Shown here: piece by piece, positions 1 to 64,000 of the stretch | Layout: each line of letters opens with the position of its first letter | Position numbering within the stretch: the stretch's first letter is position 1 | Virus record (IMG/VR): IMGVR_UViG_3300036985_007703 | Coordinates: 32,001 to 96,000 of that record | Reading direction: 5' to 3' (one strand) | Length of the DNA stretch: 64,000 nucleotides | DNA from: a virus | Made by a program: the position numbers and the translations under genes | Notes under the pieces: generated by a model | Databases searched by the model: none | What the model saw: the letters and a program-made list of their open reading frames with translations, nothing else | What the model was told of the DNA's origin: nothing

Positions 1-90
1 GACCCCGCGCGCCTTCAGCCCGTCCGTCAACAGCTCCACGGCCTCCTGCAGGGAGAGGCGGTAGACCCGCGCTTCGCGCACCTCAGCCAT
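1..90 (-). CDS. Hypothetical protein, N-terminal part (runs off window)
   Basis: ATG at 90 overlapping the end of the upstream gene; reads MAEVREARVYRLSLQEAVELLTDGLKARGV with no stop before the edge. Confidence 0.5.
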   Translation of the reverse strand, partial: MAEVREARVYRLSLQEAVELLTDGLKARGV

Positions 91-523
91 CGGCGTCCTC
101 CAGCCCGAGGAAGCCCTCGACGCCCGCCAGCCCGAGGCACGCGGGGCACGTATCGAGCGCCCACGCGGGGCTCCGCCACACCCGCAGGCACGCGGGGCAC
201 GCCGCGGGGTGCCAGGCGTAGCTCAGCGCCTCCGCCATCGCCTTGCGCATCGCCATCGAGGTCTTGTTGAACGGGATCACCTCGACGGTGGGGTGCGCCG
301 CCACGTGGGCCGGGGCCCGGAGCCGATCCACCACCTCCTCGGCCGCCCGACGATGCGCCGCCTGGACCACCACGAGCGGTTGGTCCCCCGCCACCGCCAC
401 GTACCGGGTGACCCGCACCATGGGGACGATGAGCGCCTCTGGCGGCACCACCATCGGTTGCGCCCCCACAAACACGTCGATCATCGGCGAGATGCGCGGA
501 GTCTTGGATTTCTTCTTGGCCAT
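83..523 (-). CDS. Hypothetical protein with C-terminal Zn-ribbon (CPAC...CPAC)
   Basis: 146 aa; CPACLRVWRSPAWALDTCPAC; coupled to neighbours. Confidence 0.7.
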   Translation of the reverse strand: MAKKKSKTPRISPMIDVFVGAQPMVVPPEALIVPMVRVTRYVAVAGDQPLVVVQAAHRRAAEEVVDRLRAPAHVAAHPTVEVIPFNKTSMAMRKAMAEALSYAWHPAACPACLRVWRSPAWALDTCPACLGLAGVEGFLGLEDADG

Positions 524-524
524 C

Positions 525-1166
525 TCAGTACATCCCCTCCGCCGCCTTGGCCTTGGCCCGCACCTCGACCGCCTTGTCCAGCGAGGGCAGCGGGGCAGGC
601 GGCGCCTCGTAGGCCCGCGCCTTGAGCACGCGCTGCTCCTCCGTCGCCGTGTCCAGCATCCGCGCGAGGTCCGCGAGGTTCGCCTGGTCGCTCAGCGCCT
701 CGGGGTCGGGGTCCTCCCCGAGGGACCCCGGCAGGGCCGCCACGCTCGTCGCCGCGGGGCGCCCCCCCACGTACCCCGGCCGGTCGATCGGCGGGGCCGT
801 CAGCGCGGGGCTCGCCGCCGCCGCGAGGGCGTCCCGCTGCGCCACCAGCAGCTTGAGGAGGTCGCGCACGTCCGCGAGGTCCCCCCGCAGCTCGGTGAGC
901 TGCCCATCCACGTAGGTCACGCGCTCCCGGAGCACGGCGTAGGCCGTCTCCGCCTTGGCGTCCGCCACGTCCGCCTTGGCGTCCGCCCCGCTCAGAAACG
1001 CGAGGTTGCCCGGCACCAGGGCCGCGAGCAGCAGCAGCGCCTTGCCCGCCAGGAGGAGCCACGCGCGCTTCGTCCGCGCCGCCGGGGCCTGGCTCGCGGG
1101 GCCCGCCCCCGCCACGGTCTCCGCCGCCGCGTCCACTGTCTTCTGCACGTCATCCGCGAGCGTCAT
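525..1166 (-). CDS. Membrane-anchored coiled-coil protein
   Basis: GAGGAG RBS before ATG 1166 (MTLADDV); hydrophobic stretch AWLLLAGKALLLLAALVPG then heptad-like segment. Confidence 0.65.
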   Translation of the reverse strand: MTLADDVQKTVDAAAETVAGAGPASQAPAARTKRAWLLLAGKALLLLAALVPGNLAFLSGADAKADVADAKAETAYAVLRERVTYVDGQLTELRGDLADVRDLLKLLVAQRDALAAAASPALTAPPIDRPGYVGGRPAATSVAALPGSLGEDPDPEALSDQANLADLARMLDTATEEQRVLKARAYEAPPAPLPSLDKAVEVRAKAKAAEGMY

Positions 1167-1228
1167 GGTCCGTCTCCTCTCGGGGCTCCAGTAGCCCACC
1201 GTGCATATCCCCATCGGCGTGATCCCCA

Positions 1229-1576
1229 CTAGGGCATCACGGGCAAGGGCTGCCCACAAGTCGGGCAGCACCGGGCGCCCAGCCGGCAATCCACGCAGGT
1301 CTCGATCGCCCAGGGCTCACAGGTGTGCACCTTGCCGCAGGCCGGGCACGGCGCCTCGTAGTTCACCAGATCGTGCTGCGCCGCGACCTCCGCCTTCCGC
1401 TCCGCCGACATCTCCGTGTAGTCCTCGAACCGCGTCACGGGCATCACCGTGTAGGGCGGGATCGCCACGGCCCGCAGCCAGGACTGCGCCTCCGCGGGCG
1501 TGGTCCCGATCCCCGCCGCCGTGGTGCCGTCCTCGAAGGTAAACAAGATCATGTGCAGCTGATTGTCATCATACAT
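1229..1576 (-). CDS. Hypothetical Cys-rich Zn-ribbon protein
   Basis: AAGGAGG RBS; CPACGKVHTCEPWAIETCVDC...CCPTC. Confidence 0.7.
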   Translation of the reverse strand: MYDDNQLHMILFTFEDGTTAAGIGTTPAEAQSWLRAVAIPPYTVMPVTRFEDYTEMSAERKAEVAAQHDLVNYEAPCPACGKVHTCEPWAIETCVDCRLGARCCPTCGQPLPVMP

Positions 1577-1585
1577 GGGTCCTCC

Positions 1586-1885
1586 TTAGGCCTCTGTGGG
1601 CCCCACGCGGTCCACGGGGCGCATCCCAATGCAGAACGCCATCTCGCCCGTGGAGCCGTGGCGCTCGATATACCATTCCGCGTAGGCCGTGTGCGGGGGC
1701 ACCCCCGCGCACTCCCCGAGGTCCGCCGCGAAGCGGCACCCCGGCCCCGTGCAGAACCGCGCCAGCTGATCCGGGCGATAGGCGGGGTGCCAGACCCGCG
1801 CGGGGCCCCACGTCAGGCCCATCCCGCAGTCCGGGCACTCCCAGCGCAGGGCCGCCTCCACGCGGACCTTCGTCGCATCCTTCAT
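1586..1885 (-). CDS. Hypothetical Zn-finger protein
   Basis: Start reassigned to ATG 1885 (ATGA overlap); ECPDCG...FCTGPGC. Confidence 0.6.
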   Translation of the reverse strand: MKDATKVRVEAALRWECPDCGMGLTWGPARVWHPAYRPDQLARFCTGPGCRFAADLGECAGVPPHTAYAEWYIERHGSTGEMAFCIGMRPVDRVGPTEA

Positions 1886-2211
1886 CGCGGGGGGCCCTCC
1901 GGGGGCGGATCCCCCAGGCCGCCCTGCGCGAACCCCCGTGCATCCTCCTCGCGGGTGATGTCGTCCAGCACCTGCTGGGCCAAGCTCCCCCGCGGGGGTT
2001 CCAGCGGGGGCACCGCCATCTCGGGGCGCGCCGCGCAGTACCGAGACACGGCCTCGACCAGGCGCGCCTGCGCCCACACGCTGTTGGGGTCCATCAGCAG
2101 CTCGGTGAACCGATACGACACGGGCCGCGCCTTGGGGTCCCCGTCCGCGCTCAGCTCCTCGATGTCCCCCCCGTGGGCCCGCATCCACCGCATCGCTTCC
2201 TCGTAGGTCAT
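1882..2211 (-). CDS. Hypothetical protein
   Basis: GGAGGAG RBS, ATG 2211 (MTYEEAMRWMR) overlapping upstream stop. Confidence 0.6.
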   Translation of the reverse strand: MTYEEAMRWMRAHGGDIEELSADGDPKARPVSYRFTELLMDPNSVWAQARLVEAVSRYCAARPEMAVPPLEPPRGSLAQQVLDDITREEDARGFAQGGLGDPPPEGPPR

Positions 2212-2810
2212 GTGTTCTCCTCCGTCGGCCACGCCGACGAGATCTGCAGGGGCACATAGGGGTAAAAGATGGTCCCCGGCAGCAGCCCCGGCGGGAGCAC
2301 CAGGGGCGAGGGGACCTGCGAGTGGTGCAGCTCCGTGGTCACGAGCGTGACCTCCCCCGCCACGCGCACCGCCAGCGGCGCATCGGGGTCCCAGCACCAG
2401 CTCGCCGCGGTCAGCGCCACGTGGTCGCTCGCCACCGCGGCCTCGTACCGATCCCACGCCTGCCAGTTGCCCCCCGTGAGGTCGGGGCGGTCGAGGCCAT
2501 CGAACTGCGCCACCACCGCGGTGCAGAGCTGCGGCGGCGCCTTCATGCGCGCCTCCACCCAGGGGCGGAAGCGCTCGTCGTACAGGCGGATGGCGCCGAG
2601 CACGATCTCCGCGCTGCTCAGGCCGGCCCGCGCCGCGTGGTCGGCCGCCTGCGCCAGGGGCACCTCGTCGATCATCAGCTCCCGCCGGCCCTGCGGGTAG
2701 GCGCACACGATCCGCGTGAGGCGCACCGCGCAGGCCTCCGCCACCGCCTGCACCCAGCCCCCCGGCACGGCCGCGTCCCGGAGGCTCACCCGGTACCGCG
2801 TGGCGTTCAT
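2208..2810 (-). CDS. Hypothetical protein
   Basis: GGAGG RBS, ATG 2810 (MNATRYRVSL), ATGA overlap. Confidence 0.6.
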   Translation of the reverse strand: MNATRYRVSLRDAAVPGGWVQAVAEACAVRLTRIVCAYPQGRRELMIDEVPLAQAADHAARAGLSSAEIVLGAIRLYDERFRPWVEARMKAPPQLCTAVVAQFDGLDRPDLTGGNWQAWDRYEAAVASDHVALTAASWCWDPDAPLAVRVAGEVTLVTTELHHSQVPSPLVLPPGLLPGTIFYPYVPLQISSAWPTEENT

Positions 2811-3511
2811 AGCGTCACCTCCTGGTGCCGCGCGCACCGCGCCCACGCCGCCGGGGTCAGGCCCCGGTAGAGGTCCGCCCACACCGTGGCCTCCACCACG
2901 TCAGCGGGGGGCTCCCCGTTGACCAGCGCAACGGCCCCGTCATCCAGCACCACGTCCCACCCGAAGCTGTGGTAGGCCGCGACGACCTTCTGGTGGAACG
3001 CCCGCTCCTCGAACCGATCCGGGGCCCCCCCGCGGGCCTGCACGCGCTGCCAGAACACCTCGGCCGGCCCATCCAGGACGTACGTCATGTCCGGCGCCAC
3101 CCACCACGGGACCTCGGGCGCCCCGTACCCGCGCGGCACCCCGGCCATCACCTCGCGCGCCAGGCCCTGCATCCGCTCCCGGTGCCCCTCCTCGGAGATC
3201 CCCTGGTAGACCACCGTGGAGTGGAAGAAGCGGTCGCAGACCACGACCACGCCCCGCCGCAGCAGGGGGCGGATCACGTGCTCCACGTGCCAGCAGCGGT
3301 CCGCCGCGAAGGCGTGCGCGAGCCCCCGCCAGCTCAGGTGCTCCCCGCCCCGCAGGTACTCCCGCAGGGGGCGCCCGAACGGCCCGTTCGTGGGCTCCGC
3401 CGTGCGCTGCGCCGCGACCCCCATGCCCCGCAGCCGGGCCACGAGCCGGTCCGCCTGCGTCGTGGTCCCCGCGCCGTCCGCGCCCTCGAACACGATGAAC
3501 GGCGCTCTCAT
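2807..3511 (-). CDS. tmk: Thymidylate kinase (dTMP kinase)
   Basis: FIVFEGADGAGTTTQ P-loop, TAEPT, FAADR, VVCDRF, PD-x-T and DRFE motifs. Confidence 0.9.
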   Translation of the reverse strand: MRAPFIVFEGADGAGTTTQADRLVARLRGMGVAAQRTAEPTNGPFGRPLREYLRGGEHLSWRGLAHAFAADRCWHVEHVIRPLLRRGVVVVCDRFFHSTVVYQGISEEGHRERMQGLAREVMAGVPRGYGAPEVPWWVAPDMTYVLDGPAEVFWQRVQARGGAPDRFEERAFHQKVVAAYHSFGWDVVLDDGAVALVNGEPPADVVEATVWADLYRGLTPAAWARCARHQEVTL

Positions 3512-4203
3512 GACACCGCCCCCTCGGGCACGACCCCGAGGATGTCCACCTCGCTGAAGAGCAGGTCCCCGCTCCCCCGCTTGGCGCGGACCACGTGCGC
3601 GTAGGTCAAGGCGTGGATCTGCTGGTCCTGCGGGCCCTCCACGAGGCCCCGCCGCATCCGCAGCACGCAGAGGCGCCCCGCCGCGCCCGCCGCCAGGCTC
3701 TCCTGCGCCCACGCCTCCAGCGCCGCATCAGCCGCGCCGTGGGGGATGCGGTGCAACGTCACGCAGCGCTGCCCCGCGCTCCGCGTGGGGCCCATCAGCG
3801 GCACCTCGGCGAAGTGGATGCCCCCCACGGGGATCCACGCCTCCCAGGCCTCCCACCCCTCGAACGTCGCGACGCCCGCCGGGGCCAGCCCGAGGTCGAG
3901 GCGCGTGGGCACCGCGCTGGGCGCGACCCCCTCCCGGATGGGCCCCACCTCCGTCAGCTGCAGGGCCCACGTGCGCTCCCCGCGCCCCCCGAACCGCGCG
4001 GGGTCCACGCACGCGCACGCCGCGACCCGCGCCATCAGCCAGCGCCCCGTGTAGGCCGCCGCCCCGTGCTCCCACTCGCGGTACAGGATGTGGTCCCCCA
4101 CCAGGTAGTCCCGGTCCTCGCCGAACCGGATCTCCAGCGTCTTCGCCCCCCTGGCGATCTCGAGAAAATACGCGCGCCAGATCTTCAACTCGTGCGTGAT
4201 CAC
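3508..4203 (-). CDS. ASCH/DUF3850-family domain protein with C-terminal extension
   Basis: GTG 4203 overlapping MTase stop; HELKIWRAYFLEIARGAKTLEIR...DRDYLVGD.I..REW is the DUF3850/ASCH signature. Confidence 0.8.
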   Translation of the reverse strand: MITHELKIWRAYFLEIARGAKTLEIRFGEDRDYLVGDHILYREWEHGAAAYTGRWLMARVAACACVDPARFGGRGERTWALQLTEVGPIREGVAPSAVPTRLDLGLAPAGVATFEGWEAWEAWIPVGGIHFAEVPLMGPTRSAGQRCVTLHRIPHGAADAALEAWAQESLAAGAAGRLCVLRMRRGLVEGPQDQQIHALTYAHVVRAKRGSGDLLFSEVDILGVVPEGAVS

Positions 4204-5258
4204 AACGGCAATACCTCCTGCGCCAGCCGCCGCGCGGCCACCGCACAAAACTGCTCCTCGCGCTCGATCCCGATCACGCGGCGCCCCAGCTCCTTGGCCG
4301 CGCGCAGCGTGGTCCCGCTCCCCATGAACGGGTCGAGCACGAGGTCCCCCTTGTGGCTGCTCACGCGCACCATCTGCTGGATCAGCGGCAGGGGCTTCTG
4401 CGTGGGGTGCTGCCGGTCGGTCTCCCCGCCGAACCGCCAGACCTCCCCCCATTGGTCGTACTTCGTGAGGTTGAAGGGCCGGCGCAGGGCCTCGTACTCG
4501 CGCTTCAGCTCGTTGTACTCGCGGCGCAGCACGTCGGCCTCCCGCTGCAGCAGCGCGAGGTCGCGGTCCAGGGCGGGCTCCCCGTCCGCGGCCCGCGCCG
4601 CGTTGAACAGCTCGCGCAGGCGCAGGTAGTGGGCCTCCGTGGGGAGGGCCCACTGCGAGCTGCTGAACCAGTGCCCCGCCATGTTGGTGTTGAGGGCGCG
4701 GTTCACGTCCCCCCGCGAGAGCCCGGCCCGCGCGCGCTCCCCGTCGAGGTAGGCCCGGATGGGCTCGAAGATGCGCCCCCGCAGCTCGTCCTCGACCCGC
4801 GTGCGGTGCTCCTCGGCCCCCGGCCGGAGGCCCTCCCCGCGCTGCTCCGCGAAGACGATGCGCTCGTTGTTGCGCGTCCAGTAGGTCCGCAGCATCTCGA
4901 AGTCGACCTGGCCGTTGGCCCCCGGCTTCTGCCACGTGATGTTCGCCAGCACGTGGAACTGCGCCCGCATCGCCACATCGACCCGCGTCAGCATCTGCGG
5001 CGAGGTGAAGACGTAGAGGCTCCCCCGCAGCTCCAAGATGCCCCGCAGCAGGCCGAGCACCCCGTCGAGCCACGCGAGGAACGCGGCCTCCGTCTCCCAC
5101 TGGTTGTCCCAGTCCTCCTCGACGACCCCGCAATAGGGGGGGTCCGCGATGACGAGCTGCACGCTCGCCAGCTCCAGCTGCGGAAGCACCTCCTCGCAGG
5201 CCCCGCAGTAGATCGTGACCCCATTGCGCTCGTCGGCGTAGTACGGCGTCAGCGCCAT
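4200..5258 (-). CDS. DNA N6-adenine/N4-cytosine methyltransferase, beta class
   Basis: IADPPY catalytic motif near the N-terminus; HPTQKP...VLDPFMGSGTT...IGIE SAM-binding motif near the C-terminus. Confidence 0.92.
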   Translation of the reverse strand: MALTPYYADERNGVTIYCGACEEVLPQLELASVQLVIADPPYCGVVEEDWDNQWETEAAFLAWLDGVLGLLRGILELRGSLYVFTSPQMLTRVDVAMRAQFHVLANITWQKPGANGQVDFEMLRTYWTRNNERIVFAEQRGEGLRPGAEEHRTRVEDELRGRIFEPIRAYLDGERARAGLSRGDVNRALNTNMAGHWFSSSQWALPTEAHYLRLRELFNAARAADGEPALDRDLALLQREADVLRREYNELKREYEALRRPFNLTKYDQWGEVWRFGGETDRQHPTQKPLPLIQQMVRVSSHKGDLVLDPFMGSGTTLRAAKELGRRVIGIEREEQFCAVAARRLAQEVLPL

Positions 5259-5260
5259 CG

Positions 5261-6400
5261 TCAGAAGCCCTCCCAGAGCGCCCGCTGGCGGGGCTCCGCG
5301 GGGAGGCACCCCGGCGAGTACCAGATCGCCTCCTGGTCCTTCGTCTTGCTCGACCCATAGGTGGTCCGCAGGCGCTCCCATCCCACGCAGTCCCACCCCG
5401 GCAGGTCGTAGTCCCCGAGGTGCCCGCACAGCGCAACGCGGAGGTCCCCGTGCTCGCGGCACCACGCGATGACCCCCGCCACCACGCTGTCCGCGCGGTA
5501 GAGGTCCTCGTAGCCGTCATAGGGCGGGTCGAGGAACACCGCGGTCTCCTCCTTGCCATAGTGGCTGTTGAGGCAGCGGTCCCAGACCCCATGCACGACC
5601 CGCACGCGATTCAGGCGCGCCGCGAGCCGCCGCAGCCACTGCGCCGCCACCGCCCCGCTGGAGGTCCAGTGGTCGGGGCCCGCGCCGTCCTCGGCGATGT
5701 GCGTCTTCGAGGCGTAGCCCCGCCCCACGTCGTTGATCTGCGGGATCTGCCCCACGGCCTGCACGCCCCGCCCCGCGTTGCCCAGCAGGGGGACCTGGCC
5801 GCTCGCCTGCACGCCCCGCCCACAATCGTTGATCTGCGGGATCTTCCCGCTCGCCTGCACGCCCCGCCCCAGGTTGTTGACGTGCGGGATCTTGCCCCCC
5901 GCCTGCACCCCCATGCCGGGGCTGCTCAGGAAGGGGATCTGCCCGCCCTCCACCGCGTCGCCCATGGGCCGCGTGCGCCACCAGTCCGCCCAGCCGCTGC
6001 CGATCCAGCAGCACTGCCCCCACATCCACCACCCCGCGACCTGCGCGTCCCCCGGCCACTCCGGGTCCTGCAGGGCCGCCCCGAGGCGCTCGCGCTGCGC
6101 CATCAGCCAAACGTGCCGCGCCCCGAGGTCCACGTGGACCACCGGGTAGTCCGCCCACCGCGCGACCTCCGCGTGCTGGTTCACCACCGCCCGCCAGAAG
6201 TTCGCGATGAACCCGTTGGCGTCCCCGATGACCTCCAGCGCGGCCGGCCGCGGCGCCCCGAGGAGCATCGCCGCCGACCCGCAGAACGGCTCGATGTAGT
6301 GCTTGGGCCGCCCGAAGCGCGCCCAGACCTGCGTCACCACGTCCCGCTTGCCGCCGAAGTACGGAAAGGGGGCTACTAGGGGTTGTTCAACCACCGACAC
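5261..6400 (-). CDS. D12-class (Dam-like, alpha) DNA adenine methyltransferase
   Basis: PFPYFGGK, YIEPFCGSAA, FLDPPY motifs. Confidence 0.88.
   Translation of the reverse strand: MSVVEQPLVAPFPYFGGKRDVVTQVWARFGRPKHYIEPFCGSAAMLLGAPRPAALEVIGDANGFIANFWRAVVNQHAEVARWADYPVVHVDLGARHVWLMAQRERLGAALQDPEWPGDAQVAGWWMWGQCCWIGSGWADWWRTRPMGDAVEGGQIPFLSSPGMGVQAGGKIPHVNNLGRGVQASGKIPQINDCGRGVQASGQVPLLGNAGRGVQAVGQIPQINDVGRGYASKTHIAEDGAGPDHWTSSGAVAAQWLRRLAARLNRVRVVHGVWDRCLNSHYGKEETAVFLDPPYDGYEDLYRADSVVAGVIAWCREHGDLRVALCGHLGDYDLPGWDCVGWERLRTTYGSSKTKDQEAIWYSPGCLPAEPRQRALWEGF
5718..5944 (-). repeat. About five tandem 48-bp (16-aa) repeats inside the D12 MTase
   Basis: GQIPFLSSPGMGVQAG / GKIPHVNNLGRGVQAS / GKIPQINDCGRGVQAS / GQVPLLGNAGRGVQAV / GQIPQINDVGRG. 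Confidence 0.85.
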
Positions 6401-6415
6401 CTCCGGCCAACGCCA

Positions 6416-7219
6416 TCATCGCCGTCCCCGCGTCACGATGGCACCAGGCCCCGCCGCGAACAGCTCAAAGGCTATCGCATAGACCTGCCGCAGGAGGCCA
6501 GGGTGCTCGCCCGCATCCAGCGACTCCGCGAGGTCCAACACGCTCATCTCCGCGCGGTCCGCCCGCCGCTTGAGGTCCAGGTGGCAGCGGTCCCGCACCT
6601 CGCGATACAGGCGGTTCCAGGTCTCGCGGTAGTCCGCCCCCGTGAGCTGGCAGAACCCCCGCACCACCTGGTTGATCTGCATGCGCTCCGTCAGCTCCGG
6701 GGCCGGCAGGGCCGGTGCCGGGAGGGCCCGTAGCGCCTGATCGCCCGCCGCGGCGCGCGCCTCAATAGCGTCCACCCGCTGCGCCAACGCCGCCGTCTGG
6801 CGCTCCTGCTCAGCCAAGGCCTGCACCGACTCCAGCAACAGCTCGATCTGCGTCTTGGCCCGTCCCGCCACCGCGTATTGCCCCGTGCGCCGGATGCGCG
6901 GGAGCACCTCCCCCGCGATCCACTTCTGGAACGGCAGGGCCATCGGCTTGTCCGATCGGGCCAGGAAGAAATAGAGGCCCTGCTCGGAAAGGCAAAGGAT
7001 TTCCTGCACTCCGCCAGGGGTCGGTATTGGATACCGCCCCTTCCACTCCTCCGGGATGTGGTCCGTCATGCGCTTAGCGTTGTCTGCTGTCGATTCGGGA
7101 TACCCCAGGGCCAACGCGACATCTCGCGCCACCCACCAGGGCTCGCCCTCGATCAGCTCGACGCGCACCGCCCGTTGCTCAAAATCAAACACCTGCACCA
7201 CCGCTTGCTGCTCGCTCAT
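6416..7219 (-). CDS. BRO-N domain phage antirepressor-like protein
   Basis: FDFEQRAVRV...GEPWWVARDVALALGY...TPGGVQ...LSEQGLYFFLARSDKP.A.PFQKWIAGEVLPRIRRTGQY; coiled coil plus C-terminal domain. Confidence 0.92.
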   Translation of the reverse strand: MSEQQAVVQVFDFEQRAVRVELIEGEPWWVARDVALALGYPESTADNAKRMTDHIPEEWKGRYPIPTPGGVQEILCLSEQGLYFFLARSDKPMALPFQKWIAGEVLPRIRRTGQYAVAGRAKTQIELLLESVQALAEQERQTAALAQRVDAIEARAAAGDQALRALPAPALPAPELTERMQINQVVRGFCQLTGADYRETWNRLYREVRDRCHLDLKRRADRAEMSVLDLAESLDAGEHPGLLRQVYAIAFELFAAGPGAIVTRGRR

Positions 7220-7279
7220 CGCTCCGCTCCTGGGCCCTCGCCCGCAACCGTCAGCCGTTCAACCGTTCCACCGTACCAC

Positions 7280-7603
7280 TCACCGCCGCCGCACGAGCCA
7301 CGCGGGGATCCCCTCGGGGCCCACCGGGGCGGCTGGGGCCGCGCTCCGCCGCTGCGCCTGCACCTGCGCCAAGGCCTCGTCCAGCATCCGCAGGACCCCC
7401 TCGTGGGCCTCCACGAGCCCCTCCAGGCGCCGGCGCTCCGCCCGCAGCGCCCCGAGGTCCCGCGCGAGGCCCTCCGCGAGGCAGGGCCAGCAGCGGTGCT
7501 GTCCCTCCAGCAGGACAGCCGCGCGCCCCCCGCAGGCCCCGCACTCCTCCCCCCGCAGGCCTACCCGCGTCCACCGCGGGCACCCCTCCGTCAAGAAGCC
7601 CAT
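7280..7603 (-). CDS. Hypothetical protein (CxxC...CxxC plus coiled coil)
   Basis: GGAGG RBS; ECGAC...CWPC. Confidence 0.6.
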   Translation of the reverse strand: MGFLTEGCPRWTRVGLRGEECGACGGRAAVLLEGQHRCWPCLAEGLARDLGALRAERRRLEGLVEAHEGVLRMLDEALAQVQAQRRSAAPAAPVGPEGIPAWLVRRR

Positions 7604-7877
7604 GTTGTTGCCTCCCCCGCGCCATGCCGCGCGGCCCGCCGCCCCCCGCCGGGGGCCGGGTTCGCGGCCGGCACCCCCTCACGCATTGTCGTGGTTCCCC
7701 GCCCCCCCCGCTGTTCATCGCACCAAAACAAATCCATTGTGGCCCTGCGAGGGCCCTGCCAAGGGGAGCGCCCGTGAGTTGACAGGGGGCAGCAGGCCGC
7801 GCCGCACGCCGCGCCCCCACCCCGTCGCTGTGTCCACGTTCGCACCCGATCGGGCTACCACGGGGCCACCGTGTTTG

Positions 7878-8120
7878 TCAACTTTCATCCTCCTCCCCCG
7901 CACTTTCCCCCGCCGCGCCCCGCGCCACGAGCCGCACGCGCCCCCGCTGGGGCACCCACAACATCGCCGCCGCCTTGGCCCCCGCCCGCCGGTGCAGGCT
8001 CACCCACCAGCCCTCCTCCCCGTCCAGCGCCCCCCGCGTCACCTCCACGCGCAGCCCCACGAGGTCCGCCGCCATGCGGCGCACCACCCCCCAGCCCTCC
8101 CAGCCATCGCCCAAGAACAT
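7878..8120 (-). CDS. Hypothetical protein
   Basis: GAGGAGG RBS before ATG 8120 (MFLGDGWEG). Confidence 0.5.
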   Translation of the reverse strand: MFLGDGWEGWGVVRRMAADLVGLRVEVTRGALDGEEGWWVSLHRRAGAKAAAMLWVPQRGRVRLVARGAAGESAGEEDES

Positions 8121-8154
8121 CGACGCCTCCTCGCTCTCCGGCCTGCCCCGCCCC

Positions 8155-8165
8155 ATCCTACCACA
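8155..8165 (-). promoter_or_regulatory. Possible extended -10 promoter (TGnTAGGAT)
   Basis: Minus strand TGTGGTAGGAT, about 35 nt upstream of ATG 8120; no good -35. Confidence 0.35.
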
Positions 8166-8350
8166 GCCCGCCCCAGTTATCGCGCGAGACCCCCGCGCGG
8201 CTTCATCCGCCTCGGACCCCGCGCGCCATCGTCCCCTCTGGGCCGCCTGTCCCTCCCCCGAGCCCAGAGCCCAGAGCCAGTCCCCCATGTCTCATCCTCG
8301 TTCTCGTCTTAGATCTCGTGAGAAGACGCGCGGCTCTGCGCGCGCGGCGA

Positions 8351-8391
8351 AAACCCCCCGTAAGGGGGGTTTGAGCTAAGACCCGTAAGGG
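8351..8391. other. Two stem-loops with GTAA loops (terminator, structured RNA or DNA hairpin)
   Basis: AAACCCCCC-GTAA-GGGGGGTTT (8351-8372) and CCC-GTAA-GGG (8382-8391) in a non-coding region. Confidence 0.55.
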
Positions 8392-8503
8392 ACTCCGGAG
8401 ATCCACGCGCGCTCCAATCGCGCGAAGACGCCCCCGGATCGAACGCCCGTCATCATGCGCGAGATCAGCGGGGGAGCGCCACGCTCATGGAGATTCTCGA
8501 GGC

Positions 8504-8521
8504 TGCGTACGCGCGTACGCA
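8504..8521. promoter_or_regulatory. 18-bp palindrome, copy 1
   Basis: TGCGTACGCGCGTACGCA, perfect palindrome. Confidence 0.7.
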
Positions 8522-8771
8522 ACATCGAGGATGCACCTTAACTTTCTCCAGCATCTACGCGCAACCGTTGGCGAAATCCGCGCAGCGCGCGCTCCGCGTG
8601 CCACCTTGCCTTCTTGCCACTGCGTACGTCGGTCGGAGAATCTACATCAACGATGGCGATCAATCTCCACGTAATCTCGGGCCTTCGCGCCAGCGCGAGG
8701 GCCCACTGCATACGCAACATCGTGACTTTACATGAAGGATTGATCCTTAACCCCGCGCCGCACCAAGGGAA

Positions 8772-9155
8772 CTAACCCTTGTTCCCCTCATCCCCGTGGA
8801 GGAACGTGCGCAGGATCGCGGCCACCCCGCCCTCGGCCTCCGCCGGGGGCACGCTGGTGCGCGCCTGCACCGCGGCCACCGCGCGCCCCACCCCATCGCC
8901 CGCCGCGGCCAGCGCGTCCACCTGCACCTGCAGGGCATCCGCGCGCTCCCGGTGCTGCTTGAGGGCCGCCATCATGCCGAGGCGCGCCCGCTCCAGGGCC
9001 CCCACCTGGACCTCCGCCGCGACGAGGGCCTGCCCCAGCGCCGCGACCTCGCGCTCCACGCGCGCGAGCCCCGCCGTCAGCGCCCGCACGGTCCCCGCCA
9101 GCTCCGCGACCCGCGCCTCCACCCCCACCCACGAGGGCGCCCGCGGCGGCGTCAC
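8772..9155 (-). CDS. Coiled-coil hypothetical protein
   Basis: GTG 9155 overlapping upstream TGA; long Ala/Leu/Val heptads. Confidence 0.6.
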   Translation of the reverse strand: MTPPRAPSWVGVEARVAELAGTVRALTAGLARVEREVAALGQALVAAEVQVGALERARLGMMAALKQHRERADALQVQVDALAAAGDGVGRAVAAVQARTSVPPAEAEGGVAAILRTFLHGDEGNKG

Positions 9156-9751
9156 GAGCGACCCCGCACCCCCGCCGCGTCCTCCTCCGTCACCACCCCA
9201 AACGAGGCCGTGATGGCCTCCACGTCGATACTCGGCGGCGGCGCCACCGTGGGCACCGGGGGCGGCCCCAGCGGCACGAGGCTCCCCCCCAGGCGCACCA
9301 CCCACGCGGCCAGCGCCGTCGCCACCCCGTACGCCGCCTGACGCCAGGAGGTCGGCAGGGCCCCCAGCTCCACGTGGAGCCCCCGCGCCACCGCCAGCAA
9401 CAGTTCTAGCCCGTGGACCCCCCACACGGCCCCCGCCTCGTGGCCATCGGCCCCGCGCAAGCTCCCCGGCGCCCCGAGGGGCCGGTGCCAGCGCGCGAGC
9501 CCCATCACCAGCGCCGGGGGAAGCCCCCCCGCCACCAGCGCGTCCACCGCGTAGATCCCATGCCCATCCGCCCCCACCACGCGCAGGAGCCCCTCCACCG
9601 CCGCGCGGTCCAGGGCCTGGCGCCCCGCCGCCGCCCGCGTCCCCACGCGCGTCCCCAGCGCCGGCGTCCGCATCTGCCCCGCCAGCTCCGCCGCGGCCCC
9701 CGCCCGCGCCCCGTCCGGCCGCGTCGGCCGTCCCTGCTCGTCGCCCATCAC
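9152..9751 (-). CDS. Hypothetical protein
   Basis: GAGGAGG RBS; 199 aa. Confidence 0.6.
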   Translation of the reverse strand: MMGDEQGRPTRPDGARAGAAAELAGQMRTPALGTRVGTRAAAGRQALDRAAVEGLLRVVGADGHGIYAVDALVAGGLPPALVMGLARWHRPLGAPGSLRGADGHEAGAVWGVHGLELLLAVARGLHVELGALPTSWRQAAYGVATALAAWVVRLGGSLVPLGPPPVPTVAPPPSIDVEAITASFGVVTEEDAAGVRGRS

Positions 9752-9815
9752 GCGCCTCCTCTGCTGGATCGTCTCTGGGGTATTGTAGGCCGCCGCAGGG
9801 GCGCTATCAAGGCGC

Positions 9816-9833
9816 CGCGCACGCGCATGCGCA
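9816..9833. promoter_or_regulatory. 18-bp near-palindrome, copy 2
   Basis: CGCGCACGCGCATGCGCA, intergenic. Confidence 0.6.
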
Positions 9834-9847
9834 AGCAGAATGGAGGG

Positions 9848-10705
9848 TTAGTTGCGCTTGCGCCGCTGCCCCTTGGCCGGAGCCGCGTCCCGCGCCGGCG
9901 TCCGCCCCACGCGAGGCTCCTGCCAGGGGTGCCGCCAGACCGCCACCGCCACGCGCCCCTCGTCGCCGTCCGCCAGGTCCAGGGCCCGCACCCACGCCGG
10001 GGTCTCCTCCAACGCGCGGACCACGTCCGCGTCCGAGGCCTCCGCGCCCTCTGCCCCCCACAGGGCATGGGGGCGCCCCGTGTCGGGGTCCTCGTACCGC
10101 CACTCCGCGAGCCGCGCGCGCCACTCGTCCGGCGGCACGCCCTCCTCAGGGATCGGCTCCCAGGCGAACCAGGCCGTCAGGGGCACGCTGTCGCCCCCCG
10201 GCTGGGGGCGCCGCGCCCAGGACCGCCGCCCCTTATTGGGGAAGCCCGCGCTCGTCGCCTCGACCAGGCTCCGCAGCCGCTGGCTCAGCGACACGGCCTC
10301 GCCCTTCAGCGTCCAGGGCCCCTCGAACTCCGCGCGCCTCTTGCCCACGAGCTTGTAGTACTTCGCGTCCTTCGCGGCGTGGTTCCGGTCCTTCTGGTGC
10401 TTCTGGATGTACTTGCGCCCGCGCGGCGTCTGCTGGTGCGGCTTCGTCCGCTTGAAGTACGGCAACTTGGGCCCGTGGTGCAACGCCGCGACCCCGCGCG
10501 CGATGGCGTGCGCCGTCGGGGCGTCCGAGCGCCGCGGGGGCCCCTTCTTCCGCAGCCCCCCCACGATCGCCACCACGGCATGCCGCGTGTAGGGGTCCGC
10601 CGCCCGCGGCTTCTGCACCTTGATCGCGGCGCCCCCGTGGGGCGTCTTCCCCTCGACCAGGGCCCGCAGGCGCGCGCTGAGCCGCTCCCCGCGCGTCAGC
10701 AGCAC
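9848..10705 (-). CDS. Putative internal head protein with two leader motifs (basic module plus second module)
   Basis: LSARLRALVEG near the N-terminus and LSQRLRSLVEA internally; start uncertain (GTG 10705). Confidence 0.6.
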   Translation of the reverse strand: MLLTRGERLSARLRALVEGKTPHGGAAIKVQKPRAADPYTRHAVVAIVGGLRKKGPPRRSDAPTAHAIARGVAALHHGPKLPYFKRTKPHQQTPRGRKYIQKHQKDRNHAAKDAKYYKLVGKRRAEFEGPWTLKGEAVSLSQRLRSLVEATSAGFPNKGRRSWARRPQPGGDSVPLTAWFAWEPIPEEGVPPDEWRARLAEWRYEDPDTGRPHALWGAEGAEASDADVVRALEETPAWVRALDLADGDEGRVAVAVWRHPWQEPRVGRTPARDAAPAKGQRRKRN

Positions 10706-10709
10706 GGCG

Positions 10710-11033
10710 TCAGATGCTCCACGCATCCCAGGCCGCCTCAAACTGCTTGTGCGCCTCGGCCACGGCTGCCTGCGCCTCGAAGATCTCCCGCGCGCCCTTC
10801 GCCATGTCCGTGGCCTGGTATTCCCTAATCGGCACGTCGATCTCCCAGTGCATCAGCGGGCGCACCCCCGCCATCTCCTTGCGCTTCTTCTCCAGGCCCT
10901 TCACCGCCTGGGTCAGGGCCTCCGCCGCCTTGAGGACGGGGTCCACCTTGGGGATCGGCTTGCGGGTCTTCAGGATCTCCGCCGGGATGGTCACCTCGTC
11001 CAACTGCCGGATCAGCGCCTTCATGCTCCTCAT
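10710..11033 (-). CDS. Putative internal head protein (leader MRSMKALIRQLDE)
   Basis: ATGA overlap; shared leader motif. Confidence 0.65.
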   Translation of the reverse strand: MRSMKALIRQLDEVTIPAEILKTRKPIPKVDPVLKAAEALTQAVKGLEKKRKEMAGVRPLMHWEIDVPIREYQATDMAKGAREIFEAQAAVAEAHKQFEAAWDAWSI

Positions 11034-11359
11034 ACGGGTCTCCCCATCGCGAGTTCCCAGGCGTTCATCACGCCCCACTTGGCCTCGTCAATAGCGATCA
11101 GTTGCTCCTGGTACGCCGACATCGCCTGGCGGTCCGCCCGGTCCAGCCCCTTGACCAGCTTGGCCAGGGCCGCGACCTCCTTGTCGAACCGCGCCACCGC
11201 CGCATGCACGCCCTTGAGCACGGCCTCCGTCGGCACGTGCATCTGCTGGTTCCGCTGGTCGATCTCGCGCCGCCGCGCCTCCTTCGACTGGAAGTCCCCC
11301 GGCGCCACCTCGCGCCGCCGCTGGACGCCCTCGATCACCGCGCTCATCCGCTGTGCCAT
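11030..11359 (-). CDS. Putative internal head protein (leader MAQRMSAVIEG)
   Basis: GGAGGAG RBS; shared leader. Confidence 0.65.
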   Translation of the reverse strand: MAQRMSAVIEGVQRRREVAPGDFQSKEARRREIDQRNQQMHVPTEAVLKGVHAAVARFDKEVAALAKLVKGLDRADRQAMSAYQEQLIAIDEAKWGVMNAWELAMGRPV

Positions 11360-11361
11360 CG

Positions 11362-11706
11362 TCACTCCTCCGTATCGGGGTGGGCCGCGCCGTGCGCGAA
11401 CCCCACCTGGAACAGCAGCCCGTCGACCGCCTTGTTCAGCGCGATCACCGCCGCCTGCATGCGGGGGTCCGTCGCCGGGCGGTCCAGCCCCTGGACCAGC
11501 TCCGCTACGCGCCCCGCCGCCTGCTGCAGCGCCGCCGCCTTGGCCCCCGCGGCCTGGCGCGCGTTGGCCACGCCCCGCGCATCCTGCGGGGAGCGCCACG
11601 CCACGTTCATCCCGCTGGTGACCTGCCCCCAGTTGGGGGGCACGCCCTCGGCCAGCAGCCCCGAGGCGACCAGACTCGCCTCGATCATCGTGCGCATGCG
11701 CGTCAT
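11362..11706 (-). CDS. Putative internal head protein (leader MTRMRTMIEA)
   Basis: AAGGAGG RBS; shared leader. Confidence 0.65.
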   Translation of the reverse strand: MTRMRTMIEASLVASGLLAEGVPPNWGQVTSGMNVAWRSPQDARGVANARQAAGAKAAALQQAAGRVAELVQGLDRPATDPRMQAAVIALNKAVDGLLFQVGFAHGAAHPDTEE

Positions 11707-11715
11707 GGCGCCTCC

Positions 11716-12105
11716 TTACTCGGTCGCACCCCTGAATTTCCATTCCTTCTTGGCGAAGTCGTACCACGCCTGTAGCAGCGTGATCCCATTGCTTCCGCCA
11801 GCCCTGTGCTCCCACGAAATATCCATGGGGATCTGCATCATGTTGTGCTGGGCGCTGTAGTGCCCCGCGCCCTTCACGACCACCGTGCTCATCACGGCCT
11901 CGAAAACCCCCGCCTTGCCCACTAGCTCGTCGCTCTTCACGATCAAACGCCAGGGTCCAGCAGACGACAACTTGGCCGTCAACTTCACCGGCACCTTGAG
12001 GACCTTGGAGACTTGTTGCTCCAGCGACTTGATGTCGATCTCGTCCTCGCTCGGTCCTTCAGCGGCCTCGTGCAACCGCCCGATCAGGGTGCTCATCTTC
12101 TGCAT
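11716..12105 (-). CDS. Putative internal head protein (leader MQKMSTLIGRLHEA)
   Basis: GGAG RBS; shared leader. Confidence 0.7.
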   Translation of the reverse strand: MQKMSTLIGRLHEAAEGPSEDEIDIKSLEQQVSKVLKVPVKLTAKLSSAGPWRLIVKSDELVGKAGVFEAVMSTVVVKGAGHYSAQHNMMQIPMDISWEHRAGGSNGITLLQAWYDFAKKEWKFRGATE

Positions 12106-12173
12106 GGTATCTCCATTCTCAGGGGCGCCACCGGCGCCGCGTTTGCTACTTCGCGAGCCCCGCGCGCGCCGCC

Positions 12174-12695
12174 CTACGGCAGCACGTAAATGGTGCTGAC
12201 CCCGCGCTTGCGCGCCTCCGCCTGGGCCGCCTTGACCGCCTCGGCATAGAGCATGTTGCCGCCGGGGGCGAACGCCTCGTCCGACCGCATGTCCGGGTCC
12301 TGCGTGCCGATGCCGAACATCCAGTTGCCGCGCCCCCGCGGGGCCGCCCCGTGGTTGAAGCGGTACAGGTTGGTCTCCACGTTGACCTTGCCGGTCGCCT
12401 CTTCCAAGCGCCGGATCAGGCTCTGCATCTTCGTCATGGTGTCCTCACCCTTGATGGCCCGCTCGTAGGCCGCATCTTTGCCCTTGGCCGCCGCGTCGCG
12501 CCCATGCGCCCGGATGGCCTTCCGGCCCTTGGCCGTCTTGTTCTTCGTGCCGGGCTCGTAGTAGCCGGCCTTGTTCCCGCCCGCCTTGCAGATCGCGAAA
12601 GCCGCGCCCTTGTCCTTGCCGCCCTTGGTGACGCCCGCCACGCAGTGCCGCATGAAGGCGTCCGCCCGCTCGATCAACGCTTGCATCGACTCCAT
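12174..12695 (-). CDS. Putative internal head protein made of two leader-tagged modules
   Basis: MESMQALIERAD at the start, MTKMQSLIRRLEEA internally. Confidence 0.7.
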   Translation of the reverse strand: MESMQALIERADAFMRHCVAGVTKGGKDKGAAFAICKAGGNKAGYYEPGTKNKTAKGRKAIRAHGRDAAAKGKDAAYERAIKGEDTMTKMQSLIRRLEEATGKVNVETNLYRFNHGAAPRGRGNWMFGIGTQDPDMRSDEAFAPGGNMLYAEAVKAAQAEARKRGVSTIYVLP

Positions 12696-12705
12696 GACCG
12701 CCTCC

Positions 12706-13077
12706 TCACACGCTCGCCAGGATCCGCACGGGGACCGGGCTCGTCGGCGCCGTGGTCCCCGGCGTGCCGGGGCTCGTCACGCAGCAGCACGTGAGCCCCA
12801 CCCCGAACGCCAGGCCCTCCGGCACCGCGAACGACCGCTTGACCGCCGCGGGGACCATCAGCACGAGGTGCGGGTCCACGGTCCCCGGCGCCGCGCTCAC
12901 CGCGTTGTAGCACTTCACGTAGCTGGGGGCCCCCGCGTTGCCCGTGTTGTCGGCCTCCACGAGGTACAGCGTGCAGGGCGCCCCGAAGAGGTTGTTCTGC
13001 GCCGTCGCGCCGAGGGCCGTGTCCACCGCGAGGCGGGTCGCGACCGGGTTCACCTGGGTACTGACTGCCATCGTCAT
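12706..13077 (-). CDS. Small beta-rich virion (decoration-like) protein
   Basis: NAGAPSYVKCYN...P.LVLMVPA...GLAFGVGL pattern typical of small phage structural proteins; lacks the leader. Confidence 0.55.
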   Translation of the reverse strand: MTMAVSTQVNPVATRLAVDTALGATAQNNLFGAPCTLYLVEADNTGNAGAPSYVKCYNAVSAAPGTVDPHLVLMVPAAVKRSFAVPEGLAFGVGLTCCCVTSPGTPGTTAPTSPVPVRILASV

Positions 13078-13091
13078 CGTCGTACTCCTCG

Positions 13092-13109
13092 CGCGATCAC
13101 GTGATCGCG
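13092..13109. promoter_or_regulatory. Different 18-bp perfect palindrome just upstream of an RBS
   Basis: CGCGATCACGTGATCGCG, intergenic. Confidence 0.5.
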
Positions 13110-13122
13110 GCGTGTGTGCGTC

Positions 13123-13407
13123 TCAACTCGCTACCCACCCATATTGCCCCGACCAACGACACCGGCGTAGAAAATCGCGCGCCGCCGCCTGCGCCGCACG
13201 CCGGCTCGGGAACCAGTCCTCGCCCCCCACGTCCCGCAGGGGGTGGTCGGGGGCCTCGGCCAGCTGGCCCGAGAGGAGGTAGTACCACCCGTCCCCGCGC
13301 GCGCTGCCCTCGGCCTTGCGCACCACCACGGTGATGCCCTTGAGGGCCGCCGGATCGCGCCCTCCCGCGGCCGCCGCCCCCTCCAAGCGCTGCAGCAGCT
13401 CACGCAT
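13123..13407 (-). CDS. Putative internal head protein (leader MRELLQRLEG)
   Basis: Shared leader; coupled to upstream gene. Confidence 0.6.
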   Translation of the reverse strand: MRELLQRLEGAAAAGGRDPAALKGITVVVRKAEGSARGDGWYYLLSGQLAEAPDHPLRDVGGEDWFPSRRAAQAAARDFLRRCRWSGQYGWVAS

Positions 13408-13675
13408 GCCCAGCGCCAAATTTCTGCTCTACCCAGCGCTTGACATCATCAAAATAGGCCCACCCCTTCATCTCTTGCTGTTGCCCCTGCGCGTCGGTAA
13501 ATGAGCCCGATACCTGGGGGCCCGACGAGGAGGCCCACCGCGAGAACGCCACCTTCCCCAGCTGCTCCTCGCCCCGCAGGATGACCCAGGCGTAGCCCTC
13601 GCGGCGCAGCGTCAGCCCGTGCTTGAGGCGCAGCACCTTCGCGGTCTCTTCCAATCGCCCCAACAGCGTTCGCAT
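13400..13675 (-). CDS. Putative internal head protein (leader MRTLLGRLEE)
   Basis: GGAGGAG RBS before ATG 13675. Confidence 0.65.
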   Translation of the reverse strand: MRTLLGRLEETAKVLRLKHGLTLRREGYAWVILRGEEQLGKVAFSRWASSSGPQVSGSFTDAQGQQQEMKGWAYFDDVKRWVEQKFGAGHA

Positions 13676-13686
13676 CTCGCTCCTCC

Positions 13687-13704
13687 TGCGCATGCGCATG
13701 CGCA
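13687..13704. promoter_or_regulatory. 18-bp palindrome, copy 3
   Basis: TGCGCATGCGCATGCGCA between stop codon and RBS. Confidence 0.75.
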
Positions 13705-13707
13705 GCG

Positions 13708-15066
13708 CTACCTTACCACCGTGCCCCCCGCCCTGTCCGCAAACTCGCGCAGGAGGGCCCCGAGGGCCCCGCCCGCCGCCTCGCTGGCCGCCGCCCGCCC
13801 CAGGGCCAGCGCCTCGAAGCGCGCCCGCTGCGCCCCCGTCAGCTCCACGCCCTCATAGCGCCCCAGCACGTACGCCGCGAAGACCTCCGCGAACTCCTCC
13901 ACCGCGGACTCCGCCCCGTAGGCCGTCGGCGCCGGCACGTAGGCCGCCTGCGGGCCCTCGCGCTCCTGGTCCGCCTTGCTGCGCGGGTCGAACCACGCCG
14001 CGAAGCGCGCCCGCGCCCCCGCCCGCATGTGCTTGAACCAATAGCGGTGCCCCAGCTCGTGGACCACGACCTCCGTCACGGTCTTCGCACTCCAGGTCAA
14101 CTGCGGATTCAATACCACGTCATCCAAGCTGCTGGCGTAGTGGCCGCCCGACCGAAACCGCTCCCCCGATTTCGCCGTTGTACCCATCACAGCGCTGGTC
14201 GGCGGCAGCACGTAGATGCGCCCTTTCCAGACCACGCCAAAGCCCTTTTGACGCAGCGCCGCCTCCGCGCGCTGCACCCCCGCCAACACCGCCCGCGCCG
14301 TCCGGTTGCTCACCTGCGCATCCGGCACGCTGTCCTCGGGCGCCCGCGCGAGCTTGCGCAGATCCACCGCCGCCCCCGGATCGGTCAGCACTTTGACCCC
14401 GCGAATCTCGTACTCCAGCGGGGGGACCTCGGCCATGCGCTTCACGTCGATCGCCGCTACGGCCTCCAGCGTGCCGAAGACCCGGAATGCCGCCTGGACC
14501 TCGCGGTCGACCTCGGTCGCCGCCTGCTCGGCATTCTCTACATCGGCCTGCCAAGCGTTCAGGGTCCGCCCGCGCCCATACGTCTTTGACGAAGCCCCAC
14601 CCCACATCGCCTGCGCGCGCAGATCCTCGGGGGTCTGCGGGTAGTCCCGCTGAAACCAGGTCGCCTCTGCGTTCTTGAACGCTGCCAGGCGCGCCCGCGC
14701 GGCCTCTAGGGCCGGAAGCACCTTCATCTGCGGGGCCTCCGCCAACTTGCGCCCCGCCACCTTTGCCGGCAACTTGAGCACCGGCGATCCCATGCCCACC
14801 ACGTCAATGTGCTGCACTACCGACCTCGCAAGATCCTGTATCGTCGATAGGCCCGGCGCTCGCACCAGCGCGTCGACCAGCGCCGCGATCCGCCGCTCGC
14901 CCTCCGCGAACCACGCGAGGACCTTATCCCGATCCTTGGGCTCGCGGATCTGCGCGATCCGCGCCGCGTCCTTCACCCACTGCGCCCACCACTTGCGGAC
15001 CCCCGCCAGCCACGCCTTCGAGCCCGGCGCGGGGGCCGCCTCCAGCAGGGTCAGCAGCTCACGCAC
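13708..15066 (-). CDS. Leader-tagged protein with C-terminal zincin metallopeptidase (HExxH)
   Basis: MRELLTLLEA leader; GGHY...VVVHELGHRYW...TAYGAESAVEEFAEVFAAY. Confidence 0.8.
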   Translation of the reverse strand: MRELLTLLEAAPAPGSKAWLAGVRKWWAQWVKDAARIAQIREPKDRDKVLAWFAEGERRIAALVDALVRAPGLSTIQDLARSVVQHIDVVGMGSPVLKLPAKVAGRKLAEAPQMKVLPALEAARARLAAFKNAEATWFQRDYPQTPEDLRAQAMWGGASSKTYGRGRTLNAWQADVENAEQAATEVDREVQAAFRVFGTLEAVAAIDVKRMAEVPPLEYEIRGVKVLTDPGAAVDLRKLARAPEDSVPDAQVSNRTARAVLAGVQRAEAALRQKGFGVVWKGRIYVLPPTSAVMGTTAKSGERFRSGGHYASSLDDVVLNPQLTWSAKTVTEVVVHELGHRYWFKHMRAGARARFAAWFDPRSKADQEREGPQAAYVPAPTAYGAESAVEEFAEVFAAYVLGRYEGVELTGAQRARFEALALGRAAASEAAGGALGALLREFADRAGGTVVR

Positions 15067-15427
15067 GGCGCACCTTCGCAGCCAGCGTGCCGATGGCCCC
15101 CGCCACGCGGTCGTGCCACGCGGCCCCCGCCCGGTCGCCCCTCGCCCGCAGCGCCACGGCGATCCCGTCCGCCTGGTTCGAGAGGTCCGTCAGGGCCGCG
15201 CTCAGGGCCGCCGCGGCCCCCGGCGCCACCGCGAGGAAGTCCCCGCCCCGCCCCGTGGCCTCCCACACGAGGCGCGCCGCCGCGGCCTCCCCCGCGTCCA
15301 GCCCGTGCCCCTCGGGGTCGTCCGCCAGCTCCGCGAGGTCCGTCTCGAAGAACGAGGCCACCATCTCGGGGATCTTGACCCGGACAGCCCGCGCCTCGGC
15401 CCCCTCGATCAGCGCCCGCATCGTCAT
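15059..15427 (-). CDS. Putative internal head protein (leader MTMRALIEG)
   Basis: Shared leader. Confidence 0.65.
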   Translation of the reverse strand: MTMRALIEGAEARAVRVKIPEMVASFFETDLAELADDPEGHGLDAGEAAAARLVWEATGRGGDFLAVAPGAAAALSAALTDLSNQADGIAVALRARGDRAGAAWHDRVAGAIGTLAAKVRRA

Positions 15428-15768
15428 GACGCCACCAGCTCGATGCGCGTGGCGAAGCCCTCCCCGAAGTAGTCCTCCAGCCAGCTCCCCACCCGCATCC
15501 CCTTCTCCCCGTAGAGCCCCGGCAGCCCCAGCGCCCGCGCCGCCGAGATGGTCACCTGCAGGGATACCCCCCGCTGGTCGACCTTGGGCACCTGGCGCCG
15601 CACCTCGCCCCAGGCCCGCACGCGGACCACGCGCACGCGCCCCGCCGGGCGCTCGTACGCGATCTTGACCTCCACGGGCTCCTCCAGCCGCGCGCGCTTG
15701 GGCGCCGGCATGCGGAGGCTCCCATCCTTGTTGGCCACGGCCTCGATCAGCGCCCGCATCTTCCGCAT
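15424..15768 (-). CDS. Putative internal head protein (leader MRKMRALIEA)
   Basis: GGAGG RBS before ATG 15768. Confidence 0.65.
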   Translation of the reverse strand: MRKMRALIEAVANKDGSLRMPAPKRARLEEPVEVKIAYERPAGRVRVVRVRAWGEVRRQVPKVDQRGVSLQVTISAARALGLPGLYGEKGMRVGSWLEDYFGEGFATRIELVAS

Positions 15769-15779
15769 GGGGGCCTCCA

Positions 15780-16025
15780 TCACTGTTCCTCGTTGCTGAT
15801 CAAGAACTCCCGGAACACCTCCGACATCTCCTCGCAGGCATCCAACAGCGCCTCCAAGGCCTTCTCCCCCTGGACCTGCGCCACGATCTGTTTGGTCAGG
15901 GGCCCCTTGAACTGGCCCTCGATGGCGTAGGTCTTGTCTATCATCGTCCGCGCGTGGCGCAGGAGCCCGGAGGACGGCCCACCCTTCATGATCCCCTCGA
16001 TCAACGTGCTCATCGTATGCATCAC
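15780..16025 (-). CDS. Putative internal head protein (leader MHTMSTLIEG)
   Basis: GAGGAGG RBS; shared leader. Confidence 0.65.
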   Translation of the reverse strand: MMHTMSTLIEGIMKGGPSSGLLRHARTMIDKTYAIEGQFKGPLTKQIVAQVQGEKALEALLDACEEMSEVFREFLISNEEQ

Positions 16026-16037
16026 ACGCCTCCTCGC

Positions 16038-16706
16038 CTAGCCCCGCGCGCTGATCTGTGTCGCCACGTCCCGGCGCACGTAGTTGACCAGGAACTTCGC
16101 CGCGCGGTCCGCGTCCATCATGCCCAACGACACCTTCATGACCTTGGTGTCATCCTGCTTCGAGCCGTCCCACTTGTTCACCACGAAGGCGCTCGTCCCG
16201 CGGTCCATGTCGATCGTGACCTCCAGGTCGTAGACCATATCTTCCCCGTTCCGCGCCACGACCAGGACCGGCCAGTCGAACCCCTGCGACTCCACCGATG
16301 CCGTCAGGCCGCCGGCCCCGCTCATCATGGCCGAGCCCTTCAGCTGCGCGTTGACCGCGAGGGCCACCTCCTTGAAGAAGGCGATCAGCGCGCCCTCCAG
16401 GATCTTGCCCAGGTTGTTCGCGGAGCCGCTCAGCGCCTCGGCGAGGCCCGCGCCCTCCTGCAGCCGCTCGATCAGGGACGACATGGAGTCCCCCTCCACG
16501 CCCTCGACCTTGAGCTTGAGCTTAGGCAGCCACTCCTCGTCGTCGACTTGGTTGCGGATCTGCTGGAGCAGCCCCGCATCCTTGAACCCCTTGTAGTTGC
16601 CCGACATCCAGGCGTCGTACAGCTTGGCCTTCCAGCCCTTGCCCTTCTCTTTCGCCCACGCCTTGAGGGCCGCCATCTGCTCTGCGTTCGGTGCGTACTT
16701 TGCCAT
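16038..16706 (-). CDS. Two-module protein with internal leader (DSMSSLIERLQEG)
   Basis: N-terminal helical module EQMAALKAWA...WKAKL...LLQQIRN fused to a leader-tagged module. Confidence 0.7.
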   Translation of the reverse strand: MAKYAPNAEQMAALKAWAKEKGKGWKAKLYDAWMSGNYKGFKDAGLLQQIRNQVDDEEWLPKLKLKVEGVEGDSMSSLIERLQEGAGLAEALSGSANNLGKILEGALIAFFKEVALAVNAQLKGSAMMSGAGGLTASVESQGFDWPVLVVARNGEDMVYDLEVTIDMDRGTSAFVVNKWDGSKQDDTKVMKVSLGMMDADRAAKFLVNYVRRDVATQISARG

Positions 16707-16762
16707 GATTCCCGCTCCTATGGGCCGTGGGCCCCGCTAGACGCCCACCGGCGCCGTTGATC

Positions 16763-17134
16763 TCACCTTGCCGCCGCCGCGAGGCTCGATCGCCACGCCT
16801 CGGCGTTGTTGACCGCGTTACGGATGCGCCGCGTCAACCCCTCGTCCTGCGGCGCATAGAACCGCCGCTTGGCCATGTCGTCCGCCAGGGCCAGGCTCCA
16901 GCTCGGCACGTCGTACCGCTTCTTGTACAGGAACACCTCGCCGTCCCACCCCTCGGGCTGCGCGAAGGCCGCCTGGTAGGAGCCCTGGCTCGGCTTGCCC
17001 TGGTCCCCCATCACCCACGCCTGCCAGGTGATCGCCACGGGGCGCCGCGCCTTCTCCACGATCACACGGACCACGCCCGCGCCCTCGATAAGGGCCCGTA
17101 GGCGCGCGCTCAGGGGCATCATGCGTGCTCGCAT
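16763..17134 (-). CDS. Putative internal head protein (leader MMPLSARLRALIEG)
   Basis: GGAGAG RBS; shared leader. Confidence 0.6.
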   Translation of the reverse strand: MRARMMPLSARLRALIEGAGVVRVIVEKARRPVAITWQAWVMGDQGKPSQGSYQAAFAQPEGWDGEVFLYKKRYDVPSWSLALADDMAKRRFYAPQDEGLTRRIRNAVNNAEAWRSSLAAAAR

Positions 17135-17197
17135 CCGCGTCTCTCCGTTGCATACTGGGGCGCGAGGCTCCGTGGCCAGACCACCTGCCTCCCCTCC

Positions 17198-17226
17198 AGC
17201 GTAACCACCGCCCGCGCGCCTGTCAC
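17198..17226 (-). promoter_or_regulatory. Sigma70-like promoter GTGACA-17-TACGCT
   Basis: Mostly intergenic, 17-bp spacer, near-consensus hexamers. Confidence 0.45.
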
Positions 17227-17609
17227 CGCACGGCCTTGTACGAGGCTTCCCTGGCCTTCGCGATGGCCTCGCGCTCCGCGTAGCCATCCGCGACGAACTT
17301 ATCCCGCTGCTGCCCCACGAACTTCTCCCAGCGCTTCACCGCCGCCGCCGCCGCCGCCGCGTCCTTGTAGACCCTGCTCTCCAGCATGCTCACCCACGTG
17401 ACCACATCGTGGTAGTCCACGCGCCACGCGGTGCCCGCGTTGTCATCCTGGATGATCCGCACCGGGAGTTCGTACTTACCCGCCTTGCCGAGCTGCATGG
17501 TCCGCCCGTAGGCCATCCGCTTGCCGTCCGGGCTCGGGTAGGCCGTCCACCCCTTGGGGGTCGTCCCCGCCTCGGCCGCCTCTAACATCGCGCGCATCGT
17601 GCCCATCAC
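17223..17609 (-). CDS. Putative internal head protein (leader MGTMRAMLEA)
   Basis: Shared leader. Confidence 0.65.
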   Translation of the reverse strand: MMGTMRAMLEAAEAGTTPKGWTAYPSPDGKRMAYGRTMQLGKAGKYELPVRIIQDDNAGTAWRVDYHDVVTWVSMLESRVYKDAAAAAAAVKRWEKFVGQQRDKFVADGYAEREAIAKAREASYKAVR

Positions 17610-26109: not shown

Positions 26110-28254
26110 CTACAGGTAGGTCACCGTCGCGTTGCCGTGCCAGTAGGCCGCCGTCGCGTTCGCCACGATGTCCGTCATCACAAACGCCATCGCCCCATAC
26201 CCGTCGGCCGCGGTCCCCGTGATCGTCGCGGGCATCCCCGCCACGTGGGACTGGTTCGACACGTCATACGTGATCGTGTCCACCGCCCCGCGGAACGTCT
26301 TGTGGATCTCGGAATACAGGAACGTCGCCGCGTTCCCCCCCGTCTGGTTCCACCACCCGAACCCCAGGGGCACCACCTCGACGTTGCCCCCGCCCGTCAC
26401 GATCGGCGAGAGGTGGCCCAAGATCAGCGAGTCCAGCCACGAGATCGTCGCGTCCCACGCCAGGATCGCCCACCCCGTCGCGAACCCCGCCGTCAAGGAA
26501 GACTTGGTGCTCATCTGGAACCCGAGGAGCGTGTTGATCGAGAGCGACTTTGCATCCCAGGCATCGTCGTCGGGCACCCACTTGCTCGTCCCCTGGTTCC
26601 ACCGCGCGTTGGTCGTCAACATGAGCGTCCCCGCCCCGCTGAAGTAGATGCGCGACTTGATAGCCGAGGACCCACCGCCCTCCCAGAGGAGGCAGCACGT
26701 GTCGTTGCCGCCCGTCCCCGGCTCGAAGGGCCCGTTGACATAGCTCGCGTCGGATCCCAGCACCACCTGCCCGCCCACCAGCGTCACGCCGCTGTCCAGT
26801 GTGAGGAGCCCTACCACGTTGGCGATCAGCGCCGTGATGTTGAAGATTCCGCCGCCGATGTCGAACCCGCTGGCCCCGCCCACGTTCCCCACGCGCGTGT
26901 ACGCGCTCCAGTTCGCCAGGTTGTTCCAGGCGAGCCCCCCGCTGAAGACCCCGTGCTTCGCGAGCAGCATGGGCCCCATCTGGTTGTCGGAGCTGAGCCG
27001 CAGCATCGTCACCGAGGTCTGCGGCGCGATCGGCGCGCGGTAGAAGTTCCCTGCAGTGATATACCCACCCACGATCGCCGCGAAGCCCAGGGTCGAGCCC
27101 CAGTACAGCGTGATCGTCTGCCCCGTCACCAACGAGTCATCCGTGATGCCGTGCGACCGCCAGATCTGGACCGCCCCGCTCGGCGCCGTCTCGGGGTCGA
27201 TCTGCGGCACGCGGCCGTTGATCGCCCCCGTCAGGATCGCGATGGCCTCGGAGACGTTCTTGCTCGTGATGCTGGTGGGGTCCCCCGCGACGTCCCGCGT
27301 CTGGATGTCCTCGGCGTGCGGGAAGATGTCAAACCCCTCCACGAAGCGGTCGTCCGTGACGAGGTCCCGCACCGTGGCCCGCGTCCAGTACCACGCGGTG
27401 CCCGCCGGGGGCGCCGTGTCACTCGTGTGCCCCAGGTCCAGCTTGATCCAGGGGTTCGTGACGAACCCCTCGCTGTCCGCCGTCGCCAGCGTCGTGGCCC
27501 CGCTGTCCGCATACAGCGTCGCCACCGTGATGCGCCCGTTATCGTCCCCCACGTAGGGGCCCTGCATGCGGAACGACGCCGCCGACGCCCCCAGCTGGAT
27601 GAAGCTCGACTTGAGCGTCCACGCGCCGCCCCCCAAGGGGCAGTACACCTTGCCCGTGATCTGGAACACGGGGGGCGACCCCGTGGGGGCCGCGAAGTCG
27701 AGCGACGCGCGCTTCACCGTCACGCGGTCCAACGACGCCGTCATGCGGTAGCAGCTCGCCGGCGTCGCCGACGTGCTGCGGTCGATGTAGCTGTCCAGGA
27801 TCGTCGTCGCCCCCATCGGGATCGTGATCTTGGCCAGGCGCACCGCGCTCCCGCTCGTGCTGGGGGCCGTGGTGTCCACGTAGAAGGCCCCGCTCGTGGG
27901 GGCCCCCGTCGCGTAGGTGCAGCTCAGGTACACGTAGTACGTCTTGGTGCTCGGCATCGTGCCGCCACCCCCGGTGAACTGCCCGCTGAGGTCCACCGAG
28001 ACGTCCGTCGCGTAGCGCACCGCGAGGGCCGCCCCGCCGGTCTTCTCCACCCACAGGTAGAAGCTGTCCTGCTCCCCGTTCGGCGTGATCTTGACCGTCT
28101 TGTTCGGGGTGGCCTGCGCCATGACGTAGCCCCCCCGGTAGATGCCGGGGTCCAGCACCGCAAGCGCCTTGTTGACCCCCTCGGAGACGTAGGTCTCGCG
28201 CCACCGCACCTTCATCTGCGCCTCGGGGATCACGACCGTCTGCACTGTGGCCAT
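26110..28254 (-). CDS. Tail / tail-fibre structural protein
   Basis: 714 aa, G/T/S-rich; N-terminal WRETYVSEGVNK...PGIYRG; VRLAKITIP. Confidence 0.7.
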   Translation of the reverse strand: MATVQTVVIPEAQMKVRWRETYVSEGVNKALAVLDPGIYRGGYVMAQATPNKTVKITPNGEQDSFYLWVEKTGGAALAVRYATDVSVDLSGQFTGGGGTMPSTKTYYVYLSCTYATGAPTSGAFYVDTTAPSTSGSAVRLAKITIPMGATTILDSYIDRSTSATPASCYRMTASLDRVTVKRASLDFAAPTGSPPVFQITGKVYCPLGGGAWTLKSSFIQLGASAASFRMQGPYVGDDNGRITVATLYADSGATTLATADSEGFVTNPWIKLDLGHTSDTAPPAGTAWYWTRATVRDLVTDDRFVEGFDIFPHAEDIQTRDVAGDPTSITSKNVSEAIAILTGAINGRVPQIDPETAPSGAVQIWRSHGITDDSLVTGQTITLYWGSTLGFAAIVGGYITAGNFYRAPIAPQTSVTMLRLSSDNQMGPMLLAKHGVFSGGLAWNNLANWSAYTRVGNVGGASGFDIGGGIFNITALIANVVGLLTLDSGVTLVGGQVVLGSDASYVNGPFEPGTGGNDTCCLLWEGGGSSAIKSRIYFSGAGTLMLTTNARWNQGTSKWVPDDDAWDAKSLSINTLLGFQMSTKSSLTAGFATGWAILAWDATISWLDSLILGHLSPIVTGGGNVEVVPLGFGWWNQTGGNAATFLYSEIHKTFRGAVDTITYDVSNQSHVAGMPATITGTAADGYGAMAFVMTDIVANATAAYWHGNATVTYL

Positions 28255-28274
28255 CGCCTACCTCGCTCGCTCGC

Positions 28275-28292
28275 TGCGTACGCGCGTACGCA
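28275..28292. promoter_or_regulatory. 18-bp palindrome, copy 6
   Basis: (C)TGCGTACGCGCGTACGCA(G), intergenic. Confidence 0.75.
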
Positions 28293-28295
28293 GGG

Positions 28296-28793
28296 TCAGT
28301 CCTCTAGGATGCCGCACTTGAAAAACACCAACATCGCCTCGGCGTCGAGCGTGCCATCGGGCACCTCGCTCCGCTTGATCTTGTAGGGCTCAAAGTCGGT
28401 GGTGAGCTGGAGCAGCTCCTCCTCCTTCTTCGTCAGCGCCTTCTCGTCGATCTCCGCCTGGGGGTGCTCCTGGCGGAGGGCCGCCACCGCGATCTCCAGG
28501 GCATCGGGGTTCGCGATCTGGTAGCGGAAGGACCCCGGTTGGTCCGGGATCGGGGCCCGCTTGGGCTCGCCCGCCACCGTCTTCTCGGCGTGGTCCTCGA
28601 CCAGCTTGTTCCGCGCCGTGCTGAACGCCTTCATAGCCTCCGTGGGCTCGATCTGCTTCTTGAGGTCCTCGATTGGCTTGTCGAGCTTCGCCCGATTCCG
28701 CGCGATGGCCCACGCCACGTTCGTCACCTTGACCGCGCTGTTCCGCCGCAACGTCGCATCGCACACCAGCATCAACTCGTTCCCTAGCTGCAT
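28296..28793 (-). CDS. Helical tail-associated protein (DUF1617-like / fibre chaperone)
   Basis: AWAIARN..KL...ARNKLVEDHAEK...GEPK pattern; adjacent to fibres. Confidence 0.55.
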   Translation of the reverse strand: MQLGNELMLVCDATLRRNSAVKVTNVAWAIARNRAKLDKPIEDLKKQIEPTEAMKAFSTARNKLVEDHAEKTVAGEPKRAPIPDQPGSFRYQIANPDALEIAVAALRQEHPQAEIDEKALTKKEEELLQLTTDFEPYKIKRSEVPDGTLDAEAMLVFFKCGILED

Positions 28794-28854
28794 CGTTCTG
28801 CTCCTTCGTTTGCCACGTTCAACCGTGCATCCTTGAGTGGTTCTTACTCAAGCC

Positions 28855-28884
28855 ACGCTACCACAGCCGCTCGCCCCCCGCCAA
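28855..28884 (-). promoter_or_regulatory. Sigma70-like promoter TTGGCG-18-(TG)TAGCGT
   Basis: Intergenic; same GGCTGTGGTAG context as the 8155 site. Confidence 0.4.
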
Positions 28885-28896
28885 CCTTCCCCCGCG

Positions 28897-29151
28897 TCAC
28901 TCGACGGGGATCTTCGCGATCTCCGCCTCGACCGCAAGGGCCTGCGCGTCGAGCGCCGTGAGCTGCGCCTCCAGGCGGGGCTTCACCGTCACCGTCGCGT
29001 AGGCCACGGCCACCGCGACGCGGTCCTGCTCCGTCGCCCCGAACACGAGCGTGTCGATCTGCTCCGCCGTCACACTGCCGCCGCCCATGCCCGCGTAATA
29101 CTGCCGCAGCATCTCGGTCGCCCACGCCTTCTGATCCGCTGTAAACGCCAT
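28897..29151 (-). CDS. Small hypothetical protein (C-terminal coiled coil)
   Basis: GGAGG RBS; 84 aa. Confidence 0.65.
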   Translation of the reverse strand: MAFTADQKAWATEMLRQYYAGMGGGSVTAEQIDTLVFGATEQDRVAVAVAYATVTVKPRLEAQLTALDAQALAVEAEIAKIPVE

Positions 29152-29211
29152 CGATCACCTCCATTGGATTAGGCCAGCAGCACCCACTGCCAGCGTCAAA
29201 CGTCGCGCACC

Positions 29212-32200
29212 TCAGAACCGCTGGATCTTCTCCGGCCGCCGAGGCTCGTTAGGATCTGGCACGAACCCCGTGTTGTTGTACTTGGCCACGCCCACATGAA
29301 ACTGGAAATTACTGATACACCCCGCCATCGAGGCCGCTGTACTTCCATTGAACAATCGAAGAGACGCGCCAGGGTTGGTCATGATCGTCCCCGCACCTAC
29401 ACCAGTGCGCGCCGTGATAATCCCATCTACATAAGTCGTTACAATATCGTAAGCAGAGCGTTGAAATACAATGTGATGCCACTCCTCGTTAGGAATAGCA
29501 GGTGTGGAAAATGTCGTGGGATTTTCATAATTATCGAAGAGATACCAATAGAATGTCACCACCCCCGCCGTGTCCTGTCGGATCTCAAATCCCTTCGAAT
29601 CACTACCAACACCATCCATTCCGCTGATGATACAGCGCGTACCTATGGTGGACCGTGATTCAAAATAGACCCAGAACTCGATCGTAAACGCCCGCTCTCG
29701 TGGCGAAACCGGCATGATGAAGTTGGACTTCGTGCCCCATGAGCTATTACTCAGCGCCGTCCCTACCATCCCCACGGGACTATTGAACTCCCACCGATCC
29801 TGTCCCTCGGTGGTCACCTGACGGGATCCACGCAACCAGAACGCGCAATAATCGTTGTACTGACGGCGGTAGGTGATCAGATCTCGTGGTGGCGCGAACG
29901 TGCCTGTCCACAACGCTTTGCCCACGAATAGGCGGATGTTTTCCAGGTAAGACGGTGGGTTGGTGGGCAACGGCGCGACGGCATAATTCTGGGCACAGTA
30001 GCAAAACTGCCCCGTGTCGCGGATGGCGTAATTCGCGGCCACCGTTTGGCTGAGGGTCTCTGTCCCGTTGACGAAGAGCTTGATCGTGGTCCCCGATCGC
30101 ACCAGGGCGATGTGATGCCACGTCTGCGCGGACACGTAACCGCCCCCCGTCTGCGTGTAGCGCGTCGTCCCGTCATACACGGAGAAGCAATACTGTGCCC
30201 CCGTGTTCAGATAGATGCGGATGGATCCGCTGGGGTAATTCGCCCCCCAACTCACCGAATTACAGTAGTTGAAAAGGTCCGTCTCTACCGACAGCGACCC
30301 GGCATTACACCACCGCTGCCAGAAGTCGATGGTGAAGTCGCTCGTGCCAAAACTTACGCTGCGCACGGGTGAAGGCATACTCATCGACGACGACACACCA
30401 GTGACCATGACGAACCCACTGAGGGAGAGCTTGAGGGGGCCAACATCCTTCGCGACCACCGTTTTTGAACCGCCCACCGCCGCCGACAGCGCGGGCGTCA
30501 GGGCTAACACGGCATCCCCATGGCAGTAGTCGCGCTTGCTCGTGGATGGCGTGAAGTTGGCCGTCCACAAGGCACGGCCCTTGATGACCTCCAGATCGCT
30601 CAAATAGCCGACCCACTGGTTGACGTTGCTCGTGTCCAGGTTGCCGTAATACAGATAAACCCCACTGGTCCGGTAGGGCGTACTCGATGTCTCGCTGCCC
30701 GCGTTGGTGCCGTCAATGTACACGGTCGTCGTGGTGCTGGCGCGCACAATGGCGATGTGATGCCACGCGCTATCGTTCAGGTTCGTCCCCGCCTTTGATG
30801 CCACGATGCTATGCTCCGTGGCCCCACTGTTCTTCGCGTTCCAGGTCAACTGATTGGCCGCCGTCAGCGAGAGGCGGAACCGATAGGTGTTGTCATCCGT
30901 GCCACTGTTGAGCAGATGCTTGGGGTACGTGCTGGACGACGTTTGAAGCCAGAACTGAATCGTAAACTCCCCCGTATCGAAGTAGAAAGGGGTGGGGTCG
31001 ATCGAGGGGGTATATACGTTCGATGGCTCCAGCACACTGATCGCCTTGAGCGTACCGGCATTGAACTCCCACGCATACTGGCTGATCCACATGCCCTGGC
31101 CCGTGGGACCGGCCGTGAGCGCCGTCCACGCCCCCCGCACCGCCCGGTACAGCCGCTGATACCGCGTGGTATCGCCGGTGGAACTGCGCAAGGCTGGCGA
31201 GCGGTTGTAGAATCGCTGTAAACCTGAGGTGGTGCTATGCAACAAGGGAAAACCCTCATTGGTAAAACCACCCTCCACCGTACCAATACCGCTATCGGTG
31301 TTCCACACGTAGGGATAATACCCTGGGGTAACGGGGTATAGGTTAGCCGCTCGCAAAGAAAACAGAGAACCCGTGAGGAAGGCTTTGGTACTACTCCCCA
31401 GCACATAATCCCGCAGGAACTTGGGCGGTGTAAAAGTCGCGGTCCACAAAGCGGCGTTGCTAAACCTAAACTTACAGACCTTCCCATACCAACTATAGGT
31501 TCCCACAGAGGATCGTGGCCCGCCAACCTCCAAGTAGGCTCCTGCGTTGCTGTAGTTGACGTTGATCGCCTCCGTGGATGTATAGGCTGGCTCGACCCCG
31601 TTGATATACAGCTTTGTCTGCCCCGCCCCCGTGCCCGTGCGCACGACCGCCACATGGCACCACCGATGCGATGGGACGGAATTATCAACTGAAATGAGCC
31701 GAGGCGTGCTCGTACCACCTGTCGCAAAGGTCAGCCGCCCCGACTGGTCCACGTAAAAGGTATAGTCTAAATTTCTCCGACAGATGAACGTGCCCCGCGT
31801 CCCCGTGGTCTGTCGCTCATGCTTAATCCAGGCGTCGATCGTGAAATTCCCCGTGCCCACGTCCGCAAAGCCCGAATCTGAGGACGAGTAAACACCAAGC
31901 AGCAACGCTCCGGGGTTGTCAATGACCGCGAACTGCGCCCCATCGTCTGAGTAGATCACGTTGGCATTCTTGTGCAGCACACGGGTGGGCACGCCAAAGG
32001 TCGTCGACGCGCGAACCGTGCCCAACGCGATGCGCATCTTGGCGATCTTTCCAAGGAATGGATACGTCAGATCCGCCCGCCACCCTATTGTCAACGGGGA
32101 AAACGAATGCGGGATCGTAGGGCTGCCCGTGAAGGTCTCGGGAATCCCATCAATCGTGATGGCCCAATTGCTTCCATCCCGGATCACCGCGACGTGATAC

Positions 32201-33870
32201 CAGCGATTAAAACTCAGTTGGCGCGTACTCGTGAAAGTCGTCCCCGCCGCATCGAACACCATGTAACGGGACGAGGTCAGATACCACTGCCATGATGTCC
32301 CATAGGTGGCATCCCACACGGCTGCAATCGTGGCCTGCGTGCTCACGCCTGTAGCGAAAATAAACGCCTCGATGGTAAACGCCGTGGCCCCCCGCAAGGT
32401 GTAAGAGGTGAAGGGGCCATTGTGCCGATTCTTGACCGCCGATCCTCCCACAACCGTGATCGCTTTCGGCACATCGTCGTACGGAAACGTCAAATTGCCG
32501 CCGATCCCGAAGTCCTGGTCGAACTTCATCAGCATCTTTGTGTACGAGGTGACAGGATACTCCGTCCGCGTGGGAGGCGTGAAAGAGGTGCCCGTCCACA
32601 ATGCCTGTCCTACTGTCGTGCGCAGATGCGAAACATAGTTATAACCATCCCCTATTTGGATCGTCTGAGATGTATTAAAAATAGTGCTACTAAACGCCTG
32701 ATCTGCCCCCAATTGGACCCCATCCTGGAACATGCGCATGACGTTCCCCGTGCGGACGATGGCCATGTGCACCCACCGATGTGGGGACACGTCTATACCC
32801 GGACGATACACATTCTGGGAGTTCGTGCCGTCGGTCGTGTAGTAGAAGATACAGGCTGCTGCCTGATTGCTTGGCATCAACGTGAGACTCCAACACCGCG
32901 ATCCTGCTGCTCCCCACTTAGTGATGGTCAACGCCGTGTAGGAAATCAGCCAAAAGTCAATAGTGAAGTCCCCACTACCCAGGTTGTGAGCCATATCTGC
33001 ATTGACCGTGAGATACCCCCCCGCTGTTAAATGCAGGACAGGATCAGCCACCCCCGTGTAGTGACTACCCGTGAACTTCCAATACTGACAGGCGGGTTCC
33101 GAAGACCCCGACGTGGCCATGCTATTGGTGGGCTCCATGTAGTAAAAGGCCGCCCCCGCATCGTTGAGATCCCAGTTGTAATAGACCGCACATCCCTGGG
33201 GGATCGGCGCCTTCACCTTGCGCCGGGGTCGATTGAAGTTGGCCGTCCACAGGGCCTTGCCGTTGATGACCCGTATCGCCCCTACCTGTCCCTGGTAGTA
33301 GCTCGTGGAGTAGTGGCCGATGGCCACGCCCGTAGGGGAACCCGAGGACCCGGAGACGGTCTGCGTCGCCACCTGTGCCCCGTTCAAAAAGAGGCGGTGC
33401 ACGTCCCCACTGCGCGTCACCGCCACGTGGTGCCAGGTATTAGCCTTCATGGGGTAGCCGGTCGCGCTGAGCGTCGCGATCGGCGTGTAGACCACGAGGT
33501 TGAACGCCTTATCGTAGGTGCCCGTCGTAAAAAAGAAGGAGGTCCCTAGCGAGAGGAAGTACTGGTTGCCCGCCGTAATCGCGGGGTTGATCCACGCATC
33601 GATCGTGTAGTCGTTCGTCCCAAAAACCATCTGGTAATTTTCGCCCGCAGTCTCGTCCACCGCGGAGGAAGTCCCATTGAGCAGGACTCCACCCCCCTCG
33701 GGCGGCACCAGACGCCCGAGGTCCGTCTCCACATCCTGCTTGATGTTGGTCGCTGTGAAACTATAGTACGCAGAACCACCCCGACGATTACCCTGCGTAA
33801 AATTGAGATCCGCCACAGCGGGAATGCCATTGGGCACCTCACGAGTCCATCGCTTTGCACCACCGGGCAT
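29212..33870 (-). CDS. Large virion protein with seven LamG/ConA-like domains
   Basis: Seven [DNEA][FY]TI[DEQ]xx / WxHx[AV]xxR units; start reassigned to ATG 33870 (GAGGAGG RBS). Confidence 0.85.
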   Translation of the reverse strand: MPGGAKRWTREVPNGIPAVADLNFTQGNRRGGSAYYSFTATNIKQDVETDLGRLVPPEGGGVLLNGTSSAVDETAGENYQMVFGTNDYTIDAWINPAITAGNQYFLSLGTSFFFTTGTYDKAFNLVVYTPIATLSATGYPMKANTWHHVAVTRSGDVHRLFLNGAQVATQTVSGSSGSPTGVAIGHYSTSYYQGQVGAIRVINGKALWTANFNRPRRKVKAPIPQGCAVYYNWDLNDAGAAFYYMEPTNSMATSGSSEPACQYWKFTGSHYTGVADPVLHLTAGGYLTVNADMAHNLGSGDFTIDFWLISYTALTITKWGAAGSRCWSLTLMPSNQAAACIFYYTTDGTNSQNVYRPGIDVSPHRWVHMAIVRTGNVMRMFQDGVQLGADQAFSSTIFNTSQTIQIGDGYNYVSHLRTTVGQALWTGTSFTPPTRTEYPVTSYTKMLMKFDQDFGIGGNLTFPYDDVPKAITVVGGSAVKNRHNGPFTSYTLRGATAFTIEAFIFATGVSTQATIAAVWDATYGTSWQWYLTSSRYMVFDAAGTTFTSTRQLSFNRWYHVAVIRDGSNWAITIDGIPETFTGSPTIPHSFSPLTIGWRADLTYPFLGKIAKMRIALGTVRASTTFGVPTRVLHKNANVIYSDDGAQFAVIDNPGALLLGVYSSSDSGFADVGTGNFTIDAWIKHERQTTGTRGTFICRRNLDYTFYVDQSGRLTFATGGTSTPRLISVDNSVPSHRWCHVAVVRTGTGAGQTKLYINGVEPAYTSTEAINVNYSNAGAYLEVGGPRSSVGTYSWYGKVCKFRFSNAALWTATFTPPKFLRDYVLGSSTKAFLTGSLFSLRAANLYPVTPGYYPYVWNTDSGIGTVEGGFTNEGFPLLHSTTSGLQRFYNRSPALRSSTGDTTRYQRLYRAVRGAWTALTAGPTGQGMWISQYAWEFNAGTLKAISVLEPSNVYTPSIDPTPFYFDTGEFTIQFWLQTSSSTYPKHLLNSGTDDNTYRFRLSLTAANQLTWNAKNSGATEHSIVASKAGTNLNDSAWHHIAIVRASTTTTVYIDGTNAGSETSSTPYRTSGVYLYYGNLDTSNVNQWVGYLSDLEVIKGRALWTANFTPSTSKRDYCHGDAVLALTPALSAAVGGSKTVVAKDVGPLKLSLSGFVMVTGVSSSMSMPSPVRSVSFGTSDFTIDFWQRWCNAGSLSVETDLFNYCNSVSWGANYPSGSIRIYLNTGAQYCFSVYDGTTRYTQTGGGYVSAQTWHHIALVRSGTTIKLFVNGTETLSQTVAANYAIRDTGQFCYCAQNYAVAPLPTNPPSYLENIRLFVGKALWTGTFAPPRDLITYRRQYNDYCAFWLRGSRQVTTEGQDRWEFNSPVGMVGTALSNSSWGTKSNFIMPVSPRERAFTIEFWVYFESRSTIGTRCIISGMDGVGSDSKGFEIRQDTAGVVTFYWYLFDNYENPTTFSTPAIPNEEWHHIVFQRSAYDIVTTYVDGIITARTGVGAGTIMTNPGASLRLFNGSTAASMAGCISNFQFHVGVAKYNNTGFVPDPNEPRRPEKIQRF

Positions 33871-33881
33871 GGATCCCTCCT

Positions 33882-36800
33882 CTATTCCAGCACGAAGACG
33901 AGTTGCACACTCGCCGTCATCGCGTCGTCGTTGGTCCCGTTTGCGTCCGTGGATAATTCTAGGGCTTGCGCGTTCGCCACCACGTAGTTGGTCGTGCTGA
34001 TGTCCACGGCCGAGGAGACCCACGCGCTACCGCTGACATCCCACCCGTTGTTGCTGTTCGCCGTCCCCACCTTGTTGCCGTTCACCACCGTATTGAGCCG
34101 TGGCTGTGAGGCCCCCGTGTCGATGCTCTCGACGCGGTGCACCACGCGCACGAGGTACGCCGTGCCATGCTCCCAGCGCGCCCACTGGCCCATGATGTCA
34201 GCGAGTAGTTGGGTGCTGGCGACGGGCGCGAAGTAACCGTCCAGGCGGAACTCCCGCATGACCACGTTGGAGAGCGCCGCGTACGCCAACTCGTCGTCGT
34301 CGTTCGTGGTCATCGGCGCCCCGGCGATCGTCACCGTGCCCGCGCTGTACGTCGTCACGATCCCGTAGCGCCACGTGCTCGCCGTCGCACGATACCGCAG
34401 GGGCCGCCCCGGTACGAAGATCCCCTGGTTCGTGCCGTTGTCCGTCACCGTGAACGTGCTGTCCGCCGTCCGCGTGAACGGCGTCATCGCCGTCCAGGAA
34501 CTCGCGCCGCCCCCGCTGCTGCTCGCGGGCTGGTCGTACCACCCCTTGGTGCCCGAGGCGTTCGTCCCGTAGAGCTTCGTGTTGCCCGGCGTCGCACTAT
34601 CGTTGACGAGGTTGACCGTCGTGGTCCCCGTGAGCGAATACTGGAACGTCGTGGCCGCCTGGTAGTCGCTCCCCGCCGAGGCCGCGCTCACCACGCCCGC
34701 CGTCGCCTTGAGGAGCCCGCTGAGGCTCGTCGCCAGCGTCGTGGTGCCCGCCACCTCCACGTTCCCATCCAGGTACGTGATCCCGTTGACCTCCAGCCGC
34801 CCCGCCACGAGCAGATCTGCGTCTGTGTTGAAGGTATGCGAGGTCGTCCCGCTGAGCCCGATGCGCGCGTAGCCCGTGCCCGCGCCCGCGAGACTGAGGA
34901 TCGTGTTGTTGTAGCTCGTGAACTGCTGCGCGGTGCCCCGCAGGCTGACCGCCCCGTCGTCCCCCACGATCACCGTCGAATCCAACGCGCTGGTCCCCGT
35001 CGTGCTATTCCACCGCACGAGGGCGTGGTCCGTGCTGCTCCCCGGCCCCACCACGGCCCCATCCAGGTTCATCTGGATGATGTCCCAGTAGGCCCCGACC
35101 GTCGCGTGGTCCCCCGTGGGCGTGCTGTCCGTCGTGCAGACCATCATGTCGCCCGCCTCGACGTTCGGCCCGCTATTGCCACCGATCTTGCCCGCTACGC
35201 TCACGCGGTAGGTGTCCCCGGCATCCGCTGCGGGGTAGTTCGGATAGTCCCCGAGCACCATCGTGTAGAGGCGACCGCCACTGACACCGACCAACAGATT
35301 ACTGCCATCCCCATCCGAAGCTGACGAAATCCACGCCTTGACCGTCGCTCCGGCTGGTTGCCGCTCGGACCACGTCGCACCACTATCGGACGAGGTGTAG
35401 ACCTTGCCGTCGCTGTTGCCATTCTCGCGGATCACCGCGATCATGTTGCTACCGTCCGAGTCACACGAGACCGAATCCCAGTTGCGGTTGGAGTTGCCTG
35501 CTGGTTGTCGCTCCGTCCAGTTGGCCCCACTATCGGTCGAGATGTAGAGCCGCCCACTACTAGCCGCCGCCATCAACACACTACCGTCCGAGTCGGACGC
35601 CACCTTGAGCCAGTTCAGGTTGGTGGCCCCCCCCGGTTGAACCTCCGTCCAGTCCGTCCCGCTGTTCGAGGAGATATAGAGCCGTCCCGCGTTGACCGCT
35701 GCGATCAGGTTCGTCCCATCGTAGTCGCAGGCCACCGCCATCCAGTTCTTGTTGACATCCCCCGCCGGACGCTTCTCCGCCCAATTCGCCCCACTATCCC
35801 CCGAGGTGTAGAGCCGCCCCCCGTAGATCGCCGCAATCAGGTTCGTTCCCCCCTGCCCCGAGTTGACACCAATCCAGTTCTGATCGGACGCCCCCGCTGG
35901 TTGGCGTTCCGTCCACCCCACCCCGCTGTTCGCCGAGGTGTAGAGCCGTCCTCCATAAACGGCTGCGATCAGGTTGATCCCCTCGCTCGCATCCGAGGCG
36001 ATCGATCGCCAAGACTTATCCGCATCCCCCGCCGGTTGCCGCTCGGTCCACCCCGCCCCGCTGTTCGAGGAGGTATAGAGCCGCCCGCCATAGGCCGCAG
36101 CCACCAAGTTGGTGCCACTCGCATCCGAGGCGATTGCGCGCCATGTCTTGTCTACCGCCCCCGCAGGCTGCCGCTCCGTGTAGGTCCATGGCCTCGCACA
36201 ATTTAGCGCGCCCTTGTAGGTCATGGGGTCCGTCACGTCGACGCCGACATTCTTCCAGACCGCCCCCGTGTACCACCGCACGTTCGTGCCGTTCCACTCC
36301 ACGGTCCCCGCGATGGCCGTCGCGTTCTCGTGCGCCCCGATCACGATCGCCCCGTTGCCGGAGCCGTCCTTGAGGTGCAGGCGCTCGCCCGGCGCGGCCT
36401 GGCCGATGCCCGTATAGCCCGACGCCTTGAGCTGGTAGACCGTCGAGACCGCCCACGCCCCCGTATCGTTGTAGATGAGCCGCGTGTCCCCGCTGGGCGG
36501 CGCGTGGGTGTGCGCGTCGAGCGTCCCCAGGGCCGTCTGCACGTCCACGTCCGTCGCGCTGAGCTTGCCCGCGAACCCCGAGGCGTCCACCGTGATCGCG
36601 CTCGCGGGGTGCGCCCCGAGCAGGCCCCGGTTCGTCATGCTGTTGTGGTCCGTCGCCACGTAGGTCCCCGACGAGACCACCGCCATGCTGCGCAGGTCCT
36701 GCGTCTCCTCGTACGGCGTCGCGTCGTTGCGCAGGATCACGCGGAAGAGGACCTTCATCTCCGCGAAGGGCAGGTTCGTCAGCGAGAGCTGGTCGTAGGT

Positions 36801-37979
36801 GTTGTTCGTGCGCGCATCGGCCAGCGTGGTGTCCGTCCGCTGCCCCATGATCACGTAGATCGGGCACGTGGGGTCGTTCCCTACGAAGAACCAATAGGCC
36901 ACATACGCGTTCGCCCCCATCTCGGTGAGCGTCCCCGCGTTGTCGTAGCAGATGTTCGTGCTCTGCGTGACGTAGTAGTCCGCCCCCTTCGCCGTCCACG
37001 TCCAATACCCCCCCGACCGCCGCAGCACGCGGCACTGCGTCTGCTCCCCGATGACCATGCGCATATCCTCGTCGCGATATACGCCCTCGGTGATCGTAAA
37101 GGTCGTGTTGCCGAAGGTCCCGCCAAACCCATTCACGTACCGCGATCCCAGGCACTCATGGAAATACTGGTGCGTGGCCCAGTCCATGACGAGCCCGTGG
37201 CGCTCCTCACCCGGACGCCCATCGGCCAGCGCGCTGTTCCAGTACACCGTGTAAACAGGCACGATCCCGCCGTCGATCGTCCACGGCGTCGAGGATTTCT
37301 GAAGCACCCCACTGGCGTCAAAGTAGATGTACCAGAGCCCCGTGGTGTCATCGATCGTCACCGTCTGGGCCACGCTCTTCGTATACTTGGTGCCCTTTGT
37401 GTAGAAGTCGAAGCTCGTCACGGTCGGGGCGATCGTGAACTCGCGCGATGTCGTGTTGAAGCTGATCGTGGAATCCGTGCGGTTCGGGAACCCCGTGGGC
37501 TCCGCCTGGAGCGTCGCGAACAGCGTCGAGGGCGTGTAGTCCCACGTGGCGTCGCCCCGCAGGAACTTGGTCGCATCGTTCGGCGCCTTAGGCGCAAACC
37601 CATGCCGTGAGGTCGTCACGTCCGCCGTCACCACGTCGATAAGGCTCAGCGCCCCCTCGGCGATAGCCGCACCATCCCCGTCGATATGGTCGTGGCTGTT
37701 GCCATTGGTCACGAGGCGGGCCGTGAGGTTGGTCTCGACCCCCGCGCTGTCGAGCGTGAAGATCTCCGTCGCGCTGCTGACCGCCTTCACGTACAGGCGC
37801 AACTTCGTGGCGACGGGATCGGCGGGCTTCGTGATCTCCGTCAGCTCGACCCACGTCGACGCCTTGACCGCCGCCGCCGTCGTGGCCCCCAGGGCGACGA
37901 CCCCCGCCGCATCCCGCCGCACCTCGGCGTCGCCGCCATACACCGTCTTGTTGTTCGCCGCGTCGTGAATCAGCGCCAT
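33882..37979 (-). CDS. Tail fibre with seven-bladed Asp-box (BNR) beta-propeller
   Basis: Seven GRLY[TI]SxxSGxxWxExQPAG-type repeats at about 35260-36190; fibre motifs elsewhere. Confidence 0.8.
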   Translation of the reverse strand: MALIHDAANNKTVYGGDAEVRRDAAGVVALGATTAAAVKASTWVELTEITKPADPVATKLRLYVKAVSSATEIFTLDSAGVETNLTARLVTNGNSHDHIDGDGAAIAEGALSLIDVVTADVTTSRHGFAPKAPNDATKFLRGDATWDYTPSTLFATLQAEPTGFPNRTDSTISFNTTSREFTIAPTVTSFDFYTKGTKYTKSVAQTVTIDDTTGLWYIYFDASGVLQKSSTPWTIDGGIVPVYTVYWNSALADGRPGEERHGLVMDWATHQYFHECLGSRYVNGFGGTFGNTTFTITEGVYRDEDMRMVIGEQTQCRVLRRSGGYWTWTAKGADYYVTQSTNICYDNAGTLTEMGANAYVAYWFFVGNDPTCPIYVIMGQRTDTTLADARTNNTYDQLSLTNLPFAEMKVLFRVILRNDATPYEETQDLRSMAVVSSGTYVATDHNSMTNRGLLGAHPASAITVDASGFAGKLSATDVDVQTALGTLDAHTHAPPSGDTRLIYNDTGAWAVSTVYQLKASGYTGIGQAAPGERLHLKDGSGNGAIVIGAHENATAIAGTVEWNGTNVRWYTGAVWKNVGVDVTDPMTYKGALNCARPWTYTERQPAGAVDKTWRAIASDASGTNLVAAAYGGRLYTSSNSGAGWTERQPAGDADKSWRSIASDASEGINLIAAVYGGRLYTSANSGVGWTERQPAGASDQNWIGVNSGQGGTNLIAAIYGGRLYTSGDSGANWAEKRPAGDVNKNWMAVACDYDGTNLIAAVNAGRLYISSNSGTDWTEVQPGGATNLNWLKVASDSDGSVLMAAASSGRLYISTDSGANWTERQPAGNSNRNWDSVSCDSDGSNMIAVIRENGNSDGKVYTSSDSGATWSERQPAGATVKAWISSASDGDGSNLLVGVSGGRLYTMVLGDYPNYPAADAGDTYRVSVAGKIGGNSGPNVEAGDMMVCTTDSTPTGDHATVGAYWDIIQMNLDGAVVGPGSSTDHALVRWNSTTGTSALDSTVIVGDDGAVSLRGTAQQFTSYNNTILSLAGAGTGYARIGLSGTTSHTFNTDADLLVAGRLEVNGITYLDGNVEVAGTTTLATSLSGLLKATAGVVSAASAGSDYQAATTFQYSLTGTTTVNLVNDSATPGNTKLYGTNASGTKGWYDQPASSSGGGASSWTAMTPFTRTADSTFTVTDNGTNQGIFVPGRPLRYRATASTWRYGIVTTYSAGTVTIAGAPMTTNDDDELAYAALSNVVMREFRLDGYFAPVASTQLLADIMGQWARWEHGTAYLVRVVHRVESIDTGASQPRLNTVVNGNKVGTANSNNGWDVSGSAWVSSAVDISTTNYVVANAQALELSTDANGTNDDAMTASVQLVFVLE

Positions 37980-37995
37980 CGGTCAATCCCTCTCC

Positions 37996-38013
37996 TGCGC
38001 ATGCGCATGCGCA
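37996..38013. promoter_or_regulatory. 18-bp palindrome, copy 7
   Basis: TGCGCATGCGCATGCGCA between stop and RBS. Confidence 0.75.
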
Positions 38014-38019
38014 GCGTCG

Positions 38020-41000
38020 TCACGCGAAGGTGTGCTTGGTCGTCCAGGTGCCCGCGATCCGCTTCTCGACCACGAGGTCATCTCCGGTGCGCCCCGTACG
38101 CCACGACCCATTCGTGGTCGGATCGCCGTAGTAGGTCCACGCATCGCTGGCGACCTCGATGTCCCCGCCCACGTCGAGCCGCGAGCTGGGCGCCGCCACG
38201 TTGATGCCGACCCGCTTGTTCGTATCGTCCCACACCCACTCCGAGGTCTCGGCGTAGGTCCACTTGGTGTTCCCGTTGTCCCAGAAGAGGAGCTGCCCGG
38301 CCGCCGTGCCCGCATCCACCGTGGTGCCGCCCCCCGCCGCGATCCAACTGCACACGCCCGCCGTCGTCGCGCTGAGCACGTAGCCCGTCACGCCCGGCGC
38401 CGCCGCTGGCAGCGTCATCGTCCACGACCCCGCCGCGTCCGCGACCTTGAGCGTCACGGCCCCCGAGGTCGTGCCCAACAGGTCGATCCGACCCGTGACC
38501 CCGCCCGCCTTGCCGATCTGCACGACGCCCGCGTCCGTGATCCGCACGCGCTCGACCGAGGTCGCGGTGTCACTGGGCGTCGTGTTGAACGTCAGATGCC
38601 CGCCGTTCGCTCCAGAGGCCCAGGTCTGCGCCGCAAAGGCCCCGATCCACGCCGTCCCCCTGAATCCCGCCTCGTAACCGCAGAAATACAGGGCACCCAA
38701 GGCATCCCCACTGGAGACCACCGAGGGCGACGCATCGCTCGTCCCGCGCGCCCGCCCTACCAACAAGGTCCCCTGATCGGATGCCGTGTTGCTGACCCCA
38801 AACACCGCATGATAGGCGCTACCCACCCGCGTGAGTTGGAAATCAAACGTCGGCGTGTAGGCGCCCATCCGCAACTTGTTGTCGCTGGTGAGCCGCATCC
38901 GTTCAACAAAGGTCCCTGCCCCACTCATCGTCGAGAAAACGATGCGCCCCGGCACGTAGATCCCTGACAGCGCCGCGTCGACCTCGAACCCGACACCGGA
39001 CGACACGCGGTAGCACGCTGAGGTGTTCGTGTTCCACCCGTAGGCGTAGAAACCACCGATGGTGTCCCCACTGGTCACGACTGTCTTAGAAGCGACCGTT
39101 CCGTTACACCGCAGGAACTCGTAGTAGGCCGCCCCCGCCGACGACTCGTTGGCGATGCTGTTGTAGCCCGCTGCCCCCGATACCACGAGGCGCCGATTCT
39201 GGGCCGCCCCTTCAATGACCGGATCCGTCGCCGTGTTGATCTGCACGTACCCCGCACTCGTGATCCGCATGCGCTCCGATGGCGCATCGTTTATCCCTGC
39301 ATGGAAAGTCAATCTGCCAGGGACATTGTTATTGCTAACAGTTCCATCTATTTCTAAATAAATACCACCGGCGTTCGCATAATCAGTCCCATCATAACCC
39401 CAACCTTGAATACCAAAAACAACCTCAGTGTTTACAACCGCAGTCTTACTGGTCAACGTCCCGTTTGCTCTTAGCATACGCAGGGTTGTTGTTGTTCCAA
39501 CACCATCGACATGAATGCCAGGCAAATACGTCCCGGAAACAGCACCTGCAACATACAACGGAACAGTGTATGACGTTCCACTCAGTGTTGCAGCTCCAGT
39601 CGAAGATCCAAAGCTAGCTATTGGAGTTGCCGTGTCTATGTAATAAAAACTAGACGCGCCACCAAATGCCCCGGCGTTGTTGTATTGAATCTGATGATCC
39701 GAACCTGCTGGTGTCGCCGAGACCGCCGCCCACGAGGTCACGCCGCTGCCGCTCGTCTGGAGGAACCACCCGTTGGTCCCGTTGGTGGTGGGGAACTGGA
39801 ACACGGTCCCCGTGCCCGCCGCCGCCGCCGCCTTGAGCGTGACTGTCCCCGAGGTGGTCCCGTACAAATCGATCTGGCCCGTTGCGCCCCCCGCCACGCC
39901 GATCCGCACGATGCCCGCGCTCGTGATCCGCATGCGCTCGGTCATCGAGGCCGCCCCATCGGCCGTCGTGTAGAAGACCATGTTGCCAGGCATGTCCGAG
40001 GCGCCTGGCGTGGCATCGACGTTCACCCCGATCGCTGCCGCCGGGCGGTATGTACTTCCGTCGTAGCCGCCCCAGTTCAGCGACCCGCAATTGTCCCCCG
40101 ACTGCACGATCTGCTTAGTCCCCACCGTGTTGCGCGCCCGATAGAAGTACATGCTAGCGCCGTTCGACGCGCCAATGGCCTCTACCGCGATGCCCGGCAG
40201 GTTGTTCGTCTGCTCCGTCTGCACCAACAACGGGACCGAGTACGAGGCCCCTCCGATACTGATCGTCTGCGCCGCGCCGATGCTCACGCGGGGCTCGTAC
40301 TGGCTCGCACTCGCGATGCGGAACTTCTCCGCCAAGGTCCCCGCCGCGTCCATCGTGTCGAACCGCAGGTACGAGGACACAAGGTTCGTCCCCACTGCGT
40401 CGGCGATCACCTGGATCTGCGTCGTCTTGCGCCAGTCGGCGTTCTTATAGGCCCAGACCGCCGCCAATTCCGCCAGCACGTCCGCCGCCGCCACGTCCGT
40501 CTTCGAGGCCGACGACCCCCGGCTCTTCATGTACGAGAAGATCCCGTAGGCCGGGTTGCCGAATGACTCCAGCGCGATGCTGCTGTAGGAATCCTTGGTG
40601 ATCGCCAGGTTGTTGCCGGAGGCGGTGTTGGCCACATCCCCGATGCGCACCTGGCCCGCGCTCGTGATCCGCACGCGCTCCACCGGGGACGCGCTCCCCG
40701 AGGGCGTGGTCTCCAAGGTGAGGTACCCCGGCGCACTCGAATCCGAGAACGTGCCATCGGCCACGACGGTCATGCGCCCGCCGGTCACCCACGTGCTTGT
40801 CCCAAATCCCGCACCAACGTGCGCCACCAAGGTGTTACCGCTGACCGCCGCCGTGCGCGAGGCCGCCGACCCGTTCGCGTGGAGCCCTGAGAAATACGAG
40901 TAGTACCCTGTGCCAAAGGTATGCACGCCCACACCGCAAAACGCCTGATCCATCGCGACGACCAGATTGTTTTGGTTGTGGTTCGCCACGCTCGCCATCG

Positions 41001-44000
41001 CGTTGGTGATGAACACCTGTCCCCCACTCAAGATGCGCATCCGCTCGACCTCGGTCGTGCTCCCCGAGGGCGTGGTCAGGAAACTCATGTACCCCGGCGA
41101 GCTAGAGTTCGTGAACGTGCCATCCGCATGCACGCGGATCCTACCCGCATACACCCACGTGTTGTCGCCGTACCCGCCACCGATGAAGGCCGCCAGGTTG
41201 TCTCCCGCCACGGCCGCCGTCGGCGTCCCTAGCGTGCCGTTCGCGTGGTATCCGGCAAAATACGAGTAGTAGGTCGTGCCGAACGTCTGCGTGCTCACCC
41301 CCGCGTAAGCCTGGTTCATCGCGACCGAGAGCGGGATGCCCACGATGTTCGCGGCGTTCGCCATGTTGTTGCTGACGTACAGGTACCCCGCCGAGGTGAG
41401 CCGCATGCGCTGGAGCGGCGACGTGCTCCCCGAGGGCGTCGTGTAGAAGTCGAGGTAGCCGGGACTTGAGGAGTCCGTAAACGTGCCATCCGCCCCCGCC
41501 CAGATGATCGCCGCTGTGTACGAGGACGTGGCCCCACGCCCCAGGAAGCCGATGCTGCCAATCCCGTCCCCCGCTGCCAGCGCCGTCGGCGTGGCCAGCG
41601 TCCCGCGCGAGCGGTAGTACGAGGTGTTGGCATAGCCCACACCCGCCCCCGCTGCGCAGATCATGTACTGATTGAGGTAGCCGCCCTCCCCCTGGATGTT
41701 GAGGAGCCGCCCGCTGTTGCTCCAGGTGAAGTTAGCGTCCGCCCCGAAGGCCCCCGCGTTGTTGTACTGGATCTGCGTGGAACTCCCCGCCGGGGAACCC
41801 CCGCCGAAGGCCGTCCACCCGCTGCCCGTGTAGCCCTGAAACGCCGTCCCCGTCCACCGGATCGTCCCCGCGTTGGTCCCCGTGGTGTTGCCCACGCGGA
41901 TCGCCCCGTTGCCACTGCCGTCGTAGAGGTCGAGACGCTCCGTCGGCGCCGTCTTGCCGATACCCAGGCTGCCATTCGCGATCAAGCGCATGCGCTCGGC
42001 CCACGAGGTCACATTGGTCGTATAGAAGGCCATATACGCCGACTGGTCCGTTCCACTCCAGTTCACCGACGCCGCCGAGATGATCGTGGCCGCGTGCTGC
42101 GCGTTGCTCGCGTCGTAGTAGCCCATGAAGTAGAGGCCACCCGTATAGTCCCCGCTCTGGACCGCCGTGCGCGCGGCCCGCGTGCCCCGGCTGCGCACGC
42201 ACATGAGGCCGGGATTCACGCCGGGGGTATCACTGGCCCCGGAGGCGATGACCGTCCCCCCACCGCTGTCCACGAACACCTCCAGCGTCCCGCCGGGGTT
42301 CGTACACCCGATGCCCACCTTGCCATCCTGGTTGATCCGCATCCGCTCCAGATGCGTCGTCGTCGCGTTGGGCGTCGTGTTGAACGTCATCATCGTCCCA
42401 CTCGCCGACGCCCCCCAGTTCTCCGTCGCGACGCCCCGGATACAGGCCCCGACGCGCCCATTGGCTCCGTCGTAGAGCCCTCCCCATTGGAGCTGCCCGA
42501 TGATGTCCGCCGACAGGATCGCCGAGGGCGACGCCTGCGTCCCGTTCGCCTTGTTCATCGTCAACGTCGGGAACACCGTGGTCCCGAACGAATACACTCG
42601 GATGTAGGCGTAGGTGTTGCTCTGCACGTCGAGATCGATCGCCGGGGTGCAGCCGATGCCCAGGTACCCCGCGCTGGTCAATCGCATGCGCTCGGCGAAC
42701 GTCCCGCCCGTGTTCCGCGTCATGAACACGAGGCGCCCCGGCACGTTGTCCTCGGCGACCGTCCCGTCCACCTCGCCCTTGATCTGGGTCGCCACGATGT
42801 ACGAGGGCGTCGTGCCCCCATCCCACCCGTACGTCCCCCAACTGCCAATCTGATCACCGCTGGCGACGGCCGTCTTGCTGGCCAGCGTCCCGCCGCACCG
42901 ATACGACTCGAAACGCGCCGCATCCGCCGCGACCTCAGCCGCGATCCCGCCAATGGTGGCATCGCCTGAGGCGATCAACCGCCGCCCCACGGTCGCCCCA
43001 CTGACCGTCGGCGCCGTCGTCAGCCCGATGTACAGGTGCCCCGCCTGCGTGATCCGCATGCGCTCGGACACCACCGTCGCGCGGTTCGCCGTCGTACCGA
43101 ACAGCAGGTTGGCCCCCGACCCGCTGGCGTCCCACCCCTCGGCCGCCTCACCCGTGATCTGCGCGCCCTCACGCTGGGTCGTCGTGTTGTAGAACCCCGC
43201 CCACTGCATGATGCCGAGGTAGTTCCCGTTGGTCACCGCCGTCGGGCTCGCCATCGTGCCGTTGGCGCGATTCACGGACACCGTCGCGTACGCCGCTCCA
43301 TAGGCGATGGCCCGGATCGCCGTGAACCCGTTCCACTGCACGTCGAGGGGCACGCCGGGCGCCGCCGTCCCGATCCCCAGGAAGCCCACGCTCGTGAGGC
43401 GCATGCGCTCCGCGAAGGTCGTCCCGTCCAGCGTGCTGATCGTGACGTGCGTCTTCTTCGCCGTCGTGCCGTCCGCCACGACCCCGATCTGCGCCCCCAC
43501 GTAGTCCGCCGAGGCGCTGCGCCCCGAGATCGAGATGAGCCCTAAGGTGTCCCCCGTGTTGATGTCCGCTGGCGTCCCCGCCGTGCCCCGCGCCCGATAG
43601 AGCGCCAGGACCGCCGGGGCATCCGCCGTCGCGCTGTAATTCCGCTGCTTGATCCCCCGTGCCGCATCACTGGCCGTCACCACATCGAAGTCGACCGTCG
43701 GCGTACTCGTCCCGAGCCCCAGGCGACTATTCCCGTGGTCCCAATACAGCGTCGCCGCCCCGTTCAGGGATCCGCCATCGTTGAACTGGACCTGATGGTC
43801 ACTGCCGCCCGCCCCAGCCGGGTCCGTCGTGTAGGCGATCCCCTTCCACGCCGCGTTCGCGAAAACCTTGAAGCGGTCGGCCACCGTGTCGTAGAAGAAC
43901 ATCCCCTCCTGGGGAGAGCCCGTCCCGTCACCCGTGCTGTCCCACTCGTTCGAGCGGATCCACTCCAGGACCGACCCCGTGCCGGTCTCCGCCGCGTACT

Positions 44001-44043
44001 CGCCCTGGTAGTTGTTCTGCCGGTAGGGATTGGTCAGGCCCAT
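38020..44043 (-). CDS. Very long repeat tail fibre (2007 aa)
   Basis: About 13 units ending ERMR[IL]xxxG; QxQ[YF]NxxG x3; GTTSGxVTLK x2. Confidence 0.85.
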   Translation of the reverse strand: MGLTNPYRQNNYQGEYAAETGTGSVLEWIRSNEWDSTGDGTGSPQEGMFFYDTVADRFKVFANAAWKGIAYTTDPAGAGGSDHQVQFNDGGSLNGAATLYWDHGNSRLGLGTSTPTVDFDVVTASDAARGIKQRNYSATADAPAVLALYRARGTAGTPADINTGDTLGLISISGRSASADYVGAQIGVVADGTTAKKTHVTISTLDGTTFAERMRLTSVGFLGIGTAAPGVPLDVQWNGFTAIRAIAYGAAYATVSVNRANGTMASPTAVTNGNYLGIMQWAGFYNTTTQREGAQITGEAAEGWDASGSGANLLFGTTANRATVVSERMRITQAGHLYIGLTTAPTVSGATVGRRLIASGDATIGGIAAEVAADAARFESYRCGGTLASKTAVASGDQIGSWGTYGWDGGTTPSYIVATQIKGEVDGTVAEDNVPGRLVFMTRNTGGTFAERMRLTSAGYLGIGCTPAIDLDVQSNTYAYIRVYSFGTTVFPTLTMNKANGTQASPSAILSADIIGQLQWGGLYDGANGRVGACIRGVATENWGASASGTMMTFNTTPNATTTHLERMRINQDGKVGIGCTNPGGTLEVFVDSGGGTVIASGASDTPGVNPGLMCVRSRGTRAARTAVQSGDYTGGLYFMGYYDASNAQHAATIISAASVNWSGTDQSAYMAFYTTNVTSWAERMRLIANGSLGIGKTAPTERLDLYDGSGNGAIRVGNTTGTNAGTIRWTGTAFQGYTGSGWTAFGGGSPAGSSTQIQYNNAGAFGADANFTWSNSGRLLNIQGEGGYLNQYMICAAGAGVGYANTSYYRSRGTLATPTALAAGDGIGSIGFLGRGATSSYTAAIIWAGADGTFTDSSSPGYLDFYTTPSGSTSPLQRMRLTSAGYLYVSNNMANAANIVGIPLSVAMNQAYAGVSTQTFGTTYYSYFAGYHANGTLGTPTAAVAGDNLAAFIGGGYGDNTWVYAGRIRVHADGTFTNSSSPGYMSFLTTPSGSTTEVERMRILSGGQVFITNAMASVANHNQNNLVVAMDQAFCGVGVHTFGTGYYSYFSGLHANGSAASRTAAVSGNTLVAHVGAGFGTSTWVTGGRMTVVADGTFSDSSAPGYLTLETTPSGSASPVERVRITSAGQVRIGDVANTASGNNLAITKDSYSSIALESFGNPAYGIFSYMKSRGSSASKTDVAAADVLAELAAVWAYKNADWRKTTQIQVIADAVGTNLVSSYLRFDTMDAAGTLAEKFRIASASQYEPRVSIGAAQTISIGGASYSVPLLVQTEQTNNLPGIAVEAIGASNGASMYFYRARNTVGTKQIVQSGDNCGSLNWGGYDGSTYRPAAAIGVNVDATPGASDMPGNMVFYTTADGAASMTERMRITSAGIVRIGVAGGATGQIDLYGTTSGTVTLKAAAAAGTGTVFQFPTTNGTNGWFLQTSGSGVTSWAAVSATPAGSDHQIQYNNAGAFGGASSFYYIDTATPIASFGSSTGAATLSGTSYTVPLYVAGAVSGTYLPGIHVDGVGTTTTLRMLRANGTLTSKTAVVNTEVVFGIQGWGYDGTDYANAGGIYLEIDGTVSNNNVPGRLTFHAGINDAPSERMRITSAGYVQINTATDPVIEGAAQNRRLVVSGAAGYNSIANESSAGAAYYEFLRCNGTVASKTVVTSGDTIGGFYAYGWNTNTSACYRVSSGVGFEVDAALSGIYVPGRIVFSTMSGAGTFVERMRLTSDNKLRMGAYTPTFDFQLTRVGSAYHAVFGVSNTASDQGTLLVGRARGTSDASPSVVSSGDALGALYFCGYEAGFRGTAWIGAFAAQTWASGANGGHLTFNTTPSDTATSVERVRITDAGVVQIGKAGGVTGRIDLLGTTSGAVTLKVADAAGSWTMTLPAAAPGVTGYVLSATTAGVCSWIAAGGGTTVDAGTAAGQLLFWDNGNTKWTYAETSEWVWDDTNKRVGINVAAPSSRLDVGGDIEVASDAWTYYGDPTTNGSWRTGRTGDDLVVEKRIAGTWTTKHTFA

Positions 44044-44188
44044 CGATCACACCTCTCAGCGCCGCACAGTCAGGCAGCCCTCTACATCGAGCCTAAAAGA
44101 GCCGAGGTGCCCCGCGTGCGCCTAGAGAGGGAGGGTCCAATTCCTGACCCCAGACCCACGCGGGGACACCTCCGCATCCGATCCGATC

Positions 44189-45391
44189 TCAGACCACGAA
44201 CCACACCGCCGCCGCCGCGATGCCCGCCGTCTTGCAGACGTAGAGAATGTCGTTGGTCGTGTCCATGGCGAACTCGCCCTTGACGCCCGCGACGTTGGTG
44301 TTCGGGTTGCCCGCGTAGAACTGCATGGAGCGCACGCCGTCGCTGTCGACCGCGAGGCCGCCCTTGGTCGCCGTGGCCGCCGCGACGACGCTGAGCGCCG
44401 TGCCGCCGCCACCCGTGATGCCGTTCCCGGCGACGGAGGCGTTGAGCTGCGTGGCGGTGATCCCGCCGTTCTTGACGATGAGGGAGCCCGGCCCGGTGCC
44501 GCTCACGCCGATCGTGCTGTTGTCGTAGTTGACGGCGATGTCGTCGCTGCCCACCGTGATCGCGCCGGTGCTCGCCGCGCCGATGTTCAGGGTGTTGCCG
44601 TCCTTCGTGAGGCCCGCGCCCGCGTTGATCTGCCCGGCGCCCGTGAACTGGACCCACACGGAGCCGCTGTACACGTAGCCCCAGTTCTCGTAGAGGCTGC
44701 CGTCGGCGCTGACGATCACGGCGTCGGCATCGACCGCCGCCACGAAGCTCCAGGCCGAGCCGCTGTACTGCGCGAACTTCTTGCCATGGCCCGTGAAGGA
44801 CCCCGCCGCCGTGCCGCTGAGGCCCGTAATGACCGCGCGGGTGCCCGCCCCGATAGCCCCGAGATCCGTCCACACCGTGCCGCTCCACTCGTACATGTGG
44901 CCGTCGGTGTACAGGGTCGGGGTCTCCTCCCAGTTGTTGGCGATGTGCGTCTCGCCCTTGACGCCCGTCGGCACCACATGGCTGGTGTCCGCGTCACTGA
45001 CGAGGTTGATCACCTTCACGGGCTGCTTCCACGCGAGGCCGCTCGCCACGCTGTCCACGTAGCTCTTGTTCGCGGCGTCGGTCGCATCATCGGGCGACAG
45101 CAGCCCGGTGATCTTGTGGGTGTTCATGTCGATGGTGTAGGACCCGGCGCTGTTGCCCGCCGCCAACACGTTGGCGAGCGTCGGCGTGCTCGCCGTGATG
45201 TCCGACCACGCCGTGCCGTTCCACACCATCACGCGGCCCGTGCCCGTGTTGAAGAACTGGACGCCGAGGCCGACCGACGCGCCGAGCGTGCCCCACCCGA
45301 GGGTAGTCTCGAAGAACGTGGTCGCTGCGCCGCTCGTCGCGTGATCGCCGATGAACGCGTGCTGTCTGTACGGACTGGTGAAACCTGCCAT
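44189..45391 (-). CDS. Tail fibre / virion structural protein
   Basis: KITGL..P...DAANKSYVD...GLAWK; W.QFTGAGQI.AGAGLTK.GNTL motifs common in phage fibres. Confidence 0.75.
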   Translation of the reverse strand: MAGFTSPYRQHAFIGDHATSGAATTFFETTLGWGTLGASVGLGVQFFNTGTGRVMVWNGTAWSDITASTPTLANVLAAGNSAGSYTIDMNTHKITGLLSPDDATDAANKSYVDSVASGLAWKQPVKVINLVSDADTSHVVPTGVKGETHIANNWEETPTLYTDGHMYEWSGTVWTDLGAIGAGTRAVITGLSGTAAGSFTGHGKKFAQYSGSAWSFVAAVDADAVIVSADGSLYENWGYVYSGSVWVQFTGAGQINAGAGLTKDGNTLNIGAASTGAITVGSDDIAVNYDNSTIGVSGTGPGSLIVKNGGITATQLNASVAGNGITGGGGTALSVVAAATATKGGLAVDSDGVRSMQFYAGNPNTNVAGVKGEFAMDTTNDILYVCKTAGIAAAAVWFVV

Positions 45392-45450
45392 CTGCCTTCT
45401 CCTTGTGTCAGTGCGCCGGTTTCCCCGGTCGCCTCATTGGGGCCGCCGAC

Positions 45451-48240
45451 CTATTCGACGACCCACACCGTCCCGCCACTCGTGTTCAGCCAGAACACCC
45501 CGTTGGTGCTCTGGTAGTACAACTGCCCCTGCACCCCCGTCACCGTGCCGTTCGGGTTCACCGCCCCCGTGAGCGTCCCCGGCGCGATGACCAACTGATC
45601 GATCGTCGCCAGCGCGCGCTGCACCGTGGTGTCCGCCGCCGTGAGGTTGCGCGAGAAGGTCCCCGCCGTCACCCCCACGTAGGCCGCCTTGTCCGTGAAC
45701 GCGTAGCCCGGCGCCGTGAGGTTGTCGAAGGTCGCCCCCGCCTGGAGGAGGGGCCGCGCGCTGGGGGCATCGAACGCCACCTGCGCGGGGGCCGCCCCCG
45801 TCACGCCGTCCCACCCGAACTTGTAGCTCCCCAGCGCGCTCAGCTCGCAGTCGCTGAGCCCCTGGCCGTCCCCCGTGGGGCCGCCCAGCTTGCCCGCGTA
45901 GCCCCCCGGCGTCCCGCGCGGGTGCACGTCCCACCGGATCGCCCCGCTGAGGATGGTCCCGCGCACCGCCTGGAGCTGCACGCACCCCCGCACGTCCTGC
46001 GCGAACTCGCACCCCCGCACCGTGAGCCACAGCATGTTCTCGGCCGTCAGCACCGTGGCCTCGCGCTCGCCGCCGAGCACGCCCCCGCTGCCCACGCACC
46101 CATTGGCCACCACCTTGAGGGGCCCCGTCCGGCGCCCCGCCGTGAGGCCCCCGCTGGCCGCCGCCAGGATGCTGCCGTCAAGGCGCACCCCCTCGGCGAC
46201 GAGGGTCCCCACCACGTCCCCCAGCGTCGCCGGGTTCGCGTTCTGGTACTCCAGCCCCGCGAGGAGCCCCGCCTGGCGGGCCGTTCCCGTCGCGAGCACG
46301 CACGCCAGGGGGTACGTCGTCAGGCTCTGCCCGTACCAGTCCTCGGGCCGGTAGTACCACTGCACGAGCCCGCTCAGGAGCCAGCGGTCGCCCACCAGGG
46401 CAATCGTCCGCCGGCGCGGGAGCGCGATGGGCCCCGCATAGGTCCCCGGCGCGAGCACGAACTGCACCGGCGCGTCAAACTCCGCGAACGAGGTCGGCGC
46501 CGCCACCGTCCCCACCGCGTGCGTCAGCGTCTGGTAGGGCTTCTGGACCGTCCCGTTGCCCGTCGTGTCGCTGCCATTGTGCCCGTCCACGTGGACGTTG
46601 CCGAACCCCGTGGGGATCGGCGCCCCGCTGGGGCTCAGCGCGTCGAGCGTCACCAGGGCCTTCTGCACCGTGTCGTCCGCGGCGCTCAGGTTCCCGCTGA
46701 ACCCCGCGCTGTCCACGTGCGTGCCGAGCGCGCGCTCCGTAAAGGCATAGCCCCGGCCTCCCGGCGTGGCCCCCGCGTCAAAGTTGTCGAACTGCGGCAC
46801 GCCCCCGCTGGTCAGCACGCGCCACGAGTAGCTGTCGCACCACACGGCCTCGGGCTCGTCCATCGTCGGGTCGGTCCCCGCGTAGCCTGCTTGGAAGGTG
46901 CCCCCGTTGGCGGCCGTGTGCGCGAGCCCCGGCGCGGGGCCATCGATCCACCCGCGCGCGTAGGCCGCCCCGCTCGGCTGCAGGGCGTGGCTCACCACGC
47001 CGAGCTGGCAGTGGTCGAGGGCCCGCAGGCGCACGTTGCCGAGCAGACGCCACCCGCTGAAGTCGCTCCAGCTCGCCACGAGGTCGACCGCGTTGGGGCT
47101 CCACGCCGCCGCCGCGGGCTCCGCCTCGCCGAAGATGCAGGGATAGGGGCTCGTCCCCAGCGTATCCACGAACCGGCACCGCTCGACCGCCAGGGCCATC
47201 GTCCCGCAGGCATCGCCCGCTGTCACCGACCCCGACGCCTGGTTCGTGATGCGCCCATCCCGCCACTCGATCCCCGCCAGCACGAGGCGCTTCTGGGCGG
47301 GCATCGTCGCGCCAGAGCCCACGTTCTGGTTGAAGGCGCGCAGCTGGCCCACCACCCGCGCCGTCACCGCCATGCCAGCTTGCGCGCCATAAAGCACACC
47401 CGCGTCGCCGTAGATCCCCACCGTGGGCTGGTCCGCCACCAGGTCGAGGCCCAGGCTCGCGTACTGCGTCGGGCTGATCCCCCACTCCAGGTCGCCGCTG
47501 ATCACGTAGGCGGCGCCCCGCAGGATCACCGCCTGGCGCCGCGGCAGCGTCACCGCCCCCGCATAGGTGCCCGGCGCGAGCACGAAGATCAGGGGCACCC
47601 GGAAGGCCTCTGCCGTCGCCGCCACGGGCTGCGCGTTCGCCGCCACCACCAGCGTCTTGTAGGGCTTCGCCGGCGTACCGTCCCCGCTCGTGTCGCTCCC
47701 GTACACCGCATCGACGTAGACCACGCCGTAGCCGCCGGGGATCGTGCCCCCGCCGCCGCCGCCGCTGCCCGCATGGGCGAACAGCACCGCCGCGACGCCC
47801 GGCACCATCTTCGCCGCGTTCCACCACGTGATGCTGTAGTCGCCGTTGACGTAGCCCAGCACGCGGTAGTCGGGGTCGATGGGGACGCCGTTCTGCCACA
47901 GCTCCAGGAGGACGGTGGTCTCCGTCGTGGATCCCGCGGGCACGCGCGCCACCACCATCCAATCCGGCTGGAGGGTCAGGGGCACCGCGCTGCTGATGAT
48001 CATGGTGGTCTGCAGGGTGCGGCTCACGAGCCGCGCATCCCCCGCCAACACCAGGCGAAAGCCGCCGCCATGGGGCGCGATCGTCGCCTCGGGCAGATCC
48101 TGGAAGACCCACGCCGCGGCCTCCAGCTGCTCGAAGATCAACGCGTCGATGGCCACGGCAAAGTCGCTAAACTGGTGCCACCACCCCTGGGCGTTCTCGT
48201 TCGGGTAGGGGACCTTGAATCGCGGGGTCTTCGCCGGCAT
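45451..48240 (-). CDS. Tailspike-like protein: TPRF N-terminal domain plus two duplicated DUF1565/pectin-lyase-like modules
   Basis: VYVDAVYGSDTSGDGTPAKPYKTL and VHVDGHNGSDTTGNGTVQKPYQTL, each followed by FVLAPGTYAG. Confidence 0.7.
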   Translation of the reverse strand: MPAKTPRFKVPYPNENAQGWWHQFSDFAVAIDALIFEQLEAAAWVFQDLPEATIAPHGGGFRLVLAGDARLVSRTLQTTMIISSAVPLTLQPDWMVVARVPAGSTTETTVLLELWQNGVPIDPDYRVLGYVNGDYSITWWNAAKMVPGVAAVLFAHAGSGGGGGGTIPGGYGVVYVDAVYGSDTSGDGTPAKPYKTLVVAANAQPVAATAEAFRVPLIFVLAPGTYAGAVTLPRRQAVILRGAAYVISGDLEWGISPTQYASLGLDLVADQPTVGIYGDAGVLYGAQAGMAVTARVVGQLRAFNQNVGSGATMPAQKRLVLAGIEWRDGRITNQASGSVTAGDACGTMALAVERCRFVDTLGTSPYPCIFGEAEPAAAAWSPNAVDLVASWSDFSGWRLLGNVRLRALDHCQLGVVSHALQPSGAAYARGWIDGPAPGLAHTAANGGTFQAGYAGTDPTMDEPEAVWCDSYSWRVLTSGGVPQFDNFDAGATPGGRGYAFTERALGTHVDSAGFSGNLSAADDTVQKALVTLDALSPSGAPIPTGFGNVHVDGHNGSDTTGNGTVQKPYQTLTHAVGTVAAPTSFAEFDAPVQFVLAPGTYAGPIALPRRRTIALVGDRWLLSGLVQWYYRPEDWYGQSLTTYPLACVLATGTARQAGLLAGLEYQNANPATLGDVVGTLVAEGVRLDGSILAAASGGLTAGRRTGPLKVVANGCVGSGGVLGGEREATVLTAENMLWLTVRGCEFAQDVRGCVQLQAVRGTILSGAIRWDVHPRGTPGGYAGKLGGPTGDGQGLSDCELSALGSYKFGWDGVTGAAPAQVAFDAPSARPLLQAGATFDNLTAPGYAFTDKAAYVGVTAGTFSRNLTAADTTVQRALATIDQLVIAPGTLTGAVNPNGTVTGVQGQLYYQSTNGVFWLNTSGGTVWVVE

Positions 48241-48300
48241 CCGCCACCATCTCCTTGAGTGTCATCCACTCAAAATAGGCTTCCCCCCCACACTACCCGA

Positions 48301-48567
48301 TCACGGCACCGCGCGCACGATTTGAGGCACCTCGCGGTTGGCCGGACCACTATCCGGCGGGCACGCGATCCCCTCGCCCGCCTGCACCAGCCCCCCCGAC
48401 ACGTACATGGCCCACCCCCCGATCGTCCGCTCCACCCCCGCCGCATCCAACACCAGGGAGGTCGTCCCCGGCACGCCCTGCGGGGCCTCGGCATCCGTGG
48501 CCAGGGAGGTCGTCCCCGGCACGCCCTGCGCCATCCCCCCGAGCACCGCCCCGTTGTAGCTCGCCAT
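48301..48567 (-). CDS. Small hypothetical protein with QGVPGTTSL duplication
   Basis: GAGGTGA RBS; about 30-bp direct repeat. Confidence 0.55.
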   Translation of the reverse strand: MASYNGAVLGGMAQGVPGTTSLATDAEAPQGVPGTTSLVLDAAGVERTIGGWAMYVSGGLVQAGEGIACPPDSGPANREVPQIVRAVP

Positions 48568-48581
48568 CGCTCACCTCGCCC

Positions 48582-48599
48582 TGCGTACGCGCATGCGCA
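48582..48599. promoter_or_regulatory. 18-bp near-palindrome, copy 8
   Basis: TGCGTACGCGCATGCGCA, intergenic. Confidence 0.7.
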
Positions 48600-48602
48600 G
48601 CC

Positions 48603-49583
48603 TCACGGGATGGCCGGCTGGCTGCCATCCCATCCGATCAGCAGGTCGCCCATGACGATCCAGTCCCAGGGGTCGCCCGTCCCGCGCGCGTAGGCCCCGT
48701 CCGGCAGCACGCTCGGCGCCAGGTACATGTCCCAGGGCTCGCCCGGCTTGCCCCGCGACGCCGTGTTCTCCGAGATGAACCCCGTGGGCAGGAAGTTCCA
48801 GCACCCGTCCCCGTCCGGCCGGTTCAGCAGCGTCTCCGTGACGAGCCCGCCCTTCGCGGTCTCCCCGCTGAGCCGCAGCGTCGTCGTCGAGGCCGCCAGC
48901 GTCGTCTTGGGGCCCGCCGCCGCCGTCTGCACGAGGTTCGCGATCGTCGGCGCCTTGATGAATCCCACGTAGGGGTTGGTCCAGTACGTCTCGGGGTTCC
49001 GCGCCTTCTCGAGCCACAACATCGCCTGGACTACCCCGCCGTTGCAGAGGAAGGCCCGCGTACTCTGTCCATCCGACGCCATGACCCGCAGACATCCCCC
49101 ACTGGCCGTCGTCGGCAACGTCGTCGGAAGAATCGCTCCTGCGAGCAGGGACACGGCATCGGTCGCTGTCGGTGCTGCCGTCGTACTGCCGCCCGTGAAT
49201 CCGGCGGCGGGCGAGATCGAGATGTTCATGGACTGGCCCTGCGCTGACGCGATCGAGCAGTCGAGGAGGAGCTGCATGTAGCCCGGCGCCACCCCGACGT
49301 TCGCCTGCTGAAGCACGATCCACGACCGTGCGCCACTCGTCGCGAACGTGATCTTCGAGTAGTCCGTCCAGCGGTCCACCGTGTCACTGACGCTCGCCGT
49401 GACGCCATCGCTGGACCCCCGCACCGCCCACGCATTCGGCCCCGCCTTGACCCCATTGTTCCCGTACTGGAGAGACTCCTTGAGGTCCCACCAAATCCAC
49501 TTGTTCAGCGTCAGAATCACGTAACTTGCATCCGCGTGGTAGAGATTCTTAGCCACCCACGACTTGACCCGCGTCAACGCCAT
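48603..49583 (-). CDS. KTW-family paralog 7 (putative tail/receptor-binding subunit)
   Basis: VKSW...WAVRGSSDG...DRW...SWIVL...GFTGGSTTAAPTATD. Confidence 0.7.
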   Translation of the reverse strand: MALTRVKSWVAKNLYHADASYVILTLNKWIWWDLKESLQYGNNGVKAGPNAWAVRGSSDGVTASVSDTVDRWTDYSKITFATSGARSWIVLQQANVGVAPGYMQLLLDCSIASAQGQSMNISISPAAGFTGGSTTAAPTATDAVSLLAGAILPTTLPTTASGGCLRVMASDGQSTRAFLCNGGVVQAMLWLEKARNPETYWTNPYVGFIKAPTIANLVQTAAAGPKTTLAASTTTLRLSGETAKGGLVTETLLNRPDGDGCWNFLPTGFISENTASRGKPGEPWDMYLAPSVLPDGAYARGTGDPWDWIVMGDLLIGWDGSQPAIP

Positions 49584-49592
49584 CGCGCCCTC

Positions 49593-50642
49593 CTAGTCGA
49601 GCACGACGGCCCCGCCGTCGCTCGCGTGCATGATGTCCCCGACGACCACCCACTGGCGGGTTCCGTCGTTCGGGTAGTAGTCGCCATTCGCCATGTTCTG
49701 GTGCACCCAGTAAGCATCTGCCAACAATCCTATGTAGCCCGTCGACAGCCCCAACGTACCAACACATCCCACGGGACTGCACATCCAGTTACCATTCGGG
49801 TCCGCCCCACCCAGGATCGCCTGCTTTCCCAAGGCCCCCGCCGTCCCAAGCCCATCTGCGCTGAGGTACACCGGTACCCCCCTAGCCCCTGATATGCGCG
49901 TATACAGCCCCACCGCCTCGTTGCAATTGGCATACAGTGGGAATGGCCCCCCTGCGACATACGTGCGATCCAACCATGTCTTTGGACTTTGCATGTGCTC
50001 GAAACACCACATCGCTACACGCGTCCCACCGTTGGAGGAGAACAAGATCCGCGTCATCTTGCGATCGGGTGTTACCAACAGATTGAACCCACGCGGAACA
50101 TCGGCTGTATCGAAGGTGAAGTTGCCAGCCCCATCTGTCGTTGACAGCAATAATACCTCATCGCTTGCTGTCGGCCGCGCATTGACCGCCCCTCCTACAA
50201 ACCCACCGCCGTCAGATTCCATGATCTCAGTCGGAGAAACATTCTCTCGATAAAAGTTAAACTTCACACTGATGCAGATCTGATACCCCGCCCCAACCGC
50301 ACTAATGGCCGTATTCCGCAACACAATCCAAGAAAAATTGTCAAAATATCCGTTGATGTACGGTCTTCCCCCCACATTGTCCGCTGTCACCCAGCGATCC
50401 ACCCCATCCATCCCGGCAACGAACGGCGGCGATCCACTTGGCGTGTACCCACAACTTCCCATGACCACCCACCCCTTGGCCACGAGCGCTTCCTTGGTCA
50501 GGAAAAGCAACTTGCGCGTGGCACGACGAAACAGGTCCTCTGTCCCGTTACTGCATGGCTGGGCTACCGGAAGATTCAACCCCCCTGCTGCCACGCCCCC
50601 GTACACCCGTTCCCACGTGAACTCGCGCACTGGCGCCGCCAT
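49593..50642 (-). CDS. KTW-family paralog 6
   Basis: FTW...GWVVMGSCG...GMDGVDRW...FSWIVLRN...RPTASDE. Confidence 0.7.
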   Translation of the reverse strand: MAAPVREFTWERVYGGVAAGGLNLPVAQPCSNGTEDLFRRATRKLLFLTKEALVAKGWVVMGSCGYTPSGSPPFVAGMDGVDRWVTADNVGGRPYINGYFDNFSWIVLRNTAISAVGAGYQICISVKFNFYRENVSPTEIMESDGGGFVGGAVNARPTASDEVLLLSTTDGAGNFTFDTADVPRGFNLLVTPDRKMTRILFSSNGGTRVAMWCFEHMQSPKTWLDRTYVAGGPFPLYANCNEAVGLYTRISGARGVPVYLSADGLGTAGALGKQAILGGADPNGNWMCSPVGCVGTLGLSTGYIGLLADAYWVHQNMANGDYYPNDGTRQWVVVGDIMHASDGGAVVLD

Positions 50643-50643
50643 C

Positions 50644-50871
50644 TCACACCTCCCGGCGCGGCCATCGCCGCGTCAAATAGGGCACCGCCCGGATGATCTG
50701 CGCGTACCACGCCGGACACGTCGCCCCGAGCGTCCCCTGGGCCGGATCCAGCGCGTAGCTCTCCATGCCCACCTGGGCTCCACCCACCGCCGGGTCCACC
50801 GCGCAACTCGCGATCGTGATCATCGCGCCGCTGCTGGCGGGATTGACCTCGTACGCGTTGACGTTCGCCAT
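50644..50871 (-). CDS. Small hypothetical protein
   Basis: GGAGG RBS; fills the gap exactly; IIRAVP C-terminal motif echoes IVRAVP of 48301..48567. Confidence 0.55.
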   Translation of the reverse strand: MANVNAYEVNPASSGAMITIASCAVDPAVGGAQVGMESYALDPAQGTLGATCPAWYAQIIRAVPYLTRRWPRREV

Positions 50872-50880
50872 CGACCCCTC

Positions 50881-51924
50881 CTAAGGCAGCATCAAGTGCG
50901 TGCCGTCCCACGGGACGATCATGTTGTAGAGATTGATGAACTGACGCTCGCCCCCGCCCGTCGAGGCGATGTACTCGCCCAGCGGCATGCTCTGGGGCGC
51001 CAGCCACAGATCGAAGAACTCCCCGAGGCGCCCGCGCATCACCGTCGAGCAACTGATGATGCCCGCTGGGGAGACCACCCACTCCCCGTTGAAGTCCGGC
51101 CGCTGTAGGGGCGCCTTGTTGATGATCCACCCGTAATAGAACCCGCCGGGACCGATCCCCGAGATCCCCGTCCCCTCGGCCGTGAACCGCGCCGTGATCG
51201 GCGTGGTCCCCACGCGCGCCTTGAGGGGCTCGACCGCCGTGGAACTGCCATGGGAGTACCACTGCCACACCGCATAGGAATAGGGATACCCCACGGCAAA
51301 CACGCACGGGTTGGCCCACCAACTCACGGGATCCTTCGCCTTCTCCATGAGCAACAACACTGTCGGCGGCCACAAACTCGAATCCACGGCCCCCGCCTGG
51401 GAGAAGAACACCCGCGTGACCTCGCCATCCGTGCTCTTCACGCAATTCACGCCCACCGTATAGGGCGCATACAGGTTGCTCGACGTGTGGTTGGTGTTCA
51501 GCCACGTCGCCTCATCGCTGGCCGTCGGCCGCACGATCGTCGTGCCCCCCGAGAACCCCACGCTGAAGCTCACCGCGAAGTTCGCATACGAGTGTGAGGC
51601 CACCTTCAGGTCGATGAGGAGCTGGTAGTACCCCGGCGCGAGGCCCATCGCAGGCTGCTGGAGAATGATCCAGGAGTGCGCCGTCGTCGCGTGGGCGATG
51701 AACTTGGTGTAGTCCGTCAGGCGGTCCACGCCGTCCATGCCGTAGGTCGTCCCATCACAGGACCCCACCACCGTCCAGGCCCCCGGCCCGCCCTTGACGC
51801 CCCCGCTACCGTACTGCAGGGCCTCCTTGAGCGCCCAGAGGTTCCCCTTGCCGATGTCCGTCCCACTGGGGAACTGCACGGACACCATCTTGGTGAAGTA
51901 GGTCTTGACCTTCGTCAGCGCCAC
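50881..51924 (-). CDS. KTW-family paralog 5
   Basis: GTG 51924 (MALTKVKTY); WTVVGSCDG...GMDGVDR...HSWIILQQ...RPTASDE. Confidence 0.7.
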   Translation of the reverse strand: MALTKVKTYFTKMVSVQFPSGTDIGKGNLWALKEALQYGSGGVKGGPGAWTVVGSCDGTTYGMDGVDRLTDYTKFIAHATTAHSWIILQQPAMGLAPGYYQLLIDLKVASHSYANFAVSFSVGFSGGTTIVRPTASDEATWLNTNHTSSNLYAPYTVGVNCVKSTDGEVTRVFFSQAGAVDSSLWPPTVLLLMEKAKDPVSWWANPCVFAVGYPYSYAVWQWYSHGSSTAVEPLKARVGTTPITARFTAEGTGISGIGPGGFYYGWIINKAPLQRPDFNGEWVVSPAGIISCSTVMRGRLGEFFDLWLAPQSMPLGEYIASTGGGERQFINLYNMIVPWDGTHLMLP

Positions 51925-51934
51925 GCCATCCTCC

Positions 51935-52990
51935 TCAGTCCAGCGGTACGGGGTTGCCGTCATTCGGCAACAACAGATCGCCGAACACGAAGAAATCGAA
52001 GGTCGCTGTCGGTAGATACTCGCCCGTCGCCATCGACTGGGGGATGTACCAGAGATCCTCGCGCCGCCCGAACCACCCCGCAATCGCGCCGAACGCACTG
52101 ACCCCCACGCGCGTCGCGATCCAATTACCCCCGCCGTCGACCGTCTGCGTGTAGTCCAACTGGCCCAGCGCCGCCCGCTCGTAGTAGTTGTTCGCGAACC
52201 CCGTCGTCTCGGAGGTGTTGGCCACGTGGACCTTGTAATCGCCCATCCGTGTGACCATGCGATCGAGATTGTCCGTCTGTCCCGCCCCGTCGAACGACCC
52301 CGAACGATAGTATGGCCCTGCCACCTGCGCGATGTACGGCTTATCCCACCACGCCCGGCGCCCCGCTGTGGCCGACAGCTCGAAGCACCACACGTAATTC
52401 AGATAGTGATCCGCCCCCTCATGCTGCGTCATGAGGATCCGCGTCATCGTGTGATCGGTGGTCCACAGGCAGTTGACCCCTACGGTGCCATAACTGCCGT
52501 AACACGCCGATCGGTAGTATGCGTACTCCCACTTATCCATAATCAGGTGCTCGTCACTCGCCGTGGGCCGCGTCGTCGTCGAGCCCCCCGTGAACCCTCC
52601 GCCCCACGAGTCCACGAGCGTCATGTAGTGCGACTGGTTCACCGTCGCATTACACGCGATGCAGATCTGATACCCGTTTCCACTCGCGTTGATCGCCGTG
52701 TTCCGCAGCACGATCCACGAGAAATACCCGCCCGTCGTCTCGGTCCAGCGCACCGCCACAGCATCCGGCCAACGGTCCACGCCATCCATGCCGCTGGCCC
52801 ACGCCGCCCCCACGTAGCCGCAACTGCCCACGACGGTCCACCCCGCGCCGAGCAGCAGCGTCTTGATGGCCCACATGTTCGCGCGGTGCCCCGGCGAGAA
52901 GTTCGTCTGCCCCGCCTGCGCCGGGGGCACGTCCGCCAGCGTCACCTGGCGGTACGCCCGCTGCCACGTCTTGACCTTCGTGATCGCCAT
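51935..52990 (-). CDS. KTW-family paralog 4
   Basis: VKTW...GWTVVGSCG...GMDGVDRW...FSWIVLRN...GFTGGSTTTRPTASDE. Confidence 0.7.
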   Translation of the reverse strand: MAITKVKTWQRAYRQVTLADVPPAQAGQTNFSPGHRANMWAIKTLLLGAGWTVVGSCGYVGAAWASGMDGVDRWPDAVAVRWTETTGGYFSWIVLRNTAINASGNGYQICIACNATVNQSHYMTLVDSWGGGFTGGSTTTRPTASDEHLIMDKWEYAYYRSACYGSYGTVGVNCLWTTDHTMTRILMTQHEGADHYLNYVWCFELSATAGRRAWWDKPYIAQVAGPYYRSGSFDGAGQTDNLDRMVTRMGDYKVHVANTSETTGFANNYYERAALGQLDYTQTVDGGGNWIATRVGVSAFGAIAGWFGRREDLWYIPQSMATGEYLPTATFDFFVFGDLLLPNDGNPVPLD

Positions 52991-52993
52991 CGC

Positions 52994-53956
52994 CTACACC
53001 TCGAAGCCCAGGCCGCGCAGGGCCACGTGGACCGTCACGGGGGTGGCCCCCGCGTTGCTGACCCGCCAGTAGAGGGTGCCCCCCGTGAGCCCCTCGATCC
53101 CCGCCGGGTTGCGGTCCACCCAGGGGCCGTCCACCGCCGGGTTCCACCGCGCCTCGACCCCCGCGTAGCCGATCTGGTAGAGCAGGGTCGGCCCGCCCGT
53201 GAAGGCCGCGTCCCCCAGCTCGATGTCGACCGCCTCGGAGGCCCCCGCTGTCACCGTCGCCACGAGGCTGTAGAGGACTCCCTCGCCCACCCCGATGACG
53301 ACCGCCCCCAGCGCCACCTCGCCGTTCGGCACGGCCGCCTCGAACGTCGCCGCCCAGCGCCGCGCATGCAGGTCCCCGTCGTCCAGGTGCTCGCGCACCT
53401 CCTGGGCCATCGACACGTGGGCGGTGCCCCCATCGCTGGAGAGCCCGCGCGCCCAGATCGCCTCCGTCGCCACGCCGCCCCCCGCGTGCGAGAAGAGCCG
53501 CGCGGTCTCCCCGACCGTCAGGACGCTCGCGTTCCACCACGCGATCGAGGAGTCCGCCCGCACGTAACCCAGCACGCGGTAGTCCGCCTCGATGGGCACC
53601 CCGTTCTGCCGCAGCTCCAGGGCCGTCGTCGCCGCGGCCCGCGCCCCGCTCGTCACGCGCACCACCACGACCCACCCCGGCACGAGGGCCAGGGGGCTCG
53701 CATAGCCGATGGTCACCTGCGTCTGGTAGGTGCGGCTCAGCGCGATGCAGGGCCCCAGCAGGCGCAGCTGATAGCCGCCCCCCGCAGCCTCGATCGTCGC
53801 CTCGGGCAGCGCCACGAAGGTCCACGCGTTGGCCTCCAGCCCCCCCAGCATGGCCGTGTCGATGCTCGTCGCGAAGTCCTGGAAGACCTCCCACCAGCTC
53901 TCCGCCGTGCTGCCCGGATAGGGGAACCTGAACCGCGGGGTCTCCTGGCGCGCCAT
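52994..53956 (-). CDS. TPRF-family tail protein 2
   Basis: First ~160 aa closely paralogous to those of 57130..58644. Confidence 0.75.
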   Translation of the reverse strand: MARQETPRFRFPYPGSTAESWWEVFQDFATSIDTAMLGGLEANAWTFVALPEATIEAAGGGYQLRLLGPCIALSRTYQTQVTIGYASPLALVPGWVVVVRVTSGARAAATTALELRQNGVPIEADYRVLGYVRADSSIAWWNASVLTVGETARLFSHAGGGVATEAIWARGLSSDGGTAHVSMAQEVREHLDDGDLHARRWAATFEAAVPNGEVALGAVVIGVGEGVLYSLVATVTAGASEAVDIELGDAAFTGGPTLLYQIGYAGVEARWNPAVDGPWVDRNPAGIEGLTGGTLYWRVSNAGATPVTVHVALRGLGFEV

Positions 53957-53957
53957 C

Positions 53958-54149
53958 CTAGTCTCCCGGCTCCTCGACCCTCGTGAGGATCCCGCCGTAG
54001 CCCCCCGCCTGGTTGATCGTCAGCTCGACGAGGATCGGGGATCCCCCCCCCGTGTCCGTGGGGTCGTTGGCGATGGTCTGGATCTGCTCCAAGGGGAGAT
54101 CATCCAGCCACGCACTAGGGATCCAACTGGTCCGATTAGCCATCGCCAC
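53958..54149 (-). CDS. Small hypothetical protein
   Basis: 63 aa, fills the gap between coupled genes. Confidence 0.5.
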   Translation of the reverse strand: MAMANRTSWIPSAWLDDLPLEQIQTIANDPTDTGGGSPILVELTINQAGGYGGILTRVEEPGD

Positions 54150-54152
54150 CTC

Positions 54153-55061
54153 CTACAACGTGAGCGCCGTGCCGTCGTTGCCCAACACGAGGTTGCCGAT
54201 CACGATCTGCTGCCGCGAGCCATCCCCCGGAAAGGCATCGCCCACAGCCAGCGAGGCCAGGACAAACCACAGGTCCTGGAGATGTCCAAGGTGCCCATGC
54301 CGGGGCACCCCAGAGCACTGGATCTGCGCGTAATCCACTGGCCAGGATCCCTGGTTGTCTCCCGCAGCGCCGGCCATGGACGCACTGAGGCGATGCCACA
54401 CGTAGTGCGACATCCGGTTGGACCCCACGATCGCTTGGCTCGCACTGCTGCCGAAGTCAGCATACACCCCGCTCCCCAAGCTCATCAGCACGAAGTTCGG
54501 CGCGGTGTACCACGGCTGGACCGTGTGCGGCCGATCGAAGATCATGAACCCCGTCACCGTCGTCGGCCCCATGAAGATCCGCGTGCACTGGTAGTCCGAT
54601 GAGCTGAACACGTTGGCGGACACCGTCGTCGCGGCCACGTAGGTCTTCCACCCGATGGCCGCCTGCTTGTACCCGAACGTCGAGGTCGGCGCGTTCGTCA
54701 GGGATCCCCCCGTGAAGCCCACCAGCGAGAACGTGCAGTCGCAATAGATCGCGCTCGACGCCGAGGTGAAGTTCCAGAGCACCTGGAACCCCGTCGCAAT
54801 GTGGTCGTTCTGGAGCAGCACCCAGGAGTGGTTGATGCCCTCCGCCGCCGGCACGAGGTGCGCGGGATCATCCGCCGTGATGCGGTCCCCCGCGCCCGCG
54901 GAATCCACGCCGTTGCTCGTCGCCACGCAGGCCCACCCGCAGTTGGCCACGAGGTGCTTGTAGATGCGCTCGAACAGGATCCGCGCGGCGTTTTCCGCCG
55001 TCGACCCCGTGGCGGTCAGCCGCGTCTTCGCCCAGGTCTTGGCGTTGGAAATCTCAGCCAT
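54153..55061 (-). CDS. KTW-family paralog 3
   Basis: Start reassigned to ATG 55061 (MAEISNAKTW); GWACVATSNG...HSWVLLQN...GFTGGS. Confidence 0.7.
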   Translation of the reverse strand: MAEISNAKTWAKTRLTATGSTAENAARILFERIYKHLVANCGWACVATSNGVDSAGAGDRITADDPAHLVPAAEGINHSWVLLQNDHIATGFQVLWNFTSASSAIYCDCTFSLVGFTGGSLTNAPTSTFGYKQAAIGWKTYVAATTVSANVFSSSDYQCTRIFMGPTTVTGFMIFDRPHTVQPWYTAPNFVLMSLGSGVYADFGSSASQAIVGSNRMSHYVWHRLSASMAGAAGDNQGSWPVDYAQIQCSGVPRHGHLGHLQDLWFVLASLAVGDAFPGDGSRQQIVIGNLVLGNDGTALTL

Positions 55062-56103
55062 TGAACACCTTGATCGTCCCGTCGCCACCCCACAGGAAGT
55101 CACCGTACGCAAACCACCCCAAGTCGAGCGTCGGCGATGGCAGGTAGTAGAACGCGGTGATCACGCTCTGCGAGTTGCCCCCCGCGCGCCACCGGAACTG
55201 ATAGGGGTGGAAGTAGATGTCGTACAGCTGCCCCACGATCCCCTTGATCGTCGCGTGTAGCGAGTATGGGCAGACCGGCTCCAACAAAACCTTCCCCGTG
55301 TAATCCGCACGATCCGCGAAGGCGTTCCGCAACGTAGACAACGCCATGGTCACGGGGATTGCCGCCGTGTGATAGCACCGCCCCACGCACTGCCCAGAAC
55401 TGTAGTACGTCCAATCGGAGGACCCCGGCGTCCGCCCCACTCCATCGCTGGACAGGAAGTTCCACACGGTCCCCGTCGTCGACGTGGGGTACAGGATCAC
55501 GAGGTAGGGCACCGTGAGCCACGGCACGGGGTCGCGCAGCCGCTCGAACATCCACGGCCCGCAGTGCCCCGTAGCCACGCCATCGGGGTTCTGCCACAGC
55601 ACGCGCGTGCACTCCCCATCCGAGGAGATCAGCAGGATCGCGCTGAGCGCCGAGGTCGTCGCGTTGAAGACATCGAGGTTGGTCGTGATCGTCTGCTCGC
55701 TCCCCACCGCCGTGGGGCGCGTCGTCAGCGTGCCGTTGCTGTTGTAGCCCTGGTGCGTGACGTACGTGCACATGTACTGCTTGTTCGTGGCCGTCGCGTT
55801 GATCCACTCGAAGCACACCGAGAAGTCCGGCGCGATGGCCGAGTTCTTGAGCACGATCCACGAGTGGGCGGTCCCCGCCGCCGCGCAGTAGATGTCCGCC
55901 GGCACCTGGAGGTAGTCGGTCAGCAACCCCACGGAGACCCGGTTGCTCGACGCCACCACGCTCCAATGCCCCGTCGCCACCATCGCGTTCTTGACGCCGA
56001 TGAAGGCCATGGCCCACGTGTCACCAATCGTCGGCGCCGTCACCCCGCGATAGGGGCCCAAACTGATCGACTCCCACGTCTTGGCCAAGGTCAGCGCCAT
56101 CAA
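55054..56103 (-). CDS. KTW-family paralog 2
   Basis: LAKTW...WSVVASSN...HSWIVLKN...RPTA. Confidence 0.7.
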   Translation of the reverse strand: MMALTLAKTWESISLGPYRGVTAPTIGDTWAMAFIGVKNAMVATGHWSVVASSNRVSVGLLTDYLQVPADIYCAAAGTAHSWIVLKNSAIAPDFSVCFEWINATATNKQYMCTYVTHQGYNSNGTLTTRPTAVGSEQTITTNLDVFNATTSALSAILLISSDGECTRVLWQNPDGVATGHCGPWMFERLRDPVPWLTVPYLVILYPTSTTGTVWNFLSSDGVGRTPGSSDWTYYSSGQCVGRCYHTAAIPVTMALSTLRNAFADRADYTGKVLLEPVCPYSLHATIKGIVGQLYDIYFHPYQFRWRAGGNSQSVITAFYYLPSPTLDLGWFAYGDFLWGGDGTIKVFNG

Positions 56104-57119
56104 AACACCTCAACGATCGCGTCCGGGCACCCCGTCGCCATGCTGCCCAACTTGATGAGCCCCCGCGCGTTCCCCACGGTCGGATACCGCATGCAGTTGA
56201 TGTGGTGGAGCGGCGCTGCAAACAGGTCGGCGGCCCGCCCTAAGATCCCCACGGCCTGCCCGCTCTCCCCCAGGAAAAACATGGGATAAAAGTCAACCGA
56301 CCCGTTAGTCGCGGCCCCCGCGTGGCGCACCGTGCGGCAGAACCACCGCGCCGACAGGTTCCCGCGCCCCATGTTGGTGCTGAGGACCATCACGCACGAG
56401 ACTCCCTTCACGATCGCCCGCGCATAGAGGTTGGAATCGCTCACCGTCTGATAGGACCATCCCCCCAGTGACCCCGACTGCGCCTGGTAGACGCAGAGGA
56501 CAAAGGGGTTCGTCCACGCGTCATCCGGGTTCAATGGCCGCTCGATCATGATCACTGCGCCCCCGTAGGCGCTGTACGACCCAAAATTGTCCCCGCAGTA
56601 TCCATTCATCGTCGTGAACAGCCGGAAGCACTGGGCATCCGCCGAATAGAGCAGCGTGGTCCCGTAACTGTACTGCTGGGGATCGAAGAACACCTTGTCC
56701 GCCAGCAGCGCCTCGACCCCCGCCGCCGTGGGCCGCACCTGGTAGGTGCCGTCCGTGTTGTACCCGCTGGGGCAGGCCCCGAAGTTCGCGTTGCCCTTGT
56801 TCGTGTTGTTCGTCGCGGGGCCATAATCCAAGAGGATCTGAAACCCCGCCAGGAATCCCACGTTGCTGAGCACCGCCCACGCGTGCGCCACGCCGGCGAG
56901 GCCGTACAGCAGGTCCGCGCGGGTCGCCCAGTGGTCCCCGCTGCCCGTGCCGCCGGGCGTCCCATTGCTGCTCTGCTCGACGACCCACCCGGCCCCCACG
57001 AGGAGGTTCTTGTAGGCCAGCATCGTAGACGCCGTGCGCATCTGGACCGTGGTGTCGGTGAAGTAGTCAATCGGCGTCGCCGCCGTGAGCCAGGTCTTCT
57101 TGAGCGTGATCTGGGGCAC
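56100..57119 (-). CDS. KTW-family paralog 1
   Basis: LKKTW...GWVVEQSSNG...HAWAVLSN...RPTA. Confidence 0.7.
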   Translation of the reverse strand: MPQITLKKTWLTAATPIDYFTDTTVQMRTASTMLAYKNLLVGAGWVVEQSSNGTPGGTGSGDHWATRADLLYGLAGVAHAWAVLSNVGFLAGFQILLDYGPATNNTNKGNANFGACPSGYNTDGTYQVRPTAAGVEALLADKVFFDPQQYSYGTTLLYSADAQCFRLFTTMNGYCGDNFGSYSAYGGAVIMIERPLNPDDAWTNPFVLCVYQAQSGSLGGWSYQTVSDSNLYARAIVKGVSCVMVLSTNMGRGNLSARWFCRTVRHAGAATNGSVDFYPMFFLGESGQAVGILGRAADLFAAPLHHINCMRYPTVGNARGLIKLGSMATGCPDAIVEVF

Positions 57120-57129
57120 CGCCTACCTC

Positions 57130-58644
57130 CTACTTGTTGTAGACCGCCCAGCCGATCGAGAGGCCCGCCTGCCCCGTCACGGTCACGCGCATGGTGTCAT
57201 CCCCATCGTTGATCGCCAGCGCGATGTCCCAGTCCGCCGTGCCCCCACTGGCGTCCGTCTGATCGACCACGGTGTAGGTCGGCGTCACGCGCACCCACGA
57301 GGAGACCCCCGCGAGGGTCCGCGTCGCCACCGCCCGGATCTCCCAGACCTTCGTCTTGTCGGTGATCGCCTCGCGGGCCACCGCCGTCAGCGCGAACGAG
57401 GTCACCGAGTTGCCGGTCAGCGCGTACCGCGTCGTGGGCACCCCTCCGAGGAAGATCTCCGTCGGCGTGTTGCTCCCCGTGACGCCCGACCAGCAGAGGG
57501 ACCCCGCGCCGATGTACGCCTTGTTGATCGCGTCGATGAGCGAGCTGCACGCGAAGATGAAGTCCAGGACCCCCGTGTTCGTCATGGGCAAGTTGGTCAC
57601 CGGCCCAAACCCGCCCGTGTAGCGCCCATCCTCAAGCGTCAACTCGCCGTCGGCCTTGAGGGCCATCGCCCCGCCCGCCGTGAGGTCCAGCGTGGTCCCC
57701 GCTGCCACCGCGAGCGCGGCATCCGAGTAGACGTCCCGCGTGCCCGTGCCCCCCAGTTGGAGCGCGTGCCCCGTCGCATCGTCGTTCGTGACCTTGACGG
57801 GCTCCCCACCATCGGGGATCACGATCTCGTGGCCCAGGTCATAGGCCTCCTGCAGCGAGCCCCCGCCCCGCTGGAGCTTCCAGCGCCAATGCAGCAAGTC
57901 GGGGTCGTTCAGGAAGACCGCGTCTAGCAGGTCCGCCCGCACATAGGCCGCCCAGCCCTCCACCGCGTGCTCGTGCTCCCATGCGGTGCCCGTCCACTCC
58001 ACGATGTCGTTGACCAGGGCCTCGGCCCCCCACCCCGCATGCACGGGGGCCGCCGCGTAATCGAGGATGTACCGATCCCCCACCGTCGGGCCCACCGGCG
58101 GCGCCGCCGTGGGGTCCACGATCGCCAGCACGCCGGGGCGCCGCACGCTGACCTCGCCCCCGCCCCCGCCCGCGAAGGCGAAGAGCTGGCGCGTCTCCCC
58201 CGGCGCGAGGACGCTCGCGTTCCACCACGCGATACTGTAGTCGTCGAGGACGCAGCCCAACACGCGATAGTCGGGGTTGACCGGCACGCCGTTCTGCCAC
58301 AGCTCCAGGGCCGTCTCCGCACTCGCCTTGGCCCCGCTCGTCACGCGGGCCACCACCATCCACGCCGGCGTCAGCGCCAGGGGCGTCGCGTGCGCGATCG
58401 TCAGGTAGCTCTGGAAGGTGCGGCTCGCCACCACGCAGGGGCCCAGCAGGCGCAGCTGATAGCCACCCCCCGCGGCCTCGATCGTCGCCTCCGGCAGGGC
58501 CACGAAGGCCCAGGCGTTGCCCTCCATGACCCCCAGGAAGGTCGTGTCGATGCTCAGCGCGAAGTCCTGGAAGGTCTCCCACCAGCTCTGCGCCGTGTCC
58601 GTGGGGTAGGGCAGCTTGAACCGTGGGGTCTCCTGGCGTGACAT
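57130..58644 (-). CDS. TPRF-family tail protein 1 with DUF2793-like domain
   Basis: MSRQETPRFKLPYP; PTAAPP..PTVGDRYI...GW....NDIVEW.G.AW.....EGW is a DUF2793-like signature. Confidence 0.75.
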   Translation of the reverse strand: MSRQETPRFKLPYPTDTAQSWWETFQDFALSIDTTFLGVMEGNAWAFVALPEATIEAAGGGYQLRLLGPCVVASRTFQSYLTIAHATPLALTPAWMVVARVTSGAKASAETALELWQNGVPVNPDYRVLGCVLDDYSIAWWNASVLAPGETRQLFAFAGGGGGEVSVRRPGVLAIVDPTAAPPVGPTVGDRYILDYAAAPVHAGWGAEALVNDIVEWTGTAWEHEHAVEGWAAYVRADLLDAVFLNDPDLLHWRWKLQRGGGSLQEAYDLGHEIVIPDGGEPVKVTNDDATGHALQLGGTGTRDVYSDAALAVAAGTTLDLTAGGAMALKADGELTLEDGRYTGGFGPVTNLPMTNTGVLDFIFACSSLIDAINKAYIGAGSLCWSGVTGSNTPTEIFLGGVPTTRYALTGNSVTSFALTAVAREAITDKTKVWEIRAVATRTLAGVSSWVRVTPTYTVVDQTDASGGTADWDIALAINDGDDTMRVTVTGQAGLSIGWAVYNK

Positions 58645-60771
58645 TTACTTGATCTCGCTGAGCGCGAGCGTCCCGCGCTTGATGATGTAGCTCGCCGGGG
58701 TCATCACGTTGCCGTCCACGTCCACGAAGCCCTCGTGGCCCGGCGCCGCCAGCGTCACGTTCGCGTAATCCATGCCCTTCGTCGCCGCCTTGATGATGTC
58801 ATGCACGGTCTGCTTGTAGAGGGGCTGGTTGAAGTCGCGCCCCCGCAAGACCTCCAGCAGCGCCTGCTCGATGTCCGCGAGCACCTCGGCCGCCACGTAG
58901 CTCGGCAGCACCTTGACCGCCACCGCCACGTCCACCGGCACGAGCATCGCGCTGCCGTCCGTCACCTGCACGAGCTGCGTGACCTCCTTGATCCCGTCGA
59001 TGTAGGCCTGCATCCCGTAGATGAGGCCCGCCGCCGGCGCCACGTAGTCCCCGTCCCCGTTCACGCTCACGATGGGGACCTGCACGTAGTTCGCCTTGCA
59101 GTCCGCATCGAACAGCGTCGAGAGGTGCGCTTGGAGGTCGACGAGCACCGCGAGGATGTCCGCCTGGAGCTGCGCCGCGCTCCCCGGCAGGGGCGCGATG
59201 GCCTCGGCCGCGTTGCCCACCGCCGTCACGGCCGTGCCCGCGAGGCCCAGCAGCGTGGTCAGGTACTGCGCCATCGTGACCTGGCCCTCGCCCGTCGGCG
59301 TGAGCAGCTGCTGCATGGCGAACCCATAACCGTCGAGCTTGGTCGCCGCCGCCCCGCCGTTGCTGAGGCTCGTGCTGATCGTGCCCCCCTGCGCCGCCAG
59401 CGTCCGCGAGTAGTTCGCCAGCGTCGTGTCGCTGGGGTAGGTGGCCTTGATGTAGTTGTCGAGGTCCGTCAGCGTCGTGCCCATCGCCTTATAGGCCGCG
59501 TCCCCCGTCGTCATCTCCACCTGGAGCTGCTGCGCCACCGCCCGCACGTTGGCCGCCTGGACCTCCAGGGCGCTCTTCAAGAACCCCATCTCGGCGAGAA
59601 GCCCCTGCATCTCCGCAAGGATGCCCTGCGCCGTGGCGATGTCCGCCGCCGCCGCCGCCTCGGCCGGCCCCACGAGCAGCAGGTAGTTCGCCAGGTAGCC
59701 ATCGATCTGCTCGCACTCCCCGACCAGGATCGCGTCCTCCTCGGAGGCCCGCACGTTGATCGCGTAGCCCTTCGCCACGCGCCCGTAGAGGGGGTCGCTG
59801 AACCCGTTGACCTGCGCCTGGTAGTCGGTCTGCGTGATGGCCGCCCCGCGCGCCGCAAAGGCGTAGGGGGCCAGCTTGCGGGCCTCATCCGGGGTCTCGG
59901 GGTCCGCCCCGCCGCTCGCCCCCAGCGGGTTCGTGCAGGCGATCTTGATGGCCGCCCCGCCGACGCTCAGCACGTCGGTCGCGCTCGCCACGGTGCCCGC
60001 CGCGGCCCGCCCCGTGGCCCCGTGGATCAGCGTGTACTGGATCTTCACATCCGACCCGGCCTCGGGGATGTTCCCCGCCACGCCATCCCCGCACGCCACG
60101 GCCGGGGGGTCGTAGAGGTAGTCCACCTCGTACTGGTTCGTCTGCGCAAAATCGAGGAAGTCGTTCTCGGCCCACTCCGCGCCGTCGATCCACACGCGCA
60201 CGCTCCCCTGCGCGACCCAGATCCCGTTCGCGGGGTCCCCGCCCTGCATGCGGAAGCGCTGGTTCTGCGCCCCGTCCCCCGTGTAGCCCACGGTCCGCGT
60301 GGTGCCCTCGCGGCACGCCACGGTGATCGTCGCGGTGCCCGGCGCGAGGAAGGTCGGCGCCACGGTCTCGAAGACCAGCCCCGAGGGCCCCGCGAAGCGG
60401 AACCCCGCCTGGAGCTGCGCGGGCGCCGGGATCGCCGGGGTGAACGTCAGGTCGAGGTCGACCGTCGCCGCTGCCGCGGGCCGCATCTTGTAGCCGACCT
60501 GCTTGACCAGCTTGGCCACCGCGGAGTGCGTGCGCGCCGTGTCGAGGTAGCAGTCGCTCGCCACGCGGTCCATGTACCAGCAGAGCTGCCCCACCGCGTT
60601 CGCCACGAGGTCGATGAGCATGATGCCCACGCTCGTCGAGGCGTAGTCGTTGTAGACGCTCACGTATTCGACCTTGAGCCGCCGCAGCAGGCTGTCGAAG
60701 ATCGAGGCGTAGTCCTTCGCCGCAAACTTTACGGCATTCAGAGGCTTGCGGTCCGCTACGGGGACTCCCAT
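58645..60771 (-). CDS. Baseplate J / T4 gp6-like wedge protein
   Basis: DYASI...LIDLVA...YLDTA...GYKMRPAAAA...GDGVAGNIP...TNPLGASGGADPET...AITQTDY. Confidence 0.9.
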   Translation of the reverse strand: MGVPVADRKPLNAVKFAAKDYASIFDSLLRRLKVEYVSVYNDYASTSVGIMLIDLVANAVGQLCWYMDRVASDCYLDTARTHSAVAKLVKQVGYKMRPAAAATVDLDLTFTPAIPAPAQLQAGFRFAGPSGLVFETVAPTFLAPGTATITVACREGTTRTVGYTGDGAQNQRFRMQGGDPANGIWVAQGSVRVWIDGAEWAENDFLDFAQTNQYEVDYLYDPPAVACGDGVAGNIPEAGSDVKIQYTLIHGATGRAAAGTVASATDVLSVGGAAIKIACTNPLGASGGADPETPDEARKLAPYAFAARGAAITQTDYQAQVNGFSDPLYGRVAKGYAINVRASEEDAILVGECEQIDGYLANYLLLVGPAEAAAAADIATAQGILAEMQGLLAEMGFLKSALEVQAANVRAVAQQLQVEMTTGDAAYKAMGTTLTDLDNYIKATYPSDTTLANYSRTLAAQGGTISTSLSNGGAAATKLDGYGFAMQQLLTPTGEGQVTMAQYLTTLLGLAGTAVTAVGNAAEAIAPLPGSAAQLQADILAVLVDLQAHLSTLFDADCKANYVQVPIVSVNGDGDYVAPAAGLIYGMQAYIDGIKEVTQLVQVTDGSAMLVPVDVAVAVKVLPSYVAAEVLADIEQALLEVLRGRDFNQPLYKQTVHDIIKAATKGMDYANVTLAAPGHEGFVDVDGNVMTPASYIIKRGTLALSEIK

Positions 60772-60785
60772 CGCTCAGCTCCTTC

Positions 60786-61202
60786 TCACAGCCCGGTCGG
60801 GGCGCCCTGGATCGGCACCTGCTGCTGGTACACCTGGTTGTTGATCCGGTACACCACGTCGAGCACGATCGCCGTGTCCTCCAGGCCCACGTCCTTGCCT
60901 GTCCGCGCCTCGACTGACAATACCTCAGCGCGGGGCTCGAACAAAGCGATGGCCCGCGCCGTCACGGCCCCCACGCGCGCCTGCGTGAGCGGATCGAGGT
61001 TGTCAAAGACGAACGCCTGCACGCTCGTCCCGAGGGCCCCGCGCATCACGCGCTCCCCCACGCTCGTCGTCATGAGCGCCTTGATCGAGTTGAAGACCAC
61101 GGCGTCCAGCCCCTGCACCATCATCGGGAAGGCCTGGCTCCCCACCCGGAAGGGGTACGCGATGCTCCGCAGCACCATCGGCGTCGTCGTCGGCACCGGC
61201 AT
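60786..61202 (-). CDS. Baseplate wedge gp25 (GPW/gp25 family)
   Basis: IAYPF...SIKALMTTSVGERVMR..LGT...FEPRA. Confidence 0.92.
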   Translation of the reverse strand: MPVPTTTPMVLRSIAYPFRVGSQAFPMMVQGLDAVVFNSIKALMTTSVGERVMRGALGTSVQAFVFDNLDPLTQARVGAVTARAIALFEPRAEVLSVEARTGKDVGLEDTAIVLDVVYRINNQVYQQQVPIQGAPTGL

Positions 61203-61360
61203 CAGACGGCCGCCTCGTCGGGGTCATCCAGGGGGCACGCCGGCAGCTTGGGCAGCTCCGGGATCTTGGGCAGCGCCGGGAGGTCGAAGGGGAGCCCCGG
61301 CATCGGGATCGCCAGCGCCGGCAGCGCCGGCAGGGGCGGGATCTTGCACTTGGTCGCCAT
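61202..61360 (-). CDS. 52-aa proline-rich peptide (not in ORF track)
   Basis: GAGGAGG RBS; MATKCKIPPLPALPALAIPMPGLPFDLPALPKIPELPKLPACPLDDPDEAAV; TGATG coupling to gp25. Confidence 0.7.
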   Translation of the reverse strand: MATKCKIPPLPALPALAIPMPGLPFDLPALPKIPELPKLPACPLDDPDEAAV

Positions 61361-61372
61361 CGTCGTCCTCCT

Positions 61373-61390
61373 CGCGCATGCGCATACGCA
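61373..61390. promoter_or_regulatory. 18-bp near-palindrome, copy 9
   Basis: CGCGCATGCGCATACGCA between stop and RBS. Confidence 0.65.
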
Positions 61391-61396
61391 GCGCCG

Positions 61397-62365
61397 TCAC
61401 CCGATCGATACCACCTCGGACAGCTCCTTGTAGAGCATCGGCGGGGGGGTCGGCCCCGGCGTGCTGGGGGCCCCCGGCGCCGCGCACATGTGCTGGTGGA
61501 TCATCGACCACGCCAGGAACTTCATGCCCCGCACCGCGGGCTCGAACACCGGCCCAGCCCCGAGGCAGACCTTGCCCGCGTTCAGCCACGCCTTGCCCCC
61601 CGCCATCACCGTGGCATCCCCCGGCGCGCTCAGCGTCGCGGCCTTCCCGTCGAGCGCCAGCATGGCCCCGCTCTGGTTCGCCAGCGTGATCTTGTCCTTG
61701 CCCAGCGTGAGCCACGCGAGCACCTGGTTGGTGTCGGGGTCCACGTTCATGATCGTGACGCTCGCGTTCTTCGCGTCGATCGCGAGGTGCGTGCCGCTCT
61801 CCGCCATGAGGAGGATCCCGCCGTCCTTGTCCAGCGTGATCACGCTCCCGCTCTCCACCCCGCTGCCGTCGCCCTTGGCCAGCGTGATGTGCAGGTCCTC
61901 GGGCTTGTCGCCGAACCGCAGGTAGTGTCCCGCCGGCGTCTTGAACCCCTTGCGGAAGGCCTCCCCGCTCGCCGTCAGGGCCGTCCCCGCGGCGTCCTTG
62001 GGCAGCCACCCCCCGAGGTACACGGGCACCGTCTGGTCCCCGTGCTCGAACATCACCCACACGGCGTCCCCCACCTCGGGCGGCACGAAGAGGCCGTGCA
62101 TCTGCCCCGCCGCCCCCTTCGCGAGCCCCGGCCAGCAGGGGAGCGCCCAGTAGCCCTTCGGCACCTCGGCCTCCGTCGCCATGCCCAACGCCGGCACCTG
62201 GATGCGGCAGCGCCCCCGCTTCTCCTCGTCCTTGTTGTCGACGACGAGCCCCGTATAGAGCCCGTAGTAGCGGTTCGCGTGGTTCTCCAGGCCGTCCGCG
62301 TGGATCGCGTCCATCACGTAGCCCGCGGGGTCGTTCTTGCGGCGGCTGTCGGAGAGGTCGAACAT
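61397..62365 (-). CDS. Baseplate central spike (gp5 OB-fold / gpV / VgrG C-terminal-like)
   Basis: YYGLYTGLVVDNKD...GRCRIQVP...VPPEVGDAVWVMFEHGD...PVYLG; KTPAGH; C-terminal HQH metal motif. Confidence 0.9.
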   Translation of the reverse strand: MFDLSDSRRKNDPAGYVMDAIHADGLENHANRYYGLYTGLVVDNKDEEKRGRCRIQVPALGMATEAEVPKGYWALPCWPGLAKGAAGQMHGLFVPPEVGDAVWVMFEHGDQTVPVYLGGWLPKDAAGTALTASGEAFRKGFKTPAGHYLRFGDKPEDLHITLAKGDGSGVESGSVITLDKDGGILLMAESGTHLAIDAKNASVTIMNVDPDTNQVLAWLTLGKDKITLANQSGAMLALDGKAATLSAPGDATVMAGGKAWLNAGKVCLGAGPVFEPAVRGMKFLAWSMIHQHMCAAPGAPSTPGPTPPPMLYKELSEVVSIG

Positions 62366-62368
62366 CGT

Positions 62369-63781
62369 TCAGGCCTCCTTCATGGGCTGCGCCTGGGTCT
62401 GCGTCTGCGCCAGGTTGCTCGTCTGCGTGGAGCCCCACTTCACCAGCTCCAGCACCGTCTTCCAATCCCCCGGCGCGTAGTTGTGCGTGAGCTTGTTCAC
62501 CACGTAGGTCGAGTTGATCATCGAGCTGCACCCCGCCACCGCCACCACCGCGGCCGGCTGGATCTTGGGCAGGCCCAGGGTCGTCACCGTGAGCTGGATC
62601 GCCATGCGGTCCGCCGCCCCCACGCCCTGCGCCGCCAGCTCCGAGGCCGCCTTGGCCCCCGCCACGCCGCCCGGCGCCGCCACCGCCCGGTTCGCCGGCA
62701 CGCCCTTCTTGCCACCGGGATCCACCTTGACGTCCGCCTGCAGGTCCCCCCGCTTGTCGTCCTGCGCCTCGGCCGCCACGGCGCTCCCCTTGGGGTCGCC
62801 CGGCCGCTCCCCGTCCTTCGGCCAGTTCCACACCGGCTCCAGGACGAGCCCCGTGTCCTTCTCCAGCATGATCGCCCGCGTCCCCGCCGTGGCCCCCGGC
62901 ACGGGCACCTGGTCCCACTTGCGGCCCTCCGCCCACATCGCCGCCCCCCCGCTGAACGACACGTCCAGGATCGGGTACTGCGCCGGCGTCGCCGTGGGGT
63001 CGAAGAGCCCCCGCAGCACCAGGCTGTACGTCGTGCTCTGCGTCGCGGAGTACCCCTTGGGGTAGTAGAAGATCGCCGGCTTGAAGCTCGACACCGAGGC
63101 AATCGCGTAGCCGAAGTGAAAGTCCAGGTTCGCCAGGCTCAGGATGCGCCGCACCGTGCGCATCAGCGCCATGCTGCCCATCACCGCGTAGGCCGCCCCC
63201 TCCAGGTCCTTGCCCCCCACGCTGATCTGCTTGGACAGCGCATCCAGCTTCGCCGCGCCATCCCCCAGCGGGATCGCCGTGTACCCCATGGCCAGCGCCA
63301 GCCCCTCGAAGATCGCCTTGGCCGAGGTCAGCGCGAGGTCGTCCCCCGGCTTCACGTACTCCATCTGCCGCGCGTCCCGGAAGCTCGCCGTGAGCGACCC
63401 GCTCAGCTTGTCGCTGCTCAGCGCGAGCCCATCCCCGCCCTTGCCCAGGAACCCCGCGTAGTCCTCCGTGACCTCCGTCGCGCTGCCCGCGAGGTAGCCG
63501 ATGCGCGCGCGCACGAGGTTGCCGAAGTCGAACGCGCCCTGCTCCAGCAGGTAGATGCCCTCCTGGTAGGGGGCCTCAATGCCGATCGTGAGCCCGTCGT
63601 GCGTCCCCCCCTTGCTCATGGTCACGCTCACCGAGGTCACGAAGGGGCCGCCCATCACGGCGTCGCTCGACGGGGCGTTCCCCGTGGGCCAGCGCCCCAC
63701 GTCGAAGACCCAGGCCTTGCCCGCCTTGTTGCGGATCTCCACCTGCGCGAAGGGGGCAAAGAAGTCCGCGGTCCCCGCCAT
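62369..63781 (-). CDS. Baseplate hub protein (gpD / gp27-like)
   Basis: Position upstream of the spike; ARIGY...; LTVTTLGLPKIQP..VV.V.G......Y.V.KLTH.....W.T.LEL. Confidence 0.7.
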   Translation of the reverse strand: MAGTADFFAPFAQVEIRNKAGKAWVFDVGRWPTGNAPSSDAVMGGPFVTSVSVTMSKGGTHDGLTIGIEAPYQEGIYLLEQGAFDFGNLVRARIGYLAGSATEVTEDYAGFLGKGGDGLALSSDKLSGSLTASFRDARQMEYVKPGDDLALTSAKAIFEGLALAMGYTAIPLGDGAAKLDALSKQISVGGKDLEGAAYAVMGSMALMRTVRRILSLANLDFHFGYAIASVSSFKPAIFYYPKGYSATQSTTYSLVLRGLFDPTATPAQYPILDVSFSGGAAMWAEGRKWDQVPVPGATAGTRAIMLEKDTGLVLEPVWNWPKDGERPGDPKGSAVAAEAQDDKRGDLQADVKVDPGGKKGVPANRAVAAPGGVAGAKAASELAAQGVGAADRMAIQLTVTTLGLPKIQPAAVVAVAGCSSMINSTYVVNKLTHNYAPGDWKTVLELVKWGSTQTSNLAQTQTQAQPMKEA

Positions 63782-64000
63782 CTAGCGCCCTCCCAGGATC
63801 CGGTTGCGCACGTAGTCCGCCGCCGGCACGTAGAGCGTCATCCCCGGATAGATCTCGTTGTCCGGCAGGTCGAGCCCGTTGCGCAGGGCGAGCACCCACC
63901 ACAAGGCCTCGTCCTGGTAGTACTCCAGCGCGATCTGGTCCAGGCGCTTGGCGCGCCCCTCGATCACCACCGCCGACTCATGGTTGGCCACGTCCGGCAG
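63782..64000 (-). CDS. LysM-like baseplate protein (gpX / gp53-like), 5' part probably outside window
   Basis: RLDQIALEYYQDEALWWVLALRN.....IYPGMTLYVP. Confidence 0.8.
   Translation of the reverse strand: MPDVANHESAVVIEGRAKRLDQIALEYYQDEALWWVLALRNGLDLPDNEIYPGMTLYVPAADYVRNRILGGR

Follow-up and report, generated by a model that had tools for sequence, protein, structure and literature searches.

The window, the whole stretch of 64,000 nucleotides analysed here, comprises bases 32001-96000 of a 168,532-bp virus record, the ~168-kb genome of an uncultured T4-like myovirus in which essentially all genes lie on the minus strand. The pattern YGCGYAYGCGCRTRCGCR has exactly nine matches in the window, where none is expected, and 100 dinucleotide-preserving shuffles of the window gave 0 occurrences. 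The matches fall at all nine positions reported in the initial annotation and, as it had stated, eight of them occupy gaps between a stop codon and the next ribosome-binding site, the exception being the copy at 8504. Read on the minus strand, seven of the copies lie 3-8 nt past a stop and 11-39 nt ahead of an ATG preceded by a GGAG-type ribosome-binding site.

Table 1. Copies of the palindrome in the window, with the adjoining promoter-like site
Feature	Position	Strand	Form	Past stop (nt)	To ATG (nt)	Neighbourhood	Orthologue
Copy	8504-8521	.	perfect palindrome, TGCGTACGCGCGTACGCA			~860 nt lacking a confident gene	G001: one terminal base differs
Copy	9816-9833	.		17		stop is that of a 297-aa gene (9848-10741, minus); copy followed by promoter-like site, then 199-aa gene	G001: homology stops at the copy
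Sigma-70-like promoter	9782-9810 (approximate)	-	TTGATA-17-TACAAT			starts 5 nt downstream of the 9816 copy	
Copy	13687-13704	.	perfect, (TGCGCA)x3	3	11	ahead of a small gene starting MRTLLGRLEE	
Copy	19321-19338	.	perfect palindrome, CGCGCATGCGCATGCGCG	6	26		G001: identical
Copy	22708-22725	.	perfect, (TGCGCA)x3	8	39	ahead of 311-aa gene	G001: motif short by a 1-base deletion
Copy	28275-28292	.	perfect palindrome, TGCGTACGCGCGTACGCA	3	20	ahead of 714-aa gene	
Copy	37996-38013	.	perfect, (TGCGCA)x3	6	16	between 2007-aa and 1365-aa genes	G001: compensated double change, C5/G14 to T5/A14
Copy	48582-48599	.	asymmetric	3	14	ahead of 88-aa gene, itself upstream of a 929-aa tail-protein-like gene	
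Copy	61373-61390	.	asymmetric	6	12	gene with weak baseplate-hub/tail-lysozyme similarity; 52-aa gene upstream of baseplate wedge gene	G001, G004, G002: three different spellings

Copy number, spelling and placement across the genome

The whole record contains 26 exact copies, against 0 for a reversed-pattern control, and two further copies that deviate by a single transversion at the terminal base. Some 18-20 of the 26 are intergenic, whereas non-coding DNA makes up at most 16% of the genome (p ~2e-9 or lower). The earlier proposal of a phage-wide cis-element was right. The motif is really 20 nt long: the base at -1 is C in 20 of 26 copies, that at +19 is a purine in all 26, and the spelling in this genome is (C)YGCGYAY-GCGC-RTRCGCR(G). 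Twelve of the 18 core positions are invariant across these copies and their orthologues with flanks 75-100% identical. The remaining six change by transition only, a rule first noticed among the window copies that holds for all 26 and for the orthologous copies in three close relatives. Perfect palindromes account for 14 of the 26, compared with 6.4 expected (p = 0.0004).

The contexts of the copies are mixed. They are found between cistrons, just upstream of the -35 of an early promoter, downstream of a promoter and inside ORFs, where some are in frame; one lies directly between an intrinsic terminator and the phage tmRNA gene, with no other promoter there. The order seen at 9816, palindrome and then early promoter, recurs in the relatives G005 and G006. 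An intergenic motif search recovered the palindrome and the early promoter TTGACAAA but no third recurrent motif, and T4-type late promoters of the form TATAAATA were absent from the lineage. The phage encodes RusA-like and RuvC-like junction resolvases, a Cas4-like exonuclease and a conserved KH-domain (KhpA-like) protein (genome positions 14187-14543). The large proteins scanned included no phage RNA polymerase, and a non-exhaustive scan of the proteins gave no repressor or integrase.

Conservation and respelling in related phages

In close relatives (85-99% identical) the sites are kept in place; within aligned regions no site had been gained or lost, and only decayed spellings were observed. 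At the same junctions, distant relatives (capsid 53-63% identical) have palindromes of other spellings, one per clade: GCGYAY-GCGC-RTRCGC in the present clade, GCGAAC-TYRA-GTTCGC in G005, G006 and G008 (20-27 copies per genome), GCGMAC-ACGT-GTKCGC in G014 (39 copies in a genome estimated to be 87% complete) and CGGCAC-ACGT-GTGCCG in L308. At least 6 of 14 mappable junctions have the relatives' own palindrome in G005 or G006 (p = 0.004), and the neighbouring proteins at these shared junctions are only 25-45% identical. Among these shared positions is an intragenic copy, at codons 108-110 of the gene after the portal gene in three genomes.

The element of this genome is positionally homologous, and partly homologous in sequence, to the SOS-box-like GCGAAC-N4-GTTCGC of the relatives; its GCGCAC-GCGC-GTGCGC variant shares 10 of 14 core positions with their inferred perfect-palindrome core, which has CG at the centre. 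The palindromes of all clades follow the scheme N-CG-N' and are symmetric through this central CG. The site is real, strongly constrained, conserved in position and symmetric through its centre.

Half-sites, arm covariation and alternative readings

The variable M and K positions of G014 occur in the combinations A..T (10), A..G (9), C..T (11) and C..G (9), so the two halves vary independently (Fisher p = 1), which would wreck an RNA stem. As a consequence, the middle of an RNA stem would contain a mismatch, A.G or C.U, in half of the copies; hairpins of these copies have a predicted RNA energy of -5.4 kcal/mol, against -9.9 to -12.1 kcal/mol. The only two variants with 2 mismatches in G014 are both symmetric. 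No orientation bias was detected for the G014 hybrids (11 versus 9) or for asymmetric centres (CA 9 and TG 14 in G005; 11 and 8 in G006). In this genome and its close relatives the arms covary, both at pair 5/14 (CG 18, TA 4, TG 3, CA 1; p = 0.01) and at pair 7/12 (CG 7, TA 15, TG 4, CA 0; p = 0.0005), and full T-A/C-G switches are found at seven orthologous pair positions among them. Such covariation is not predicted by independent half-sites; selection for intrastrand pairing would predict it, and so might a putative hairpin-templated correction during replication.

The copies are on balance probably instances of a single two-fold symmetric, operator-like site in double-stranded DNA, to which a sequence-specific protein binds as a dimer. 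Since relatives keep respelled versions at the same places, a docking site on DNA for a protein of two parts is the most likely explanation, and the self-complementarity of the centre counts for a DNA dyad, since there is no reason for a hairpin loop to have it. The strong constraint on the sequence, the half-sites that vary independently in G014, the unbiased orientation, the mixed contexts of the copies, the LexA-box arms and LexA-domain proteins of relatives and the lack of any other recurrent intergenic motif besides the early promoter speak for a dimer too. Counted against a dimer are the arm covariation in this clade, the symmetric double variants of G014 and a near-constant spacing of copies that abut the ribosome-binding site (many G005 copies lie 13 nt from the ATG, and those of this genome 11-20 nt), which also fits an RNA role. 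Because the arms covary, an intercistronic stem-loop on polycistronic mRNA (a stem of 7-8 bp closed by a GCGC loop) stays a rival, one that we hold to be possible but rather unlikely. It would be read by a sequence-specific RNA-binding protein or nuclease, and its role would be to mark or shield the ends of transcripts or to insulate the ribosome-binding site that follows. The seven fully compensated switches, the location of the genes on one strand, the position of most copies just past a stop and abutting the next Shine-Dalgarno sequence, the stability of the predicted hairpins (-12.7 to -15 kcal/mol) and the presence of a KH-domain protein are all in keeping with a stem-loop, and T4 itself has intercistronic C(UUCG)G hairpins. 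Pairing through G.U intermediates would give transitions-only change; sense-strand G.U states do outnumber C.A states by 10 to 5 across orthologous groups, but this excess is not significant (p = 0.15). The earlier suggestion of an RNA processing or stability hairpin thus survives on the arm covariation as a rival only. Half-site independence in the sister clade, where 20 of 39 G014 copies are mismatched and the four combinations equally frequent, argues against it, as do the self-complementary 'loop' in every clade and the unbiased orientation of asymmetric centres and hybrids relative to transcription. Several copies, moreover, lie upstream of a promoter or in ORFs at conserved codons, and the stem is too short for the stem-length requirement of RNase III. 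Lacking a U-tract, the element does not qualify as an intrinsic terminator.

The covarying arms of this clade are equally compatible with intrastrand pairing in RNA and in single-stranded DNA. A DNA hairpin or cruciform might be recognised or nicked by a structure-specific enzyme, which would start recombination-dependent replication or load a sliding clamp, or it might act as an N4-like hairpin-type promoter. The resolvases, the Cas4-like exonuclease, the lack of a late promoter motif and the copy between terminator and tmRNA gene count in its favour. We consider a DNA hairpin improbable, however, as the G014 hybrids do not pair and the 14-16-bp versions of the relatives are too short for stable cruciforms. 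Also counted against it are the absence of an RNA polymerase among the large proteins scanned, the fact that a perfect palindrome gives no direction, the copies that abut the Shine-Dalgarno sequence and leave no room for a leader-keeping start site, and the separate sigma-70 promoters that come after the copy in relatives. A mobile or recombinogenic palindrome (REP- or PeSL-like), spreading and exchanging cassettes without a phage function, is very improbable. Homology to G001 does break at the copies at 9816 and 13687, a few copies stand ahead of early promoters in the manner of PeSLs, and there are in-frame copies inside genes; but only 2 of 70 breakpoints between this genome and its closest relative fall within 40 nt of a copy, which is no enrichment (p = 0.28), and the comparative data gave no support to the idea of recombination sites bounding cassettes. 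Positions are also kept across very deep divergence, the intragenic copy included, with no gain or loss of sites among close relatives. A supercoiling-responsive Z-DNA tract, proposed at the outset from the strict purine/pyrimidine alternation of the 18-mer, which all variation preserves, now seems hardly credible. The positional homologues GCGAACTYRAGTTCGC and CGGCACACGTGTGCCG in relatives do not alternate, so Z-DNA is not what is conserved and the transitions-only pattern is no pointer to it; the conserved flanks already break the alternation (5' C-T, 3' A-R), and a Z-DNA tract would need far less specificity than twelve invariant bases provide. The comparative data already largely refute Z-DNA; among the options first listed, an operator for a dimeric protein is the best supported.

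Comparison with known systems and candidate reading proteins

The arms in the relatives correspond to the Gram-positive LexA operator (SOS or Cheo box): their GCGAAC-N4-GTTCGC contains exactly the box GAAC-N4-GTTC, the target of LexA dimers (PMC3323433, PMC4234289). G005, G006 and G008 each encode a protein consisting of a LexA DNA-binding domain only and lacking the protease part (Pfam PF01726 at 36-75 bits); the G008 protein matches LexA in the PDB (E = 1e-7). These genes look accessory, being absent from G014 with its 39 copies and variable in their place of insertion. The present genome encodes no LexA-like gene, and its half-site is GYAY, never GAAC; these points too are counted against a dimer, and LexA binding is putative. 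Among 120 small non-structural proteins, the only Pfam helix-turn-helix is in a 175-aa HTH_17/MerR-like protein. In real SOS boxes the sequence is degenerate and the N4 centre free, and they overlap repair-gene promoters, whereas the copies here are near-invariant, have one centre per genome and lie mostly between phage cistrons. As the reader, a LexA-family protein of the host and a phage protein that escaped recognition are the candidates.

Cluster O mycobacteriophages (Corndog) carry a 17-bp dyad repeat, TGTTCGG-NNN-CCGAACA, an invariant palindrome with more than 30 copies spread throughout each genome, many of them between genes and about one in three within an ORF or at its end (PMC4351075). 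Its asymmetric centre is unbiased in orientation, most copies are not tied to promoters and the phages are not evidently temperate; its authors expect a DNA-binding protein to read it as a dimer and assign it no function (PMC4351075). The palindrome described here shares all of these features of the repeat and its phages. Cluster O phages differ in being siphoviruses of Mycobacterium whose repeat has another sequence and a 7-3-7 geometry; positions conserved across respelling clades, a one-directional T4-like genome and arm covariation are particular to the present case.

The stoperators of Cluster A mycobacteriophages, sites of the L5 repressor gp71, are likewise short multicopy sites in intergenic gaps. 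They number some two to three dozen phage-wide, in short gaps, are thought to stop elongating RNA polymerase, and are taken up in the discussion of the Corndog repeat (PMC4351075). Unlike the symmetric site here, they are asymmetric, oriented with transcription and read by the immunity repressor of a temperate phage. Placement between cistrons is shared with T4 intercistronic hairpins, T4-type PeSLs and T7 RNase III sites. All three are short stem-loops between cistrons of lytic phages, and in PeSLs the stem-loop is followed by an early promoter, an order found here at 9816 and at several copies in G005 and G006. These elements conserve structure rather than a sequence of 12-14 bases and are not symmetric through the loop, and only a minority of copies here precede promoters.

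The palindrome would be an operator-like element passed down through an entire lineage of uncultured T4-like phages, each clade of which has come to spell it differently. The bound protein may punctuate transcription of a one-directional genome without T4-type late promoters, either as a roadblock or insulator between gene blocks or at an operator beside the few sigma-70-type promoters.

Genome and placement of the palindrome

The degenerate 18-mer YGCGYAYGCGCRTRCGCR matches the window exactly nine times, confirming the copies and coordinates of the initial annotation, and has no match in any of 100 dinucleotide-preserving shuffles. The window covers bases 32001–96000 of its record; the whole record contains 26 exact copies, as against none for a reversed-pattern control, together with two further copies that each carry one mismatch, a terminal transversion. 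Approximately 18–20 of the 26 are intergenic (p ~2e-9 or lower), which bears out the earlier description of a phage-wide, mostly intergenic element. The element is really 20 nt long: position –1 is C in 20 of the 26 copies, and position +19 is a purine in every one; GGAG usually follows, and a U-tract is absent. Fourteen copies are perfect palindromes, compared with 6.4 expected (p = 0.0004), and the half-sites read GCAT, GCAC, GTAC or GTAT.

On the coding strand, seven of the window copies lie 3–8 nt past a stop codon and 11–39 nt ahead of an ATG that has a GGAG-type ribosome-binding site. The copy at 9816 is followed by TTGATA-17-TACAAT and then a gene, and that at 8504 lies where no gene is confidently called. 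Five or six of the 26 genomic copies are within ORFs, and nearly all of these are in the frame CGC-ATG-CGC-ATG-CGC, the sole frame that fits the codon bias. One copy occupies the final codons of a gene and another the initial codons of a gene. The copy at genome position 7258 is situated between a canonical terminator (T6 run) and the phage tmRNA gene, stopping 8 nt short of the mature 5′ end of the tmRNA. These placements within ORFs, at gene ends and before the tmRNA indicate that the element is not tied to translation starts as such.

Numerous unrelated small proteins (window 13400–13677, and many gene starts in 9848–22668) open with an MRxLLxRLEE-like leader. These leaders finish in (L/I)xE, resembling T4 capsid-targeting peptides, and some in-gene palindrome copies encode RMRMR just before a stretch that resembles such a leader. 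Internal translation starts at the in-gene copies were considered, as the RMRMR peptides are like these leaders, but relatives do not conserve the start, and codon usage upstream of it is that of coding sequence.

Judged by its sequence, this genome (IMG/VR virus record, 168,532 bp, 69.6% G+C) is that of an uncultured T4-like myovirus. The first 341 nt of the record (genome 1–341) recur at its end (168192–168532, outside the window) with 97.7% identity; the assembly is therefore self-closing and probably a complete genome. The database labels the record linear and 83% complete. Codon-position G+C places essentially all genes on the minus strand. A family scan detected a gp23-type major capsid protein, a gp20-type portal, a gp21-like protease fused to a scaffold-like region, tail sheath and baseplate wedge proteins (hub-like matches were weaker), a UvsX/RecA-like recombinase, a primase, two junction resolvases, a Cas4-like nuclease and DNA methyltransferases, as well as a DnaB-like helicase (see Table). 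The capsid protein of the nearest cultured phage is at most 35% identical, and no nucleotide match to this genome was found in the phage collection. In relatives, inteins are found in the portal gene instead of in the helicase and 984-aa genes that carry them here. At window 28001–44000, G+C falls to 60–65% across three giant genes (1603, 1365 and 2007 aa), of which the first matches the Laminin_G_3 (concanavalin-like lectin) family in seven stretches and the second has a sortilin/Vps10-like domain; the three probably encode fibre or host-recognition proteins of different origin.

Table. Coordinates of features in this genome and in distant relatives (G005, G006, G008); L numbers denote sequence stretches
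Feature	Genome	Position	Strand	Remarks
LexA_DNA_bind protein, 96 aa	G005	L330:1468-1758	+	without protease domain
LexA_DNA_bind protein, 154 aa	G006	L329:1246-1710	-	without protease domain
LexA_DNA_bind protein, 159 aa	G008	L331:1501-1980	+	without protease domain
DnaB-like helicase with intein	this genome	L030:9589-12174	-	LAGLIDADG domain; family scan
984-aa gene upstream of portal, with intein	this genome	L034:4314-7268	-	HNH domain
KH-domain (KhpA/KhpB-like) RNA-binding protein, 118 aa	this genome	L030:14187-14543	-	45-52% identity in G005 and G006
tmRNA	this genome	L030:6900-7249	-	Rfam RF00023, 66.7 bits, full length; outside window
tRNA-Lys(CTT)	this genome	L030:6737-6809		outside window

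Palindromes in close and distant relatives

An exact-match scan of IMG/VR identified three close relatives, G001 (161 kb, 23 copies), G004 (8 copies) and G002 (4 copies), which are 85–95% identical to this genome over most of its length and have an orthologous copy in place for every alignable site. Across 33 orthologous groups, twelve fixed bases are unchanged despite flanks that diverge by up to 25%. The other six (Y/R) positions vary freely but by transition alone, so that the initial observation that copies differ only by transitions also holds between genomes. The arms covary: pair 5/14 is CG in 18 cases, TA in 4, TG in 3 and CA in 1 (p = 0.01), and pair 7/12 is CG in 7, TA in 15, TG in 4 and CA in none (p = 0.0005). 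Both T-A and C-G states are present among the close relatives in seven group/pair combinations.

Two suggestions of the initial annotation were not upheld by these comparisons. The 18-mer alternates purine and pyrimidine here, as a Z-DNA element might, but the homologous elements of relatives do not. Sites of cassette recombination would be expected at synteny breakpoints, of which only 2 of 70 relative to G001, and 0 of 22 relative to G004, have a copy nearby.

More distant contigs with conserved gene order were reached through capsid homologues (45–63% identity). The TGCGCA motif is absent from them, and different palindromes are present at the same places. At the junction after a gp13-like gene, corresponding to genome position 125094 here, the contigs L042, L043 and L310 have GCGAAC-TYRA-GTTCGC and the contig L308 has CGGCAC-ACGT-GTGCCG. 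The gene after the portal gene contains each genome's own palindrome near codon 110, imperfect in L308. The peptide at this site is RMRMR in this genome and RTQVR in G005, G006, L042, L043 and L310, and thus nucleotide symmetry is kept while the peptide changes between clades. The spelling GCGAAC-TYRA-GTTCGC occurs 26 times in G005 (157 kb, terminal repeats), 20 times in G006 (176 kb) and 27 times in G008 (125 kb, a partial record), and GCGMAC-ACGT-GTKCGC occurs 39 times in G014 (161 kb); copy numbers in whole relative genomes resemble that of this genome. At least 6 of the 14 junctions that can be mapped from this genome to G005 or G006 hold a copy in both (p = 0.004). When the GCGCAC-GCGC-GTGCGC variant is compared with the inferred perfect core of the relatives, CGAAC-TCGA-GTTCG, 10 of 14 core positions are equal and the differences are symmetric A/T-to-G/C changes. 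The palindrome families of this genome and its relatives are therefore probably homologous.

Duplex DNA site or RNA hairpin

Four results lead us to prefer a duplex DNA site with two-fold symmetry to a structured intercistronic RNA hairpin, to which we nevertheless give substantial weight. The centre is self-complementary about a central CG in every clade (G-CG-C, A-CG-T or T-CG-A), which a hairpin does not call for. The one exception is G005 and G006, where CG is never found at the centre and CA or TG, each a single transition away, takes its place, because CTCGAG (the XhoI site) is wholly missing from both genomes (0 compared with 31–38 expected), in what looks like restriction-site avoidance. 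In G014, the two half-sites are independent: the four combinations at the variable arm pair number 10, 9, 11 and 9 (p = 1), so that pairing is violated, half of the copies would hold an A.G or C.U mismatch, and the predicted hairpin has only –5.4 kcal/mol. CA and TG centres, and hybrid half-sites, are about equally frequent in the relatives, and so neither orientation is preferred with respect to the one direction in which the genes are transcribed. Finally, the excess of G.U over C.A sense-strand states in this clade is not significant, at 10 to 5 for internal pairs (p = 0.15) and 7 to 6 for the terminal pair; a strand asymmetry of 7 to 1 in this genome alone was rejected when counting once per orthologous group gave the 10 to 5.

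The arm covariation in this clade, with its compensatory changes across copies and relatives, is what an RNA hairpin would produce, and two symmetric double variants in G014 likewise count for the hairpin and against the DNA site. Both could possibly arise by hairpin-templated correction of long G+C-rich quasi-palindromes during replication, or from a second constraint at the RNA level. As we can only infer such explanations, the RNA hairpin retains its weight.

Among described systems, the 17-bp dyad repeat found in Cluster O mycobacteriophages comes closest; a dimeric DNA-binding protein was predicted for it and the function left open (PMC4351075). Like that repeat, the element is a single inverted repeat of invariant sequence that recurs tens of times along the genome, chiefly between genes but in part within ORFs (PMC4351075), with no orientation bias relative to transcription. 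The stoperators of Cluster A mycobacteriophages, in contrast, are asymmetric and lie in one orientation relative to transcription, whereas this element is palindromic. No protein like the stoperator repressor was recognised; 120 small proteins yielded a single Pfam HTH, in the HTH_17/MerR-like protein (175 aa) at genome 4608–5135. The purine after every copy differs from the U-tract that follows the G+C-rich hairpin of an intrinsic terminator; canonical T-run terminators exist elsewhere in the genome. The promoter-early stem-loops (PeSL) of T4-type phages are followed by an early sigma-70 promoter, but an early promoter directly follows only one of nine window copies (9816) and three or four of 26 in G005, and most early promoters have no copy.

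LexA-like features and transcription

The palindrome arms of G005, G006 and G008 contain exactly GAAC-N4-GTTC, the motif bound by the LexA dimer in Bacillus, Mycobacterium and other Gram-positive bacteria (PMC3323433, PMC4234289), and GAAC..GTTC is also found in G014. It occurs in none of the 26 copies of this genome, where the half-site is GYAY. A Pfam search of the genomes (above the curated cut-off) found LexA-domain genes in G005, G006 and G008 (see Table); the protease domain missing from their products is the self-cleaving one. The G008 protein aligns to the N-terminal domain of E. coli LexA (E = 1e-7). The G005 gene is in an operon flanked by two palindrome copies, the first of which covers the spacer of a TTGACA promoter and its putative –10 region. 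Relative to the gene order of this genome, it is an insertion between Cas4-like exonuclease and RuvC-like genes. LexA-domain genes are absent from this genome, G001, G014 and two further genomes, G009 and G007. It therefore appears that this is an accessory gene and not a universal reader. The complete genome G009 has only 6 copies of the palindrome. Pfam family search, tblastn, hhalign and a profile built from the proteins of the three relatives all failed to find a LexA-like reader in this genome. Promoter overlap at DNA-damage genes and degenerate regulon copies, as for LexA operators, were not seen here; most copies are near-invariant and lie between the stop codon and the next ribosome-binding site of structural and other phage genes.

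The 18-mer has a scattered occurrence among many high-G+C bacteria, and was not found beside lexA in the bacterial genomes containing it. A Polyangiaceae MAG (JBGAKG01; G010, stretches L301–L307) has 9 copies, none beside lexA and mostly inside a different, host intergenic repeat, TGCGCATGCGCATGCGCA-TGCCCCTGCCCGCC; these may be coincidence or a hint of the host. A dTMP kinase search gave no host signal for the phage.

T4-like phages are the textbook case of timed phage transcription. The T4-type late promoter TATAAATA is essentially absent from this genome, G005 and G006, and all three share conserved early promoters, TTGACAAA-N16-TAnnnT, across clades of 51–70% G+C. In G005 and G006, no intergenic motifs recur other than the palindrome and the TTGACAAA early promoter. 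Promoters and terminators of the types scanned for are almost lacking from the late region of G005 (~90 kb), which has ~13 palindromes. A promoter for a phage RNA polymerase was also considered; no such polymerase was detected among the large proteins scanned. The copies abut the Shine–Dalgarno sequence, leaving no room for a start site that keeps a leader. A few copies in the G005 and G006 early regions precede a –35 element by 8–22 nt, with phasing that is not fixed. The simplest reading, which we infer, is that a dimer bound at the palindrome would block or insulate read-through between gene blocks of the one-directional genome, and would also repress a few adjacent promoters.

A LexA-family timer, which we consider unlikely, would go further. 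A host LexA-type dimer (in some relatives, the phage LexA-domain protein) would occupy the ~26 sites between gene blocks as roadblocks that stop early-promoter read-through into late genes, until phage replication and recombination activated RecA or UvsX and the protein was destroyed or displaced. As a variant with the same low standing, the many sites would act as a sponge titrating host LexA. If the timer were true, late transcription would be coupled to replication by a route quite unlike the T4 gp55/gp33/gp45 system with its TATAAATA promoters.

In this lineage without T4-type late promoters, the palindrome is the only recurrent intergenic signal besides the sigma-70-like early promoters. 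The LexA-box match of the relatives and their LexA-domain-only genes suggest that the timing of phage genes is linked to the host response to DNA damage. The respelled sites form a natural series of site variants, and the keeping of their places while spelling shifts by clade points to a reader that evolves along with them and to a further layer of control acting genome-wide.
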